From assembly GCA_918797485.1 (NCBI GenBank), contig CAKKNE010000002.1:992001-1056000 (forward strand): a DNA stretch of 64,000 nt, read 5' to 3'. The translations under genes and the position numbers were made by a program. The notes under the pieces were generated by a model. The model saw nothing but the letters and a program-made list of their open reading frames with translations, did no database searches and had not been told where the DNA came from. Shown here piece by piece: positions 1-64,000 of the stretch. The first letter of the stretch is position 1; each line of letters begins with the position of its first letter. This DNA comes from Pelagomonas calceolata (Eukaryota).

Positions 1-42
1 CCAACGAGGCCGCCGCAGCTCTCTGAGAGCCCACTTGGCCAG

Positions 43-960
43 ATGGCGGAACCGCTCGTCCTCCTCAACTACGCCTTCGTGGCCGTAGTTTTCAGCTTGC
101 TGCTCGGCTCCATCATCTCGCAGCGCGCCCGCGTGGGCCTCTGCTGGGTCGCGATCCCCGGCCTCATAGCGTGCGTAGGGACCAAGCTCTTACGTACCTA
201 CGACACGGTCGACGAGCTGACGTTCTACGCCAGCTACCACTCTCATCCGATGAACCAATTGGTGCACATCGTGTGCGTGCCTCTACTGCTCTTTACAGTA
301 TTCATTTTCGCGGCCTACGTGCCACCGCCGATCAAGGCCGCGCCCCAACTCACGTGGCCGCTGCTCGGCGCCTGCGCTTGGTCGCTACACCACGTCCGCG
401 CCGCGCCACTCGTCGGCTCTATTGTGTCCTGCCTCACGTTCGCGATGGCGCTCGCGGCCACGGCGATCGTCGAGCGCGAGAGGCGCACCAGCAATCGTAG
501 CTTTGTCGAGTTCCACGTCGGCGATCGAGTGCATGTTCTCGAACCCGCTAAGTTCGCGGGCAACGTCGGCACCGTTGTGAAGCGCGACGCGACAGAGGGG
601 TCCGTCGTCGTCCGGCTCGAGGGGTCGAATGTGAGTTTGGAGGCCCTCCACAGCCAGCTTCAAGGGTTCGGCGAGTTCAGGGCGGGCGATCGAGTGAGAA
701 CCCTCGGTGCCGGTACCTACGGCTTCGCCGCTTTTTACGCCGGCCTCGTCCACGTCTTCTGCTGGTACGCCCAAATCCACCCGGGCCACGGCATCTACGA
801 AGGCCGGAAGCCCGCCCTGCTCGACAGCGCTCTCCAGTCGTTCCTCGACGCGCCGCTCTTCGTCTGGTACGAGGTCGCGTTCGCCTGCGGCTACGACCCG
901 GCCCTCAAGCAGGAGCTCGACGCCGCCGTCGAAGCGAGACACGCCGCGTGGGACCTCTAG
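43..960 (+). CDS. Mpo1/DUF962-like membrane protein with an inserted SH3/KOW-like segment
   Basis: FYASYHSHPMNQLVHIVCVP, W-x-AQ-x-x-x-GH-x-x-YEGRKPALLDS-x-x-QS-x-L-x-APLFVWYE motifs; hydrophobic helices. Confidence 0.8.
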   Translation: MAEPLVLLNYAFVAVVFSLLLGSIISQRARVGLCWVAIPGLIACVGTKLLRTYDTVDELTFYASYHSHPMNQLVHIVCVPLLLFTVFIFAAYVPPPIKAAPQLTWPLLGACAWSLHHVRAAPLVGSIVSCLTFAMALAATAIVERERRTSNRSFVEFHVGDRVHVLEPAKFAGNVGTVVKRDATEGSVVVRLEGSNVSLEALHSQLQGFGEFRAGDRVRTLGAGTYGFAAFYAGLVHVFCWYAQIHPGHGIYEGRKPALLDSALQSFLDAPLFVWYEVAFACGYDPALKQELDAAVEARHAAWDL

Positions 961-1181
961 TCGCCCTGTCAAAGACGTGCCGCACCCGCCATCATCCTGC
1001 CAGTGACGCGCCACGCCGGCCGGGCGCTGCACCACGTTGGGGACAGTAAAATGTAAGCTATTGTAAATAGTTTTATCCTCGCCGCGCGCGGCGCTCGCGC
1101 GCAGGCTCTCTCCTCACAGACGCCATTGGTGCGACCACACGGCCGCGTTTTTTGGGGGAAGGACACACGGGAGCGCGACGT

Positions 1182-1832
1182 TTAGAACGGCGCCCAGACC
1201 GAGCCGGAGTACTGCGTGAGGTCCTCCGTGAAGTACGGGACCGAGCCCGGCACCGTCGACGCGGCGATGAAACCCATGATGCCGATCATCGCGAGGCGGC
1301 CGTTGTTGATCTCGGCCGTCCGGCTGCGCAGCTTCTGCTCCTCCGTCTTGCCCGACAGGTACTTCGAGCCGAAGTACCAGACGAGGTCGTGCGTGCCGGA
1401 CTTGCCGCCGCGCATGTAGTGGGGCTTCTCCGCCTCGCCGAGGACCTCGAGGAGGCCGATGAAGCCGAGGATCGACCACTTGCCCTTGTCCGAGATGTTG
1501 TCCCAGGCGAGCAGCGGGTTGCCCGTGCCGAGCGACGAGAACTTCTCGCCCGACATCGTGAGGTCGGCCGGGAAGGTGATGCCCTGGTAGTTCACGAGGA
1601 AGCCGACGAAGGCCGCCATCGCGACGCGGCCGTGCTTGAGCTCGGCCTCGCGGTACCACTGAAGCGCCTCGGCGGAGGCGCCGTTCGAGAAGCCGAGCGG
1701 GTCGAAGAGCCCAATGGGCATCGTGATGCCCTCCATGTCCTGCACGGCCGCGACGGCCGTGCCGGCGCGCGGCGCCGCCGGCGCGACGAACGCGACGGCC
1801 GGGGCGGCGAGGAGCGCGAGGACGAGCTTCAT
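1182..1832 (-). CDS. Light-harvesting complex protein (fucoxanthin-chlorophyll a/c type)
   Basis: Signal peptide + AF motif; FDPLGF, REAELKHGRVAMAA, AEINNGRLAMIG. Confidence 0.97.
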   Translation of the reverse strand: MKLVLALLAAPAVAFVAPAAPRAGTAVAAVQDMEGITMPIGLFDPLGFSNGASAEALQWYREAELKHGRVAMAAFVGFLVNYQGITFPADLTMSGEKFSSLGTGNPLLAWDNISDKGKWSILGFIGLLEVLGEAEKPHYMRGGKSGTHDLVWYFGSKYLSGKTEEQKLRSRTAEINNGRLAMIGIMGFIAASTVPGSVPYFTEDLTQYSGSVWAPF

Positions 1833-2591
1833 CGTAACCTATAAAAACAAACGGTGAGGGCGGCGCTCCGCGGCGCGCGTGCGGCTGCGCGCTCTCTGGG
1901 TGGGGCGTGGCGCGGCGACGGCGTCACCGCGGCGGCGTCGCCGCCAGAACCAGTTTTTGGCGGAAATCCGAGCCGAGCCGTGTCGACCGAGAACGCTCAG
2001 AGGCCCTCTGCGCAGCGTTCTAGGCATGCAGGCGGCTCGAGCAGCTGCAACAGCGCGCGCCGGCGTCACGGCAGAGCCGTGTCGTCCGCGCGCCCGCGCG
2101 AGCCCGCGCAGCAGCTGGTTTTGGAGCGGCCATGAAGCGCATGATATGTGCCTCTCCGCAGCCAAATTTTGCCACTGTTCGTTGCGCGAGCACACCGATA
2201 CAACGAACGACGATAAATCAATTTTTGCTGACGCGCTGACTGCTGACAAGCTGGTCGATTTGCGAAGCTGAAGAGGAGCCGGCTTGGATCCTAGTAGAAT
2301 TTTTAGCCCCTAAGAAAACCAAAAAGTGCAGTTCGGACGCCCTCCATTGCGTCTTTGACGCGTCCCCGGCGCGCCAGACCGGTCCGTGGATTTTGAGCTA
2401 GGTTATAGCCCTACTAGCTCTCGCAGACGGTCCTCGGGGGTCTGGGCCGCAAAAAAAGCCCATCCGGCCCTCTACTGACTTCGCGACGCGTCTCGGACAC
2501 CTCTCCACAGCCGCGAACCGCTGGACAAGCGCGCGCGCGCCGCCGCAGCACAGAAGCCACAAATCACAAAGACCCAGCACCGCACAGACCA

Positions 2592-5500
2592 ATGGCCTCC
2601 GACGAAGCGCAACTAAGAGCGATAGATGAAGAGTTCAAGAAGGCGACGACGGACGACCAGCGCAACGCTTGCGCCCAGCGCGCCGCCGCCGTACTCGCAA
2701 GAGTGGAAGGAGACGTTTTCTCGTCGGCCGATGAGGTCCGGGCCTCGCTCACAAAAACATTAAGCAGGGAACTCGTGGGCACGATGACCATAGCAACACC
2801 AGCTCTAGCGGCGACGGCGATCAAGGCCCACCTCCAGTCACCACCAGTCGTGTTGGACGGCGACGGAAGGGCTCTCGAAGCCCTATGCGCGAAGGCGGAA
2901 GCCATACCCCAGGACGCTACGTTAGCGAGGGCCGCCGCGGCGTGCTTTAAAGATGAAGCGTTAGCGACCGGAGACGGGCGGTGTGCGGACGGCGCGGCGT
3001 TCGAAAGTAGAAGTGCCCTCGCGCAGTTATTGTCCCTACAAACCATGGCGCCCTTCGATGCCTTCTGTAGTACTCAGGGTGAACGACCGCGCTTGCGCGA
3101 CCCTTTTAGTGGTTCCGTGCCGCCGCAGATCAAATACTTCCGCGACGTGCCGCCTTCTGGTTTCCAGGGCCAATGTTTACTGCTGAGAACGCGCCAGACC
3201 CGCGGCCTAGATGCGTGCGTCGCCATCGTCGAGAAGACGCTGAAGGCCAACAAGGGGGCTAATAGGCCGGCCATGCTCGCCTGGCTCGCGCGCGCGTTAG
3301 CATTAGCAAAGCCTCTGTCTGAAATAAAGATCCAGCGCGACCGCGCCTTCCACCCGCGGCGCTGCGCGTCGCCGGCGTTCCTGTTAAATACGGTCTCATT
3401 GATCCTGCGGCTCGCGGCGCCGCTCTGGACCAAAGGTTTAGCCTCAAAAGTCGACTGGCGCTACGCTTTGCGCCACGAGCGCGTCTCCTTCAAGGAGGAA
3501 GCTCCCTTATTCTCAGGAGACGGCGCGGCGACCGTCGACGAAGAAGACAGTGATGACGACGAGGACGCGAAGATGTTGCGCCAGGCCCTCAAAATGTCCA
3601 TGGGCCAGGCCGCGCCCCTCGGCTTCTTCCCTTCAGATGTAGAAGAGTTCTCGTTTGTCACGGAGGTCTTCTTCCTGGCGCATCGGGCCATTTCTTCGTG
3701 TTTACTACCGCTCTGGTCCGAAATGACGGAACAAATACACTTGTTGTACGACCTGAGCGGGCCTCGAGGCCAGAAGCTGGACGAACCTAGCCAGAGGCGG
3801 ATCAATCTCCACGGCGACGGCTGGGCGTGCGCGCTGGAAGATCCGCGATTATTGGAGGACGCCGGGGCCTTTGCGACCTTCGCCGTCGAGTGGTTGCTCG
3901 ACCAACTCAAAGCTCCGGACGCGCGCGAACGGGCCTCAAAACTGCCTGCAGCACTCGTGAAGGACGCCTGCGACCTGTGGACGCACTTAGCGAGGGCGGG
4001 AGCGAGAACGGGGAACGCTCAGGCGAGAATGGGCGCCGGCGCCACCTTTGATGCCATGAAGGCGTCGCGAGCGGTCTTGGCCTGCTGCGAGCTCATGCGG
4101 TCACCTTTGGTAGAATCCCCAATAGTACAGGCGAAGCTCGTCAGCTTCATAAAAGAGCTGATCCAGCCGAGACGAGCCTCGCCGCGCAAGAAGGCGAGGG
4201 ACATGCAGGGCGCTGTGTTAGATTCGGAACGGGTCCGGAGGGAGCTCCCCCAAGCGCTCGCGCACCTGTACTGCGAGGTGCAGGCGGTCGTCGGCATGGA
4301 CGTAGATGCTGCCGATTCGTTCGACAAATTCAGCATTAGACAGGACCTGAATCGGTTGTTACTCATCTTCTGGCGCTACCCCCTCCAGGAGCCGAGGAAA
4401 GCACTACTGGCGTTCTTCGGCAAGAGCGACCTTGGCTTAGCTATGTTAGATACCATAATCTACTGCGGCGAGGACGCCCTGTCTTGCTTGGCTGGTGGCA
4501 AGTCGGTAGAAAAGGACGGGAAGCCCCCTACTTCCGGACGCAACAAGGCGTTCTGGGGCGGGCAGCAGCGGCAGTGTAGGGGGTTTCTGCCTATTGCGGA
4601 AGTGACGCTGGAGCTGCTGGGCCAGTTCTGTTGCGAGAATGAAGCGAGGAAAGCTCTACTAGGTTCCAATGTGAAGCGGTGCGCCGCTCTCGTCAAGCTC
4701 TGTAGGGTAGGAACGAAATCAGGTTTAGATACAGTATCAGTAGCCGCTCCGGACGAGTGGGGCTTCGACGCGGCTCGACTCCTGGAAAGGGTAGGTCACG
4801 TCATCGAGCAAGCTAGACTGGTCCACGGCGACGACGCGTGGGCGGCGGCCGTCGACGACGTCCTCGACGGGGATCGCTCTTCACTGGAAGAGGCCTCGTC
4901 CACACAAAGTAGTCTGGCGAACACGGTGGCCGCCCTGAAGAAGAGAACTGTGGATGATGTCATAGACGCGCGACCGCTCGTCCAAAAGGCCATCGGCGAG
5001 CCGTGCTCCGCTCAAACATACGCTCAAGCACTGGCAGGCGAGCAGCTCGAAATTGTGGACTCCTTAGGCGACCACGTCTTCGCCGCGAAGTCGAGCAAAG
5101 CCCCGAACGCCAAGGCCCTCCAGAAGGAGCTCAAAAAACTGCAACGCGACCTCCCGGAACCGAGTGTGGACGGTTCCGTCTTCGTCCGTTTTGATGAACA
5201 ACGGTTGGATTTATGTCGCTGTGTTATTACGGGACCGGTCGACGCCTCCAAAACAGGAGGTATAGATACGCCCTACGCGTATGGGTTCTTCACGTTCGAC
5301 GTCTGGTTTCCGCCGACCTATCCTTCCGTACCACCTCTGGTGGAAATTGTTACTACCGGTGGAGGGACCTACCGCTTCAACCCGAACCTCTACGCGGACG
5401 GCAAGGTCTGCCTCAGTCTACTCGGGACGTGGAAGGCCTCGGACGAGTCCGAAAAATGGGATCCGTCGACCGGTTCGCTGCGCCAGATCCTGCTGTCGAT

Positions 5501-5849
5501 CCAGCACCAGATTTTAGTAAGTGAGCCCTACTTCAACGAGCCTGGAAGGGACGTGGCGCGCGGCACGTCTGCGGGCAAGAAGGCTTCGGCGGCGCACAAC
5601 AAGGAGTTGAGGAACGCGACGCTGAGGTATGCTGTTGCCGATCAATTATCCTCACCTCCAATGGGACTGGAGGAGGTCTGCGAGCAGCACTTCGGGCTGG
5701 TGGCGCCGGACTTGCTGAAGCGGACGGCTCAGGACCTGGCCGCTGCCGAGCCGGCGGCGCACCGGGCTTTGCATCGCGCCGCGGCGGCGCTGGCCGAGCG
5801 CGCTTCCCAGCCGCCGGCGAAGCGCCGCAAGAGCAGCGAGTCCGACTAG
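2592..5849 (+). CDS. Ufd2/UBE4-core-like domain fused to a C-terminal E2 ubiquitin-conjugating domain (BIRC6/UBE2Z-type)
   Basis: 1085 aa ORF; Ufd2-like FLLN..LRLAAP, SFVTEVFFL, DKFSIR, PDEWGF; UBC TPYAYGFFTFD..FP..YP..PP and RFNPNLYADGKVCLSLLGTW. Confidence 0.8.
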   Translation: MASDEAQLRAIDEEFKKATTDDQRNACAQRAAAVLARVEGDVFSSADEVRASLTKTLSRELVGTMTIATPALAATAIKAHLQSPPVVLDGDGRALEALCAKAEAIPQDATLARAAAACFKDEALATGDGRCADGAAFESRSALAQLLSLQTMAPFDAFCSTQGERPRLRDPFSGSVPPQIKYFRDVPPSGFQGQCLLLRTRQTRGLDACVAIVEKTLKANKGANRPAMLAWLARALALAKPLSEIKIQRDRAFHPRRCASPAFLLNTVSLILRLAAPLWTKGLASKVDWRYALRHERVSFKEEAPLFSGDGAATVDEEDSDDDEDAKMLRQALKMSMGQAAPLGFFPSDVEEFSFVTEVFFLAHRAISSCLLPLWSEMTEQIHLLYDLSGPRGQKLDEPSQRRINLHGDGWACALEDPRLLEDAGAFATFAVEWLLDQLKAPDARERASKLPAALVKDACDLWTHLARAGARTGNAQARMGAGATFDAMKASRAVLACCELMRSPLVESPIVQAKLVSFIKELIQPRRASPRKKARDMQGAVLDSERVRRELPQALAHLYCEVQAVVGMDVDAADSFDKFSIRQDLNRLLLIFWRYPLQEPRKALLAFFGKSDLGLAMLDTIIYCGEDALSCLAGGKSVEKDGKPPTSGRNKAFWGGQQRQCRGFLPIAEVTLELLGQFCCENEARKALLGSNVKRCAALVKLCRVGTKSGLDTVSVAAPDEWGFDAARLLERVGHVIEQARLVHGDDAWAAAVDDVLDGDRSSLEEASSTQSSLANTVAALKKRTVDDVIDARPLVQKAIGEPCSAQTYAQALAGEQLEIVDSLGDHVFAAKSSKAPNAKALQKELKKLQRDLPEPSVDGSVFVRFDEQRLDLCRCVITGPVDASKTGGIDTPYAYGFFTFDVWFPPTYPSVPPLVEIVTTGGGTYRFNPNLYADGKVCLSLLGTWKASDESEKWDPSTGSLRQILLSIQHQILVSEPYFNEPGRDVARGTSAGKKASAAHNKELRNATLRYAVADQLSSPPMGLEEVCEQHFGLVAPDLLKRTAQDLAAAEPAAHRALHRAAAALAERASQPPAKRRKSSESD

Positions 5850-6200
5850 TGTTCCCCTTTCCCCCCATAACTTGTGTTCGATGAAGTACCACGGGCGGAC
5901 GGAGCCTCCCGACGCCGCCGGCGCGTGGCGTAACTTCCCTCAGCCGTCCGAGAGAAGTCCCCCGCGCGCCGGGGCGTCGGCAGATCGTGCGGCCTATCAC
6001 GTCGGCCCCCTCTCGATGGCTTTTGCCGGCCGTCGACGAGTGTGCTGTACCATCGGCGCTGCCGGCCAAGCGGGCCGTACCGGTGGCCTTTGAGGGCAGG
6101 AAGTAGCTCAAGGGGTCCACCTCGGACGCCTGCGCGCGCGCCCGCCGCCGCCGCAGCGAAGGGCAGCTCCCAGAAGGCACAGAGGCTGAACAAAACACAC

Positions 6201-7307
6201 ATGGCGCCGGAGCTCAACAAGCCGGAGCTCAAGGCCAAGCTGCGCGCGACGCGCGTCGCCGTGGAACAGCTCCAGCACCGCGTGAACGACGCCCTCGAGC
6301 GCCAGAAGCCGTCGCCGTTGACGCGCGAGGGCGCGGCCGCGCCGGCGAAACTAAGGAAAAGGCGGTCGCTCAAGGGCCACTTCGGCAAGGTCGTGAGTGT
6401 GAGCTGGCTGCCCGACTCGAACAGACTGGCGACGGCGGCGCAGGACGGCAACGTGATTATTTGGCACGCTCCTACTGGTAAGAAAGCACAATTGCTCCCT
6501 CTAAAGAACCAGTGGGCCATGTTCGCGGCCTGCGCGCAAGATTCTTCAAGATTATGCGCGACCGGCGGCTTGGACAACGTGTGCACGGTCTGGACCTTAC
6601 CTGAGCCAAACGAGGACGCGAAGACGCCTCGAGTGCTCGAGGGCCACAAGGGCCACGTCGCCGCGGCGTCGTTCCTAGCTACCAATACATTAATCACCGT
6701 GAGTGGCGACTCGACGGCCGCGTTGTGGGATCTGAACCGCCTGCCGTCCTCAGATATCGACCAGAGGGCCGAAGTCTACGCCGGCCACGACGAGTGCCTG
6801 TCTGCCGTCGCCAAGGACCCTACCTCAGAACGTAACTTCGCCACGGGGTCCGCGGATGGCTCGGTGATGCTCTGGTCCCTCGGTGCGAGCGACCCGTCGT
6901 GCGTGCTGCGCATGCACAGGGCCGACATCAAGGCCGGTTCACGCGCGAGGCACCCGGACGCGAACGGCGTGTCCTACCAAACTGAGAGGACGTTGGGAGT
7001 TGCGACCGAGTCCTTCGGGAGTTTCTTGTTTGATGCGCGCACGCGCACTGCTGTCAACAAGTTCGGGTCTGACGAAAGGGACATCGGCCCGAAGACGTCG
7101 TGTGCCTTTTCTTCCTCCGGAAGATTAATGTTTGTGGGCACGGACGACGGCGTCGAGGTCTGGGACACGCTCCAAGGCGACGCTAATAAACCGTTGCAGT
7201 TCCTGAAGCCGCACGGCGCGCGCGTCGCGGCGCTCGCCGTCCCAACATCAGGCCAGTGCGTCGCGTGCGCGTCGTGGGACTTCGAGGCGTCGGTGCTGTC
7301 GATCTGA
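6201..7307 (+). CDS. Heterotrimeric G-protein beta subunit-like WD40 protein
   Basis: N-terminal coil; RRSLKGHFGKV, AQDGNVIIW, ATGGLDNVCTVW, SGDSTAALWD, ASWD; ATG at 6201. Confidence 0.85.
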   Translation: MAPELNKPELKAKLRATRVAVEQLQHRVNDALERQKPSPLTREGAAAPAKLRKRRSLKGHFGKVVSVSWLPDSNRLATAAQDGNVIIWHAPTGKKAQLLPLKNQWAMFAACAQDSSRLCATGGLDNVCTVWTLPEPNEDAKTPRVLEGHKGHVAAASFLATNTLITVSGDSTAALWDLNRLPSSDIDQRAEVYAGHDECLSAVAKDPTSERNFATGSADGSVMLWSLGASDPSCVLRMHRADIKAGSRARHPDANGVSYQTERTLGVATESFGSFLFDARTRTAVNKFGSDERDIGPKTSCAFSSSGRLMFVGTDDGVEVWDTLQGDANKPLQFLKPHGARVAALAVPTSGQCVACASWDFEASVLSI

Positions 7308-7449
7308 CTCTACCCTATGGGCCTGCTGCTGCGCTCCCTGTTCTCCCCCCATCATTGTCCCGCGCGCGCGCCCCCGTATCTTAACTTGATGTGATCTTGC
7401 TCTATTTACGCGGCGGTGGCGTGTAGGTGTGTTAGGAATACATGTTGCT

Positions 7450-8433
7450 TTACTCGGAGCTAGGCCGCCTAGTCACCTGGCCGACGCGCATGTCACAAAC
7501 TAGATGCGCTTCATGCGGCACCCACCTTCCGGTGTGTTCGTCATAGTACGCATGGGCTCCTGTAGGACCACTGTTGCAGGAAGGTGCCACGGCGTAGATA
7601 GGCGGATACAGCAGCCCGGCCTTGGTCGCCTTGTAGTCCTCCTCGCCCATCCTGCCCTCGTCCAGGGCCTTCTTCGCCGCGCGGAGGGCCTTGACGGTCG
7701 CGGCGGTCAGCGCGCACATCAGCTTATAATTGGGCTTTCCGAGGGCGGTCTCTTTCCTGAGGCATTTGCCTCGCACGAGAGCATCGAGCAGTTCCTGGCA
7801 ATACTCCGGGCTAGACTCCAAATATTCCTCGGCTATCCGAGCTGCGCTTGCGCCACCGTATATTCGGAGGCTACGGATGATTTTCGCCCTGTCGAAGGTG
7901 CGGCGGGCGCCAAAGCGCCTCGCGGAGGCCAGGTTTACGTGGCGTTCCACGTAGTACCTCCACGGGCCCGCCCCACGTCTGCCGGGGCACTTGCGGAGAT
8001 CCTCGTCCGTGACCAGATACTCGGCCTTAGCATCCCGCTCTGAGATCATCCAGTCACCCCACCGGGAGCAGGCGTCGCAAGCGCGTACCCCGTAAAAAGG
8101 GTCCAAGGACGTCACCACCCTGTCGCGGCAATGCAGGCAATTCGTGGACAGCGCGGCCAGCGGCAGCCAAGGCTTCATAGGACCGGCATAACTTCTCCCG
8201 ACGCAGGGCGCAACCGGGACGACGGACTCAATGAGAGGTAGCCAAAGCTCGGCGCCGCCGGCCGCGAGAATCCTCTTGAGGTCCTTGCAGCAGACCAGGA
8301 CGCAGCCCGCCGCCTTGACCCGCGCGAGGTCGTCGAGACTGTCGTCGACGGACTCGAAGATGCGACCCCACATGCGCGGGTGCAGTTGTATTGCGCCTGA
8401 AGGATTTGTCGACGGGCGGCGCTTCTCGGCCAT
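7450..8433 (-). CDS. Hypothetical protein: CxxC...CxxC plus XPA-C-like segment and SHOCT-like motif
   Basis: CLHC..RACDAC..ISERDAKAEYLVTDEDL; LDEGRMGEEDYKATKAGLL; ATG at 8433 preferred. Confidence 0.5.
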   Translation of the reverse strand: MAEKRRPSTNPSGAIQLHPRMWGRIFESVDDSLDDLARVKAAGCVLVCCKDLKRILAAGGAELWLPLIESVVPVAPCVGRSYAGPMKPWLPLAALSTNCLHCRDRVVTSLDPFYGVRACDACSRWGDWMISERDAKAEYLVTDEDLRKCPGRRGAGPWRYYVERHVNLASARRFGARRTFDRAKIIRSLRIYGGASAARIAEEYLESSPEYCQELLDALVRGKCLRKETALGKPNYKLMCALTAATVKALRAAKKALDEGRMGEEDYKATKAGLLYPPIYAVAPSCNSGPTGAHAYYDEHTGRWVPHEAHLVCDMRVGQVTRRPSSE

Positions 8434-8809
8434 GGTGTTGTTCACTGGGAAAGCGACTCGCACGCTCGCACAGCTCGCTGTTTCGAGAGATCTATGGTGG
8501 TACAGGCTCCTGTACCAAGTGGGCAGCGATAATACGGTCCTCGATCGTGAGCGCCCTGGAGTGCTACCTAGGTAGCGTATCAAAGGCACTAGTTTTGCGC
8601 GGGGGGCGTGCGAGTCCATGCGACTCAGCCCTTGCGTCCTAGTCCAGCCGGACGGGTGGGCCCGGGGGGAGCGGGAGGGGTACGGGGAACCCTGCGACGT
8701 AACTAGCCTGAGCCTGATCTTACTTTTGCCCTACCTACTTCCCGACAACTCGCTACGCGAATCCTTTTTAAAAAGGTAAAAGAAATGAACAAGATTTTGA
8801 TCGCAACTG

Positions 8810-10057
8810 TTAGCGCGCTATACGACCCACCACGATTTTAGCTGCCAGCGCAAGTGCCACGCCGAACAGACACGCCCTCTTCCATAGGTAAGGGACACTT
8901 GGGTCTGTCGTGGCGAGCCGTACGGTGGCCACCTCTTGCCAGCACCAGAACGCGTCACTGGATGTCATCACGAGCTTTAGGTGTGTCAACGGCACGGCCT
9001 CGTCTCGGCACCACCCCTTTGAATGCTTCGCCAACGCCCGCTCGACCTCAAGCTTTGCCTGCGATAAGGTCGCTTGAGCACAGTCTCCGTAAGCGAGAGA
9101 GAGGTGCGGCCGGTACGCTGCAAGCGCTTCGCCTGGACGAGAAACGTCGAGGCAGCATGCGCGTAGCGCTTCGATCGCCAAACGATTCGCTGCGAACAGG
9201 CTCGTGCCAGCGAGCTCCAGCACCAACGCCCGGGACCACTTGGACGTCGACGTTCCGATCTCCCCATGGAACTCGCACGCAACCGAACCGTGAGCACTCA
9301 GAGCCGTCGCAACGGCTTGCGCAGCCGATATCGCGTCGCGTTGGCTGCACGTGAAAGACCGGCACAACGTTACGTGCGGCTGAAAACCACGCCGGTCGTC
9401 TCGTAGGGCTGCCGATTGCGCAGTAATGATGTCGCTGGCCAGTTTATGCGATGTCGAGTCTGGCGCAGGAGTCAGCCAAAGCGAGTATTTTAATGCTCCG
9501 AGAAGCGCGCCCGTGACCAACTTGCAACCGGCCTCCGTACTCCCTTCGTTGATTATGTGGATCACGTGGGCTCCATTGGGTTCGGCAAGTTTCGCTCGAG
9601 CGACCCGCTTTTCCACTTCTTCCGGCGGCTCCCGCCCCCGTTTCAACAACCTCTGCGTGAGCACGGACGCCGAGGCGCTGACGTTGAGGAAGTAGACCTC
9701 ACATCTCGAGGATTCATACCGTGCCACGCAGTCGGCGACGACGCCGCGGCTCACGTTGAGCACGGCTCGTTTGCCCGCGGCGAGGGCCGCGTCGAGGTCC
9801 TGCCTCGGGATCGCGTACTTCGTGTCGTGCGCTTCCCAGTAAAAGGCGTGCTCTCCCTTAGCTTGGCCAGCGTCCATCGCCGCCTCCGTGACGGGGGTCT
9901 CCAGGTCCGTACACTTGGCGGCGGGGCGCGTGATCCTGCGCTTCACGAAGGCGACGCCACCCCCGTCGTCGCGTTTCCGGAGCTCGGCTCGGGCGGCGAG
10001 GAGCAACGTGTCCTTGCCGGCGCCCGAGGGCCCACCGACCATGTAGATGGCTGCCAT
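8810..10057 (-). CDS. PhnN-like ribose-1,5-bisphosphokinase fused to a 2H cyclic phosphodiesterase, with a C-terminal hydrophobic tail
   Basis: GPSGAGKDTLL, RRITRP, WEAHDTKYAIP, NVSR, RLLKRGRE; then YSLWLTP, FQPHVTL and YRPHLSLAY. Confidence 0.85.
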   Translation of the reverse strand: MAAIYMVGGPSGAGKDTLLLAARAELRKRDDGGGVAFVKRRITRPAAKCTDLETPVTEAAMDAGQAKGEHAFYWEAHDTKYAIPRQDLDAALAAGKRAVLNVSRGVVADCVARYESSRCEVYFLNVSASASVLTQRLLKRGREPPEEVEKRVARAKLAEPNGAHVIHIINEGSTEAGCKLVTGALLGALKYSLWLTPAPDSTSHKLASDIITAQSAALRDDRRGFQPHVTLCRSFTCSQRDAISAAQAVATALSAHGSVACEFHGEIGTSTSKWSRALVLELAGTSLFAANRLAIEALRACCLDVSRPGEALAAYRPHLSLAYGDCAQATLSQAKLEVERALAKHSKGWCRDEAVPLTHLKLVMTSSDAFWCWQEVATVRLATTDPSVPYLWKRACLFGVALALAAKIVVGRIAR

Positions 10058-10217
10058 GAGACACCTCGTCGATCGGCGGTCGCGAGTTGGAATGCGTGGT
10101 GCTGCCGGGGCAATCCAAAGACAACGACAATGCCCCTGGGAGATCTAAAGCAGGCTCCTGTACCACGTGGGCAGCAAGATTGCGCAGATGAGCCTCGATC
10201 CGGAGACCGCCTGGATT

Positions 10218-10241
10218 GCTAGTGTCTTACATTCCGCTAGC
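10218..10241 (+). promoter_or_regulatory. CTAG-N14-CTAG upstream element
   Basis: GCTAGTGTCTTACATTCCGCTAGC between divergent genes. Confidence 0.75.
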
Positions 10242-10474
10242 AGTTCGCGCAGCCAAGGATTTCAACGCTATAAAAAGCACCGCAACCCACGCGCCGTCGC
10301 CAAGTGGTCGTCCTAGCACCTCTTCTCGTCCGTCGCTGGCATATACTCCGAGACGGGGCAAGCGCAGCCGCCGGTCGCACCAAAATCGCCTTGCGAGGCC
10401 ACCGGCTTTCCTAGCCGCATAGCGCCGCCGCCGCGCACTTTCTAGGCGCAAAACGCCGCCGCCGCACCAGAAAA

Positions 10475-12382
10475 ATGGCCTACGACCAGTCCATGTGGAC
10501 GCGTAGGATAAAGTACGGCTGGCTCCTCTGGGCCGCCGCCGGCACGACCTGCACCATGACCGCTTACGGTTTTCAACCGGTCTTCGCGACGGCGTGCGGT
10601 TGCATGTGGACGTTGTTGTGGATCTGCTTCAACCTGTCGACGCGAATGCTCATCTGCAACTTTTTGAATGGGTGCGTCGACGTCTTTTTCAGGCAGGTCG
10701 CCGTCGCCGGCGCCCACAAGCTGAATTTCAGTGACGAGCCGCTATTACTCGCCATAGCGCCCCACGCGAACCAGTTTATTGATCCCATGATCATCCTCAA
10801 GACCTTCGAGCGGCCTGTGGGGTTTCTTTGTGCGGCCAAGTCCATGAGGTATAAACGAGGTCCTAGCGACTTAATCGCGTTCTTCGCGAACGGCATCGAC
10901 AGCGTGCCCGTGGAACGGCCCCAGGACATCGCGACGGTCGGTAAAGGGATCATACGCGAAGTGTCCCGTGCGGACGATAAGGTAGTAGTACATGGGCAAG
11001 ATACTTCTTTCATGCAAGCCTGTAAGAGAGGAGATCAATTCTTAGTGACCAAGGGCCCCTGCAAAGGTGCCGTCGCGAAGATCCTGGAAGTTGTTAGTGA
11101 TTCTTTGGCTGTGGTCGCGGACAATGCATTCGCGGGTTCCGATGCCAATGAGGAATCGACGTACGAAAACGTCTCAGATGCGCCCTTCAAAGTACTGCCC
11201 AAAGTGGACCAGGACGTCGTGTATCAGGCCATCTACTCGCGGTTGGACTCGAATGGCTGTGTCGGCATTTTTCCGGAGGGCGGCAGCCACGATAGGGCTT
11301 CATTATTACCATTGAAGGCGGGCATCGCCGTCATGGCGCTAGGGGCCTGCAAGCAGCACGGCGAGGCCCTACGGAAACGGCTGAGAGTAGTAGCGGTCGG
11401 TTTAAATTACTTCAGCGGCCACCGGTTCCGGTCTCGCGTGTTCGTCGATTATGGAGAGCCCTTCGAAGTCTCGAGGGAGCTCGTCGACCGGTACGCGTCC
11501 GGCGACAAGCGCGGCGCCGGCGACGAACTGATGGCCCAGATTTTAACTGCTGTAAAGGCGGTCACCGTGCAGGCTCCCGACTCAGCAACGGCGGAGACGT
11601 TCTGGATGCTGCGGCGGTTGTATGTTCCCGATGGTAAAAGATTGACGCTCGAGGAGAAGGTCGCTTTGACGAGAGGTTTTGCGGATGCGGTAGAAAAAGA
11701 CAGAAATGATCCAGACGTATCTTCCGTTTTGAAGAAGGTCGAGGCCTACCACGGGCTCCTGAAACACTATTCTTTACATGATAGGCAAGTAGCGAAGGCC
11801 GGGTCTGATGTTTTGGATAGTGTCGACGCGTTAGCTATGTTAGCTTTTCGTATGGGGTTGTTGCTAGTGTACGCGGTGGCTATCTTACCGGGTACTATTT
11901 TGGCTTCACCTTTGCTCGTTATATCAGAGGTCGTATCTAGATATAAGGCAAAAGTAGCTGTGGCCGGATCCCGAGTAAAACTGAAGGGGAGAGATATATT
12001 AGCGACGTGGAAAGTGGTCTGTGGTATGGTACTGATACCAGCCTTACATACCTTTTATACGATATGCGTCTACTACTTGTACTCGTCGAAGGAGGCCGTG
12101 GCCTACTTCTTCTTCATGCCTTTTGTGAGTTATACGTCGATCATAGCTTCCGAAAACGCGTATCAAGTGTTCCGGAGCATCGGGCCGCTCTTCATGCTGC
12201 TGACGAAAAGGCAAACGGGCGTGGAACTCCGGGAGATGCGTCGTATATTAAAGAGGGACGTGCGAGAGCTGGCCCAAAAGCTAGGGTGGGCGGAGATCAT
12301 CAAAAAGGCGGACTCGCACAACGCGGGGCTCGACGAGCTGCGCAGTCCGCTGCACGTGAGCGGGTTCCCGCGGTCGGACTAG
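10475..12382 (+). CDS. Glycerol-3-phosphate O-acyltransferase (fungal SCT1/GPT2-like)
   Basis: PHANQFIDP, GIFPEGGSHDR, GLNYFSGHRFRSR, GRDILATWK; TM helices. Confidence 0.92.
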   Translation: MAYDQSMWTRRIKYGWLLWAAAGTTCTMTAYGFQPVFATACGCMWTLLWICFNLSTRMLICNFLNGCVDVFFRQVAVAGAHKLNFSDEPLLLAIAPHANQFIDPMIILKTFERPVGFLCAAKSMRYKRGPSDLIAFFANGIDSVPVERPQDIATVGKGIIREVSRADDKVVVHGQDTSFMQACKRGDQFLVTKGPCKGAVAKILEVVSDSLAVVADNAFAGSDANEESTYENVSDAPFKVLPKVDQDVVYQAIYSRLDSNGCVGIFPEGGSHDRASLLPLKAGIAVMALGACKQHGEALRKRLRVVAVGLNYFSGHRFRSRVFVDYGEPFEVSRELVDRYASGDKRGAGDELMAQILTAVKAVTVQAPDSATAETFWMLRRLYVPDGKRLTLEEKVALTRGFADAVEKDRNDPDVSSVLKKVEAYHGLLKHYSLHDRQVAKAGSDVLDSVDALAMLAFRMGLLLVYAVAILPGTILASPLLVISEVVSRYKAKVAVAGSRVKLKGRDILATWKVVCGMVLIPALHTFYTICVYYLYSSKEAVAYFFFMPFVSYTSIIASENAYQVFRSIGPLFMLLTKRQTGVELREMRRILKRDVRELAQKLGWAEIIKKADSHNAGLDELRSPLHVSGFPRSD

Positions 12383-12423
12383 GCGTTGAGGGGTAAGTAA
12401 TTCGATGAATATATCTAATTTGC

Positions 12424-12606
12424 TTACGCAGTCCGCGGCGATGGCGTCTCGCGCGCGTGGAGAATTGCTCGAGCCTGGAGCAGTTTGCCCTCAATATTCA
12501 ATGTGAGCGGATGCGCGCCACCGAGCACGCGCTGCGCGATCCGCTCCGCGGCCTCGAGCGTCGTCACGGCCTCGCGGAGATCGTCGAGCGTGGCACCGGG
12601 GTCCTC
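12424..12606 (-). pseudogene. Orphan 3' end of a helical TPR-like gene
   Basis: Own translation: EDPGATLDDLREAVTTLEAAERIAQRVLGGAHPLTLNIEGKLLQARAILHARETPSPRTA*; no in-frame ATG; in-frame TAG about 15 codons upstream. Confidence 0.65.
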
Positions 12607-13317
12607 ATGGCCGCGGCGATGGGCGGAAAGGCGGAAGTGATTCGGACGCTAGTACGAGCGGGGGCGGACGTCAACATCACTCGACCCGCACTATCAGGTT
12701 TATCAGAAAAGGAGGGCGAGACTGAAAGCGCTCTGACTTTGGCTTTGGCACACGGCCGCCCAGAAACAGCTCAATTATTGCTCGATCTCGGCGCCGACAA
12801 GAAGACATTCCAGTGGATGACGCCATCTCAGAGCGTGCGTGACTTGAATGATCATCGCGTCCTTCGCATGTTCTATATCGCCGGCGTCGACCTTTCGGCA
12901 AGTACCACCGACGATGGTGAAACTTTTGAGTCAGTCTCGAGGAAATGTCTCGAGGCGTATAGAGGCAAGCAAAATGCGACATACGCGGGCTTGGCCAAGA
13001 ATTATGCTAAAATCGTGGCAATCTTTGATGGAGTGCGCGCTGCCGGCAGTTACCGAGAATTTATATTACGCGACTACAAGCAGTTGCTCCGCATTAGGTC
13101 TCTGCTGGCTCGCGGCCGCGCGACCATCCAATCCAAACACCACCCGGTGATCGCGCGCCTCTTCGGCGGAACCATCGCGTCCCGGGGCTCGCCGAAGCGG
13201 TCTCGACCGCTGGGGCGCTTCGCGGGCGTCCCCGACCCCATCTTCTGGAAGGTCCTGGAATACTATCAGCTAGGCGACTGGCGCCGACCGTGTACTCTCC
13301 CGGGCCCCTCCGTGTAA
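12607..13317 (+). CDS. Ankyrin-repeat protein, probably 5'-truncated
   Basis: (L)MAAAMGGKAEVIRTLVRAGADVN and SALTLALAHGRPETAQLLLDLGAD; the first repeat lacks its N-terminal G-x-T-x motif. Confidence 0.65.
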   Translation: MAAAMGGKAEVIRTLVRAGADVNITRPALSGLSEKEGETESALTLALAHGRPETAQLLLDLGADKKTFQWMTPSQSVRDLNDHRVLRMFYIAGVDLSASTTDDGETFESVSRKCLEAYRGKQNATYAGLAKNYAKIVAIFDGVRAAGSYREFILRDYKQLLRIRSLLARGRATIQSKHHPVIARLFGGTIASRGSPKRSRPLGRFAGVPDPIFWKVLEYYQLGDWRRPCTLPGPSV

Positions 13318-13327
13318 ACTTGATGAA

Positions 13328-16300
13328 TTACACACTAATATCAGGAGAAACCTCCTTCCGAGGCGTCGTCGCCGCGAGCAACCCGGCGCGCTCATTCACC
13401 CGCGGCCGCTTCACCAACGCGGCACAGCGCGCGTACAAGTCCGCGAACGCGTGCGCCGGGGCCCGCAGGCCCATGCGGTCGCGATTCGTGTACACGAGGG
13501 CCAGGTACGTCAGAGCTCTAAAGAACACTCCCAACAGCGCCAAGACCCCGCAGTTCACCGACGCCGCCCGCGCGACGTACCCAAATAACAGTAAACCTTC
13601 CAAGGCCGACTCCATGCGCGGTTTAGCATAAAAGGCGGGTGGCATGCGCCACGCCATCGACAGCGCTAATATTTCGGCCGCATAGAGCGACTCGACGAGC
13701 CACCTCGCATAACTACCCCAAATTAACGGTTTGACGGCCAATCCTAATTTCTTGAGCTCCGATAATCGAGGTGCCACCCCCGAGAACATGGCACAAGCAA
13801 TTAACGCACTCACGGAAGACAGCTGCGCGGCCTTCGAGTCCTGGGTCACGGAGAAGACATGTGATAACCCAGAGGCCGCCAGGGCCGCGCAGAAGCAGGG
13901 CCAGAAGTAGCGCGCGAAGGAGGTGCGCGGCCGCGCCGTGGGAAACCACGTTGACAAAAAGGCCAGCGTAATTAAGAGTAGTCGTGGCAGTTCCGCTAAA
14001 CACGTCGCGACGCAGAACGCCGCGGGATCTAGACCGTATCCACTAAGTGTGGGAGAGAGTTCGCGCCACGCCGCCTGCCTCAGACCCCCAAAGGTCTTGG
14101 CGGAAGATAACGCCACCGTGCCGCCCAGCGAGAGTTGCAAGATGAACGACACCTGCTGGCAGTCCCTGAATTCAAAATGCGGGTACAGCGCACCGAGGAA
14201 GGCCCCGGCGGCGAACTGCACTCCTAATTCAAAGACGAAGTCTCCTGGATGTCTAGTATGCGCCAGTATCGCGCGGTTCAGGAACTTTGTAAATTGCGTG
14301 ACGGCGCCGGGCGCGTCGACGCCGTACGAGGCCTCCCTTAATATCTGTGAAGTGGCGCCCGGCGTCGCCGGCGCTGTCGTCGATGAGGGGATACTAAATG
14401 AATTGGACACGACGCAGTCCAAGACAAAGTCTGGAGCTGGTGCGTCGCCCTGCTGCAGGCCACACGCCTCCTCAAAGGCTCGCGCGGCTAACGACGCGGG
14501 CCCGCAATACGCAACACCAGAACCAGAAAAGACGACCGCATCATCTAAGCAGCGCCAGGCTTTGGCTGAAGGCTGATGCAAAACCGCAGCCACACAGACG
14601 CCACGCCGCGCGGCGTTCATTAACGCGCGGACGACTGCTAATGACGTGGCGGCGTCGAGGCCCGACGTCGGCTCGTCGAGCAATAACGCGGACGGGTCTC
14701 CACACAACTCCACGGCGACGGCGACGCGCTTGCGCTGGCCGCCGGACAGGCCCCGTCGCCGCGCATCTCCCGCGACGCCGATCATCGCGTCGCGCTCGTT
14801 GTGCAGGCCGAGCTCGCGGATGCAGAGCGCGACGCGCCTTTCTCTACTGTCGGCCTCCTCGGACCGCTCCCGCCGCTCGCGGATCGCCTGCGTGTTGTAG
14901 CTTCGATCGATGCGTCGCGTCGATGGCGTACGTGGTCCCCCCCACGCCATCGATGCAGCGCGTCGACGGCGTCGGAGCGGCCCCAAACGCTACGAAGTGC
15001 TAGATGCGCGCCGCTCGACGGCGTAGGAATGGTCCCAAACTCTGGGAGGGGTAGAAGAAGGACGCCGCGGACGAACCGCATAGAAGCGCAGCAGCTCCCG
15101 CACCGTCAGCCAGCCGAGTAACGCGCCGTCGTCCTGGGGCACGTAGCCCACGAGCGCCGGGTGGCATGATGATGGAGCCGCGCCGTTCAGTAATACGGAA
15201 CCGCGCACGCGCGACCCGGGCGGCGGCGCGCGGCCCGCGAGCAGATCTAATAAAGTACTTTTTCCAGCACCGGACGGCCCGATGATCGCCGCGAGGCGCC
15301 CCGCCCGTAAAGCACCGGTAGCGTTCTTCAGCGCGACGCGGCCGCCGGGCAACCTCACAGAAACCTCCGAGAACTCCACGTCTATCAAGGGCGACGCATC
15401 AGGCAAAGCGTAGGCGCCGTCCTCGTCGAAGGAAGCCCGACTCCGCGGCGGCGAGTGCGCCCGCAGGTGCCTGATGATCGCCTCATCGAAGGCCCTCAAG
15501 CTTTTATCCCGCCATATACTTCCAACGTAGTAGGCCACGCCTAACAACATCAGAGCGCCCCATGCTAAAGCTCCGAAGGACGTCCTATATCTAGGCCGCG
15601 TCATGCCCTCTCTGGTACAACTGGCGAACCACGGGCATCGGACTGGAGCATCAGAACCAAGCGCGCAGAAATGATTCAAGGGGCACTTCTGGATCTCGAC
15701 GGGCGTGTCGCAGTAGTAGCCCTCGGGGCACAGCGTCAAGTACTGGACGCCGGGGCAGGCGTGGATCTCCGGGGATTGTTCTTCTGCCGGCGCTGCATTG
15801 TGGGGAAAGACGCATCGCCTCCTATCGTAGGTCTGTAGAGATGATGAATGATGAGGCACGACACCACTTAACGGGCGACTGGCGTTGCACATGGCGCCTC
15901 GCGCGCATAAGACGAAGCACGTCTGGCCCGCCATGCAAAACGCGCCATCCGGACAAGGTTTGACCGAGGCCGTGTCATCTAAATAAAAGCCGCCGCGACA
16001 CGCCGCCGGCTGCGTCGGTTGGAGACCGCCGCAAGACGCGTCGTGCTGGTGCTTGACCATGCCCCGGAACTCGCGGGCCCCGCAGTGCCTCCTCAATAAG
16101 CGCGCGGCGCCGGCCGCGTCGAGGGACCGGGCCCAGGCGCCGTAGGCCGCGACGAACAGGTGGGCAAAGTCGTTATCTTGCGTAGGCGCCTGGCGGCCGG
16201 TCGTCTGGTGCCAGCGGTCGATGACTGCTCTTGTCGCGGCGTCATCCGCTTCCGGTGTTGCCGGGAGTTGCTTCGCGGGCAAATCTAAAGTATACCACAC

Positions 16301-16477
16301 GAAGGACGCCGGATTCGCCTCCAGCGCGTCGATCGACTGCTGCTGCCTCGCTCCGAGCTCGACTCGGAGGTATACGATTTGGTATGCGCCATACAATAAG
16401 CCGAAGACGGCAACGTAGAAAGTGACCCAGGGGACGGCGAGCAGTAATGGATGTGTTAATTTCCGTCGCTGCGGCAT
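13328..16477 (-). CDS. ABCG/White-type transporter with Cys-rich extracellular N-terminal domain; exons 16477-15077 and 14887-13328
   Basis: Walker A GPSGAGKST, YVPQDD, LSGGQRKR, LLLDEPTSGLD, LHQP; removing GT..AG 15076-14888 joins the two ORFs in frame. Confidence 0.9.
14888..15076 (-). other. Spliceosomal intron (189 nt, phase 0) containing CGCGTCGATGGCGT repeat motifs
   Basis: GTTCGT...ACGCAG; removal gives LRFYA|AIRERR. Confidence 0.8.
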
Positions 16478-16695
16478 CGTCTGCAGTGGTATCGTCTGCA
16501 GTGGTGCGAGCGTCGCGCGGAGTTGTGTTGCTGCAGTTACTGCTTCTGCACGTGATAGAGACTTTGCACGGCCGCACAGCTCGCGCGCTGCAAAGATCTC
16601 TGTTCTCGCTGGCAAATTGGCCACCTTGCAAGCTCTGCGAGGTCCAGAACGCAAAATCCAGCCCGCAAAGGACGCCAGCGCCGCGGTAGCGCGAT

Positions 16696-16719
16696 GCTAG
16701 CGGCCTGTAAGACACTAGC
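16696..16719 (-). promoter_or_regulatory. CTAG-N14-CTAG upstream element (consensus)
   Basis: + strand GCTAGCGGCCTGTAAGACACTAGC upstream of the ABC gene. Confidence 0.8.
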
Positions 16720-16866
16720 AATTCTAGCAAGCTCATCTATCCGCCTATCAACAGTTTACACTTAGAGTTTACACTCACATTCACACATATCGCGCGGCGT
16801 TTCGCCGCGCGCGCGCACGCCGTCGCCGCGACGGCGCGTCGTAGGACTTTCGCTCGCGGCGGAAGA

Positions 16867-18066
16867 CTAAAGCTCACCACGAGCCCGCTCGCGGAACGGC
16901 GGAGCTTTGTAGACGGAGCGGAGGTGGGGGTTGTGGAACTCGCCCCACTGCTCGTAGTTGTACCACGGGTCGTCCGCGCTCACGCCGAGGCGGTGCCACA
17001 TCGTCAGCGTCGTCTTGTTGCCCGCGATGACGGGACAAGCCGCGTGTTGCGTGCTTTGCGGGCCGTTTTTGTACTCGAAGAACAGCAGGTCGCCCTCGCC
17101 CGGGGAGAGCTTGAGGTCGTCGCCCGGGAAAACGGTCGAGCCGCCCTCGGCGGCCGCCTCGCAGTAGACGAGCGTCGTCGCGACGCGCTTGCCTTTTGTC
17201 CTTCCAGCGCCGTCGGTGTGAGGTTTGTACTCAAAACCGACCTTGTAGTGAAGAAAATTAATAGGTTCTTGTGCTTCGTACGGAATCCGCTCGCCCAGAA
17301 GCTCCGAGGCCAATTCAACGGTGACTGCAGCCATCGAAGTTACTGGGGCGTCGGGCTCGTTCCAGTTGATGTCCAAGTTCGTCGACAGCGTCTCGCGCGA
17401 CGACGAGAAGGACGTTTCGCCCGTGCCACCCACATGCGCGCGGCCGAGGCCGGAAACTGCGGGAGTGGTATCCACGATGTCCTGGCACTGCTTTCTGGTC
17501 GCGAAGCCCCTTGCTACCGCCACGAAGGGCGTTTCTCGAAGGACCTCGATGACCTGCCCCGGCACGCTTTCCGATGCATAGCTCCGCACCGCGCGGCTCG
17601 GCGCCGCGACCTCGCAGAGCCTCCAATAGGCTTCATTTTGCCAAAAGAGGCGCCACGCGCGCGGGTCGGCCTCGTCGACGCCGCCGAAGGCGTGCCGGAA
17701 GACGCAGCCCTGGAACGAGGGAGGAGTGAAGAAGTCCGAGGTCCCGTCGCACTTGTGCGCCGCGCGGCTCAGTTCTAGCTGGAATTCGTTCGCGTCGCCG
17801 ACCGTTATCGCGTCGTCGCCGACGCGCGCCACGACGTAGCCGTCGCCGTCGATCTCCGCTCGCACGCCGCCGCAGACGAGCTCCGTGGGAACCTCCGTTT
17901 CGAGGAGCTGGCCCGTGCGGGCCGGGATCACGGGCAGCTCTTCCGCGCCGCCCAGCGAGCATTGCACTTTGTCCGATCGCTCGTTTGCGATGGCTAGGGT
18001 GACGCGTTTCGGCGGTGCCGCGTAGGCGCACGCGAGGGCTGCGAGCAGGCATGTGTTGCGGGCCAT
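16867..18066 (-). CDS. Secreted prolyl-4-hydroxylase-like 2OG-Fe(II) oxygenase
   Basis: Signal peptide; YKPHTD, RVATTLVY, GGSTVFP, HAACPVIAGNK. Confidence 0.85.
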   Translation of the reverse strand: MARNTCLLAALACAYAAPPKRVTLAIANERSDKVQCSLGGAEELPVIPARTGQLLETEVPTELVCGGVRAEIDGDGYVVARVGDDAITVGDANEFQLELSRAAHKCDGTSDFFTPPSFQGCVFRHAFGGVDEADPRAWRLFWQNEAYWRLCEVAAPSRAVRSYASESVPGQVIEVLRETPFVAVARGFATRKQCQDIVDTTPAVSGLGRAHVGGTGETSFSSSRETLSTNLDINWNEPDAPVTSMAAVTVELASELLGERIPYEAQEPINFLHYKVGFEYKPHTDGAGRTKGKRVATTLVYCEAAAEGGSTVFPGDDLKLSPGEGDLLFFEYKNGPQSTQHAACPVIAGNKTTLTMWHRLGVSADDPWYNYEQWGEFHNPHLRSVYKAPPFRERARGEL

Positions 18067-18201
18067 TTTGGGCAGCGCAGCGGCACAGCGATGGCGTCGG
18101 CTGCTGTAGCGCTGGCAAACGGATGCGAGTTAACGATATCCAGTAAATTTACTGCCTAATGCTTGCTTTTTTGCAGCCTTTTTTTGCGGCTGCTCGAGTT
18201 T

Positions 18202-18224
18202 GCTAGTGTCTTACAGGACGCTAG
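18202..18224 (+). promoter_or_regulatory. CTAG-N14-CTAG upstream element
   Basis: GCTAGTGTCTTACAGGACGCTAG, divergent gap. Confidence 0.8.
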
Positions 18225-18425
18225 ATGCGGCGGGAGGCAGGCGCGACCGCAGGTGGGCCATTGCGGACCTCACGAGACAAGTTGGGTTTGTTTAAGGCTT
18301 CTCGCGGAAGTTTATAACATCCTCCAAAGCGGCCAGCGCTCGCCGGTGCCACACGCCATAACGAGAGCTGCTCTCCTGCAGCCTCGGCCCGCGCGCAGCC
18401 GGACGCAGACTAGAAGCGCGGAGCG

Positions 18426-21342
18426 ATGTCGCACTACGGAGGCGGCGCCGGCGACGACGCCCCGCCGGGCTACTCCGGCCCACCTAGAAACACGGCCCCA
18501 CCGCCGGGCTACCAGTCCTACAACTACAACCAGCCACCCCAACAATATTATCCCGCGACGCCCGTAAATGCCCAGCCGTACAACCCGCGCCAGACGCAGC
18601 ACGCCCAGGCGACGGGACGAAACGATCGCCAGTTGCCCGACGGGACCTGGGTCGATTATAAAGGAGAACCGCTGCGCCAGAACTTTGTCACGCGAGCGGA
18701 CGGTTCGATTGTATCTGAAAAGTTCGAAGTGGAGCTGAACCAGATGTACGCGCGCTGCGTGACCATGGGCGACGTTTTTAGAATTTGGAACGAGCACGGC
18801 GTGATGAACGGGATTAACTTGTCGACAGGTCTGGCTCGGTTGGGACGAGCTGTAGCTAGAGATCGCTCATTAGTTAATAGAATTCGCGACTCGTATGAGT
18901 TTAGGGACATGTGCAAACTCCTACGATCCAAATTATGCGACAACCCCGACTGGACCGGAGCTCGTCAATTGGCGACGGCGGCGCACGCGTTCGCGAAACT
19001 TAACCCGGCCAACGCGCGGGGCCAGGACACGCGCAACGAGGTCGCGGCCATGGCTACTGTGGGAAGGGCCGCCACCGCCAAAATCCGCGAGTTCAACACG
19101 CAGGAGCTTAGTAATACGGCGTGGGCGTTCGCGACGGCGCAGCATCCCGAGCCCGTGCTGTTCCAGGCCATCGGTTCTCAGGTCGTCTTGAAAGCCCCGC
19201 AGTTCAAGGCCCAGGAGATCTCCAACACGCTGTGGGCCTTCGCGAAGCTCGACGTGCCCAATGCCGACGAAGTGTTTGCGTCGCTCGCGGACGCGGCTAT
19301 AAGGTTGGCCTACAACAACCCGTCGGCCTACAACCCCCAGAACGTCTCGAACGCCCTCTGGGCCTTCGCGAAAGCAGGAAGGAGCCACCCGCAGCTCTAC
19401 GCGGCGCTGGGTCCTGTTGGTGCTAGAATTGCGCGGAACTTCTCGATGCAGGCCCTCGCGAATGTATATTGCAGTGTCCTTGAAACGAGCGTCGTCGTGC
19501 GGTCGCGTCGATGGCGTGGGGGCGGACGCGACCTCTCTGAGGCCGCGAAGCCGTCTCGAGCCGCGCTCACAGAAACTCGGCCAGGAGGCCGTGGGACCGC
19601 CCTCGACGCCATCGACGCGATGGTTCGCCGTCGTCGGCGCCGCGGATCGCCGAGCTTTCACAACACAGGTCGCCTGGGCCTACGCGCAGAACCACGAGCA
19701 GTGCCCGGAGCTCTTCAATGCGTTAGGTGATTTCGCCGCGGAGCATGTTTTGGACTTCTCCCCTACAGCGTTAGCGGACACGACCTGGGGCTTCGTGCAA
19801 TGTGGCTCGCCCAATCCGAGATTGCTTGACAGGGTCGGGGACCTACTCTATAGAAGAGCTCGCTCATTAGATTTCACGCCCCAGTCGCTCGCGAGACTCG
19901 CCCAGGCGTTTATGAGAGCGGACCAGATGGGCTCCGGGTTTCGGTTCACGGAGCAACACTTGGATGGGCTGTTGACTGGCGCGCACGCCTTCGCCACCGG
20001 TCCCAAAAATCTCAGAACGCGAGATGGGACGGACTTACTGAAGGCCTACGCCGAACTACGCTTATCCAGACACGGGCAGGACCACCATCGGCGCTTCGCG
20101 GACGTCTTCTACGCGGTCGACCAAGCTCTGGGGAGAAGTGTCCGAGACTTCTATCCCAATGATTTAGCGATTGCGGCTTCATCCTTCGCGTCCGTGAACT
20201 GCGACGCGCCTCGATTCTTCCGAGACTTGTTGAGGAACGCGGACCACTGCTTCGCGGAGCATCGAAACTCGATCCTGAAATTTGAAAGTGCGTCGGACGT
20301 CCTGAGAGCATGTGCTGCTTTGGGCTGGTTCGACGAAGACGCCATGGCGCGACTAGGACAGCTGTGTGCGGATCGAATTGATCATGCGTCGGACGATGCG
20401 TTGACCGATGCCGTCGAAGCATTGGCACGATTAGGAGGGTTACATGCCTCACCTTTGTTCCGAGCCGTCGTCGATTGCAAGCGGACCTTTGAATCAAGAC
20501 ATGCTTCGCGAATCCTCGACGCCTTCGCTCTCGCTGGCGCGTGGCACGACGACTTTTTGTCATCGTTGTCGGAGCACGCGTCGTCAGCCAAAATTTTTCT
20601 GTTTGCTGCTGCGGCTGAAAGGCCTTCACTCTTACCGCCCGGCATGAGTCCGGAACCCCTGCAGGACTCGGAGCGAAGGAAGGATATCGTCGCGAAAGTG
20701 GTGTCGGAACTCAACGAGTGGGGCTGGGCCTGCTCCACCATAGGTGGGGCCGACGCGTTGTGTGGAGACGTCTGCTGCCTGTTCGACGATCGACTCGTGA
20801 GGGACGTCGGCGGCAAGCGCGACCGGCCCGACGGCACGGCTTTATTACACGCGCGTTTGGCGCTGCGCGCGGGCCGGCGTTTGGAGTTCGTGGCGCGCGA
20901 GGCGCTCGACGAGGCGCGGGCGTCCGATAGTGCGCGCGCGGCGCTGCTCGCGCGGTTGAGAGGGGACGAGCCTTCTCCGAAGCGGGCCAAGGTCGAGGAG
21001 CCCGCGGCGGCGATGGAGACCGAGCCCACGAAGGATGAGCCGGCGGCTGAGCCGGCCCCCGAGGCTCCGGTCGAGCCCGCTCCCGCGGCGATGGAGGCAG
21101 AGCCAACGGCCACGCCGGCGCCTGCAGCCGAGCCCGCGCCGGCGGCTGAGCCGGAACCGGCGGCCGCGGCGCCGGCCGCCGCGGCCTTCGACGAGGCCGC
21201 CGCGACGAAGGAGTGCAAGAAGCTCACGGTGCCGAAGCTGCGCGCCGCGCTCGAGGCCGCGGGCGCGGACACGAAGGGCCTAAAAGCGGCGCTCGTGGAG
21301 CGCCTCGTTGGCGTCAAGCGCGCGGCCGCGCAGAAGGGGTGA
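18426..21342 (+). CDS. Helical-repeat (OPR/RAP-family-like) RNA-binding protein with C-terminal SAP domain; exons 18426-19463 and 19669-21342
   Basis: Repeats F-x-x-QE(L/I)SNT-x-WAFA; KLTVPKLRAALEAAGADTKGLKAALVERL; splicing restores FSMQALAN|VAWAYA. Confidence 0.85.
19464..19668 (+). mobile_element. Introner-like intron (205 nt), degenerate TIR/TSD
   Basis: GTATATTG-CAGTGTCCTTGAAA...TTTCACAACACAG|GTCGCCTG; internal inverted pair 19504-19517/19606-19619. Confidence 0.7.
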
Positions 21343-21424
21343 TGGAGTTGCTCTAGTTTAGATTGATGCTTAAGCTGGACGGTTGAACTAGTCACTGTCT
21401 TCGCCTCCTCAGGCTTATTCTTAG

Positions 21425-21994
21425 TCAGTGCGCATCCCAGTTGAACGTATTCAGCACTCCCCGCACCTTGAACGGCGCCGCCTTCGCAGTCGCCGACGCC
21501 TTCCCATCGCGCGCGGCCTGTCGCGCAAGCGCCGCGCAGACCGTCTGGTGATGCCCCCAATTCGCGATCTGGCATGCCTCCGAGCAATATCGCGCCACGC
21601 CGCACCCGCCGCAGACCATAAAGCGCGGCTCGGATAGGGCGACTCGCTGGCCGCACTGATCGCAGATTCGGCGCCGGATTCGCGGCCAGTGGGGCTGCAA
21701 GTCGGGCCAGCGCCTCAAGGCATCAATCGCGTTGGACACGCCCTTGGTGGTCACTTTCCTAAGACACACAAGGGACATATACTCCCGCCTTCCAGGGTCC
21801 GTATCCCCATGCGTCCCGATATCATCTTTCAATCCTTTGAAGCCCATCGCCATATACAACTGAAGCTCCTGCCCGCTTGTAATTGGGGTCCCGTCTATGT
21901 GGCGCCAGTGATCTTTTTCGAACCGTTTATGCGGTTTCAAGAACCCCGCTGCGGCGCCGCCCGGCTCTCGCTGTCGCCGCGATTTCTTGCCCAT
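21425..21994 (-). CDS. MYND zinc-finger protein
   Basis: CDQC...CGGCGVARYCSEACQIANWGHHQTVC. Confidence 0.85.
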   Translation of the reverse strand: MGKKSRRQREPGGAAAGFLKPHKRFEKDHWRHIDGTPITSGQELQLYMAMGFKGLKDDIGTHGDTDPGRREYMSLVCLRKVTTKGVSNAIDALRRWPDLQPHWPRIRRRICDQCGQRVALSEPRFMVCGGCGVARYCSEACQIANWGHHQTVCAALARQAARDGKASATAKAAPFKVRGVLNTFNWDAH

Positions 21995-22520
21995 GGTTTG
22001 CTTTGCCGTCGCCGGCCGCTGTGGTGTGTCGCCGCGGTTCTCTCGCGCCGTCCGCGGCGCCAGATGGGATCGCGCTGGGACGCGCGCTATGAGGATCCGA
22101 CTGGCAGGTTTGAAAATGAGATACAGGGGGCCCGAATCGCACGGCGCAAGCGCGGCGCGTCGATTCTGCTTGAACGGATCTTCAATAATTTACCACTGGC
22201 GCTCGCTCCGCCTGTCTCAGGCGCGCGCGGCCGCCGCACACAAATATGCCCCTGGAGTGTAAAACAGGTTTTGAACGGATCAATCCAACACGAACATGGA
22301 CGTCTATATAGACGCCTTCCAATAATCCTCGCACCCCGCCGACGCATAGAATTCAAAGACACTCTAGCGCTGTAAACTCCCAAGGAGGCCCAGCTGCTGG
22401 CTGCCGCATCTGCTGGCAGCGGCGAAAACGCTCCCAAATAGATTCGGGGGCTACGCAAAACACAGCGATTCGAGGGGCTGCCCGCCGGCCCTGAGTCGGA
22501 GCGGTCTCAGACAGGGGAGC

Positions 22521-24578
22521 ATGGCAGCCCTCCCCCGCCCCCGCACCCACTACGCCGCCGCCGCCGCGAATCGCTGGCTCCTCCCCGAAGAGATCCTCGA
22601 CCTCTTGACCCACGCCGGCCGCCTGAACCTCCAGACGTCCGGCGCGGCGCCGGACCGGCCGCCGAGTGGCGCGTGCTACCTGTTTGATCGACGGGTCTGC
22701 CGACGCTTCCGGGCCGACGGCCACGGCTGGACGAGCCGCGGCGATAGTAATCGCGTGCGCGAGGACCACGTGCGGCTCCGCGTGGACGGTACTCCGAGAG
22801 TGGCCGCGGCACATGCCCACCACGCCGACGACCCGCAGTTCCACCGGAGGACCTACCAGCTCATCGACGAGGGGGCGCCGTTGTCCTTGGTCCACTATCG
22901 CCGCGTCTTGCCAAGAGAGGCCGGGGCGCGCGTCGTCAGAAGGCGCGAAGCGGAGCGCCAGAGCGCGCTCCTACAATCGTCGGCCATGGACACGGACCTG
23001 AGCACGTGGGCGGCCGTCTTCGGCGAGGACGACACGAGCCACGAGTTACGAGCGTCGCCCGTCGCGGTGGACTGCCTGTCTTCTGTCAAGCATCCACCGT
23101 CCACGATCCAACGCGTCGAGCCGCCGCCGGCGCCTGTTGTGAAGAGGTCAATAGCGGACGTCGCGCCCCGGCGGTGTGGCTTGGTGGAGACGACGTTCCT
23201 CATTTGCGTCGACGCGCCGCTCGACCCCTTGCAAAGCGGGGAGCGGCTCGCGGTGCGGTTCAGCGGCGGCCTCGACGTCATCACGCCCGCCACAAAAGTG
23301 AACCCCTACTGCGTGCGCTGCGTTTTGAAGCCGCAAGCCGCGGGCCGGGCGACTTTGGAAGTTGTCGCGGCGCGCGGGTCCATCGCGCGGCCGCTGACGA
23401 AGGTTGATGGGGACGGCGTGACCGTCGGGCCGCCGGCGCCCGCGGACGCGGCGCTGGACCAGGTGAGGCCTGCGCCAACGCCCGCGGACGCTGCGATGGA
23501 CGACGAGGCGCCGGTCGCAAACGAGGCGCGGCCGTCGAAGCGCGCGGCGACCGACGACGACGCCGCGCGGCGAAGGACGGACGAGGCGGCGACCGAACGG
23601 CCGGCGGACGGCGGCCGGCAAAGCTCCGCACCACGCGTCCCGCTGCACCTCGACGCCTTCGACGCGAACACTCTATCAGCGTTAAGTGATTCCGAGCTCG
23701 ACGCGGCCGTCGAGCAGCTCATGCTACGGGTGGTCGGCCAGATGGGCCGGCTCGCCGCCACGCCGCAAGACCTGCGGGACGAATTGGATGCGCCCGATGC
23801 TCACGGCCTGTCGTTGTGTCATTACTGCGCGCTGTACGGTCTGGCGGACCTCGTGGACGCCCTCATATCAAAAGGCGCATCACCTGATGGGGCCCCTGGA
23901 TGCGGCGAGACGCCGTTGCATCTCGCGGCGGCGGCGGGCAAGGGCGAGACGGTCTCCGTGCTGCTAAAGCGCGGCGCGGATCCAGGGAGGAGGGACGCCC
24001 GGGGCCGGACGGCGCGCGACGTCGCTCATGATAGAGGACATATTCAACTCGCTGAAGCATTGGGGTCCGAGACGACGCGGCGCCCGTCCCTCGAGGACGC
24101 GCCTTCTGTACCGTCCGAGGCGGCTTTACTGCATATGGCCTTCTCGTCGCTGTCCATACGCGAGAAGTGCGCGTTGGCACTCGCGAAGAGGGATAGAAGC
24201 GACAGTGTCTCCGTCATCACGGACTCGAGCGACCAGGAGTCCTTGGATGCGGCCGTGACGTTGCTCGCGCCGGACGAGCGCCAACTACTGGAAGCCGAGG
24301 CCGTGACCGTCACAGCAAATGCCCGCGCGTGGATCGCGCGGCGGCACTTCGTGAAAGTCAGGGATGCGGCGCGAACCTTGGAGGCGCGCTGGCTCGAGCA
24401 CCGGAAGCGGGAACGCTCGTCCCTCGAAAAGATCCCCGAAGACAGTGAACCCCTCACGAAGTTCCAGGCCGCGGCGCGCGGCGCGCTCGCGCGCGGCCAG
24501 CTGGCCACGATCAAGGCCCAGATGCTCGCTTTATTGGTCATCTCGCGGGGGTTCCGGGATAAGTTGAGGAATCCTTAG
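22521..24578 (+). CDS. CAMTA-like transcription factor (CG-1, TIG, ankyrin, IQ)
   Basis: RWLLPEEI..L, PPSG...LFDRR..RRFRADGHGW, FHRRTY, LVHYR; ankyrin GETPLHLAA; IQ-like C-terminus. Confidence 0.9.
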   Translation: MAALPRPRTHYAAAAANRWLLPEEILDLLTHAGRLNLQTSGAAPDRPPSGACYLFDRRVCRRFRADGHGWTSRGDSNRVREDHVRLRVDGTPRVAAAHAHHADDPQFHRRTYQLIDEGAPLSLVHYRRVLPREAGARVVRRREAERQSALLQSSAMDTDLSTWAAVFGEDDTSHELRASPVAVDCLSSVKHPPSTIQRVEPPPAPVVKRSIADVAPRRCGLVETTFLICVDAPLDPLQSGERLAVRFSGGLDVITPATKVNPYCVRCVLKPQAAGRATLEVVAARGSIARPLTKVDGDGVTVGPPAPADAALDQVRPAPTPADAAMDDEAPVANEARPSKRAATDDDAARRRTDEAATERPADGGRQSSAPRVPLHLDAFDANTLSALSDSELDAAVEQLMLRVVGQMGRLAATPQDLRDELDAPDAHGLSLCHYCALYGLADLVDALISKGASPDGAPGCGETPLHLAAAAGKGETVSVLLKRGADPGRRDARGRTARDVAHDRGHIQLAEALGSETTRRPSLEDAPSVPSEAALLHMAFSSLSIREKCALALAKRDRSDSVSVITDSSDQESLDAAVTLLAPDERQLLEAEAVTVTANARAWIARRHFVKVRDAARTLEARWLEHRKRERSSLEKIPEDSEPLTKFQAAARGALARGQLATIKAQMLALLVISRGFRDKLRNP

Positions 24579-25598
24579 TTAAAGGAATATGCGCATGGCG
24601 TGGAGCACGGGCGCGCGGCAGACGGGGCACGCGTCGGCGTCGTCGCGTTTGAGGTATGTGGCGACGCACCGGCCGCACAATACATGACCGCAGGGCACGA
24701 GCGCCGTGTCGCGGCCCGGCTGCAGGCAGCACGGGCACTCCGCGGCGTTATTTGTTTGTTGTATGGGCGGCGGCGGTGGCGGCGGCTGTATGGTTGTTGC
24801 TGGTGTCCCGATGGGCGCGACGATCGTCCCGAAGGGGTTACTACTACGGCCCGACGACGACGACGCCATGGTATCAGTAGGAGGCGTGAAGACGGGGTCC
24901 TCCTGTCTATCGTCGTCGCGCCACTCGCCGTAGCCGTAGGGCCCGACGATCCCATCGGCACTGAGCGTCCCGAAACTCTCGTTCCTTTTGACGGTAGGTA
25001 TTTGGGGCGCCGACGGCGGTTCCGAGGCGTCGGGCTCCTTCTTTGGTGGAGATGCCGGGGGCGTCACGACCGCGGCAGGAGGGTCAGGTTCGAGCACGGG
25101 CGCCTGGGAGGCATCCAAAGGTCGCACCTCCCGCGCGACGGTCGCGCCGTTGTGGCTTCCCAGCGCGTAGGCCACCAAGGAACTCGGCGGCAGCCGCAGC
25201 GGCACGGACGGATGCGAAAACGCGGAGCGGTGCGCCATGATGTTCTTCTTGCGGTCCGTCTCGCCGAGTGGTCTTATAAAACCGAAGCCCTGGGGCTTGT
25301 AGAAGAGGAGCTCCCCGACCTCTCTTCTAGAGGCTCCGATGAGCCGGGCGGCCGCCTCGGCGTCCAATCCCAACGTTTCCAGATCGTCCTGATCTACAGT
25401 TTTCATGCCGGCGTAGTCCAAATGTTTTAGTTTTTGCGCGTGCTTCCCGAGGCTCAGCCGCGACAATAACTCAGGCAGGCACCTTTCTTCCCTCGTCCGG
25501 CCCGGCGTCTTCACGGGATCGCGCGCGCGGCGGCCGCGGCCCCGGCCGCGGCCGCGCTTGCCTCTTGCAGGGGGCTGCTCGATGAGTGCGAAGCCCAT
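24579..25598 (-). CDS. SAM-like + cold-shock domain + RING finger protein
   Basis: LLSRLSLGKH..DLETLGL; GFGFI..IMAHRSA; CPCC..PCGHVLCGRC..CPVCR. Confidence 0.8.
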   Translation of the reverse strand: MGFALIEQPPARGKRGRGRGRGRRARDPVKTPGRTREERCLPELLSRLSLGKHAQKLKHLDYAGMKTVDQDDLETLGLDAEAAARLIGASRREVGELLFYKPQGFGFIRPLGETDRKKNIMAHRSAFSHPSVPLRLPPSSLVAYALGSHNGATVAREVRPLDASQAPVLEPDPPAAVVTPPASPPKKEPDASEPPSAPQIPTVKRNESFGTLSADGIVGPYGYGEWRDDDRQEDPVFTPPTDTMASSSSGRSSNPFGTIVAPIGTPATTIQPPPPPPPIQQTNNAAECPCCLQPGRDTALVPCGHVLCGRCVATYLKRDDADACPVCRAPVLHAMRIFL

Positions 25599-25942
25599 GG
25601 GCCCTGTGCCTCCCGAAAGTCTCGGTTCTTTTGCAAGGGCCGCTTTGCCTTTTGTTAGGCAGCCTCACCAGGTACCTTCCTGGCACCGGGCAGCCTCTGC
25701 TCGGCCCGCGCGGCCGATAGCCAGACGCGACACTCTGCGAGCTGATGAGACTTGCAGCCTGAGTAGATGAATGCTAGTAGCTAGCCGGCCGGCGCCGGGC
25801 ATAGCCATCGCATACATGAAGACGACTGCGCGGACCCGTCCCGGGCGCCTGGACGGGTCGGTGGCTTCCGGGCTCGCTGCCGCCTCGGCAGCCGGTTTGG
25901 TGGCTGCCCAAGCGGCAAAAGAGCTGCCCAAAAGCCGCAACC

Positions 25943-28813
25943 ATGGCCACGGAGTACCTGCGCGTGCTGGTCAACACCGTAGCCATCCGCGACGAGCCGG
26001 GCAGCACGGACCGCCTCGGCGACTTTACCAAAAATGACGCGGTGAAGCTCATAAAACCATGTACGAGCGACGGCGTGCCGGAGTGGGTCGAGGTCGACAT
26101 GGTCGGGGCCATCCGCGAGCCCGCGGAGGAGGGCCGCGAGAGACCATCGAAAGGCTTCGTGCGGACGCGGAACCGCGTCGCCACGCTCCTCGAGCCGTGG
26201 ACCGATTCTACAGAAGCGTCAAAAGCTCGGGACGACCAGGCGGCGAAGCGCAACGACGGCACGTCGTGGTTCAAGTCGGCGACGCGGACGGCCGCCTCGG
26301 CGGCCTCGCACGCGAAGCCTTTGTTAGCTGGTGGCCGCGAGGAGTACGAGCGGCGCCAGCGCCTGCACGCGGCCGCCTCGGACTTAATAAGGGAGTGTCG
26401 CATGGGGCCCGTCGCCCTGCGCCAGAAGCTCCTCGATACGTTTGATGAAAAGGACTGGGCCGCCGCGCATTTAGCTGATGACAAGGTCCTGCGCGCTTTG
26501 CACTTCGTGGCCGAACGAGACGCGCGGGCGCCCGCCGTCGAGTCGCACGGGAGTGTACCAACGCCGCCGTCACCCGAGCAGAAGGTGCCCGTGCGCCCGC
26601 CGCCGTCGCCCGCGCGCGGGCTCGTGACCATTCGCGAAGAGCGCAAGATATACACAGGGCCCGGCTCGAGCACTTGCGAGCTGGGGCCCGCGACGGAAGT
26701 GAAGGGCGCGCTCGGCGCCCTCGTCGCCGATTCCGACGTCTTCGGCGAGCTCTGGGTGCGGCTGCCCTTCGCGAGCCGCGCGGCGCTCGCCCAGGCGGCG
26801 CGCGGCGTCTGCAAGGCCGCGCGCGGTGTGCCGTGGCGGCGCCAGTGCGTGGCTTTGGCTGATGCGTGCGGTGTATTAGATGCGGCGTTCGGCGACGGCG
26901 CCACGGATGCCGTGGACGACGCCGCCTGGCGCGCGCGCTTCGTCGACGTCTGGACGCGGCGGCGCCACAAGTGGCGCGGCGGCGCGGACCCGGGCGGCTC
27001 GTTCTCCATACGGGCCGTCGTGCGCTTCCGGCCGCGCCTCGTGGCGGCTTCGGAGACGGACCACGGTGGCGTCTTCCTGCCGTTGCACCAGCGGCTCCAG
27101 CTCCGCAAACTCGGCCACAACACGCCGTGCCTCGAGGCAGAAGTGTCTGAACGCATCGGTCTTGTGAATGAGTCGGTGGAGACCTACGCGGACCGCCAGA
27201 AGAGGCGCCGCTCGGAAGCGCGGCGCAACACGGAGGCGCTCCGCCGAGCCAAGAAAGAAGGCAAGCGCCTGAACAGCGAGAACGTCCACCCGAACTGCGA
27301 GCCCGCGCCGGCCGCCGCCGAGGCGCCGGCGCCGGCGCCCGTGCCCGAGGCGCCCGCGCCGATCACCGCCGAGGCGCCCGCGCCCGCTGTGGAGGCCCCC
27401 GCGCCGGCGCCCGCGGAAGAAGAGGCCCCGCGAGGCGCCTTCGCGGCCGCGGCCGCCGTCTCCGCCAAGGTCGTCGGCGTCGAAAGCCAGAGGGTGCTGG
27501 TCGGCGTCCCGGGCACGGGTCTGTCCTACTTCAACTTCGAGCGGGTATTAGACGGCGACGCCAATCAAGAAAGCTCCTACGAAACATCCTGCGCCCCGCT
27601 CGTCAAGAGCTTTTGTGATGGGACGAACGGGTGCCTGCTAGCCTACGGCCAGACCGGCTCAGGTAAAACACATACGATGTTCGGGCCCCCGGACACTTTA
27701 AGTGACGCGTGCCACGCGCCGGGCTCGGAGCTCTCTCGAAATGCGGGTGTGGTGCCCCGGGCGCTCGCGGACTGTTTGAAGGCCGTGGAAGGGGCGAAGG
27801 AAAGAGGGGCTTGTGTCAATGCCACTCTATCGTTCACCTACCTCGAGCTGTACCGGGAGCAGCTCACGGATCTGATGACGGGCGAGAAGGTCTCTCTTTA
27901 TAGAGTCGGCAAGGGCGCGGCGGCGGACGAGTATAGGGAGCAGGCCGGGTGCGACGACGACGTGCTGCTGGGCAACGCGACGCACTTCGACGTCACGGCA
28001 CACGGCGCTAAGAAGGCGTGGGCGGCCTTAGCCGAGGCGGAAGGTCGCAAGAGGCGGGCCGCGACGGCCATGAACGCTCGTTCTTCGCGCGCGCACACCG
28101 TCTTCGCCCTCAGCCTGACGCAGCGCCGCTCGATCAATGAAGCGGTCTTATCGTCGAAGCTCTACCTCTGCGACCTCGGCGGGAGCGAGCAGGTCAAGAA
28201 GTCCAAGGCGACCGGGCAACGCTTCCAGGAGGCCGTCGAGATCAATCGCTCGCTGACGGTGCTCGGCCGCGTCGTCGACGCCTTAGTAAGAAAGAACAAG
28301 TACCACGTGCCCTACTACGAGAGTCGCCTGACCACCTTGCTGCAGCCGGCCTTCGGCGGCAACGCGCGGACCACGATTTTGATCGCGGCGTCGCCGGACG
28401 ACAAGGACGGCGACGAGGCGCTCGCGGCGCTGCGCTTCGGGCGGCGGTGCGCTCGCATCGAGAACTCGACGAAATGTTCGACGGCGAACATGAAGGAAGT
28501 CCTCGAGCACCTCGAGGGGCAGATTGGTGACGCGAAGAAAGAGTTGGCAACCTTGGAGGCGCGCGGCGCGAAACAGCGAGCGGAAGCGGAGGCGTCGGAT
28601 GCGACGCTGCGAGGCATGGGCGCCGGCCACAACGCGGCGTCGCGATTGCAAGCCGTTTCGCACCAAGACGACACGGGCGGCGACGTCACCAAGGAGTCGC
28701 GCCTCGCGGGTGCCAAGGGGTATACGCACGTCGACGACGACGCGGGCCAGTACGTCATCCTGACGCAGAAGCTCGCGGCGCTCGAGGCGCGACGACGGCT
28801 CGTCGTCGGTTGA
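25943..28813 (+). CDS. Kinesin motor protein with long N-terminal extension
   Basis: AYGQTGSGKTHTM, NARSSRAH, DLGGSE, INRSL, HVPYYESRLT. Confidence 0.93.
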   Translation: MATEYLRVLVNTVAIRDEPGSTDRLGDFTKNDAVKLIKPCTSDGVPEWVEVDMVGAIREPAEEGRERPSKGFVRTRNRVATLLEPWTDSTEASKARDDQAAKRNDGTSWFKSATRTAASAASHAKPLLAGGREEYERRQRLHAAASDLIRECRMGPVALRQKLLDTFDEKDWAAAHLADDKVLRALHFVAERDARAPAVESHGSVPTPPSPEQKVPVRPPPSPARGLVTIREERKIYTGPGSSTCELGPATEVKGALGALVADSDVFGELWVRLPFASRAALAQAARGVCKAARGVPWRRQCVALADACGVLDAAFGDGATDAVDDAAWRARFVDVWTRRRHKWRGGADPGGSFSIRAVVRFRPRLVAASETDHGGVFLPLHQRLQLRKLGHNTPCLEAEVSERIGLVNESVETYADRQKRRRSEARRNTEALRRAKKEGKRLNSENVHPNCEPAPAAAEAPAPAPVPEAPAPITAEAPAPAVEAPAPAPAEEEAPRGAFAAAAAVSAKVVGVESQRVLVGVPGTGLSYFNFERVLDGDANQESSYETSCAPLVKSFCDGTNGCLLAYGQTGSGKTHTMFGPPDTLSDACHAPGSELSRNAGVVPRALADCLKAVEGAKERGACVNATLSFTYLELYREQLTDLMTGEKVSLYRVGKGAAADEYREQAGCDDDVLLGNATHFDVTAHGAKKAWAALAEAEGRKRRAATAMNARSSRAHTVFALSLTQRRSINEAVLSSKLYLCDLGGSEQVKKSKATGQRFQEAVEINRSLTVLGRVVDALVRKNKYHVPYYESRLTTLLQPAFGGNARTTILIAASPDDKDGDEALAALRFGRRCARIENSTKCSTANMKEVLEHLEGQIGDAKKELATLEARGAKQRAEAEASDATLRGMGAGHNAASRLQAVSHQDDTGGDVTKESRLAGAKGYTHVDDDAGQYVILTQKLAALEARRRLVVG

Positions 28814-28853
28814 TTGATTGTTCATAGCCCTCCCCCCGATTAAGTCACAAGTT

Positions 28854-29846
28854 TTAATTCGCCGGCTTCGCGTCCGCCGACGGCCTCGCCTGTTCGGCGA
28901 CGCGCCCCATGAGTACACGAACACCACCGATCGCGGCATCGCGCCAGAGACCAATCCCCTGAGGCTCCATGTAGAGGCTGTTCCTGAGCCGGAACGACCG
29001 CGAGACCTCGATCGCGACGGCCGCGTGTGGCTCGTCGTCCAGCTCCTCGGCAGCGCTGTCGATGGCGGCAAGGACCTCGCTGACGGGCGGCGCCGCCGGG
29101 TTCCGCGACGGCGTGAAACCGAGCCTTCGCTCGTCCGCGCTGAAGCCGATGGACGCCTCAAATGCGAGCTCGCCGACGTGCGCGCCGAGGATGTGGCCAA
29201 GCAGTAGGTCTCCGTTCAAAGCGTCGACGGCACGCACCCTTCGCGCGAATTGGACCGTGCCCGGCGACCAGTAGTGCTCTTCGGCGTCCGGCTCCTCGCC
29301 CAACTCGACGATTTCTGGGCGATCGGCCTTGAGCGCTGCCGCGAGCGCCGGCGCGCGCCTCAAACCGTCGCCGTGCTCTTGCCAGAACTGCGCGGCGACG
29401 CCTTGCAGCGACGAGAAGTCCTCGAGTTCACCCTCTGCCGTTGGGGCTCTGTCCAGCGCCGCCACCTGCGCGTCGAGGCAGGCCTCGAGGACGCCGTAGG
29501 CGCGGTGCAGGACCGTCAGATGCGTCGTGCGGGTCCGCGGCGACGCCAATGATCTGAGAGCGCCCAACCGCAGGCGCCGCGCGTCGCGCCGCGAGTTGTG
29601 GATGCCGAAGCCGATCTTTTCGAGCAAGCGCTTGCGCTTGTAATGCGAGAGCGCATTGGTTTCGCTGGATAGGAGGCGTCGCTGTGACTGCAGCGCACTA
29701 CTGCTGGGCGCCGCGCCGCGCGCGAACACCCCGCGGGAGAGCACGCGTCGCTGAGGAGGCGGGAGAGCAGTGCTGAGCAGACGGCATTGCGGCGCTCCTT
29801 GCGCCACAGGAATGGACAGCCGCTGCGTGGCGGCTCTGAGCATCAT
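28854..29846 (-). CDS. Divergent heme-oxygenase-like protein with a mitochondrial-type presequence
   Basis: Arg/Ser-rich N-terminus; AYGVLE..LD, LRRAPAL...L, LLGHILGAHVGEL resemble HO-fold motifs. Confidence 0.45.
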   Translation of the reverse strand: MMLRAATQRLSIPVAQGAPQCRLLSTALPPPQRRVLSRGVFARGAAPSSSALQSQRRLLSSETNALSHYKRKRLLEKIGFGIHNSRRDARRLRLGALRSLASPRTRTTHLTVLHRAYGVLEACLDAQVAALDRAPTAEGELEDFSSLQGVAAQFWQEHGDGLRRAPALAAALKADRPEIVELGEEPDAEEHYWSPGTVQFARRVRAVDALNGDLLLGHILGAHVGELAFEASIGFSADERRLGFTPSRNPAAPPVSEVLAAIDSAAEELDDEPHAAVAIEVSRSFRLRNSLYMEPQGIGLWRDAAIGGVRVLMGRVAEQARPSADAKPAN

Positions 29847-29921
29847 TTACCCGCGTATGACGACCGCGTTTCGGCCCTAGACGACGCGTGCGCTGGTTAA
29901 AAGCTTGCCTGGCCAAAACCG

Positions 29922-29944
29922 GCTAGTGTCTTACAGGTCGCTAG
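29922..29944 (+). promoter_or_regulatory. CTAG-N14-CTAG upstream element
   Basis: GCTAGTGTCTTACAGGTCGCTAG, divergent gap. Confidence 0.8.
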
Positions 29945-30161
29945 GTGCGGAGATTAGTCGACAAATTGAGCCCAGCGGACGCGGGACGACCGTCCTCTCG
30001 CGCGCCGAAGCTCTCGGTTTAGTATATCCACTGCGGAGCTCGTCAGCAACCAAGCGCGGGCGCCCGGCGGACTCCCCTCAGCACATTCACCACCAGCGGC
30101 TGCAAGGTCGCCGCGCGCGACAGCAAATCCGCGCGCCACAGCGCCGCACCTACGCGCAACC

Positions 30162-30425
30162 ATGGGCGGCGGCCACGACCTGCCGACGACGCCTGCCACG
30201 CGCACGGAAATGGCGGATGCGAACCTTGCGGTCGCATACCGCGACGCCTGCGCCCACCTTCTTATCCCTTTGAACAAATGCCGGCGCAAGACGTTCTACA
30301 TGCCTTGGGAGTGCGGCCATCTGAGACATGAATACGAGCGCTGCCAGTACGTCGAGTGGCTCAAGCGGAGCAAAGACGAGACGGTCCGCGCGTCGGCCGC
30401 GGACGGCGGCGGCGGGCACCACTGA
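30162..30425 (+). CDS. NDUFB7: NADH dehydrogenase 1 beta subcomplex subunit 7 (B18)
   Basis: MG start; RDACAHLLIPLNKCRR...PWECGHLRHEYERCQY twin Cx9C. Confidence 0.95.
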   Translation: MGGGHDLPTTPATRTEMADANLAVAYRDACAHLLIPLNKCRRKTFYMPWECGHLRHEYERCQYVEWLKRSKDETVRASAADGGGGHH

Positions 30426-30850
30426 GAGCCGTCGCTTTCGCATTGTAACTATAAAACTAGTAATAGGAGTCCTGCGGGCGGGCGCGCGGGGGCTCGACGG
30501 CCTGATGTGCAGAGGAGCGCAGTGCCAATCGCGTGAGCCAGAGAGCTGCCAATATCGCACAAACCCATAGAAAATAGGCTCTCAACTAACGGTTTGCATC
30601 CCTTACGCCTGCAAAAAACACGACTTGCCTGACGTCGTGCTGCAGTGCCCAGCAGACTGCCAATTGAGGCATTGCTCTGTTAGACTGAAATAGCCCCACG
30701 ACTGCGCAACAACGCGTGAGCAACAGTTGAAAGTGCGCCACGGACCCCCCGACGCCGCTGCGCAAAGCGCCGAACTCGTACGGACGCCTGAACAAGGCGC
30801 CGACGACTCGCGTTACGACGGGGCAAAAAAAAAGCAAGCAGACGCCGACG

Positions 30851-32472
30851 ATGGCGGCGCGCGCCCGCCGCGGCGACAACAGCAAGCGCACGCTCTTCGT
30901 CACGCACCCCCACTGCGCGGAACACCGGATCGCCCACCACCCCGAGCAGCCCAAGCGCGTCGAGGCGATCGAGGCGGCCGTGCTTGCGCACTTCGGCGAG
31001 CGGTCCGCGGACTTCGCGCATGATCCATCACCGCCCGACGCCACCGCAGAAGCTCTAGGAAGGTTCCACACGAAGAAGCACCTTTCGAAGCTCGAGGGTC
31101 TATTCGACAAAGTCGAAGAGAGCGCGCAAGCGCCGCTCATGGACCCTAGAAGAGGCCGGACCAAGAGAAGGACGATGTTGTCGATTGATGAGGACACGGC
31201 CGTCATGCCCCGTTCAAGGGCAGCAGCTTTGAGCGCGGCGGGAGGGGCCTGCCGCGCCGTCGACGCCGTTCTAGGGCAAGAAAATTATCACAGTGCGTTT
31301 GCCTGTGTCAGACCGCCGGGCCACCACGCCACACCTTCGAGAGCCATGGGTTTTTGTCTCTACAACAATGCTGGAGTTGCGGCGCTCCACGCGAGAGCGA
31401 CGTACGGCATTCAACGAGTAGCTGTGGTAGATGTCGACGTGCACCACGGCAACGGGACCGAAGCCTTCTTCCGGGACGACGCGGATCTGTTCTACGCGTC
31501 CTTCCACCAGTCGGGCGACGACTTTTATCCAGGAACGGGCCTCGCCAAGGGCGCGAAGCAGGGTGCGATCTCGGCGTCCCGTCGTGTGGAGGTGCCTTCA
31601 CTTCCTTGGATGGACTCGTGGCCATCTCACGATGACGTGGGTCGTTTCTGTTTCGAGTTTGAGGCCGCATCGAGACCGCGATGCTCCGCGCAGGTTTCAG
31701 TCGAGGGCGGGAACTGAGCGTGAACGGCGCCAAAGTCGCCGGCGAGACGGGAATAAACAACAACGTCGTGAACTGTCCTCTGGGGAGAGGGGCTGGCTTG
31801 AGAGCTATCAGACGGGTGATGGAGGAGAAAATTCTACCGGCCTTATCCGCTTTTGCGCCTGGTTTGGTTATCATATCATTAGGATTCGACGCTTTAGCGA
31901 AGGACCCCATCGGTGGTCTTAATTTAGATCCGCACGACTACGCGTATCTTACACGCTCTATACAGGATGCTGCACAATGTAAACTCATCAGTGTCTTGGA
32001 AGGAGGGTACGACGTGAGAGAAATAGCGAGGGGTGCGGTGGCCCACGTTTCCGAATTAGCGCGCCTAGCGAAAGGAGCCAAGCCCTCGGACGACCTGCGG
32101 CGGCTGCGGGGCGCGTCGGTCATTTCCGAACTCTCGTCGGGCGAGTCCTGGGGCTCGGAGCAGTCGTATGGCGACGAGGACGACGACGTGAACACGCTCG
32201 TGGCGAACATGTCGCTCGATTCCGTCGCTGATGGAGCGATGGCGCGGTCGCCTACCGCCAACCGAATGAGCATGGACTCGGTGGCCGAGCGGCCGGCGAC
32301 GCCGCCCCTGCTGCCGCAGCCGCCACCTAGACGGTCTCCTAGAGGTGTTTCTCCGGGAGTGTTACCTGTCGAGTACGGCGCCGACGGGAGTCCATTAAGA
32401 CGGTCGCCGCGCGTGTCGAACGGCCACGCCGTTGCTTCCCAGCCGCCGCCGGCGATGCCGCGGATAGAGTAA
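30851..32472 (+). CDS. Histone deacetylase family protein (class II/AcuC-like); exons 30851-31562 and 31694-32472
   Basis: HPEQPKR, RPPGHHA, GFCLYNN, DVDVHHGNGT, GFDA...DPIG, LEGGY. Confidence 0.92.
31563..31693 (+). other. Spliceosomal intron (131 nt, phase 1)
   Basis: G|GTGCGA...CCGCGCAG|GT; restores frame between the two HDAC ORFs. Confidence 0.8.
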
Positions 32473-33001
32473 GATTTTAGCAAGACTCATACGCCGCCTC
32501 TGATGTCCCTGGAGGGTCGCCCTTCTTGGTGGGAAGCCTGCGCGGTGATCTTGTTACGGTGCTAGGACTAGTGGGTGGAGCCCCTGGGGGGGGAGAGAGA
32601 CCGCGTGTCACCGACTCCTCGGCGACGGACGCGGGCCGCGTCGATCATAACACTGGAGCACTTGTCGCCCTTGGGAAGCCCGCGCGGGGCGCCGCGAGGA
32701 AAGCGCCGACTGCTGTGAGCGCTACGGGTCCAAGACCTAGCACCGAGCCCTCCCGCGCCCCCCGGGCACCGCGGGGACCTCTGCGCTTGCCACATCTCGT
32801 GGCTAGTAGGATAATCTCGCGAAGGCTAGAGCGACACAACCGTCGAGCGCTGTCTGCCGGTAGGGCTGTAAAAGGAGGTGAAAAGGCTGCCCATTCATAA
32901 GGAAGAGGCCGGACAGCACCTCCACAGCGCGTCAACAGCCGGCGGGCACCGCAGCGCGCGACGCCGCCGCGGCGGGGCTGCCCTCGCAGCACGCACCAAC
33001 G

Positions 33002-35164
33002 ATGAGGAGCTTCCGGAGCAACCAGCGCGGCCGCGTCCAGCCCGCGGAGTACGCCGGCGAGGTGACCAAGCCCCAACAGCGCTACGGTTCAAGACATCGG
33101 CCGCGCTCCGCCGGCGCCTCGTCTCGACGGTACGGGAGCTCGAGGTGGCCGAAGCCGCAATACCCCCAGTACCACCAGTACGCGAACGTCCCGGCCGGGA
33201 GGCCGTCCTCCGCCCACTACCAACAACGACCTAGGACCGCCGGGAGTCGGCCCTCGTCTGGTAATACGGCTAACGTCGACGCCTGGTTACGAGCGCGCCA
33301 CGGCACGGCGACCTACGGCCAGCCCCCGCAGCGGGCCTACGGCCAGTCGTCGGGGTATGGCCAACGCCCTAGGAGCGCCTCGGCGGCGTCACGTGCTCAA
33401 CAGCCGAAGAAAGAGGAACGCCGCGAATACTACCCCTCCTCGGTCCCGCCGAAAGCCGGCGCGCCGAGACCGTCGTCGGCCTCTTCCTCAAGACACCAAG
33501 TGGCCAATAATGACACGGCCCACGCGTTGTTGCGGCAGCAGCAGTACCAGCAAGAGCGCCAGGAGTACGTCCCGCCGAGCCAACAGCAAACATCAAGGCC
33601 GTCGTCCGCGGCCTACGCTCTCGGCACGGACAAGGGCTACGTTGTTGAGAGGGAGGTCTCGGAGCAGATCAAGAAGCCCCAGCGGCCCCAGTCGGCGAGT
33701 GCCGCGCGAGCGCCACCCAAGCCCCAAACGCAGACGCCGGCTTTTGCTGGCAAAGCCAGTCGCCCACAGAGTGCGGGCGCGACGCGACGGCCGGCGCCGC
33801 CGACGGAGTGGAAGCAGCCGTCCGTGGACGACAAAAATGCAGTGTTCAAGTCGGGCACGCAACGGCCGCAGAGTGCCGGTGGTGGTGTCCGTCGACGAAA
33901 CAACAGCCAGGAGGAACAATACCAATGCGCTCCGGACCAGCGGGACTATCTGGCTCGATTGTTAGTGCAGTCGACGCAGTCCAGAAGAGGTTTACCCGAT
34001 TTCTATTCGTTTGGCAAGGTGATCGGTGTCGGTAGTTTCGGCACGGTCCGCATCGCCTGGCACAAGCTCACGGGCCGGAAAGTGGCCATCAAGACCTACG
34101 AGCGCTCCAAAATGAAGGACCCGCAGCAGTGGAAGCGGGTCCAGCAGGAAGCGAGGGTCATGGAGAAGCTTTCTGATAGCACGTTGATCTGTCGCTTTCT
34201 CGAAGCTTTTGAGACCGTGGCGCCTCGCAGAGCGCATTTAGTGATGGAGTTCCTGCCTGGAGGTAATCTCTGCAGCTACGTGAAGGCCAAAAGACGTATA
34301 AGCGAAGGCGAGCTCCAACCGCTCCTGGTCCAGTTAGCGACGGCTTTAGATCATATGCATTCATTAAATATAGTGCACCGAGACATTAAGTTGGAGAACA
34401 TCATCTTCCTCGACGAGCGCCATAAGGTCGTGAGAATTATTGATTTCGGGTTTAGTACAAGATGTGCCCCTGACAGAAGATTGAGGTTGTTCTGCGGGAC
34501 GCCGTCGTACATGGCGCCGGAAATTGTTCGGAGGACGGAGTATCGCGGCAAGCCCATCGATCTGTGGTCGTTTGGTGTGGTGGCCTATGCTTGCTTGGGC
34601 GGGCACTTCCCCTTTGCGGCGCGGAGTCAGCCGGATCTTTATAGAAAGATCCTGCGAGGTACGTACCGACTGCCGGAAGGGTGTTCTTCTGGAGCTGCTG
34701 CATTGCTCCAGCAGTGCCTCGTGGTGGACGTGGCGCGACGGATAACGGCCCCCGATTTAAGACGGCATCCCTTCGTGACCGCCGGTTTACAGAACGGGCA
34801 GATGGCCGGCGGGCATGTTGGTGCTCTCACTAGATCGAGAAATCCGGAGCACGACCTACGACGGGAAGCTTCGCAACGCATCGAGGCCCTCGGCGTGCCC
34901 AAGGACGCGCTGCGCGCGGCGGTCTGTCGGGGCGAACACACGCCCCTCACGAGTTGCTACTACCTGCTCATGGACTCGTTGGGCATCCGCGAGCGGCCGA
35001 ACGAGCCCGCCCCAGCCGAGGTGGAGGCGAAGGCGGCGCCGGCCGCCTACCCCCAGAAGGCGGGCAAGGAGAACGCCGCGCCCGACGTCCTGGTCATCGA
35101 TCATGATGCCGTGAAGAAACCAGTCGACGCCGAGGCGGACAAGCCCCCCGCGCTCGTGGTTTGA
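33002..35164 (+). CDS. Ser/Thr protein kinase, CAMK group (SNF1/MARK-like), with disordered RPxSA-repeat N-terminus
   Basis: GVGSFG, VAIK, HRDIKLEN, DFG, CGTPSYMAPE. Confidence 0.95.
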   Translation: MRSFRSNQRGRVQPAEYAGEVTKPQQRYGSRHRPRSAGASSRRYGSSRWPKPQYPQYHQYANVPAGRPSSAHYQQRPRTAGSRPSSGNTANVDAWLRARHGTATYGQPPQRAYGQSSGYGQRPRSASAASRAQQPKKEERREYYPSSVPPKAGAPRPSSASSSRHQVANNDTAHALLRQQQYQQERQEYVPPSQQQTSRPSSAAYALGTDKGYVVEREVSEQIKKPQRPQSASAARAPPKPQTQTPAFAGKASRPQSAGATRRPAPPTEWKQPSVDDKNAVFKSGTQRPQSAGGGVRRRNNSQEEQYQCAPDQRDYLARLLVQSTQSRRGLPDFYSFGKVIGVGSFGTVRIAWHKLTGRKVAIKTYERSKMKDPQQWKRVQQEARVMEKLSDSTLICRFLEAFETVAPRRAHLVMEFLPGGNLCSYVKAKRRISEGELQPLLVQLATALDHMHSLNIVHRDIKLENIIFLDERHKVVRIIDFGFSTRCAPDRRLRLFCGTPSYMAPEIVRRTEYRGKPIDLWSFGVVAYACLGGHFPFAARSQPDLYRKILRGTYRLPEGCSSGAAALLQQCLVVDVARRITAPDLRRHPFVTAGLQNGQMAGGHVGALTRSRNPEHDLRREASQRIEALGVPKDALRAAVCRGEHTPLTSCYYLLMDSLGIRERPNEPAPAEVEAKAAPAAYPQKAGKENAAPDVLVIDHDAVKKPVDAEADKPPALVV

Positions 35165-35338
35165 ATCCCCGCTTCGCTTCGGAAGAATAAGATTTCGTTT
35201 CGGAATACGAAGTACGTGCGTCGTTCCTCCGCGTCCGCGGCGCCGCGCCGCCGTCCCCGGCCCGCTGTTCTACCTGTGGACCCGCCGTCCAGGCGCTCAC
35301 GACCCAAACTGCACAAAGTCACCAACAACAATCTTACA

Positions 35339-36088
35339 CTACGACTCCTCCACAAAGGGCACCGGCTCGTCCCCGCCCGGCGCCAGCCGCCCACACGCGG
35401 CCCGCACGTACGCGTCGATCCGCTCGAACGGCGCGCGGTCGATCTCGATCGCGTCAATACGCCTCCTCAACACCTCGAGCGCGCCGTCGCGGCGGCGGCG
35501 TCGAGCGCAGCGCCCGACCGTCTCGTCGCAGAACTCGCCGAAGGCGTCGACGTCTTCGTCTAAGCTTCGAGCCGCCTCCAGGACAACTGATTCCTCGCCC
35601 TCTAAGCGCCGCGCCTCCGCCTGCACGACGTCGAGCTGGCGCCTTAACGACCGCGCCTCGCGGCGCGCCCGGTCCAGAGCGAGCGCGACGGCGTCCCGGT
35701 CCGTCGTATCAATCGAGGCCGGCGGATCCGGCAGCGACGCCTCGCCGACGGCGCGCGCGTATTTAAGCGCTCGTGCCCGCGCGTCCGCCGCCCGCCCGTC
35801 GACGGCCGCCGCGGCACGTGCGCAACACCGCGCGCAGACGGGATCACTTTCGTCGGCCGCGCCTCGCCTATGCTCCCTCAAACACCTCTGGATCGCCTCG
35901 GCGGCCGTCTCCGGTGCTCCTCCTCCTCCCGTCTCGGCGAAGGGGTCGCTGCCGCCCAGCGCGTCCAGTACCACGACGAACTGGTCGTCGACGACCTCCG
36001 GTAATGAAGTTGGGGGCCGCGGCGGCGGGAGCGGCTCGTTTGATAGCGGGGCTTTACAATTTGAACATGTGTGGCCCGCTGCGGCCAT
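35339..36088 (-). CDS. Short coiled-coil protein resembling the N-terminal half of Beclin-1/Atg6
   Basis: CSNC..PL, DQFVVV, DPVCARC followed by coiled coil; ATG at 36088. Confidence 0.45.
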   Translation of the reverse strand: MAAAGHTCSNCKAPLSNEPLPPPRPPTSLPEVVDDQFVVVLDALGGSDPFAETGGGGAPETAAEAIQRCLREHRRGAADESDPVCARCCARAAAAVDGRAADARARALKYARAVGEASLPDPPASIDTTDRDAVALALDRARREARSLRRQLDVVQAEARRLEGEESVVLEAARSLDEDVDAFGEFCDETVGRCARRRRRDGALEVLRRRIDAIEIDRAPFERIDAYVRAACGRLAPGGDEPVPFVEES

Positions 36089-36284
36089 CTCTTTTTGAGG
36101 TATGCGCCGCGCCGGCGGCTGCGAGAAGCAGAGCACAAATTCGGCTGTGGCCTGAGGGCCGTGAAGGCGTGCTCTATGCCAAGCTGGTGATCGCACTGAT
36201 GGAAGACGGCTTTTGATCCGTACAACACACCCGAATGACTGTGCCTGGCGCGATTCACGGCCGCGAAGCACTTTTTGGCTGTTT

Positions 36285-36308
36285 GCTAGTGTGTTACATG
36301 CCGCTAGC
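36285..36308 (+). promoter_or_regulatory. CTAG-N14-CTAG upstream element
   Basis: GCTAGTGTGTTACATGCCGCTAGC, divergent gap. Confidence 0.75.
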
Positions 36309-36503
36309 TAATCTCGGAGGGGGCTTGTGACCACGGCGTTTTACGCGCGCGCTAGACCCTGAAAGACAAAGCAAGCCAGCGGCGCAGCGCCTCAAGGATC
36401 AGAAGTCGCCGCCTGCGCATTTTAGGGTCCCCGCGTCAGCCAACCGCTGCGTTTTGCCCGGAGAGCCCAGCGAGTCACAGCCGGAAAAAGACGCGCACGC
36501 GCC

Positions 36504-37283
36504 ATGTCATCGCTCAAGGACAAGGTGGCTTCCATCACGAAGGCCTTCGGCCTGCCGGACAAGGGCTCGCTGCGGCAGAATGTCGACGAACTGTGCAAGG
36601 CGACCGACGTCACGTTCACGACCATGAAAGACACCGTCGACGCGCTCACGTGCGTCTGCGAGTTCGCGAATGAGGTCGTGCCGAAGCTCTGTGAAGACGC
36701 GGGGGTCGACGCGACGGGCAAGCTCGGCGACGACGTGGCGACGTTGAAGACTGAGATCGGCGTCGAGGCGGCCAAGTTTCCCCTGGCGCTCAAGGAGCTC
36801 GCGGAATCCATGGGCATCGACGTCAAGCCGGACAAGTTACAGAAGCTCATGCAGCTGCCGTGCTGCAAGGAGGCGGCGACGAAGAAACCCGCCGAGAAGC
36901 AAATCGACGCGCCGTGCGTCTGCGCCAAGGGCGTCGAGGAGTGCCGGAATTGCAAGGCGAAGGAGCATCCGTGCGTCTGCAAATCTCTATTGCTCGAGGC
37001 CATCGATCAGCCCGTCGCGCTCTGCAAAGCGACGAAACACGCGTGCCTATGCACGAGCCGTTTCGACGGAAAGTACTCGGCGAATCCCGGACACGGAGCA
37101 AAGTTGACCATGAACAGCGATTTTAGCACTCCCGGATATGGTACTTACTGTAATTTGCCGTGGAACTTATCGTCCGAGGGCGCGCCGCACCTCTGCCGCC
37201 AGCACAACGACGACGACGTCATCGAGATCGACGACGAGGAGGAGGACGTCAAGCCCGCGAAGAAGAAGTCGCGACGCAAGTAG
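36504..37283 (+). CDS. Hypothetical Cys-rich protein
   Basis: 259 aa ORF with native codon bias; PCVC/H-x-C-x-C repeats; basic NLS-like C-terminus. Confidence 0.7.
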   Translation: MSSLKDKVASITKAFGLPDKGSLRQNVDELCKATDVTFTTMKDTVDALTCVCEFANEVVPKLCEDAGVDATGKLGDDVATLKTEIGVEAAKFPLALKELAESMGIDVKPDKLQKLMQLPCCKEAATKKPAEKQIDAPCVCAKGVEECRNCKAKEHPCVCKSLLLEAIDQPVALCKATKHACLCTSRFDGKYSANPGHGAKLTMNSDFSTPGYGTYCNLPWNLSSEGAPHLCRQHNDDDVIEIDDEEEDVKPAKKKSRRK

Positions 37284-37372
37284 ATGCGGTTACCACGTCC
37301 GGATGTGGCGGAGGCGTCGCAGCGAGGCGGCGCCCACACGATTTTGACGAGTAAATACACAGTACACAATCA

Positions 37373-39058
37373 TTACTCAGGGACAAACGTCGTGTGGACG
37401 TTCCAGGGCCACAGCCCTCCGACGGTCGCCGTCCAGACCGGTCCGTCGCAGAAGCGCGCCGCGTCGAAGACGAGGAGCTCCGTCGCGTCGCGGGCCGTGT
37501 CCGTCACGAGCGAAAGCACCCAGCCCTCGCCGTCGTCGGCGTCCGAGCGGGGCACGTAGTACGGCTCACTGACGACGCTGTCGTCGTTCGTCTGCCAGAC
37601 CTCCTCTTTGTTAGCTATCAAGTCATACTTCGCGAGGGCGTTGAACGGGAACCAGCCGTCGGGCCGGACGCCGGCGGTGCCGAAGACCGCGCGGTTCGGC
37701 AGGCCGTCCCTTAACGGATGGAACGTCGGCATGTCCAGTTTCAGATCGGACAGCCGCGTCATCTCCAGGAGCTCGCCCGTGGCCGCGTCGGCGACGATTC
37801 GCCGGAGTGTGGGCCCGCCGTTCGAGCGGCTCCAGGGGATGGGATCAAAAGCTTGGGACCGCACGTCGAAGCCCATCGCATTTCCGAGGCTGCCGTACCG
37901 CTCAAACAACAAAACGTGCGCTATTAACTTGCCGTCTTCGAGCCAACAGGGCCCCATGTGAAAGACGCACGCGAAGGCGCCGAGGTCCACTTTGATGGTT
38001 GCGCCGCCCGTGCGGCTTACCAATTTCAGCGCGCCGTGCTGCGTCGCGTCAAACGCAAAGAGGTCCGTCGCCGGCGCGCGGCCCAGCTGCGCGGGATCGG
38101 GCGGTGAGTGGCGAGTCGCCGCGACACAGATTGAAGGCCTCATAGGACGCCGGACACGGACCGCGAAGTCGGGGATATTGTCGAGGTCGAACGCTATAGG
38201 AGATATAGGTAGCACGTAGTGCTCGTCCGTGATCGCGTAGTCGTGGACCACGAAGCTCCTATCAATATCCTCGACCTTCTTCACTTCGTTTCCGTGTTCG
38301 TCGAACTCCCAGAAGGTCGTGGTCGTCGTGTCGCCGAAGGCGTCGAACGCCGCCGCGGCCGCGATCAGGCGGTTCCGCCTCGCGTCGCGGCGCGTGTGCG
38401 CCAGCGGGTTCGCGCCCGCGAGCGCGCCGCCCATCGTTTCTACGCCCAGGGTCTCGAGGGTCGTCGCGTCGAGGCCGTACCAGGGCGCGTTGTCCGTGCC
38501 CGCGAACAAACGGCCGGCCCAGCTGCGCACCGCGAGCTGCGCGACGCTCCGCGTCGACGGCGACGCCGCGTTCAGGAGGTGGTCCGGGAACTTGTCGAAG
38601 TCCGCGACGTTCGACATGGCGCCTCGAACGAGCGGTCGCCGGAGCCGCGACTCCAGCTGCTGGCAGGGCGTCTCGACGAATCTCGTCGTCAGCGTCGCGC
38701 CGCCCTTTCCATCAAAAGTGAACGCCTTGACGAAGCCGTGCGCCTCGAACGGGTGGACGAGCCGGTCTCCCACCCGGCACGACGCGAGGCCGTTGACGTA
38801 CCACGTGCCTTTCAGGCCCGCGGGCGCGGCGCCGTCGCCGAAGGGCCGCGTGTCGGGCGCGAGCTCCGGCGCCGCGACCGCGACCTCGGCCCAGACGCGT
38901 TTCGCCTTGGCGTTTGCCGCGTCGAGGTCGACCGCTGCGGCCTTGTTGTTCGCCGCATCGATGTCGACAGATGCGGCGCGCCGCGCCATGCCACGCGCGG
39001 CATGGGTGCGGCAGCGCAGCGCTTGGGCGTGCACTAACAAGAATAGCGCGCAACGCAT
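37373..39058 (-). CDS. Carotenoid oxygenase (CCD/RPE65 family), plastid-targeted; probable in-frame intron 38161-38087
   Basis: LKGTWYVNG, HPFEAHG, LAHT, VHDYAITD, VFH, SEPYYVPR...EGWVL, VHTTF: four iron-binding His. Confidence 0.9.
   Translation of the reverse strand: MRCALFLLVHAQALRCRTHAARGMARRAASVDIDAANNKAAAVDLDAANAKAKRVWAEVAVAAPELAPDTRPFGDGAAPAGLKGTWYVNGLASCRVGDRLVHPFEAHGFVKAFTFDGKGGATLTTRFVETPCQQLESRLRRPLVRGAMSNVADFDKFPDHLLNAASPSTRSVAQLAVRSWAGRLFAGTDNAPWYGLDATTLETLGVETMGGALAGANPLAHTRRDARRNRLIAAAAAFDAFGDTTTTTFWEFDEHGNEVKKVEDIDRSFVVHDYAITDEHYVLPISPIAFDLDNIPDFAVRVRRPMRPSICVAATRHSPPDPAQLGRAPATDLFAFDATQHGALKLVSRTGGATIKVDLGAFACVFHMGPCWLEDGKLIAHVLLFERYGSLGNAMGFDVRSQAFDPIPWSRSNGGPTLRRIVADAATGELLEMTRLSDLKLDMPTFHPLRDGLPNRAVFGTAGVRPDGWFPFNALAKYDLIANKEEVWQTNDDSVVSEPYYVPRSDADDGEGWVLSLVTDTARDATELLVFDAARFCDGPVWTATVGGLWPWNVHTTFVPE
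38087..38161 (-). other. Probable 75-nt in-frame intron
   Basis: GTCCGT...CGCGCAG; encodes an atypical 25-aa insert; removal gives IPDFA|LGRAPA. Confidence 0.65.
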
Positions 39059-39179
39059 CGAATCGATGGATTGCGCACGTGCAGGGGATGAGAACGCGTG
39101 CGTGCGGTGTCTACAGAACCGCGTCTTTCGCTGCTTCCAGCTAGGATGGCCTCTCCCTCTCTTTTTGTGAATAATCGTT

Positions 39180-39203
39180 GCTAGCGGCCTGTAAGACACT
39201 AGC
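39180..39203 (-). promoter_or_regulatory. CTAG-N14-CTAG upstream element (consensus)
   Basis: + strand GCTAGCGGCCTGTAAGACACTAGC, divergent gap. Confidence 0.8.
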
Positions 39204-39315
39204 CTAAGTTGCACTGCAAAGAGAGCATTCTAGGTTTTGTGACGACAGGTTGGCTCCGCGCTAGACGCGTTCACATTAGCGCCCTCTTTCAAAGTAACAA
39301 TTCAACAAGCTCACA

Positions 39316-39721
39316 ATGACGTACGACACGATTCCCGGCGTCGTGATCTCTGAACCACCTCGCATACTATCGCAAGAACACACTCAAGTACCAGCCCCGC
39401 GTCGTCGTCGCCTTGTGCGTTGGTGTATTTATCGGCGCGCTGGGGACGGCCGCGTTGTTTTCAGTCGTGCCGGGGACCGGAAAGGTGGAACCCTCGGCGG
39501 TCGCCCGGCCCGCGACGGTCACCGTGACGGCCAGCCCGGGTGGCACCGCCGACCTCGCCGCGGCGGACGACGACGAGGACGACGACTTCGACTACGACGA
39601 CGACAAGGTAAAGTACAGGTGCGACGAGAAATGTCACATGAAATTGTTGCGAGCCTCTGAGTGTGTGCAGGAGACCGACGACGACGACGGCGACTGGAAA
39701 AAATGTTTCGGCCTGAATTGA
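39316..39721 (+). CDS. Small single-TM protein, apparently frameshifted near 39358 (or split by a short intron)
   Basis: MTYDTIPGVVISEP in one frame continues as LAYYRKNTLKYQPRVVVALCVG... in the +1 frame. Confidence 0.5.
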
Positions 39722-39805
39722 CCATCAGACGACGTAAGGCCGGTGGCTGGCTTCTCGACCAACCCTCCCCGTCCCCCAATGTTCATAAATACAAACCTAC
39801 AACAA

Positions 39806-41898
39806 TTAATCACGCGGCAAAACCCCTTCCACATCAGACACATCCCCAACCCCACGTGCACGCCTTTGCAGCTCGAACCACAAAGCCGCCGACACGCGGA
39901 CGTCGTGGTCGTCGTCGGCGCGCCGCGAGGCCTCCCGGCTCTCCCGCGCCGCGGCGCCCGCACGCACGCCGAAACGCTCGAGGAGCCGCTCCACGTCGAA
40001 TCCCCGCGTTGTCATGGCCGGGTCCACGACCAGTAGAAATAGGCTCCGGTCCATCGTATGATAGTCGTCGGAGTCGATAGCGAGGTCACCGCCCGCTAAT
40101 CCGCCCGCCAGGACCTCGACGAGCAACGCCAAGAGCGCCCCTTTGATGCCTCCCGCCGGTAGCTGGGCGCCGCCGTCCAACGCCGCTGCGGCGTCGCGCG
40201 TAGGCTTTCCGTCCGCGTCGATCGCGACGCCCCGCGGCAATTTTGCACCCGCGGCCGCCGCGACCTCGATCGCCGCCCTAGAGGACGCGGCGAGCGCCAG
40301 ATCGACGACCACAGGCGGAGCATCTCTCCGAGGACACGCCCACGCGATGGGGTTCGTGCCGAGGCACGGCTCGGCGCTGCCCTCCACGGCGAGGTAGGCG
40401 GGCGTGTTGCACGCCAGCACCGCGACGAGTCCGCGCTCCGCCAGCCGCTCGACCCACGGCGCGAGTCGTCCGGAGACGCTCCTCGTGTTCGAAATTATAC
40501 CAACGGCCGCTCCGTGCGTTTCGGCCGCCGCCGCCGCCGCGTCGACCGCGTCCCTCAATGGGCCAAATGCCAGACCTCCACCTCCATCAACCTGTGCACA
40601 AATCACCAGTGAGTCAGGTGCCCTCGCGTCGATGGCGTGGAGGTCAGATATGCGTCGCGACATTTGATTTATGCACTGCCGTCAACTCGGACGACGACAC
40701 TTTTCTGGTCCATGAGGACTCGTACGTCGGGGGTCGCCGCAATGTCCCCTCGTCCCAAAGCATCGCAGACCTCCGCGATTCGTCGAAGCCCGTGCGCCGC
40801 GCGGCCGTCAACCTCAGCGGCAACGAACGCGTCCGCGGCCGCCGAGGCTTGGGGTCGCGACGACCCGCTCCGCTCGAGCGCGGCGGTCGCGACGGCGCGC
40901 GCCGCCGATGCCGTCACCGAGACCGTCACGTCGGCTTCAGCACCGCCGCCGCGCGGTAGCGCCGTGGTTCGCCACATGCGCCGCTTCGACGCGGACTCGG
41001 GTACGCCTGTCGCGGCATGCATCGTCCGCAGGTTGTTCCACACGACATAGTCTCCAGGCTCCCAAGCGTGCGCGTGGACGTATTCCGGTCGTGTGCACCA
41101 AGCGGCGAGGGCGTCGACGAGCTCAGATCCAGCAATCTCCTTGCCGGTCTCGTCGACGACATACGAGATGGCGTGCGGCGCCAGGTACAACGCACCGTCG
41201 TCCACGAGATGGTAGAGCGCCGGCTCGACGAGCGCCTCCTTCCTGGTTGCCGACAGCGTCTTCGTCGTCCCTCCAGCAAATCTCCGGAAGGAGGCGCTGA
41301 GCTGCTCGTAGGAGTGCGCGGCCCGTAGCTTCGCGAGTCGGGACCGGATGCGTGCGGGCAGGTCCTCGCAGGCGGCCACCGTCGAGCAGAACACCGTCTG
41401 GCCGACGCCGCCGCCCGGCGTTTCTAAGCAGTACATGGCCGACGCCAGCGGCCGCGGCGAGCGGAAGCTCTGGTCCGTGTGCCAGGAGGGCTTGCCCGTC
41501 TCCGCATCATATTGCCAATTCGTGTCGTCGGCCCGGCCTTGAAACACGCCCGACGAGGGCACCGTGGCGAACTCGTGCACGCGGCCCGCGTCGTCCACGA
41601 GGGTCTCGTAGCTACCGTCTGCGGGTGCCGCCTCGACGTCGCCGAAGACACTCGACAGAGTGATGAGCTCGTCGCAACTCAAGCCGCGCAAGCCTCTCAG
41701 CAGTAGGAGACCTCTCGACGCGGCGAAGGCGTCGCGCAGGGTTTTGTGCGCCTTCTCGGTGCGCAAGTCGTCTCGTGTAATTCCGCGCACCTCTAGTCCA
41801 AAGCTCGGGCTGAGGGGGTGCAGCTCGATGGCGTGCACTGCTGCGAATAGCTCGATGGTGAGTCCTGCGACGAGCAGCAGTCCGCATGACCCCCGCAT
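39806..41898 (-). CDS. Signal peptide + TauD/TfdA dioxygenase + Ldh_2 (type-2 malate/lactate dehydrogenase family) fusion; exons 41898-40687 and 40591-39806 (665 aa)
   Basis: WHTDQSF, HAWEPGDYVVWNNLRTMH, RRMWR; then GRAAHG, VDGGGG, GTNPIAW, GGIKG..LALLVEVL. Confidence 0.85.
40592..40686 (-). mobile_element. Introner-like intron (95 nt) with TIR and 8-nt TSD
   Basis: GTTGACGG-CAGTGCATAAATCA...TGATTTGTGCACAG|GTTGATGG. Confidence 0.85.
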
Positions 41899-42075
41899 TG
41901 CCGTCTCCAGTGCGTTTGCTTGTGTGAGCTCTCCGTGCTGTGTTGAGTCAATATTGGGTCAGCAGACCGCACCGATCGCGGAGCGCTACCAAATGCTTGA
42001 AGAAAATTTCTCGCAACAGGTCTTTGCAATCAGCACGACGGAAAGCCGCGAACAAGCGTTTTTTGCTGCGCGAGG

Positions 42076-42097
42076 GCTAGCGGTGTAAGACACTAGC
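42076..42097 (-). promoter_or_regulatory. Upstream element with 2-nt deletion
   Basis: + strand GCTAGCGGTGTAAGACACTAGC, divergent gap. Confidence 0.75.
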
Positions 42098-42258
42098 AAG
42101 AAGCAGCCCATCGCAACGCCAGCGCCTGGACGCCATCCCAGGCGCCACAAGGCAGCCCGCAGGCACCCCACGCCTCGTGCGGACGCCCGACGTCGCCTAC
42201 GACCGGCCGGACGCCCGCAAGACCGGACCCAGGGCTGCCCCAAACGCCGCCAAGCAAG

Positions 42259-43605
42259 ATGGGCACAAAAGATGTGCTACCCAAGCACATCGTCGACGCG
42301 CACATGTACGACGCGATCTACGCGTCCATGGAGCACTCGCTGCAGGAAGCGCAGATACGGGAGGCCAAGTACCAGAAGGGCGAAGTGATACGAAAGAAGG
42401 AAGAAAGGTTGCGGGGCATGGTGAAGCTGCCCGTCGGCGAGTTCTACGCGAATACGCGCTTCGACCATGGGAGGGGCGGCGCCGAGGGCGTCATGCGGAG
42501 ACGCGTGGCCGATTTTCATGACGACGAACATGTTTGTTCCGCCAAGGTATGTTGCAACGGCGCGCCGGCAATAATTAGATGCATGTCCTGCGCGAAATTG
42601 GATCCGAGACGTAGGGGCCACTACTGCCAGGCGTGTTTTGACAGGAGGCACCCGCCCCATAGGGCCAAGCATGCCTGGATGCCGATTGAGAAGTCGGAGC
42701 ATCTGGGGCGGCAGTTGCAGCATCGGAACAAAGTGGCCGAGATCGAGGTGTTTGGGGATGACGTGGAGCGACTGCGACGTAAAGTGAAGGAGCAAACTGA
42801 AGATTGTGGGGAGATCGGTGATCCGAAACGGACGGTCCATTTGATACGAGACGCGGACGCGAAGTCGCAGGCCGTGAAGGTTCGAGTTGCGCGGTTGCGG
42901 CGAGCGTTGAGAGCACCAGCCTTGCGACCGGCCTCGGAGAGCGCGGTCGTCACGAAAGGACTATTGGCTCTATACAAGTCGAAGCAGGCCATGGGAGAAC
43001 CGCGCTCCGTGTCCGAGCGGGAGGAGACGCAATTGATGTTACCGCCGTTGACACCCGAAGCACCAAAGCAGAGGGACCGCGGTTTTAGTCAACTGGCCAT
43101 GTGGGAGGTGCTGCCGGAGCATGCGGCCGCGTCGCTCTTCGCGAATGCCTTTAGGAAGAAGAAGGCCCGGGAACGGATGTACGAGGCGGTCCAGAAGCGC
43201 TACATGAAGGTGTATGATGCCAATACTGGTTATTTCTATTTTGTGGATACGCAGACGCGCGTCGTCGCGTGGGAACCGCCAGCTGTCATGTGGAAGGACG
43301 AGCGCTTCAAACTTTCGAGTAGAAGGCACGGCGACCCGGTCATGACGAAGCGCCAGGCCATGGCCCGGGCGGCCTCTAAGATTCTGACTCCCCGAAGCTG
43401 GGGGAAGAAGTACGCGCCGCGGTCGAACCTGGACGCGATGGCCGAGGGCGACGAGGAGGAGGAAAGTACAGATGAGGAGGAGGAGGAGAAGTGGACGCGC
43501 ATCCCGGAAGACCACGAGGTGTTTGATCCCACGGGCGAGTACGAAGTGACGCGGGGGCGCGTGACGAACGAGGGGCCGGGCCACGGGCCGCCGCGGCGCG
43601 TCTAA
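42259..43605 (+). CDS. B-box zinc finger + coiled coil + WW domain protein
   Basis: CMSC..YCQACF...H....HAW; YDANTGYFYFVDTQTRVVAWEPP. Confidence 0.75.
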   Translation: MGTKDVLPKHIVDAHMYDAIYASMEHSLQEAQIREAKYQKGEVIRKKEERLRGMVKLPVGEFYANTRFDHGRGGAEGVMRRRVADFHDDEHVCSAKVCCNGAPAIIRCMSCAKLDPRRRGHYCQACFDRRHPPHRAKHAWMPIEKSEHLGRQLQHRNKVAEIEVFGDDVERLRRKVKEQTEDCGEIGDPKRTVHLIRDADAKSQAVKVRVARLRRALRAPALRPASESAVVTKGLLALYKSKQAMGEPRSVSEREETQLMLPPLTPEAPKQRDRGFSQLAMWEVLPEHAAASLFANAFRKKKARERMYEAVQKRYMKVYDANTGYFYFVDTQTRVVAWEPPAVMWKDERFKLSSRRHGDPVMTKRQAMARAASKILTPRSWGKKYAPRSNLDAMAEGDEEEESTDEEEEEKWTRIPEDHEVFDPTGEYEVTRGRVTNEGPGHGPPRRV

Positions 43606-44150
43606 TGTTTGTGTTATTTTTCTTTGCGTCGCGTCGATGGCGTGCGCTCGTAGTTGCCGTACGCTTCGCCCTGCCGCGGTTCGTCCGATTCGTGGGCGGT
43701 CCCCGATTGTGAAACTTTGACTCGTGAGGTGTTTTTGCGATATGTTTTGATACCTTTGTTTACGCTCGCGGGGGGGATAGCTCGCGGAGTCCCGGTCTAC
43801 AAAACCCGAATTGATCGATTTCAGTTGTGTGGATTTGCCAGTTTTAGGCAGGTGCCACGCTGTTTCAAGGCTGAGACGGTGTTCAGGCCTAAGAAGATAG
43901 CGTTGGTGCTGTCTCGGACAAAGCTCGGTACCAGCTCTCGTCGGTCGAGGCGTCTGGAGCCTCCTCCAACCTGAGCCACCTGAGCCACCTGAGCCAGTAG
44001 CTCCGCATCTGCAGGCAGAGCAAGCTCGGAAGCTCGGCCAGCGCCAGGTGTAGCTCGGCAGGGCAAGCGCTCGACCTCGGCGGACGAAAGAGATCGGCGT
44101 CCTCTCCACGCCATCGAGCAGACGCTTGCACGCCGTCCGCGTGCGCCTGC

Positions 44151-44840
44151 ATGGTCTGCAAGGTCTGCTTCCGGGCGTGGCGGAAGTGTTGCAACAGCAG
44201 AGACGCGGATAAAGCCAAGAACAAGAAGTACCGGCCCCCGCGCCACGTTGCTCCTGAGGAGTCGTCGACGCCCCAGGTCTACACGTCCCAAAAACCCCTC
44301 TTCGAGAGTTTTAGGTCCTTTAGCGAGATCGAGGACCAGGAAATCATGGCGCGTCGGCCGAAGCTCCCGACCAAACGCGTCTGCGGTCTGGGCATCGCCG
44401 GTGCTCTAGTAGCTCTGTACGCGATGCACGTCGAGCGCGCCATGGCCGATCCGTTCTACGAGCCCATGTGCGTGACGCGGTGGGGGAGCTGCGCCGCGGT
44501 GTTCAGTTCGGTCTACGCGCATCCTTTATCAAACTGGGGCCTCGTATCAAAGGGGTCGGACCTGGACTTCTCACTGGCGTTTTTGGGGATCCTGAACTAC
44601 GGCGTGTTCGCGCTCTTCCCGGTGTGGCCGCTGCAGCGGGCCGCCGCCGCGAAAGTTTTACTCGCGATCTCCGTCGCGTCGTGCCTCTTCTCCATCTATT
44701 TGCTCTACGTGCTCAAGGTGCTCCTCGACGACTTCTGCGTCGTGTGCACGACGTTCCACGTCATCAACTTCTCGACGCTGGTCTTCGGGGCCGTGCCGGC
44801 CTACAGGGCTACTACGGCGCCAAAGCCGAAGGGGGAGTAA
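44151..44840 (+). CDS. Vitamin K epoxide reductase (VKOR) family protein; start may be the later ATG (MARRPK)
   Basis: YAMHVE, C......C..VFSS.YA, TM helices, DFCVVC active site. Confidence 0.88.
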   Translation: MVCKVCFRAWRKCCNSRDADKAKNKKYRPPRHVAPEESSTPQVYTSQKPLFESFRSFSEIEDQEIMARRPKLPTKRVCGLGIAGALVALYAMHVERAMADPFYEPMCVTRWGSCAAVFSSVYAHPLSNWGLVSKGSDLDFSLAFLGILNYGVFALFPVWPLQRAAAAKVLLAISVASCLFSIYLLYVLKVLLDDFCVVCTTFHVINFSTLVFGAVPAYRATTAPKPKGE

Positions 44841-44860
44841 TCTTTTTGTTACAATATATC

Positions 44861-45868
44861 TTACAGGAACGACAGGATGAGGCGGAACATGGGCGTCGGC
44901 GACGTCGCGTAGAGGAATTCGGTAAAGCACGCGTCCTCGAAGCGGCGCGTGCGCTTCCGGCGCTGGCCCGTCGTCGCGCGATTCTTCTCCACGAGCGCGC
45001 GGCGGAGGACGTGGGCGCCGCGGACGTCCCAGTTGCGCGCGCGCCGGAGCGCGCCGGGCGCCGGCAGGTCCTCTTCCAGATCCTCGAACAATTGCAAGTA
45101 CATGTGGAGGACGATCTTGCTGAACTGGATATCAGGTCCTGGACATGGAGGACCCCAAGGGGGCCAGGGAGCGTTGTTTTGCCGGTCCGCAAAGAAGAAA
45201 TAACTCCACGTGAGGAGTCGGCGCCCGTCGAACGCCTCCAGAAGCATGTCGACGGCCGTGGACGTATTTGTTATCGGCCAGCTGGAGCGTCTCTCATACT
45301 TTTGACAGGCCGTCCCACGGAGGGGCTCGTCGATGGCGAACGGTCTGTACTCGTCTGAAAAACTCTCTTCACTTGCGAGCCAGGTGTCGTCCTCATCAGG
45401 CGTCGCCGCGGGAGCGACCTCGCCGAGATGCACCCTTCGCGCGAACGCCTCGAAGCACGCTGTGCGCGGGCAGACTTTGATGTCAAATTCCACGGGACTA
45501 TTATAAGAGCAGCTCGAGTACAGCATACAAACTTCGTCGTCGAAGACGAACAGGGCCAGTATTGGGTCTTGATCGGTGTTCAATGCCCCGGCGAGTACCG
45601 CGACGTCGAATGGTTCTTCTCCTCCCTCGTGCCACGCCGGGATCTCGAGCGCCTCGCCCGACGGACGCATAAAGAGTCGGGCTACGAGCTCGTCGGGCAG
45701 CTCTTCTCCTCGATGCGAGAGCAGCCACTCTTCCAGCAGCAATGTCCGGTTCGTGCCGCGCTCGTAAGCTCGTATGAGCTCCGGCGTGCTGCGTGCGACC
45801 CCAGCTGGGTAGACTCGGCAGCCATCATTGCATGTGAGGCCGACGCACTCCTTGCGGCAGCGATTCAT
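44861..45868 (-). CDS. Hypothetical protein
   Basis: 335 aa ORF, ATG 112 nt from a promoter element; no family recognised. Confidence 0.6.
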   Translation of the reverse strand: MNRCRKECVGLTCNDGCRVYPAGVARSTPELIRAYERGTNRTLLLEEWLLSHRGEELPDELVARLFMRPSGEALEIPAWHEGGEEPFDVAVLAGALNTDQDPILALFVFDDEVCMLYSSCSYNSPVEFDIKVCPRTACFEAFARRVHLGEVAPAATPDEDDTWLASEESFSDEYRPFAIDEPLRGTACQKYERRSSWPITNTSTAVDMLLEAFDGRRLLTWSYFFFADRQNNAPWPPWGPPCPGPDIQFSKIVLHMYLQLFEDLEEDLPAPGALRRARNWDVRGAHVLRRALVEKNRATTGQRRKRTRRFEDACFTEFLYATSPTPMFRLILSFL

Positions 45869-45979
45869 CGCACTCCGCGTTAGCTCTCACTGCAGCGACA
45901 CCGCGCGCCGCGAAACCTTTGCTCAAAAGGCACCGCTACGCCCTCAAAACGCGACTGCACCTGCTTTGGAGAGGGATTT

Positions 45980-46002
45980 CTAGTGTGTTACAGGCCGCTA
46001 GC
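45980..46002 (+). promoter_or_regulatory. CTAG-N14-CTAG upstream element
   Basis: CTAGTGTGTTACAGGCCGCTAGC, divergent gap. Confidence 0.8.
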
Positions 46003-46053
46003 TCACGCCGCAGTCGAAAACAGTGTTAAGTACGTTGCATTGGCGCCGCAGCA

Positions 46054-46917
46054 ATGCTCCTCAAGCGCCTCTGGCCAGGCATGATGGCCGCGGCACCGCT
46101 ACAGCCGCTCACTCACACCACCTCGCTCTGCATCGTGCCACCCGACGACTCACCGGAGTGGCGCGCTGTGCAAGCGACGCGTCTCGAGATGCGCGACGCC
46201 GGCATTTATCGCTGGCCGCCGCACTGCAACCTGATCTATCCATTTGCGGCGAAACCGCGGCTGGCTGCTCGTGACGTGCGCCGCGCGTGTGCTGCGATAG
46301 AGCCGTTCCGCCTGCGGCTGACGGCTTACGGCACCTTCGGCGGCGCGAAACGCGGCGTACTATGGCTGCGGCCCGACGTCGTCGGCGGCGACACCGATGC
46401 GCTCGCCACGCTGCAGTCTACGTTGTGTGAAACTTTGGGCTACGAGACGCCGGCGGCGCGGAAGCGGTCGCTGCCGTTCGTGCCACACTTTACCTTGGCG
46501 CACTTTGACTCGCTCGCCGCCGCAGCGGCCGCGGGCGACGCGCTGACGTTTGAGCCCGTGGAGTTCGACGTCGATGCGGTGCACCTGCTGGAGCGAGAAG
46601 GGCACCAGGGCCAGTTCGAGATCGTGGAAAAGGTGCCCCTGGGCCGCGCGCCGCTCTGGCGCCTGCGGCGACTCTTCCGACGAAAGCGACGGTTCGTAGG
46701 CATGCCAACCGAGGCGCCCGATTGGGTGGCCGACGCGATGGCCGAGCGAAGCAGCAGGCGGTTCCGCGGCCGCGGGAAGCGTCGGCGCAAGCGGCGGTCG
46801 GCCGCCGAACGCGCGGCGATCAATGCGCGGACGCCCGAGGACATTGCTGCGATTCGGGCCGAGCGCGCGGCGAAGAAGAAGAGGGCGTCCGAGACTGAGT
46901 CCTCATCCGATGTGTGA
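46054..46917 (+). CDS. 2H phosphoesterase (2'-5' RNA ligase/LENG9-like)
   Basis: RWPPHCNLIYPF and FVPHFTLAH. Confidence 0.8.
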   Translation: MLLKRLWPGMMAAAPLQPLTHTTSLCIVPPDDSPEWRAVQATRLEMRDAGIYRWPPHCNLIYPFAAKPRLAARDVRRACAAIEPFRLRLTAYGTFGGAKRGVLWLRPDVVGGDTDALATLQSTLCETLGYETPAARKRSLPFVPHFTLAHFDSLAAAAAAGDALTFEPVEFDVDAVHLLEREGHQGQFEIVEKVPLGRAPLWRLRRLFRRKRRFVGMPTEAPDWVADAMAERSSRRFRGRGKRRRKRRSAAERAAINARTPEDIAAIRAERAAKKKRASETESSSDV

Positions 46918-47329
46918 TATAACTGTCTATTGTTGTGGAATCCCGTAGTAAGCCAGGGTCCCGCCCTGTGATGTGGGTGCAAGGCGCGGAGTCTCTGCGT
47001 TGCCTCAGGTCGCGGTCGCCGACGGTAGACTCCGAACGCGACGACGCGCCGAAGGCGTAGGCGAACTGTCCCGAGAGGCGGAAACGGCTGCGAAGAGACG
47101 CCCTGGACTGAATTTGCGCGGGTTGAACCGAGTGCAAAAAACCCGTGACTTTCTGCCCGTGCTCGGATTTGCGGGACGCGCAACGCGGGGCTGAGCAAGT
47201 TCGTGCCCGGCGGGTGAGCCTCAACGTCTTATTTCAGTGCCCGGCGGCTGCGCGTGCAAAAATCCCGGCCCCTGGACGGCTGCTAGCCGACAAAATAAGC
47301 AAATACCCAGGGGGCAGAATTGCTGCAAA

Positions 47330-49012
47330 ATGACCGCTCTCCGCGCCCTCCTCGTCGCCGCGACCACCGCCGCCCTGCGCGTGCCGACGCGCCGCGAGCT
47401 CCTCGTGGGCGGCACGACCTCGATAGCGGCGCCGGCCTTCGCCGACCCGCACGAGTTCGCGCCGTCCGTCGTCGAGGAGGAGTTCTCCACGGGCAAGACC
47501 GGTCTGTTGCTGCTCCCACCGGTAGCGCCCCTGCGCAACTCGTACACCTGGGTTAGAGCCGCCGAGGACGAGGCCGAGGCGGCAGGAATTCTGGCCACTA
47601 ATCCCGCCTTCAAGATGGCCGTGTCCAACTCACTCACTGAACGAGGCCTCAAGCAGGCGTCGGACGCCGCGAAGAAGCTCAAGGACTTGGGGATGGCCAA
47701 CCCGCGCATCTGGTACTGCACCGGGAGGTCTTCCACACAAACAGCCGATATTTTGTGCGACGAGCTAGGAATACCGCATGATAGAATGATGCCCGAGTAC
47801 GTCATGTTGGATGCGAGGGGCTTCGGCGCGCACGAAGGCATCAAGCTGAAAGAACTGGAGAAGCTCCACGCGCAGTACGACGCTAAAAGTAGGTACCTCA
47901 AGCCCGTCGAGGGCGAGGACGGCAGCTACGCCGAGTCCGTCGAGGACGCCTACGCGCGGATCCGGTCCGTGCTCTCGAACTGCGAAACCAGTAGATGCGG
48001 CGAGGAGATCGTCATCGTGGCTCCCGGCGCGGACCTGCTCTCCATCGCGTCGGCGATGTTGAGGGGAGACGACTTGCGGACGCATTTCAAAAACAAACCG
48101 CCGCCCGGCGCCGTCGTCCACTTCGGGGACATGGCCGCGACGGCGAAGCCCTGGACCCCGTCGAAGAGCAACGACCCGGGACCGGCCTGGGCGGCCGCCG
48201 AGCGGGACCGCCTCACGCGCGCGCACGACGACCGCGCGCTCGTCGCGCGCGCGCAAGCTCGAGGCCACCAGGACGTCGACCGTTTAGTGGATGCGCACCA
48301 GGACCACACGATACGAACGGCGCGCCTCGACGCGCAGGCCGCCGCGCGCCAAGCGACGGCGGACTCGCAAAACGAAAAGAACGCCGCGACGAAGGCCGCG
48401 GCCGAAGCGCGCAAGGAGCAGGCCCGCGCGCGGCGCGCGGCGCGCGTCGCGGCCGACCGCGAGCGGATCCTGTCGGCGCCCCAGAAGGCGGCGTCGGAGG
48501 TCTACAGAAAGCCAGAGGTTTCTCAGAAGCCAAAGCCCGCGGCCGCGCCGGCGGCGCCGAAGCCTCTGCGCCAGGCGCTCGCGACGCCGGCTCCCGCCGA
48601 GTCGCTCGAGCTGCTGCCCGAGGACGGCCTCCTCGCGGCGATCCCGCTGGCGCTCGCCATGGCCGCCGTCGGCGGGTCCTCGCTCGACTCGAAGGAGCAA
48701 GCGAAGGCGTCCTACGCCGCCAAGCCCCAGGCCAAGGAGGCGTGGCTCAAGTACAAGGTCTCCGCGCGGAAGCGCCGCGAGGCCGAGGCCGCCCAACTGA
48801 AAGCTGAGGAAGAGGCGGCCCAAAAAGCGGCGGCGGACGAGGCCGCGCTCGCGGCGCAGCGCGAGGTCCTCATCCACGCGAAGATGCCCGAGCTCGAGGA
48901 GCCGTGCGACCCGCTCGACGAGCTGTGCAAGGCGAACTACGAGAACGAGTCCGACGACGCGTGGCTGGCGCAGATCTCGGGGATCATTGCCGATTCGTCT
49001 TCGGAGGAGTAA
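47330..49012 (+). CDS. Phosphoglycerate-mutase-like protein, predicted plastid/thylakoid targeted
   Basis: Signal peptide then TRRELL; LRNSYTWVRA, LTERGLKQA, LDARGFG, ESVED...R. Confidence 0.7.
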   Translation: MTALRALLVAATTAALRVPTRRELLVGGTTSIAAPAFADPHEFAPSVVEEEFSTGKTGLLLLPPVAPLRNSYTWVRAAEDEAEAAGILATNPAFKMAVSNSLTERGLKQASDAAKKLKDLGMANPRIWYCTGRSSTQTADILCDELGIPHDRMMPEYVMLDARGFGAHEGIKLKELEKLHAQYDAKSRYLKPVEGEDGSYAESVEDAYARIRSVLSNCETSRCGEEIVIVAPGADLLSIASAMLRGDDLRTHFKNKPPPGAVVHFGDMAATAKPWTPSKSNDPGPAWAAAERDRLTRAHDDRALVARAQARGHQDVDRLVDAHQDHTIRTARLDAQAAARQATADSQNEKNAATKAAAEARKEQARARRAARVAADRERILSAPQKAASEVYRKPEVSQKPKPAAAPAAPKPLRQALATPAPAESLELLPEDGLLAAIPLALAMAAVGGSSLDSKEQAKASYAAKPQAKEAWLKYKVSARKRREAEAAQLKAEEEAAQKAAADEAALAAQREVLIHAKMPELEEPCDPLDELCKANYENESDDAWLAQISGIIADSSSEE

Positions 49013-49066
49013 GCTTACTTAGGGATACTAACCCGTCGATTTCAGGGCTCGCGTTTAGGAAATCGC

Positions 49067-49089
49067 GCTAGCGGCCTGTAAGACACTAG
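49067..49089 (-). promoter_or_regulatory. CTAG-N14-CTAG upstream element (consensus core)
   Basis: + strand GCTAGCGGCCTGTAAGACACTAG, 88 nt before ATG 49177. Confidence 0.8.
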
Positions 49090-49176
49090 GGATGCCAAGC
49101 AGATTTCAGAAGCTTAAGATCGCTGGGCTCGAGCCCGCGACCGCGAAGCAAGCGATCTAGTAGTGGAGCATCGATA

Positions 49177-50388
49177 ATGGCTGCCCCTCCCGGCACTATG
49201 ATGATCACCGTTCCGGCAAATATGCCGCCCGGTGGAACGCTGCAGGTCACAGCTCCAAATGGGCAGCCATTGATGGTGCAGGTCCCGCCCGGCCATGGCC
49301 CTGGCTCGACCTTCGCGGTCCGCGTGCCCGGCCCGCCCGCGCCGCCGGCGCAACCAGTGCTTGTCCAACCCCCGCCGCAACCGACCCCGGCACAAAACTA
49401 CGCAGCGCTCGCCGCGGCGAACGCGCCGCCGACGCAGACGGCGCCGCTGCCCACGCCCAAAGGTCCGTGCCTGCTCGTGGATCACATCGACGTCCCGGGC
49501 GACGGGTCTAGCGTGTTGAATCCCATGTCGCTGGGTGTGGATAGGGGCGGCCAGGCCTTCGCGGGCTACGTCGCGGACGACCTCGACGGCGCCGGCGCAA
49601 AGCCCGCCTACGCGGCAGTTATCTCGACGCGGGACTGGCAGAAGCACTGCCCGGCGGGACAAGACGTGCCGCAGGGCCTCGTGGTTCCCATATACCCATC
49701 GGCCGTCGATCAAAAGGGTCAGATCGAATGGACGGGCGCCGCCGTGGCAGAGCTCCACCTGGACAACTTGGTGACTCCCTGTTGCAAATGCAACGATCCT
49801 CTGTCGGCGAAGGTGACCAAGGACGGCCAGACCTACGAGATCGTGTCCGAAAGTGGAAGATGCATGAGATTGTGCGCTTGCATCCCGTGCCAGCCGTGCG
49901 TCTCCGACTCGGACATGACCCTTGGCGAAGGTGCGGCCCAGGTAAGGCTCAAGGGCGCGAAGACCAAGCCGTGCTGCGATTGTAACCGCAAGGACACGAC
50001 CGTCTTCCGACGTGTCGAGGGAGAGACCAAGGCGGGCATGCACCGGGCCGTCCTCAACACGGAGGCGGCGCTGGGCTCGTGCTTGGGCTCGAAGGGCACC
50101 CGCGAGCTCGTGCGGCACAAGCGCCACTCGGGAGAGTGGTTGCGCGGGCCACTCGGTGGCTACTACTCGGAAGAAAGCAAAAACGGCACGCCGACCGGGA
50201 GCCAGGCGTACAGCATCAGGCTCCCCGCCAAGAACGCGCTGCCACCCGAGGTGTGGTTCGCCGCGACGGTGTTCGAGGGGATCGCGTACCCCTACCACAA
50301 GATGCGCGTGCAAGGAGGAGATTGTAGACCTTCATTTGAACCGGATTATAGTGCCGGCGCGCCGTGCGGGATGGAGATGAACCGTTAG
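49177..50388 (+). CDS. Hypothetical protein, Pro-rich N-terminus and Cys-rich (scramblase-like?) domain
   Basis: 403 aa ORF; ITVP...PG....V repeats; CC clusters. Confidence 0.6.
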   Translation: MAAPPGTMMITVPANMPPGGTLQVTAPNGQPLMVQVPPGHGPGSTFAVRVPGPPAPPAQPVLVQPPPQPTPAQNYAALAAANAPPTQTAPLPTPKGPCLLVDHIDVPGDGSSVLNPMSLGVDRGGQAFAGYVADDLDGAGAKPAYAAVISTRDWQKHCPAGQDVPQGLVVPIYPSAVDQKGQIEWTGAAVAELHLDNLVTPCCKCNDPLSAKVTKDGQTYEIVSESGRCMRLCACIPCQPCVSDSDMTLGEGAAQVRLKGAKTKPCCDCNRKDTTVFRRVEGETKAGMHRAVLNTEAALGSCLGSKGTRELVRHKRHSGEWLRGPLGGYYSEESKNGTPTGSQAYSIRLPAKNALPPEVWFAATVFEGIAYPYHKMRVQGGDCRPSFEPDYSAGAPCGMEMNR

Positions 50389-50535
50389 CGTCCACGGTCC
50401 GTCGCGGCGCACTTTCCCCGCCTCAAATTTTACCCCATCCCTACCCCTGGGCCTTCTTTCCCGTTTCGCGCGCAGCATACACAACCCGCTCGTCGCGGCT
50501 CGACGACTGACTTAATCCTTCTTAACAACTAGCTA

Positions 50536-51792
50536 CTAGGCGTCAGGCGCGCTCTCGATGAACCCCGGCTCGCCCTCCTGGATGGGCCGCGTCTTGATGA
50601 AATTGTCCAGGTTGCAGACGTACTTGGGTTCCTTCGTCGCCATCGCTCCCGTCGCCGGGTGGCGCGCGACGCGATACATGTCGACGTATCGATGGTTCCG
50701 AAGGATCCGCGAGAACGGTCGCGCTCTTCTTTCAATCGCGCTGGACAGCAGCGTCGGGTCGTAGTAGACCGCCGACAGCATCACCTGGTTCCCATCAATA
50801 TCTAACGCGGCGAGAGTGACAAACACGGTCTCGACCTTTTGCGCTCCGCCCGGATAGCCCGCGTTGAACGGCGAGGCCGCGTCCTTCACGCTGTGCCGTA
50901 GCGTGATGATATTGCATTGGTTCCGCCACGTCGCATAGCGGGACCGCACAAGAGGCAGATCTACGGTCTGCCCGCTCGACGTCATGCCTTGCATCGTGAA
51001 CTCCATGTTGTAGAGGAAGCCCATGCTCGACTGGTTCGAGTTGCGCAGCACCATGAAGCGCACTTGCAGGCTGTCGTCGTTGACCACGCTGTCCGGACTG
51101 AAGATGCCCGAGCGCGCCGGCCGGAGCGCGCGCGCGACGATCAGCGCCGAGGCGACACTCAAAAGTAGCCAGTGAATCCAGCCGTAGATCGCCAGCACGG
51201 TGATCTCGAGCGGCGTTGAAGCTTTCGTCGGCTGCCAGCCAAAAATCTTATCCGTGCTCAGCCGGACCGTCGTCAGCGCGAGGATGACGTTGTCCCGGAA
51301 GCGGACGTTTTGCTCTTCGATGACCTGCGCCAGCGTGAGCAGCGACCCGCAGAGTAAGATCACGAGCATTTCCGACAGGAGCTCGCCCACGATTAATTTT
51401 GACCAACTCAACTCGTGGACGAGACGAAACCATACGTCTTCTAGCGTCCCGAAGGAGAACACCGAAGCTTCGCCCTCTATGGCCACCGTGTACGGCGCCA
51501 GGATGTCCGCGTTGTGAAAAACGCTCGCGTCGAGCGTCTCGCGGCTCCGCAGGTCCGGCCCGTCCGCGCCGCCGGGAGCCGCCACCTTTGGAGCAGTCTC
51601 CTCGGTGGCGGGCGCGGGCGACACGCGCTGCTTGGCGGCATCACGGTCCGCTTTCGCGAACGCCGCGGCGAAATCGGGATGGCGGAACTCGCCGGGCGGC
51701 ACCGGCAGGCGGAGAGCACTTCGCACCGCATGCCTGCGGTTCCACGCGCCGTAGCCATTGAATCCCCAGGGAGCCTTGTGTTTTTTCGGCAT
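50536..51792 (-). CDS. Inward-rectifier potassium channel-like protein with non-canonical pore
   Basis: DVWFRLV..SW slide helix, two TMs, ARALRP...IFS...VV...LQVRF cytoplasmic domain; ATG at 51792. Confidence 0.65.
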   Translation of the reverse strand: MPKKHKAPWGFNGYGAWNRRHAVRSALRLPVPPGEFRHPDFAAAFAKADRDAAKQRVSPAPATEETAPKVAAPGGADGPDLRSRETLDASVFHNADILAPYTVAIEGEASVFSFGTLEDVWFRLVHELSWSKLIVGELLSEMLVILLCGSLLTLAQVIEEQNVRFRDNVILALTTVRLSTDKIFGWQPTKASTPLEITVLAIYGWIHWLLLSVASALIVARALRPARSGIFSPDSVVNDDSLQVRFMVLRNSNQSSMGFLYNMEFTMQGMTSSGQTVDLPLVRSRYATWRNQCNIITLRHSVKDAASPFNAGYPGGAQKVETVFVTLAALDIDGNQVMLSAVYYDPTLLSSAIERRARPFSRILRNHRYVDMYRVARHPATGAMATKEPKYVCNLDNFIKTRPIQEGEPGFIESAPDA

Positions 51793-51912
51793 TTTTGTCC
51801 AACAACCGCTAGCCAGCTGCCCGCACAGCTCAATTTGGTAGCTGAGAGACGTCCAATGGCGGGCACTTGACCAATGCGGGCAGCCCGGGCAGCCACAGCG
51901 CCTGGATTTTTT

Positions 51913-51935
51913 GCTAGTATGTGTGGACACGCTAG
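51913..51935 (+). promoter_or_regulatory. Variant upstream element
   Basis: GCTAGTATGTGTGGACACGCTAG, same 14-nt spacing, divergent gap. Confidence 0.55.
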
Positions 51936-52110
51936 TTCCCGGGATTAGGCCGATCGAGAGACCGGTCGCGCTGCTCACGCGCGAGCTTGAGGCGGCAGTT
52001 GAAGGTCGCGAGTGCAGCGCCCACAGCCCAGGAGACAGCACGCGCTGTCGCTAGCCGAGCGAGCACCAATCAAGAGAGCTTAGGTCAAAAAGCTTCTCCC
52101 ACCGGCTGCG

Positions 52111-54633
52111 ATGCCGCCCAAAAAGAAGAGCAAAACGAGCACGCCGGCGACGCTCCCCTGCTTCGCCACCGCACGCTTGACGATCATCGGCGCGAACCCC
52201 GTCCAGCGCAAGATCTGGGCGAAATGCGGCGGCCCGACGTTTTTGAAGCCGAGCCAAGTAAACCAGCTCACGAATGACCGCGACTACGTCGTCGTCGCGG
52301 CGGCCGTCGACGCCTCAATCATCCAAACAAAAAAGGGCGCCGCGCTCGTCGTCACGGACCGCTGGCTCACGGCGTCGATCGAGCGCAACGCGCTGCAGGA
52401 CGCGGCCGCGCACGCGTGGCCCCCTCCACAAGAATCGACGGAGGTTACACTGATGCCGCCGCCGGGCTTTGAAAGGCCCGTGCGCTGCGTTGCGTACGAC
52501 TGCGACGCTGAGTGGGTCGCGGCCGTCCGCGGTTTAGTCAGGGACCACCGGCCCCACGTCGTGTTACTACGTGGCGCGTCGGGCGCCGACGCGTTGGGCG
52601 ACGGCTGGCGCGTCGCGGCCTCCTCCACATCAACTGCGATCCTCGCGCGGTGCGAGGGAACGAGTCTGGACGCGCCTGAGCATGCTTGCGCGTGGCGGTC
52701 GAGAGCGGGCGACGTCTTCGCCGTCGGCGACGATTTACGGAATTGGGCTTCTGATCGGCCCCGCGACGATATTTTGACGGTGTTCACCTCTCAAAACCTC
52801 GAGGCCGCGGGTTTGAGAGATGCCTACGCCTTATTAAGGCCGGGCCGGGCCGTGCCAGCAACGGCACCCACTGAAGCGTCCTGCGACTCGCTGCGCTACG
52901 GCGACGCCTTCGCTCAAAAATACGGCGACTCGAATCCACTAAGGAGGCCCGCTCCCCAAGAAACGATCCCGGGCCGCGCCGAGCTCTGGACGTCGTTTTA
53001 CGGCGGCGGCGTCCACCGGTTGTTGGACTGCTGCGCCGCGTCGCCCGACAATTGCCAGAGGTGGGGCCGCGTTCTAGCATTAGACGCGAAAAGGCGGACG
53101 GCCCTCCGCCCGGGACCCGCTGAAGATGACGTACCACGCGCCTCATCTGTTATTGTGTTTGAGGGCGACCATGACAATGAAGCGAAGAAGGAGGCCGGTA
53201 GAAGGACGTCCGCGCGGCGAGGCTGCATCCAGGCCTTTCCCAGCGAAGCCCTCAAGGAGCGCTCGCCTTTGCCCGTCACGAGACGGGTTTGTGCTGCTCT
53301 GTCCAAGGTCTTTAAGTTGGAGGCGGCGCGCTTAGGTGGTGATCGGAAGACGCGCAGGCCGGGCGAAGCCCACGGCACCTGCAACACGCAAGTATTGATG
53401 TTCGAGCGGGCCCACGCCATGGTGTTGAGCTGGCCGTATCAACTGCGGACGGACGAGGACGTCTACGAGAAACTAGTGGGAGAGCGGCCCTACATGTCTG
53501 TGGATGGGAGACCGGCGCGCACCGTCGCGCGAGCCCTTAATGGAGAGCTCGACACCTGGGAGGCCTGCGCCGAGTCGTTGCGAGAATCATCGTTAAATGA
53601 CCCCTTCGAGACTGATGCATTGATCGCTTCCGCAAAGATGGCCAAGGTGTTTGGCATTTCCGTGGGAGACGGTGTGGTTGATGCTGAGGAGAAGGAGGGT
53701 AAACTCCGAGGAGCGTACGAGGTCGTGCAATACCTGAGAAAGGCGGGATATGGACAAAGACCGTCGGTGGATGACGCCGTGGATGCCATGAGAGGGGATG
53801 AGAAATTCCGCGCGAAGCTCACGCAGTTCGCGAAGCACGGTCTAGATCGGCACGCCGAGTTCTTCGACGCGCCGTTGTCGGAAGCTGAGGTCTTGGAAGG
53901 TCACTCGCTCATCATGCGGGGGCTGCGGGGCGCGGATTCTCTCTGGAGGCGCTGCGTTCCCGATTATGATCACACGCAGTGGGTTGTGGTCCGGGTCGGT
54001 GGCGCTCGTCGAAGACTAGCGGGTGACTGCGGCCACGACATGGACTTTTTGGTCACGCACCCGCAGATTTGTTCGTACGCTCGGTTGAAGCCGGTGCTCG
54101 ATGCCATCTTGGTGGGACTGAACGCGGAGCGTTCTTCGGTAGATTACGGCAGCGGCCAGCAGGACCTCCCCATCACGAATTACGGCGAGCACGTCGGGTC
54201 TGTCTTAGCGCAAAACACTCCTGAAGAGTTATACAACGTGCCGGTGATCCAACAAATTCGACGGGAGATCACGGGCACGGGAAGCGGTTGGCAGCACTGG
54301 GACCACCTCGCTCGCCATTTTGGGGTATTTCATACGAAGGCCGGCAAAAGAAGGAGGCGCATCGACATCGTCGTGTCGTCGCACCTCGAGTGGCCGTTCG
54401 CTCTTCTGTCCTGGACGGGGGGCAAGGTCTACAATCGTCTGTTGAGAGACTACGCGAACAAGATCGGCTGCTCGCTCTCGGCGCACTGCCTCATGACCGT
54501 GCCCGCCGACGCGTCGTCTCCCCGATTGGTCCCTCAGGAGACGCACCCCGGGACGCCCGTGCCGCGGACCGAGGAGGACGTGCTGCGGCTGCTCGGCGTG
54601 CCGTGGCTGCCGCCTCATTTACGGGACGTGTGA
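52111..54633 (+). CDS. Family X DNA polymerase (Pol mu/TdT-like) with N-terminal BRCT
   Basis: VVTDRWLTASI; VGGARR...GHDMDFLVTHP; RRIDIV...PFALLSWTG...NR.LR.YA; TEEDV...LG..W.PP..RD. Confidence 0.88.
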   Translation: MPPKKKSKTSTPATLPCFATARLTIIGANPVQRKIWAKCGGPTFLKPSQVNQLTNDRDYVVVAAAVDASIIQTKKGAALVVTDRWLTASIERNALQDAAAHAWPPPQESTEVTLMPPPGFERPVRCVAYDCDAEWVAAVRGLVRDHRPHVVLLRGASGADALGDGWRVAASSTSTAILARCEGTSLDAPEHACAWRSRAGDVFAVGDDLRNWASDRPRDDILTVFTSQNLEAAGLRDAYALLRPGRAVPATAPTEASCDSLRYGDAFAQKYGDSNPLRRPAPQETIPGRAELWTSFYGGGVHRLLDCCAASPDNCQRWGRVLALDAKRRTALRPGPAEDDVPRASSVIVFEGDHDNEAKKEAGRRTSARRGCIQAFPSEALKERSPLPVTRRVCAALSKVFKLEAARLGGDRKTRRPGEAHGTCNTQVLMFERAHAMVLSWPYQLRTDEDVYEKLVGERPYMSVDGRPARTVARALNGELDTWEACAESLRESSLNDPFETDALIASAKMAKVFGISVGDGVVDAEEKEGKLRGAYEVVQYLRKAGYGQRPSVDDAVDAMRGDEKFRAKLTQFAKHGLDRHAEFFDAPLSEAEVLEGHSLIMRGLRGADSLWRRCVPDYDHTQWVVVRVGGARRRLAGDCGHDMDFLVTHPQICSYARLKPVLDAILVGLNAERSSVDYGSGQQDLPITNYGEHVGSVLAQNTPEELYNVPVIQQIRREITGTGSGWQHWDHLARHFGVFHTKAGKRRRRIDIVVSSHLEWPFALLSWTGGKVYNRLLRDYANKIGCSLSAHCLMTVPADASSPRLVPQETHPGTPVPRTEEDVLRLLGVPWLPPHLRDV

Positions 54634-54852
54634 TAAGAAGATGTGTAGTTCGTGGGCTCCCGATACGAAATGCCCATCCCGGGTTTTTGCTCTCAGGTCG
54701 GCCTTTGGTTTTTGCCATTGATCTCGGCGCCAGCCGTCGCGAAGACAAAAAAAACAAGCGGGACAGCAAGCCCTCTACTATAGCCACCCTCACCACGGCC
54801 ACCATCACCTCCACCGTTCATCATGCAGAGTTTGCTCTCATTAAGTTTTATC

Positions 54853-55317
54853 ATGGCCAGCTCCTCTCTCACCCCCAAGACCCATCTACGCCTGCCGGTC
54901 ACCACCACAAAAGTCGCGACGCTCACCCCGCTACGCGAGGAACAAATCCTGACGCCCCGGGAGCTCGTCAAGCCGGCCGAGTGTCCCGCGCGTCGGGCCG
55001 CGTCCGGTGCCTCAGCTCTAAAAAACGCTTTCGCCGACGCGAGAGCCGAGGGACGCGCGGCGCTCATCCCCTACCTCACCGCCGGCTACCCCACCAAGGA
55101 CGAGACCGTGGACCTCCTCCTCGCGACGCAAGCGGGCGGCGCCGACGTGATAGAATTAGGCGTGCCGTGCGGCGACCCCTTCATGGAACAAGTCCGCCGC
55201 GCGGCCGGCGACGTAGGAGCAAGGCGACCATCTGCCTATCCTCAAATTGAGCCGCAGCGTGAAGCGGGTGAACCCAGGTATTTTCGTAACCACTTGGCGA
55301 TACGCCCACATCTATGA
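54853..55317 (+). pseudogene. trpA: 5' fragment of tryptophan synthase alpha chain
   Basis: AFADARAEGRAALIPYLTAGYP...GADVIELGVPCGDP; similarity stops at about 55188. Confidence 0.75.
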
Positions 55318-55501
55318 GCCGCTCGACCTCTTGTACGTTGCCGTCCTCGACCGCGTCCATGAGATTTTTTACGTCAAGCGCGTCCTCCGAGCCAAAGTCT
55401 GCGCCGTATTTGGACTTCCACAACGCGAGTTCGTCCACGCTTTCGCCGGCGTGAGACAGGGACACGGCGGCCAGCGCTATCAATTGAATGAGCTTAATCA
55501 T
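55181..55501 (-). pseudogene. Signal-peptide ankyrin protein, 3'-truncated
   Basis: MIKLIQLIALAAVSLSHA; LMDAVEDGNVQEVERLI; PLHAAAQ....MVALLL then breaks off. Confidence 0.55.
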
Positions 55502-55687
55502 CTTTGTGTCAGCTCGGACGTCGTCACGCCCGACGGGCGACGGTTTGGCGTCTTTCTTACGCACGGCAACAAGACTGCGCGCGCGCGCGGGTGTGAGCGA
55601 CGCTGAATATTGACCTAGAAAACCCGTTTTTTCTAGGGGGAAGTACTAGTATACATCTTAGTAGCAGGGGAGCAGCAAGTAGGGGAG

Positions 55688-57772
55688 CTAAGCGGACACA
55701 CCCCCGCGTTCTTCGAGGAGCGCGGTGATGAGTCGCTTGCACACGTGATTGGGTATGAGCGTGAGGTTCTCGAGCGGCTCGTTCGTCGTCGGCGACGTCC
55801 GCGCGCCGGTTTCAAACCACTCCTTTATGGCGCAGCGCTCGAACGTCGTCCCGTCCGCCGTGATCACCGGGTCCTTCATGAGCTCGCACGTGATCGGGCA
55901 GCACAGGTCCTCGGGCAGCTCGTCCCTAGAAATGCGCAGCCGCTCAATTTCGGCGCGGTGGTGGCGGAGCTCGTCCTCCAGCACGCTCTGGTGCGTCGCG
56001 ACGTCGTGCAGGATCGCCTCGGCCGACGCCTCGATCTTCTTCGCCTTGCCGGCCGACGGGCCCAGGATCGCGAGGCAGGCCCCGGGCGAGACGCCGAGGT
56101 CCACGAGGTCCGTGGGCTTGAGCGACGGCAGCACAACATCATCAATCTCCTGCGCCTCGAAGAGCGGGAGGAGTCGCGTCTCGCCGACGGCCGCGAGAAT
56201 CCGTGCCACCGTCTCGTAGCCTTCGCGCGCGATGGGCTCCTCCTCCTCCTCGCATTTCGACTCCTCAACGGACGTCTGCTTGCGGAGAGCGTCTTGGCGC
56301 TCCCGCGCGACGCGTAACCGCTCGGCTCGCAGTTCGGCCGCCGATGGCCCTTGCGGCACCTGGGCCGGCTCCGGCTCCGGCTCCGGCTCAGGCTCCGGCT
56401 CCGGCTCCGAGGTCGGCTCCGGTGCCTCCGGCTGGGCCGCCTCGGAGCGCTTCCTCAGGAGCCGTTTGGCCGCTTGTCTATCTTTAGCAGCACCTTCACT
56501 CCCGCAGGTCTTGTCTCGTAATCGATTCAACTCGTCGGCGTCCGCGGCCGACAGCGGTCGGTCCGGAAAATTCGCGTAGACCTCCACTAACCCTCGAAGC
56601 TTGGCCGCGGCCCGCTCCTCCGACTCGGACTCCGACTCCGACTCCTCTTCGGGCTCCGACTCTGATTCCGGGGCCGCGGCGCACGCCTCCTGGACCAACT
56701 TCTTGGCCGCGGCGACCTGGGCCGCGGTCCCCGTGATGGAGACGTGGCAGCCGTCGCCGGCCGCGCGCACGACGACCTCCGCGCCAGAAGCTTTGGCGAC
56801 GACCGCGCCGTCGACGCGGCAGTCCAGGGTCCGCTCCGCCGTGATGCGTTGGGCCTTGCGCTTCGCGCGGCGCCGGGACACGTCCTCCGACGCGTAGAGC
56901 GCCGCCTCACACCAAGCCGCGGCGGCCTGCAAGATCAGCGAGTACTTGAGCGTCCCGAGCAATAAACTGAGACAGTGCCACGTGTTGGCGCTGCCCCCGT
57001 TCGCGCAGCTGAACCGCAGGTGGGACCCCCACAACAAATGACCCGCGGGCAGCGCGCACCACACCGTCGACGACCGGCAGAGGCGCGTGTGCAGGAACGT
57101 AGAACCGTGTCCACAATACGTTTCCGCGGGTAAAAGTGGAAATCGATGCGCCCCAATGTTGCCCAGCAATACGCACACACACATCAACGCCGGCCGCTGG
57201 CGGTGCACGAGGCGCTGGAAGTGCGACCAGAGGCGATGAAGACCGTACGACTTCTCATACATAAACTCCAAGCACTCGGCAAATTTCACGGACGTGTAGC
57301 CAATCAGCGTGATCGTAACGGCGAAGAAGGACGTGAGGAAGAGCGTCTGCGTGGACCGCGCCCAGCCGCAGTAGGGCGGGAACACGGCGAAGAAGAAGGC
57401 GCCCGGCGCGCACAGGTCCGTCTCCACGATTGTTCTACGTGCGGTCCACCAGAAGGCCGCAGCCGGGCCCCACGCAAAGGCCGTCTGGAGGCGCGTCATC
57501 TCGTCCTGCCCCAGCAACTTCTCGACCGTCGACGCGCGGCGCTTGCCTTTCGTAGTGCGCTTGGGCGAACTCCCAGCCTCGCGCTCGAGCTCCTTGCGGA
57601 TGCGCTCGCGTCGTAAGGTGGCCTCTACCATGATTACCGCCTTTATCCCCCGGTAGAGGCCGTAGAAGAAGCCGGGGATGACCACATAAGCTAAGAAGAC
57701 GATGAACCAGCCCTCGAGCGTCCAGAGGTCGGGGGGCGGCGGCGGTGGGTGTTCCCACCACCACTTTCCCAT
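55688..57772 (-). CDS. Membrane protein with SAM and U-box domains (E3 ligase)
   Basis: LFEAQEIDDVVL..L...DL..LGV; PEDLCCPITCELMKDPVITADGTTFER.AI.EW...TSPTT; ATG at 57772. Confidence 0.85.
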   Translation of the reverse strand: MGKWWWEHPPPPPPDLWTLEGWFIVFLAYVVIPGFFYGLYRGIKAVIMVEATLRRERIRKELEREAGSSPKRTTKGKRRASTVEKLLGQDEMTRLQTAFAWGPAAAFWWTARRTIVETDLCAPGAFFFAVFPPYCGWARSTQTLFLTSFFAVTITLIGYTSVKFAECLEFMYEKSYGLHRLWSHFQRLVHRQRPALMCVCVLLGNIGAHRFPLLPAETYCGHGSTFLHTRLCRSSTVWCALPAGHLLWGSHLRFSCANGGSANTWHCLSLLLGTLKYSLILQAAAAWCEAALYASEDVSRRRAKRKAQRITAERTLDCRVDGAVVAKASGAEVVVRAAGDGCHVSITGTAAQVAAAKKLVQEACAAAPESESEPEEESESESESEERAAAKLRGLVEVYANFPDRPLSAADADELNRLRDKTCGSEGAAKDRQAAKRLLRKRSEAAQPEAPEPTSEPEPEPEPEPEPEPAQVPQGPSAAELRAERLRVARERQDALRKQTSVEESKCEEEEEPIAREGYETVARILAAVGETRLLPLFEAQEIDDVVLPSLKPTDLVDLGVSPGACLAILGPSAGKAKKIEASAEAILHDVATHQSVLEDELRHHRAEIERLRISRDELPEDLCCPITCELMKDPVITADGTTFERCAIKEWFETGARTSPTTNEPLENLTLIPNHVCKRLITALLEERGGVSA

Positions 57773-58234
57773 CCTGTCTTGATGCCGGGTTCGGGCTGCC
57801 GCGTGGCGGCGCCGGGGGCAGCCCTTCGCGCTGGTTGGGGCGTGCGGCGGGCGCGGGGCGATGCGCGGCCACGTACGGCGGAGCGGCGGCGCGGCTGGGA
57901 GGCGGCGTGTAACGGCGCGGCGCGGCGGGGCGCTTGCTCGGGAGCTGCGAGAAACGGAGCCACCTTCACCATGGCCCCGCACGACATCTGATGTTGAAGA
58001 CGACAAAATGGCCTCCTTTCGATTCATAAGATGTCTCCTAGACGCCTGGCATACTGCCTCCGAGCGATGAAATCGACTTCCCGACATCCGCGGTTGCCCG
58101 AGGGCGTCTAGGCTGTGGGCTAGCTTCACGGCCAGATAGAGCAGAATAATTGGGTCTCCAAATTCACAATTCATCATAGTCGTCCACTGAGACCATTTCT
58201 TTACGAATAGCGGCCCGGAAGAGCCAAACTCGGA

Positions 58235-58257
58235 GCTAGCGTAATCGACATACTAGC
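58235..58257 (-). promoter_or_regulatory. Variant upstream element
   Basis: - strand GCTAGTATGTCGATTACGCTAGC (13-nt spacer). Confidence 0.45.
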
Positions 58258-58430
58258 AAATTTAAAGATACGCTTCGATAGCGTCAAAAGAATGACCCAA
58301 ATTCAGAATACATCCTAGTCGTTCGCCGAGACCAAAGATTTCAGCGTAGCGGCCCGGCAACATACCCTCGCGCCTCCCGCGAAGCACCGCCCGCGACATT
58401 CGCGGATGCGTCTTACGGCTCGCCAAAGTA

Positions 58431-59090
58431 CACCAGCGATTGACGCCGCCATCTACCGTCCAGATAGTACATTATATCAACTCCAGCCGAGTTTTCATAC
58501 ACACTCGACGGAACCGGAGCCGACGGCCCGCGCCCGGAGGGCGGGAAAAGAATTCTACTAGACAACTCCCGAGTTTATGTTCGTTTCCTTCCGTTTGTTA
58601 GTGGTAGAGTCCATCCAACCCGCATCAGCGCGCACTGAGCTATTTTAGATATTCCGTTAGGGCCGCGCGATTCGTCGACTTCGGTCCCACGTGTTTGTAC
58701 AAATAAAGCCACATAACCTGCACCCGCGAGTATCAGCGACGCCACTATCCAGATGGACCATAACGCCGTTGTTCTATTCACAATCGACCGACTTGCCCGT
58801 TCTCCGCGGACGACGGTGCGTACGCGGGGCACTGGAAAGGCCCCAGACCGGTGGTTTATATAATAAATTTGCGTTTCAGGCGCTTCGGTCCCGGGAAGGG
58901 CCAGCTAACCGGCTTGATTGTATACTACATTGCTCTGAGACCCAAAGATGCTCGGCGCGGGTCGTCGGGCTCGCGACCCCACGATCGATCGTAAATGGGC
59001 GAATTGCTTGAACCTGCGACCGTCAGCCCGTCTATCATCACCATGGACCATGACGCGATCGTTTGTTCCATGATCGACCGACTTGCGCGG
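58431..59090. repeat. Degenerate ~290-bp-period direct repeat
   Basis: 58753-58796 vs 59043-59086 match 34/44 ungapped by manual count; weaker copy at 58431-58472. Confidence 0.55.
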
Positions 59091-59659
59091 GGTCCAGATC
59101 AAGATGTTCACATCCCGAGCGTGGGCAGCCCAAAGTACCCTTCTCGCGGTGTGGATGTCATATACTTGTAATTGACTATCGGTGGGGTAGTATGGGGTCC
59201 GACGAGACCGCTATTACGATTCCTGGGGGGCCTCGGGTTATTGACGTTTTTGACGGGAACGGGGCGCGATCGGGCCCAAATTATTTACTTTTTTCGGATC
59301 CAGATCGGCCCGTGGAGGTCTCTCGGGGTAGGTCTGGTAGTGGGTAAGCGCCTGCACCGCATACGCCGCCGATGCGGCAGCCTAGGGCTCCCCGAGAGCC
59401 CTGGAACCCATTGCCAGGCTATTCAAGGTAGTTTGCCGCAGTGGTGAGAGAATTGGTCGATTATGCCCCGAGCCCGGGCGCATGCGGCGTAGGCGCTTGC
59501 CCGCGACTAGTGCCGACCCCGAGCACCCCCCGGGAGCCCTCGGGACCGCGAACCGACAGGCTTCCGCCGGCGCAGCCCATGCCCGCGGCGCCCGTCGACG
59601 ACCAAAATTTTTCTAGAGCCGCGCCCCGGCGCCGTCAAAACAGACTACACACGACCAAC

Positions 59660-60340
59660 TTAGGGCGAGCAGCACTTCGCCCCGACGAGGGACAGGTCGG
59701 GCCCACCTTTGGAATCCGCGGCCCACCCGAAAAATTCAGCGTCCTCGTCGAACCTGTGTGGAAATCAAAATTTTACGGCGCGTTCGTGCTGAACCATCGC
59801 GTCGTCCTCCACGCCATCGACGCGACGCCTGTTCGGTGCACCCGACACACTGGTTGATTTCCACACAGCCGACGACGTGCCCGGCGCGTCGGCCGCAATG
59901 TCTCCAAACGCAGTGCCGTCGCTCGCGAAGGTCTCCTCGACGTCTGCCCTGGGTTTGGCTGCGCGCTTCCGTCTAGCTGGTGACGTCTTCCTGGAAGCGC
60001 CCACGACCAGGCCCCCCGTGCCGTCCGCGAAGACCATCGCCGGCAAATCATCATCATCATCACTACGGTCCGAGAAGGCCCCCGGGCAACTATCAGACAC
60101 CGCGCAGCCGTCGACCGCCAACAGCTCTTCCCCGTGTTCTTCGGCCATCCTTACTCGCAGGTTCAACTGATCCAATAACCCAATGATGTCGACCTTGTCC
60201 GCCGTGCCATCAGATTGCTCGATCTCGGCCCAGATGTGGTCGTCCCAATGGAGGCCGGGCGTTGCCGCGGCCAGCGCTTGCGCTTGTTTTTTCGGGACCT
60301 GGTCGGGGAGGCTTTGCAAGGCCGAGGCGCCGGCGCCCAT
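59660..60340 (-). CDS. Hypothetical N-myristoylation-motif protein; predicted exons 60340-59877 and 59753-59660
   Basis: MGAGAS start; splicing out the introner gives ...APGTFDEDAEFFGWAADSKGGPDLSLVGAKCCSP*. Confidence 0.6.
59754..59876 (-). mobile_element. Introner-like element with perfect 15-nt TIRs (59754-59868) plus 8-nt flank carrying the GT donor
   Basis: CTGTGTGGAAATCAA...TTGATTTCCACACAG; body similar to the 61833 and 40592 elements. Confidence 0.85.
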
Positions 60341-60512
60341 TTGTTCTATTTATCGCGGCGGCGTAAATGGGTGGAGAGGCTGCTTGTGGCCGGTGGATGG
60401 TGTTGTGGGGCTGCTGTGCTTTCACAGATGGTGGTGGAGGGGCTGCCCGCTCGCACCAACTTGTGTATCGCGGCAAGACGTGAAGCGGGCACGGTCTGCT
60501 GCGTAGGACTGC

Positions 60513-60552
60513 CGCTGGATTGGTCGCGTGCGCTGGATTGGTCGCGTGCGCT
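60513..60552. repeat. 18-nt tandem duplication containing ATTGG (CCAAT box)
   Basis: CGCTGGATTGGTCGCGTG x2 + CGCT. Confidence 0.85.
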
Positions 60553-60590
60553 TGTCGAATGGCCTAAAATGCGGCGGCCGCAAACTGCTG

Positions 60591-60614
60591 GCTAGTGTCT
60601 TATTGGACGCTAAG
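60591..60614 (+). promoter_or_regulatory. Upstream element, degenerate right half
   Basis: GCTAGTGTCTTATTGGACGCTAAG, divergent gap. Confidence 0.65.
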
Positions 60615-60806
60615 CTCGCGCGGATTAACTTTGCCAAAGGCCGGCATTTACTCGGGCCTCGCGATCATAATTGCTCGTCTCAGCCTCTCTCGTTGGTCTT
60701 TGCGACGACCGCTGCGAATTCTGCAGACGCGCCGCATCAATACGACCGCAGCAAACTCACTGCATGCTGCAGCCTTGACAGCCTTGTACGCCATTCGACG
60801 CGACAC

Positions 60807-61430
60807 ATGTCATCTCAGCAGCCACGCATCCCCAAGAAGCAGCGTGCTGCCGCGCCGCGGATGCCGGAGCAGCGGCCCGCATCGCGCGAGCGGATGCCGG
60901 ACCACGTGCCTGTGCCGCCGGCACCCCCTGATTTGATCTACAGCCGCCGGCGCGGCGGCCGCGCGCATCAACAACAACAACAAACTCCAGGCGACGCAAA
61001 GCGGAAGCGCAACGCGCGCAAGCGCCTGCCGCGGACGCACCGCACGCTCGCCGTGCTCCTCCAGGCCGTGCGCGACGAGCAGTTGACTTTTGAGATGAAG
61101 GACGGGACTTCAGTAGCGGGCGCTTTATATGAAGTTGATGCGAACCTGAACGCGACGCTGCGGGGCGCGACGCAGACGCTGCGGAACGGCACGCAGCGGC
61201 GGTACGAATCAGCTTACGTGAACGGGTCCGGCGTGCTGTACGTGCTCTTCCCGGCGCGCTGCGATCCCGTGCGGTCTTTAGACAGGTACCTCGACGCGCA
61301 GGAGCGCGTCGCGCGGACGCAGACGCGCTCGAAGCGAGCGGCGCCGGCCGCGCGCGCGCCGACGCCGGAAGCGATATCGATAGAGGCGCCGGCCCGCCAG
61401 CGCGACCTGGCCGACGGGCCGCGAATCTAA
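60807..61430 (+). CDS. LSm10-like Sm-fold protein
   Basis: TLAVLLQAV...LTFEMKDGTSVAG.L.EVDANLNATL; AYVNGSGVLYVLFP; ATG at 60807. Confidence 0.65.
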   Translation: MSSQQPRIPKKQRAAAPRMPEQRPASRERMPDHVPVPPAPPDLIYSRRRGGRAHQQQQQTPGDAKRKRNARKRLPRTHRTLAVLLQAVRDEQLTFEMKDGTSVAGALYEVDANLNATLRGATQTLRNGTQRRYESAYVNGSGVLYVLFPARCDPVRSLDRYLDAQERVARTQTRSKRAAPAARAPTPEAISIEAPARQRDLADGPRI

Positions 61431-61457
61431 TGTTGTTCGTAAGATTACATGTTGTTA

Positions 61458-62195
61458 TTACAGCTCCATCTTCGCGAGGATCTTCTTGCGCTTGTTGACC
61501 CAGGCCGCGAGCTCGGGCCTCGTGCCGCCCGTCTTCATGTTCTGGAGCCGCTTGAGCTCCTTGGCGCGGTCGGCCTTGGACTTGGACGCCTGCTTGTCGA
61601 CGTAGGAAACTTCGCGCTCGGAGCAGCCTTTCTTCGTAGCGGGGTCGCACTTATCGGCCGGGACCGTCGGGCCGTTAATATTCAAAATCTCCATCTGGAA
61701 GACGAGCGGCGCGCCGCCGGGGATCTTGGGCGGGCTCCCGCTGTCGCCATATCCTAATTCAGACGGAATGTACATCTCCCACTTGTCGCCCTCGACCATG
61801 AGTTGCATAGCTTCCGTCCAGCCTTTGATGACCTGTGTGGAAATCAACCAGTGTGCACGCCGTCGAGCAGGCGTCGCGTCGAGAGATTCGCCGCGACATT
61901 TGATTTCCACGCAGTTAATAACCTGGTTTGGCGCAAACGACGTCGGCGAGCCGCGCTCATAGGAGCTGTCAAAGACCGTGCCGTCGATGAGCTTGCCCTC
62001 GTAGTGGCACTCGCACGACGTCGACGCCTTCGGGTGTGCCTCGCCGTCGCCGTCGCGCAGCACCTTATACATGAGACCGCTCTCGAGCGTGACGACGCCA
62101 TCTTCTTTAGCTTTCGCCTCGAGCCAGGTCTTGCCTTCCGGGCTCGTGCCCGCGTGCGCAGCGGCTAGTAGCAGGCATGCGATTGCCGAACGCAT
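61458..62195 (-). CDS. Secreted FKBP-type peptidyl-prolyl isomerase; in-frame intron 61922-61833
   Basis: SGLMYKVL, HYEGKLIDGTVFDSSY, PNQ|VIKGWTEAMQLM, ELGYG; C-terminal MEL resembles an ER-retention signal. Confidence 0.95.
   Translation of the reverse strand: MRSAIACLLLAAAHAGTSPEGKTWLEAKAKEDGVVTLESGLMYKVLRDGDGEAHPKASTSCECHYEGKLIDGTVFDSSYERGSPTSFAPNQVINCVEIKCRGESLDATPARRRAHWLISTQVIKGWTEAMQLMVEGDKWEMYIPSELGYGDSGSPPKIPGGAPLVFQMEILNINGPTVPADKCDPATKKGCSEREVSYVDKQASKSKADRAKELKRLQNMKTGGTRPELAAWVNKRKKILAKMEL
61833..61922 (-). mobile_element. Introner-like intron (90 nt, in frame) with TIR and 8-nt TSD
   Basis: GTTATTAA-CTGCGTGGAAATCAA...TTGATTTCCACACAG|GTCATCAA. Confidence 0.9.
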
Positions 62196-62387
62196 TGTGG
62201 TAATGGATCAGTCTATATTTTTTAATGGATGCCGAAAGTGGGGACTTGCTGCTGTCACGCGCGAAGTTGCAAACTGATGGTTGCACACGTCTAACGAGGT
62301 AGTGAGAGCAGCGATGTGAACCGCAAACGTGTAACTGGGCAGTGTGTGCAGTAATAACTCCAAAAAAGTCCAGCTGGAACTTAATAC

Positions 62388-62410
62388 CTAGCGGCCTGTA
62401 AGACACTAGC
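62388..62410 (-). promoter_or_regulatory. CTAG-N14-CTAG upstream element (consensus core)
   Basis: + strand CTAGCGGCCTGTAAGACACTAGC, divergent gap. Confidence 0.8.
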
Positions 62411-62619
62411 AAGCACAAAATCGGCTGTCGCGAGGCTGTTAGGAGCGATAGGCATCCAAATTGCCTGTAGAGAAGCGCCTGACATAAGCGCCGAGCGACG
62501 CGACCTCAAGCCAAACACCAGTTGTCCGTCTCGACGCGGCAAAAATAGAGATTGCACAGAGCAGCTCAGGCCTGCAGTAATAACTCGCGACGCGGCACGC
62601 CATCGATGCAGGAAGTAGC

Positions 62620-63741
62620 ATGAAGATAGCGCTGCTCCTCCTCGCCGTCCAAGCACAGGAAACACCGACGCACTGCGGCCACCCCTGCCCGGCACGAGGC
62701 AGCCGCGGCCCGACGAAAAACGTCCACGGCTGGCGCAAGTGGAAGGACTTGGTGCACTACCACATCGCGAAGAACGCGGGCACAACATTAAGAAGCGTGG
62801 TCACGAAGCGCTACGGCGGCTTGGAGCTGCACGGGCCCGGCAAGAAGGCGTATGGAGAATACTTTAATGATGCCGGCCGCAAGTGGGCGGGCCGCTACTT
62901 CGTGGCCATGGCGCGCGAGCCCACCTCCAAGCTCATGTCGCAGTTCTTTTACGTGAGAGCGTCGCTCGGAGGTGATTTCGGCACGTGGCACCGGTGCGTG
63001 ACGTTTCATGAATATGTTGAGTCCAAAAGGGCGCGGCACAACCACCAGTTTTCCCAATTGGTCGCGGGTAGTAGATTAGCAGCTTGTGATCCGTCTCACA
63101 ATGTATCGTACTTCAAGCGCCCGCGGCACGAGGCCGGTATTACAAAAGCTCAAGATGTTTGTAAGGGAGGCGCTGCGGTCCTCAAGAGCCGCATCCTCGA
63201 GATCCTGAGACAGCCTAGATTATTTGTTGGTTTGGTGGAGGACTTCGACGCTTCATTAGTCTCATTGCAAAGAGAAACAGGTTTACCGGACGCGACGTAC
63301 TGCCACAAGCGCACGACGAAAGGTGCCCTAAACAAGCCGCGCCACTTGACGGAAGACACGCGGCACGCCTCATCAAGGCGCAACGAGCTGGACGAGATCT
63401 TCTACGAGGCGGCCCGAGAGGTGCACGCCTGGAAGCGGTGCTGCTACGGCGTCGACGACGCGGCCGTGGCGGACTTTCGTCGGAAGAATTTGGAGTTCCA
63501 GCACTCGACGGGCTGCCACGTGATTCATGATAGGAAACAGAAGGGTCTAGATAATAGAACGGTGGGAGACCCGAACTGGCACGGCCGCGGCACGGACCAG
63601 TACGGGGCCAAATGTGCGGCTTTGGATCCGAGAAAATACGCGTTGCCGGGCGACTCGGACCAGTGGCGGCCGAAGGAGGACTGGTGCCCGCCTTCCTCGA
63701 AGCTCGTGGACGGGGACTGCGTGCCTCGTGCTAGTGTGTAA
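62620..63741 (+). CDS. Secretory-pathway sulfotransferase
   Basis: Signal peptide; 5'-PSB HIAKNAGTTL; 3'-PB REP.S...SQFFY; VGLVEDFDASL. Confidence 0.8.
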   Translation: MKIALLLLAVQAQETPTHCGHPCPARGSRGPTKNVHGWRKWKDLVHYHIAKNAGTTLRSVVTKRYGGLELHGPGKKAYGEYFNDAGRKWAGRYFVAMAREPTSKLMSQFFYVRASLGGDFGTWHRCVTFHEYVESKRARHNHQFSQLVAGSRLAACDPSHNVSYFKRPRHEAGITKAQDVCKGGAAVLKSRILEILRQPRLFVGLVEDFDASLVSLQRETGLPDATYCHKRTTKGALNKPRHLTEDTRHASSRRNELDEIFYEAAREVHAWKRCCYGVDDAAVADFRRKNLEFQHSTGCHVIHDRKQKGLDNRTVGDPNWHGRGTDQYGAKCAALDPRKYALPGDSDQWRPKEDWCPPSSKLVDGDCVPRASV

Positions 63742-64000
63742 GTGGATGTTGTTGTTTTTCTGGCCGCGTCGATGGCGTAGGTGTGAGAGAGTCGCTTATT
63801 GAGCTAGCCCCTCGGGACCCTCACACGCAGGCGTCCAGCGGGTGCCCAGCCCGCACGTTGAAAATCGGGCGGCGCGGCGCGGCGCTGCGGCTGGCGCTGC
63901 ACGCGCAAAAGGGCCATCGCGCACTCTTGCGGCTGCACTGTGTGCACGTCGCACCACCCACAGTTGTTGCCGTGAGGAACTCTCCGAGGCTGCCCTTCGC

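Follow-up and report, generated by a model that had tools for sequence, protein, structure and literature searches.

The 64-kb window analysed here, the whole 64,000-nt stretch of Pelagomonas calceolata DNA, contains repeated copies of an element of about 25 bp. An earlier note had placed copies at eleven sites, and all eleven were recovered, nine of them by matching a 22-mer and the other two being those at 60591 and 42076. On the plus strand the element lies at 16696..16719 and 39180..39203 (both consensus), 42076..42097 (with a 3-nt spacer), 49067..49090 and 62387..62410, and on the minus strand at 10218..10241, 18202..18225, 29922..29945, 36285..36308, 45979..46002 and 60591..60614. The 22-mer is exact at 16697, 39181, 49068 and 62388, as had been claimed; the copy at 60591 is diverged (5 mismatches over 24 nt, 26.6 bits), and the copy at 42076 has a 2-nt deletion in the spacer. 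With up to 3 mismatches allowed, the 22-mer matched 9 sites in the window versus 0 in 100 shuffles. The distribution of mismatches in the window scan is bimodal, with 10 sites at 5 or fewer and none at 6-7, and shuffled sequence gave a mean of 0.02 sites at 5 or fewer. Pairs of CTAG are found 11 times at 18-nt spacing, compared with 0-5 times at each of the other distances up to 60. The copies amount to approximately one per 5.8 kb. Three weaker copies (14-18 bits) are also present: a minus-strand copy in a divergent gap at 51913..51936 (17.9 bits), a plus-strand copy in a tandem gap at 58235..58257 (18.2 bits), which has the same right end, ACATACTAGC, as the 51913 copy, and a very weak plus-strand copy at 8571..8592 (13.9 bits). 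No tandem arrays involving the element and no tRNA genes were found in the window, and repeats of the introner/MITE type bounded by terminal inverted repeats (TIRs) do occur there. The DNA read runs that were compared are near-identical to the window.

Against a curated list of 39 genes, all eleven strong copies are intergenic: nine lie in divergent gaps (of 13 in the list), two in tandem gaps (of 12) and none in the 13 convergent ones (Fisher p=2e-4), which upholds the placement originally proposed. The two tandem-gap copies are those at 16696, upstream of a minus-strand ATG 218 nt away, and at 49067; the remaining nine lie in divergent gaps, as at 10218, where the two ATGs are 160 and 233 nt distant. 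The distance to an ATG, given previously as about 50-260 nt, is 51-250 nt on the curated list. About three in ten of the genes in the window have the element between them or just upstream. Strong copies are absent from 4 of the 13 divergent gaps and from most tandem promoters, and therefore the element is not required for transcription; a gene in the top-expression bin (44151) also lacks a strong copy.

Pelagomonas is an abundant ocean genus, and a metagenome scan yielded 125 further distinct copies after three matches with a Caulobacteraceae flank (L027, L069 and L107) had been removed before counting. The flanking proteins of these copies, where named, are those of Pelagomonas calceolata; a homologue search for one of the loci gave no hit with a name. 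None of the 80 metagenome copies with long flanks lies in a predicted CDS, and of 37 copies flanked by a gene on either side, 14 lie in divergent, 21 in tandem and 2 in convergent gaps; this gene context comes from our own Markov gene model, in which introns are not handled and 143 of 270 sides stay unclassified. Among classified sides, a gene start lies to the left of the copy in 47 cases and to the right in 44, in keeping with the proposed indifference to orientation, with median ATG distances of 203 and 150 nt, respectively; upstream stop codons lie at a median of 112 nt. Single occupancy of a gap is not a strict rule, for one metagenome locus has two copies 82 nt apart. The expectation of thousands of copies genome-wide holds as an extrapolation, which gives approximately 5,000. 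In prokaryote genomes 69 stretches matched, 31 of which are one conserved Caulobacteraceae-type region, and five matching marine MAG contigs (L127, L133, L147, L152 and L181) look like eukaryote contamination; the one genome tested had a single match. Viral contigs contained no exact element match, their 4 degenerate matches, in contexts of 44-48% GC, were taken as chance, and a blastn search against phages returned only noise at E=3.

The element is bipartite, consisting of (A)GCTAGCG, a variable spacer of mostly 3-5 nt (3-6 overall) and TAA[G/C]ACACTAG, with soft extensions, AG to the left and CAAGC to the right, and it carries approximately 32 bits of information. The 14 nt between the two CTAGs had been described as a conserved spacer; conserved blocks are indeed present, but conservation is not uniform, as the variable spacer lies inside. 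Mismatches in ten window copies number 4 of 180 positions in the blocks versus 7 of 40 in the spacer (p=8e-4), and 59 distinct spacers occur among 135 copies. The metagenome copies were picked by a pattern that fixes 17 bases and to which empty orthologous sites are invisible, so that block conservation among them, and the presence of the element at two orthologous loci, are partly built in. At both of these loci, which come from diverged relatives, the element is retained and nearby DNA has changed, and the comparison, ascertained by the motif, is unbiased at spacer and edge positions only. The site orthologous to the 29922 copy, beside the NDUFB7 gene, differs in 2 spacer bases only (L117). 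At the site orthologous to the 45979 copy (L108), 30 nt are identical, the 10-nt stretches that border them agree at 2 positions on one side and 1 on the other, and the neighbouring gene block is inverted, with the breakpoint within about 25 nt of the copy. A further pair, L059 and L106, was dropped from the orthology evidence because its members have only a 160-nt leader in common, before different ORFs. Literature searches did not find the element as a described motif.

Evidence from RNA places transcript ends close to the element. A pile-up of RNA 5' ends in raw reads lies at 36360, 52 nt from the 36285 copy, and contigs from a putative RNA run have ends lying 11 and 24 nt outside a copy; such contig ends include those at 39156, by the 39180 copy, and at 51880, by the weak 51913 copy. 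As judged from this pile-up and three contig ends, transcript ends seem to fall mostly 10-50 nt outside the element. None of the 8 listed RNA contigs spans a copy, and one starts inside a copy, at 36298. Some transcripts do include a copy, as seen in 79 and 47 reads from other loci.

The flanks of the element are AT-rich and show composition features at set distances. At 5-35 nt, tracts of A4 or T4 occur in 103 of 262 sides, compared with 25 of 253 at 95-125 nt; a strand polarity of poly(A) and poly(T) suggested at first was rejected (58 T versus 48 A). AT dinucleotides show a step 82 nt out (t=4.9) that exceeds all 100 jittered controls; among copies whose ATG is distant, the step lacks significance (p=0.85). 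On 91 start-facing sides, CG is 0.075 at 130-160 nt versus 0.121 at 100-130 nt; this drop persists where the ATG is at least 190 nt away (n=39, p=2e-4), and none is seen on 36 end-facing sides (p=0.75). The sequence gives no sign of long-range nucleosome phasing. The CG feature of the first cycle is significant; CG showed no periodicity across the window and none at distances from the element greater than 250 nt (p=0.57), and long-range CG phasing was rejected on these grounds.

The flanks had also been described as unrelated. This is mostly the case, flanks being unique in 87% of copies, but 17 of 135 copies share a neighbouring module of 30-160 nt. Two such modules are seen in the window beside the element: non-coding module A (8603..8720, plus strand) directly follows the very weak copy at 8571 and, in each of the 5 places where it was found, lies 0-11 nt to the element's right, and non-coding module D (49036..49066, plus strand) precedes the 49067 copy and, in all 6 of its HMM hits, lies 1-51 nt to the element's left. 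Module A has no match in viral contigs. Modules B and C occur together at 32546..32670 on the minus strand without a recognisable adjoining element; in 3 metagenome loci module B is found 57-82 nt to the right of one. Module C, with its hairpin and CTAG-T, was considered as a Helitron end and rejected because homology continues for 16 nt past the CTAG in both copies. The motif itself does not have a Helitron terminus (3' hairpin, CTRR, insertion before T), since C follows its CTAG in 77% of copies and T in 2%. These shared modules hint that copies may have been spread by duplicated or mobile cassettes.

We consider it probable, on positional grounds, that the element is a promoter site of the general-regulatory-factor type, that is, a putative landing site for a dedicated factor that would open chromatin and set transcription starts on both sides. 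The promoter-organising function suggested earlier thus gains indirect support from the element's confinement to gaps with a gene start, its equal use either way round, its persistence at orthologous loci and the fixed distances of the composition features; the long-range phasing part of the suggestion does not. The predicted general promoter factor would bind the element through two contact modules, flexibly joined because the spacer varies from 3 to 6 nt. Together with the flanking A/T tracts, the factor could exclude nucleosomes over approximately 80 nt on each side, leaving a short nucleosome-poor region that would stay open and place starts on both sides, so that Pol II may start within about 10-80 nt of the element. 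The CG trough at 130-160 nt could mark the first nucleosome or a start-site-linked feature, and some copies may have been multiplied by duplication along with adjacent DNA.

A close likeness is to the yeast Reb1, Abf1 and Rap1 sites, which, according to PMC3875857, are promoter-wide, independent of gene function and orientation, and flanked by A/T tracts, and which with poly(dA:dT) act bidirectionally through nucleosome depletion. Unlike these sites, the Pelagomonas element is longer, with about 32 bits and an elastic spacer, and both its factor and its nucleosome depletion are putative. The yeast Abf1 site is itself bipartite, and to our knowledge the element has no recognised sequence similarity to the Reb1, Abf1 or Rap1 motifs. 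It also differs from the human bidirectional motifs (ZNF143, NRF1, NFY, ETS, SP and CREB) in being a single dominant motif of other sequence. Like the Drosophila BEAF-32, DREF and M1BP sites, for which PMC12549938 describes dual insulator and promoter roles at housekeeping promoters, it is located near starts and often between divergent genes, whereas the Drosophila motifs are clustered and measure 5-8 bp and the present element, of about 25 bp, usually occurs singly. Eukaryotic factor sites had been said to be usually much shorter; the length is unusual, but it is not by itself unique because there are long precedents, such as the 21-bp MSL recognition element (MRE). According to PMC4384637, this recognition element was spread over a chromosome of Drosophila miranda by the ISX Helitron and domesticated. 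ISX offers a possible parallel to the shared modules beside the element, with the difference that its 77 copies still lie inside recognisable elements, and here approximately 5,000 copies are estimated and no element class was identified.

A different account would see in the motif what survives of a small mobile or duplicating element: a core without function for the host, inserted where promoter DNA is open. The modules are what speak for it: 13 of 135 copies carry them on a fixed side and in fixed orientation (6 right, 7 left), 8 of 8 classifiable module-bearing sides face a gene end (p=2e-5), two more pairs of copies share leaders of 160 and 72 nt before different ORFs, weak copies exist, and the inversion breakpoint at L108 adjoins a copy. 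Yet 56 boundary tests detected no target-site duplication (2 nominal positives, with 5 of 132 cases each), and beyond the CTAG core there is no terminal complementarity above shuffles from pairs -1/+1 to -6/+6. The miniature element with CTAG target duplication envisaged in the earlier note is therefore unsupported, and the shared modules lend weight to a looser mobile origin. Pelagophyte introners and MITEs are high-copy short repeats of the same genome (PMC9481584), but introners have TIRs, are 80-210 nt long and lie within genes, whereas the element has neither TIRs nor target-site duplications and avoids genes. Scores are bimodal rather than a continuum of decay, changes gather in the spacer, at orthologous loci the motif has outlived the DNA beside it, and composition features extend at set distances out to 160 nt, all of which make a purely mobile core unlikely. 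A mixed history deserves somewhat more credence, if only tentatively: a mobile cassette could have seeded a long binding site genome-wide, which the host took over as chief organiser of the promoters of about one third of its genes, with remnants purged where they face genes and surviving where they face gene ends, and with cassettes still being duplicated or swapped between unrelated genes.

Were the element mainly an insulator or roadblock, its bound factor would part packed transcription units and halt read-through, and proximity to starts would be secondary. The tandem share of two-sided metagenome gaps (21 of 37), the nearby upstream stop codons, the transcripts that run into a copy, and BEAF, which PMC12549938 describes as an insulator protein that also serves divergent genes as a promoter factor, are consistent with this; but convergent gaps, where collisions are expected, are nearly empty (0 of 13 in the window, 2 of 37 in the metagenome) and divergent gaps are the richest, and we regard a primarily insulating role as quite improbable. 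Replication origins or recombination sites located by chance in promoter gaps, the former also raised at the outset, would account for the intergenic position, the AT-rich flanks, and the one inversion breakpoint and shuffled cassettes that adjoin copies. They predict neither the gene-start bias nor the start-side-specific CG trough, and eukaryotic origins are spaced far more widely than one per 5.8 kb, which makes this reading very improbable. Least credible, to the point of being nearly dismissible, is a role in RNA or single-stranded DNA, as a hairpin, a small RNA or a relic of a trans-spliced leader. A stem of 7 bp forms in the minus strand when it is folded (-9.2 kcal/mol as RNA) and some transcripts contain the element, but no compensatory pairing is seen at six flanking pairs (-1/+1: 82 of 132 observed versus 83.0 shuffled), Rfam gave no match, whether in the window at the gathering threshold or, with E up to 1, in 8 loci, and the element is mostly outside the listed transcript contigs. 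The spliced-leader relic and the hairpin were rejected on this lack of covariation and on the two-way orientation to genes.

As a promoter-factor site, the element would represent one high-information site at thousands of promoters, making promoter definition in a compact eukaryotic genome directly testable. A 25-bp probe could be used to fish for the factor, transcription starts could become predictable, and the element may provide a minimal bidirectional promoter for genetic tools. If the mobile-origin reading is true, Pelagomonas would possess a transposon-wired promoter network far beyond the 77-copy case of ISX.

The element put forward by the earlier note is real; it proves to be bipartite, in that (A)GCTAGCG and TAA(G/C)ACACTAG enclose a short variable spacer and are followed by a soft CAAGC tail. 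Its 22-mer was matched with at most three mismatches at nine window sites against none in 100 shuffles, and a 24-nt scan and a PWM added the copies at 60591 and 42076 (the latter shorter by 2 nt), giving 11 with those at 10218, 16696, 18202, 29922, 36285, 39180, 45979, 49067 and 62387. Match scores in the window are bimodal: with a spacer-flexible PWM the 11 copies reach 27–42 bits and three weak sites, at 8571, 51913 and 58235, 14–18 bits. Because 282 kb of shuffles gave about one site at at least 14 bits and 0.2 at at least 17 bits, the two stronger weak sites, 51913 and 58235, are probably real copies; the case for 8571 rests on the adjoining module A, a shared non-coding stretch found once in the window (8603–8720), 11 nt after the site. 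Further CTAG pairs lie upstream of genes at 2398–2418 and 32805–32831, both with the right end CCTACTAGC, and two weak copies have the right end ACATACTAGC; these are possibly variant subclasses of the element.

On a list of 39 window genes curated from ORFs, Pfam and a Markov model, copies occupy 9 of 13 divergent gaps, 2 of 12 tandem gaps and none of 13 convergent gaps (p=2e-4), lie 51–250 nt from an ATG and adjoin genes of unrelated function, so that the gap placement, the distance of about 50–260 nt and the lack of a shared function claimed earlier all held. One window gene, at 8810–10057 (-), joins a 2H phosphoesterase (CPDase) domain to a P-loop kinase-like N-terminus, a combination resembling bacterial phosphonate-operon proteins. 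Outside the window, none of 80 copies with long flanks falls within a predicted CDS. Under a gene model that ignores introns and misses short genes, the 37 copies there that have a predicted gene on either side comprise 14 divergent, 21 tandem and 2 convergent cases. Of 270 copy sides, 91 look toward a gene start, 47 of them on the left and 44 on the right; a gene end is faced by 36, and 143 are unclassified. The median distance to the ATG is 203 nt on the left of the element and 150 nt on the right (p=0.002).

For 35000–52600 the RNA and DNA comparison drew on a raw poly(A) run, 6% of which was read, on a set of putative RNA contigs and on two sets of DNA contigs. Near the 36285 copy, at a distance of 52 nt, reads pile up on the 5' side (10 molecules, depth 31). 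Ends of putative RNA contigs fall outside three copies: at 39156 and 46013, 24 and 11 nt from strong copies, and 33 nt from the weak copy at 51913. One contig starts within a copy, at 36298, and none of the longest eight pieces listed crosses one. At other loci, 79 and 47 reads, in both orientations, contain a copy, with variants that occur in DNA too. A few transcripts, then, do include the element, whose possible presence in mRNA had been raised earlier. No indels were seen over copies in the DNA runs, which are near-identical to the window.

A degenerate pattern recovered 126 stretches from 1/64 of the metagenome collection, or an estimated 10,000 or so in the whole. With three bacterial look-alikes removed there were 125 distinct metagenome instances, and 10 pattern-fitting window copies brought the set to 135. 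The spacer measures 5, 4 and 3 nt in 84, 34 and 7 of the 125, and 6-nt spacers occur among copies not selected by the pattern. Free positions prefer G (79%) and A (52%) on the left and C, A, A, G and C (77, 68, 65, 47 and 59%) on the right; from these counts and preferences the element is asymmetric and about 25–27 nt long, with a left block, an elastic spacer, a right block and a soft tail. The asymmetric middle described earlier thus stands, but not its uniform conservation over 14 nt, since window copies not selected by the pattern have mismatches at 7 of 40 spacer positions against 4 of 180 in the blocks. Thousands of copies genome-wide, as had been predicted, agree with two extrapolations: 4,700–5,500 from density (32 Mb, 16,667 genes) and about 4,500 (interval 1,200–37,000) from two window sites re-hit in 9,000 pair comparisons. 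Prokaryote and viral collections held only chance matches or likely contamination. A conserved non-coding stretch of Caulobacteraceae genomes (L129 and some 30 other loci) gives a single match to the degenerate pattern in each record listed; it is probably a conserved promoter with no relation to the element. Among the homologues of window proteins are pelagophyte ones, and clusters named Pelagomonas calceolata take in 3 of 10 proteins encoded at metagenome loci that bear the motif. The GC content of the window, about 63%, agrees with the 63.6% reported for the species (PMC9481584), and the source is taken to be P. calceolata or an alga closely related to it.

At L108, a related locus with CDS about 95% identical to the window, 30 nt at the element are unchanged, including a rarer C variant, and the adjoining 10 nt match at only 2 and 1 positions per side; at L117 (CDS 87%) the element differs at two spacer bases and the flanks are indel-rich. 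Both loci were found through the motif itself, and empty sites are therefore invisible to this comparison. To the right of the element, L108 carries a homologue of window 43858–44042 turned the other way round, pointing to an inversion with a breakpoint at most about 25 nt from the element; a three-gene block, 43858–45976, is seemingly inverted in this relative.

A structured RNA is argued against by the lack of compensatory complementarity between the element's flanking pairs and of any Rfam match, and a classic transposon by the lack of prominent target duplication in 56 tests. A looser mobile origin than the miniature-element footprint of the earlier note gains some support from neighbouring DNA. 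All-against-all comparison of flanks gave two module families, with A/B right of the element in six copies and D left in seven, always in constant orientation. Module D occurs once in the window (49036–49066), directly against the 49067 copy, and modules B/C once (32546–32670), without a recognisable copy. Two more pairs of copies have common leaders of 160 nt (L059/L106) and 72 nt (L101/L111) before different ORFs; these ORFs are unrelated, and the leaders stand at equal distance from the element. The L059/L106 leader also has 16 nt in common with module A, in the direction leading away from the element. Given these modules and leaders, 17 of the 135 copies come with adjoining DNA that they share with others, and the statement that flanks are unrelated is true of most copies but not of these. 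Module-bearing sides are end-facing in all eight classifiable cases (p=2e-5). Module ends vary and the hairpin-CTAG of module C is not a terminus, so the modules fit no assignable transposon class; they could be what is left of a mobile cassette that was removed from the sides facing genes, or promoter and terminator DNA duplicated locally. The 21-bp MRE borne by ISX (outlined in PMC4384637) is a precedent for a mobile origin of the element.

Other repeats were noted in the window. Introner-like insertions bounded by TIRs lie at 59755–59867 (113 nt) and 61834–61913 (80 nt), each within the reading frame of a gene, in one case that of an FKBP, and their internal repeat recurs at 14914, 19502, 19606, 40623, 43628 and 63763; introners are already known from P. 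calceolata (PMC9481584). The region 39806–41898 (-) encodes a TauD-family dioxygenase and, after it, an Ldh_2 domain whose frame changes at an introner-like insert, an arrangement that suggests a TauD-Ldh_2 fusion gene. The 1.7 kb or so at 58030–59760 has no predicted gene, a lowered GC (0.54 at 58001–59000), a weak element copy and short repeats resembling module C, and is possibly a decayed mobile element.

The zone around the element is AT-enriched and CG-poor (GC about 0.56 vs 0.63), with A4/T4 tracts, of no strand polarity, on 103 of 262 sides at 5–35 nt vs 25 of 253 at 95–125 nt. The frequency of AT dinucleotides steps down some 82 nt from the element (t=4.9, exceeding 100 jittered controls), a drop not significant in genes with the ATG at least 190 nt away. 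A sharp CG trough with a gain of CA at 130–160 nt is limited to start-facing sides and remains where the ATG is distant. These intervals were picked after inspection of the profile; the p values from jitter tests over periods were <0.005 and 0.023. The CG phasing envisaged earlier did not appear in composition: no periodicity showed up more than 250 nt from the element (p=0.57) or in the CG autocorrelation of the window, and Dnmt5-type linker phasing, as described in Aureococcus (PMC9998398), is therefore not visible here.

A literature search over openly searchable full texts, and so without subscription papers or bioRxiv supplements, in which a description could lie, listed no account of the element; the earlier note had likewise not recognised it as a described motif. 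The words "motif" and "promoter" do not occur in the main texts of PMC9481584, PMC13284251 and bioRxiv 2024.10.30.620910, nor does "CTAG" in five supplementary files of PMC9481584. The working proposed below resembles that outlined for yeast GRF sites (PMC3875857), human bidirectional motifs (bioRxiv 2023.06.27.546584) and BEAF/DREF sites (PMC12549938), with no membership implied; from all of these the Pelagomonas element differs in its length, its information content (32 bits) and its elastic spacer. The element is real, apparently undescribed and probably functional as a promoter element. Of the readings offered earlier we adopt, as the likely one, a general promoter element read by a dedicated factor: a general promoter factor would bind it, keep a short region open, presumably by nucleosome depletion, and set the start positions of transcription in both directions.
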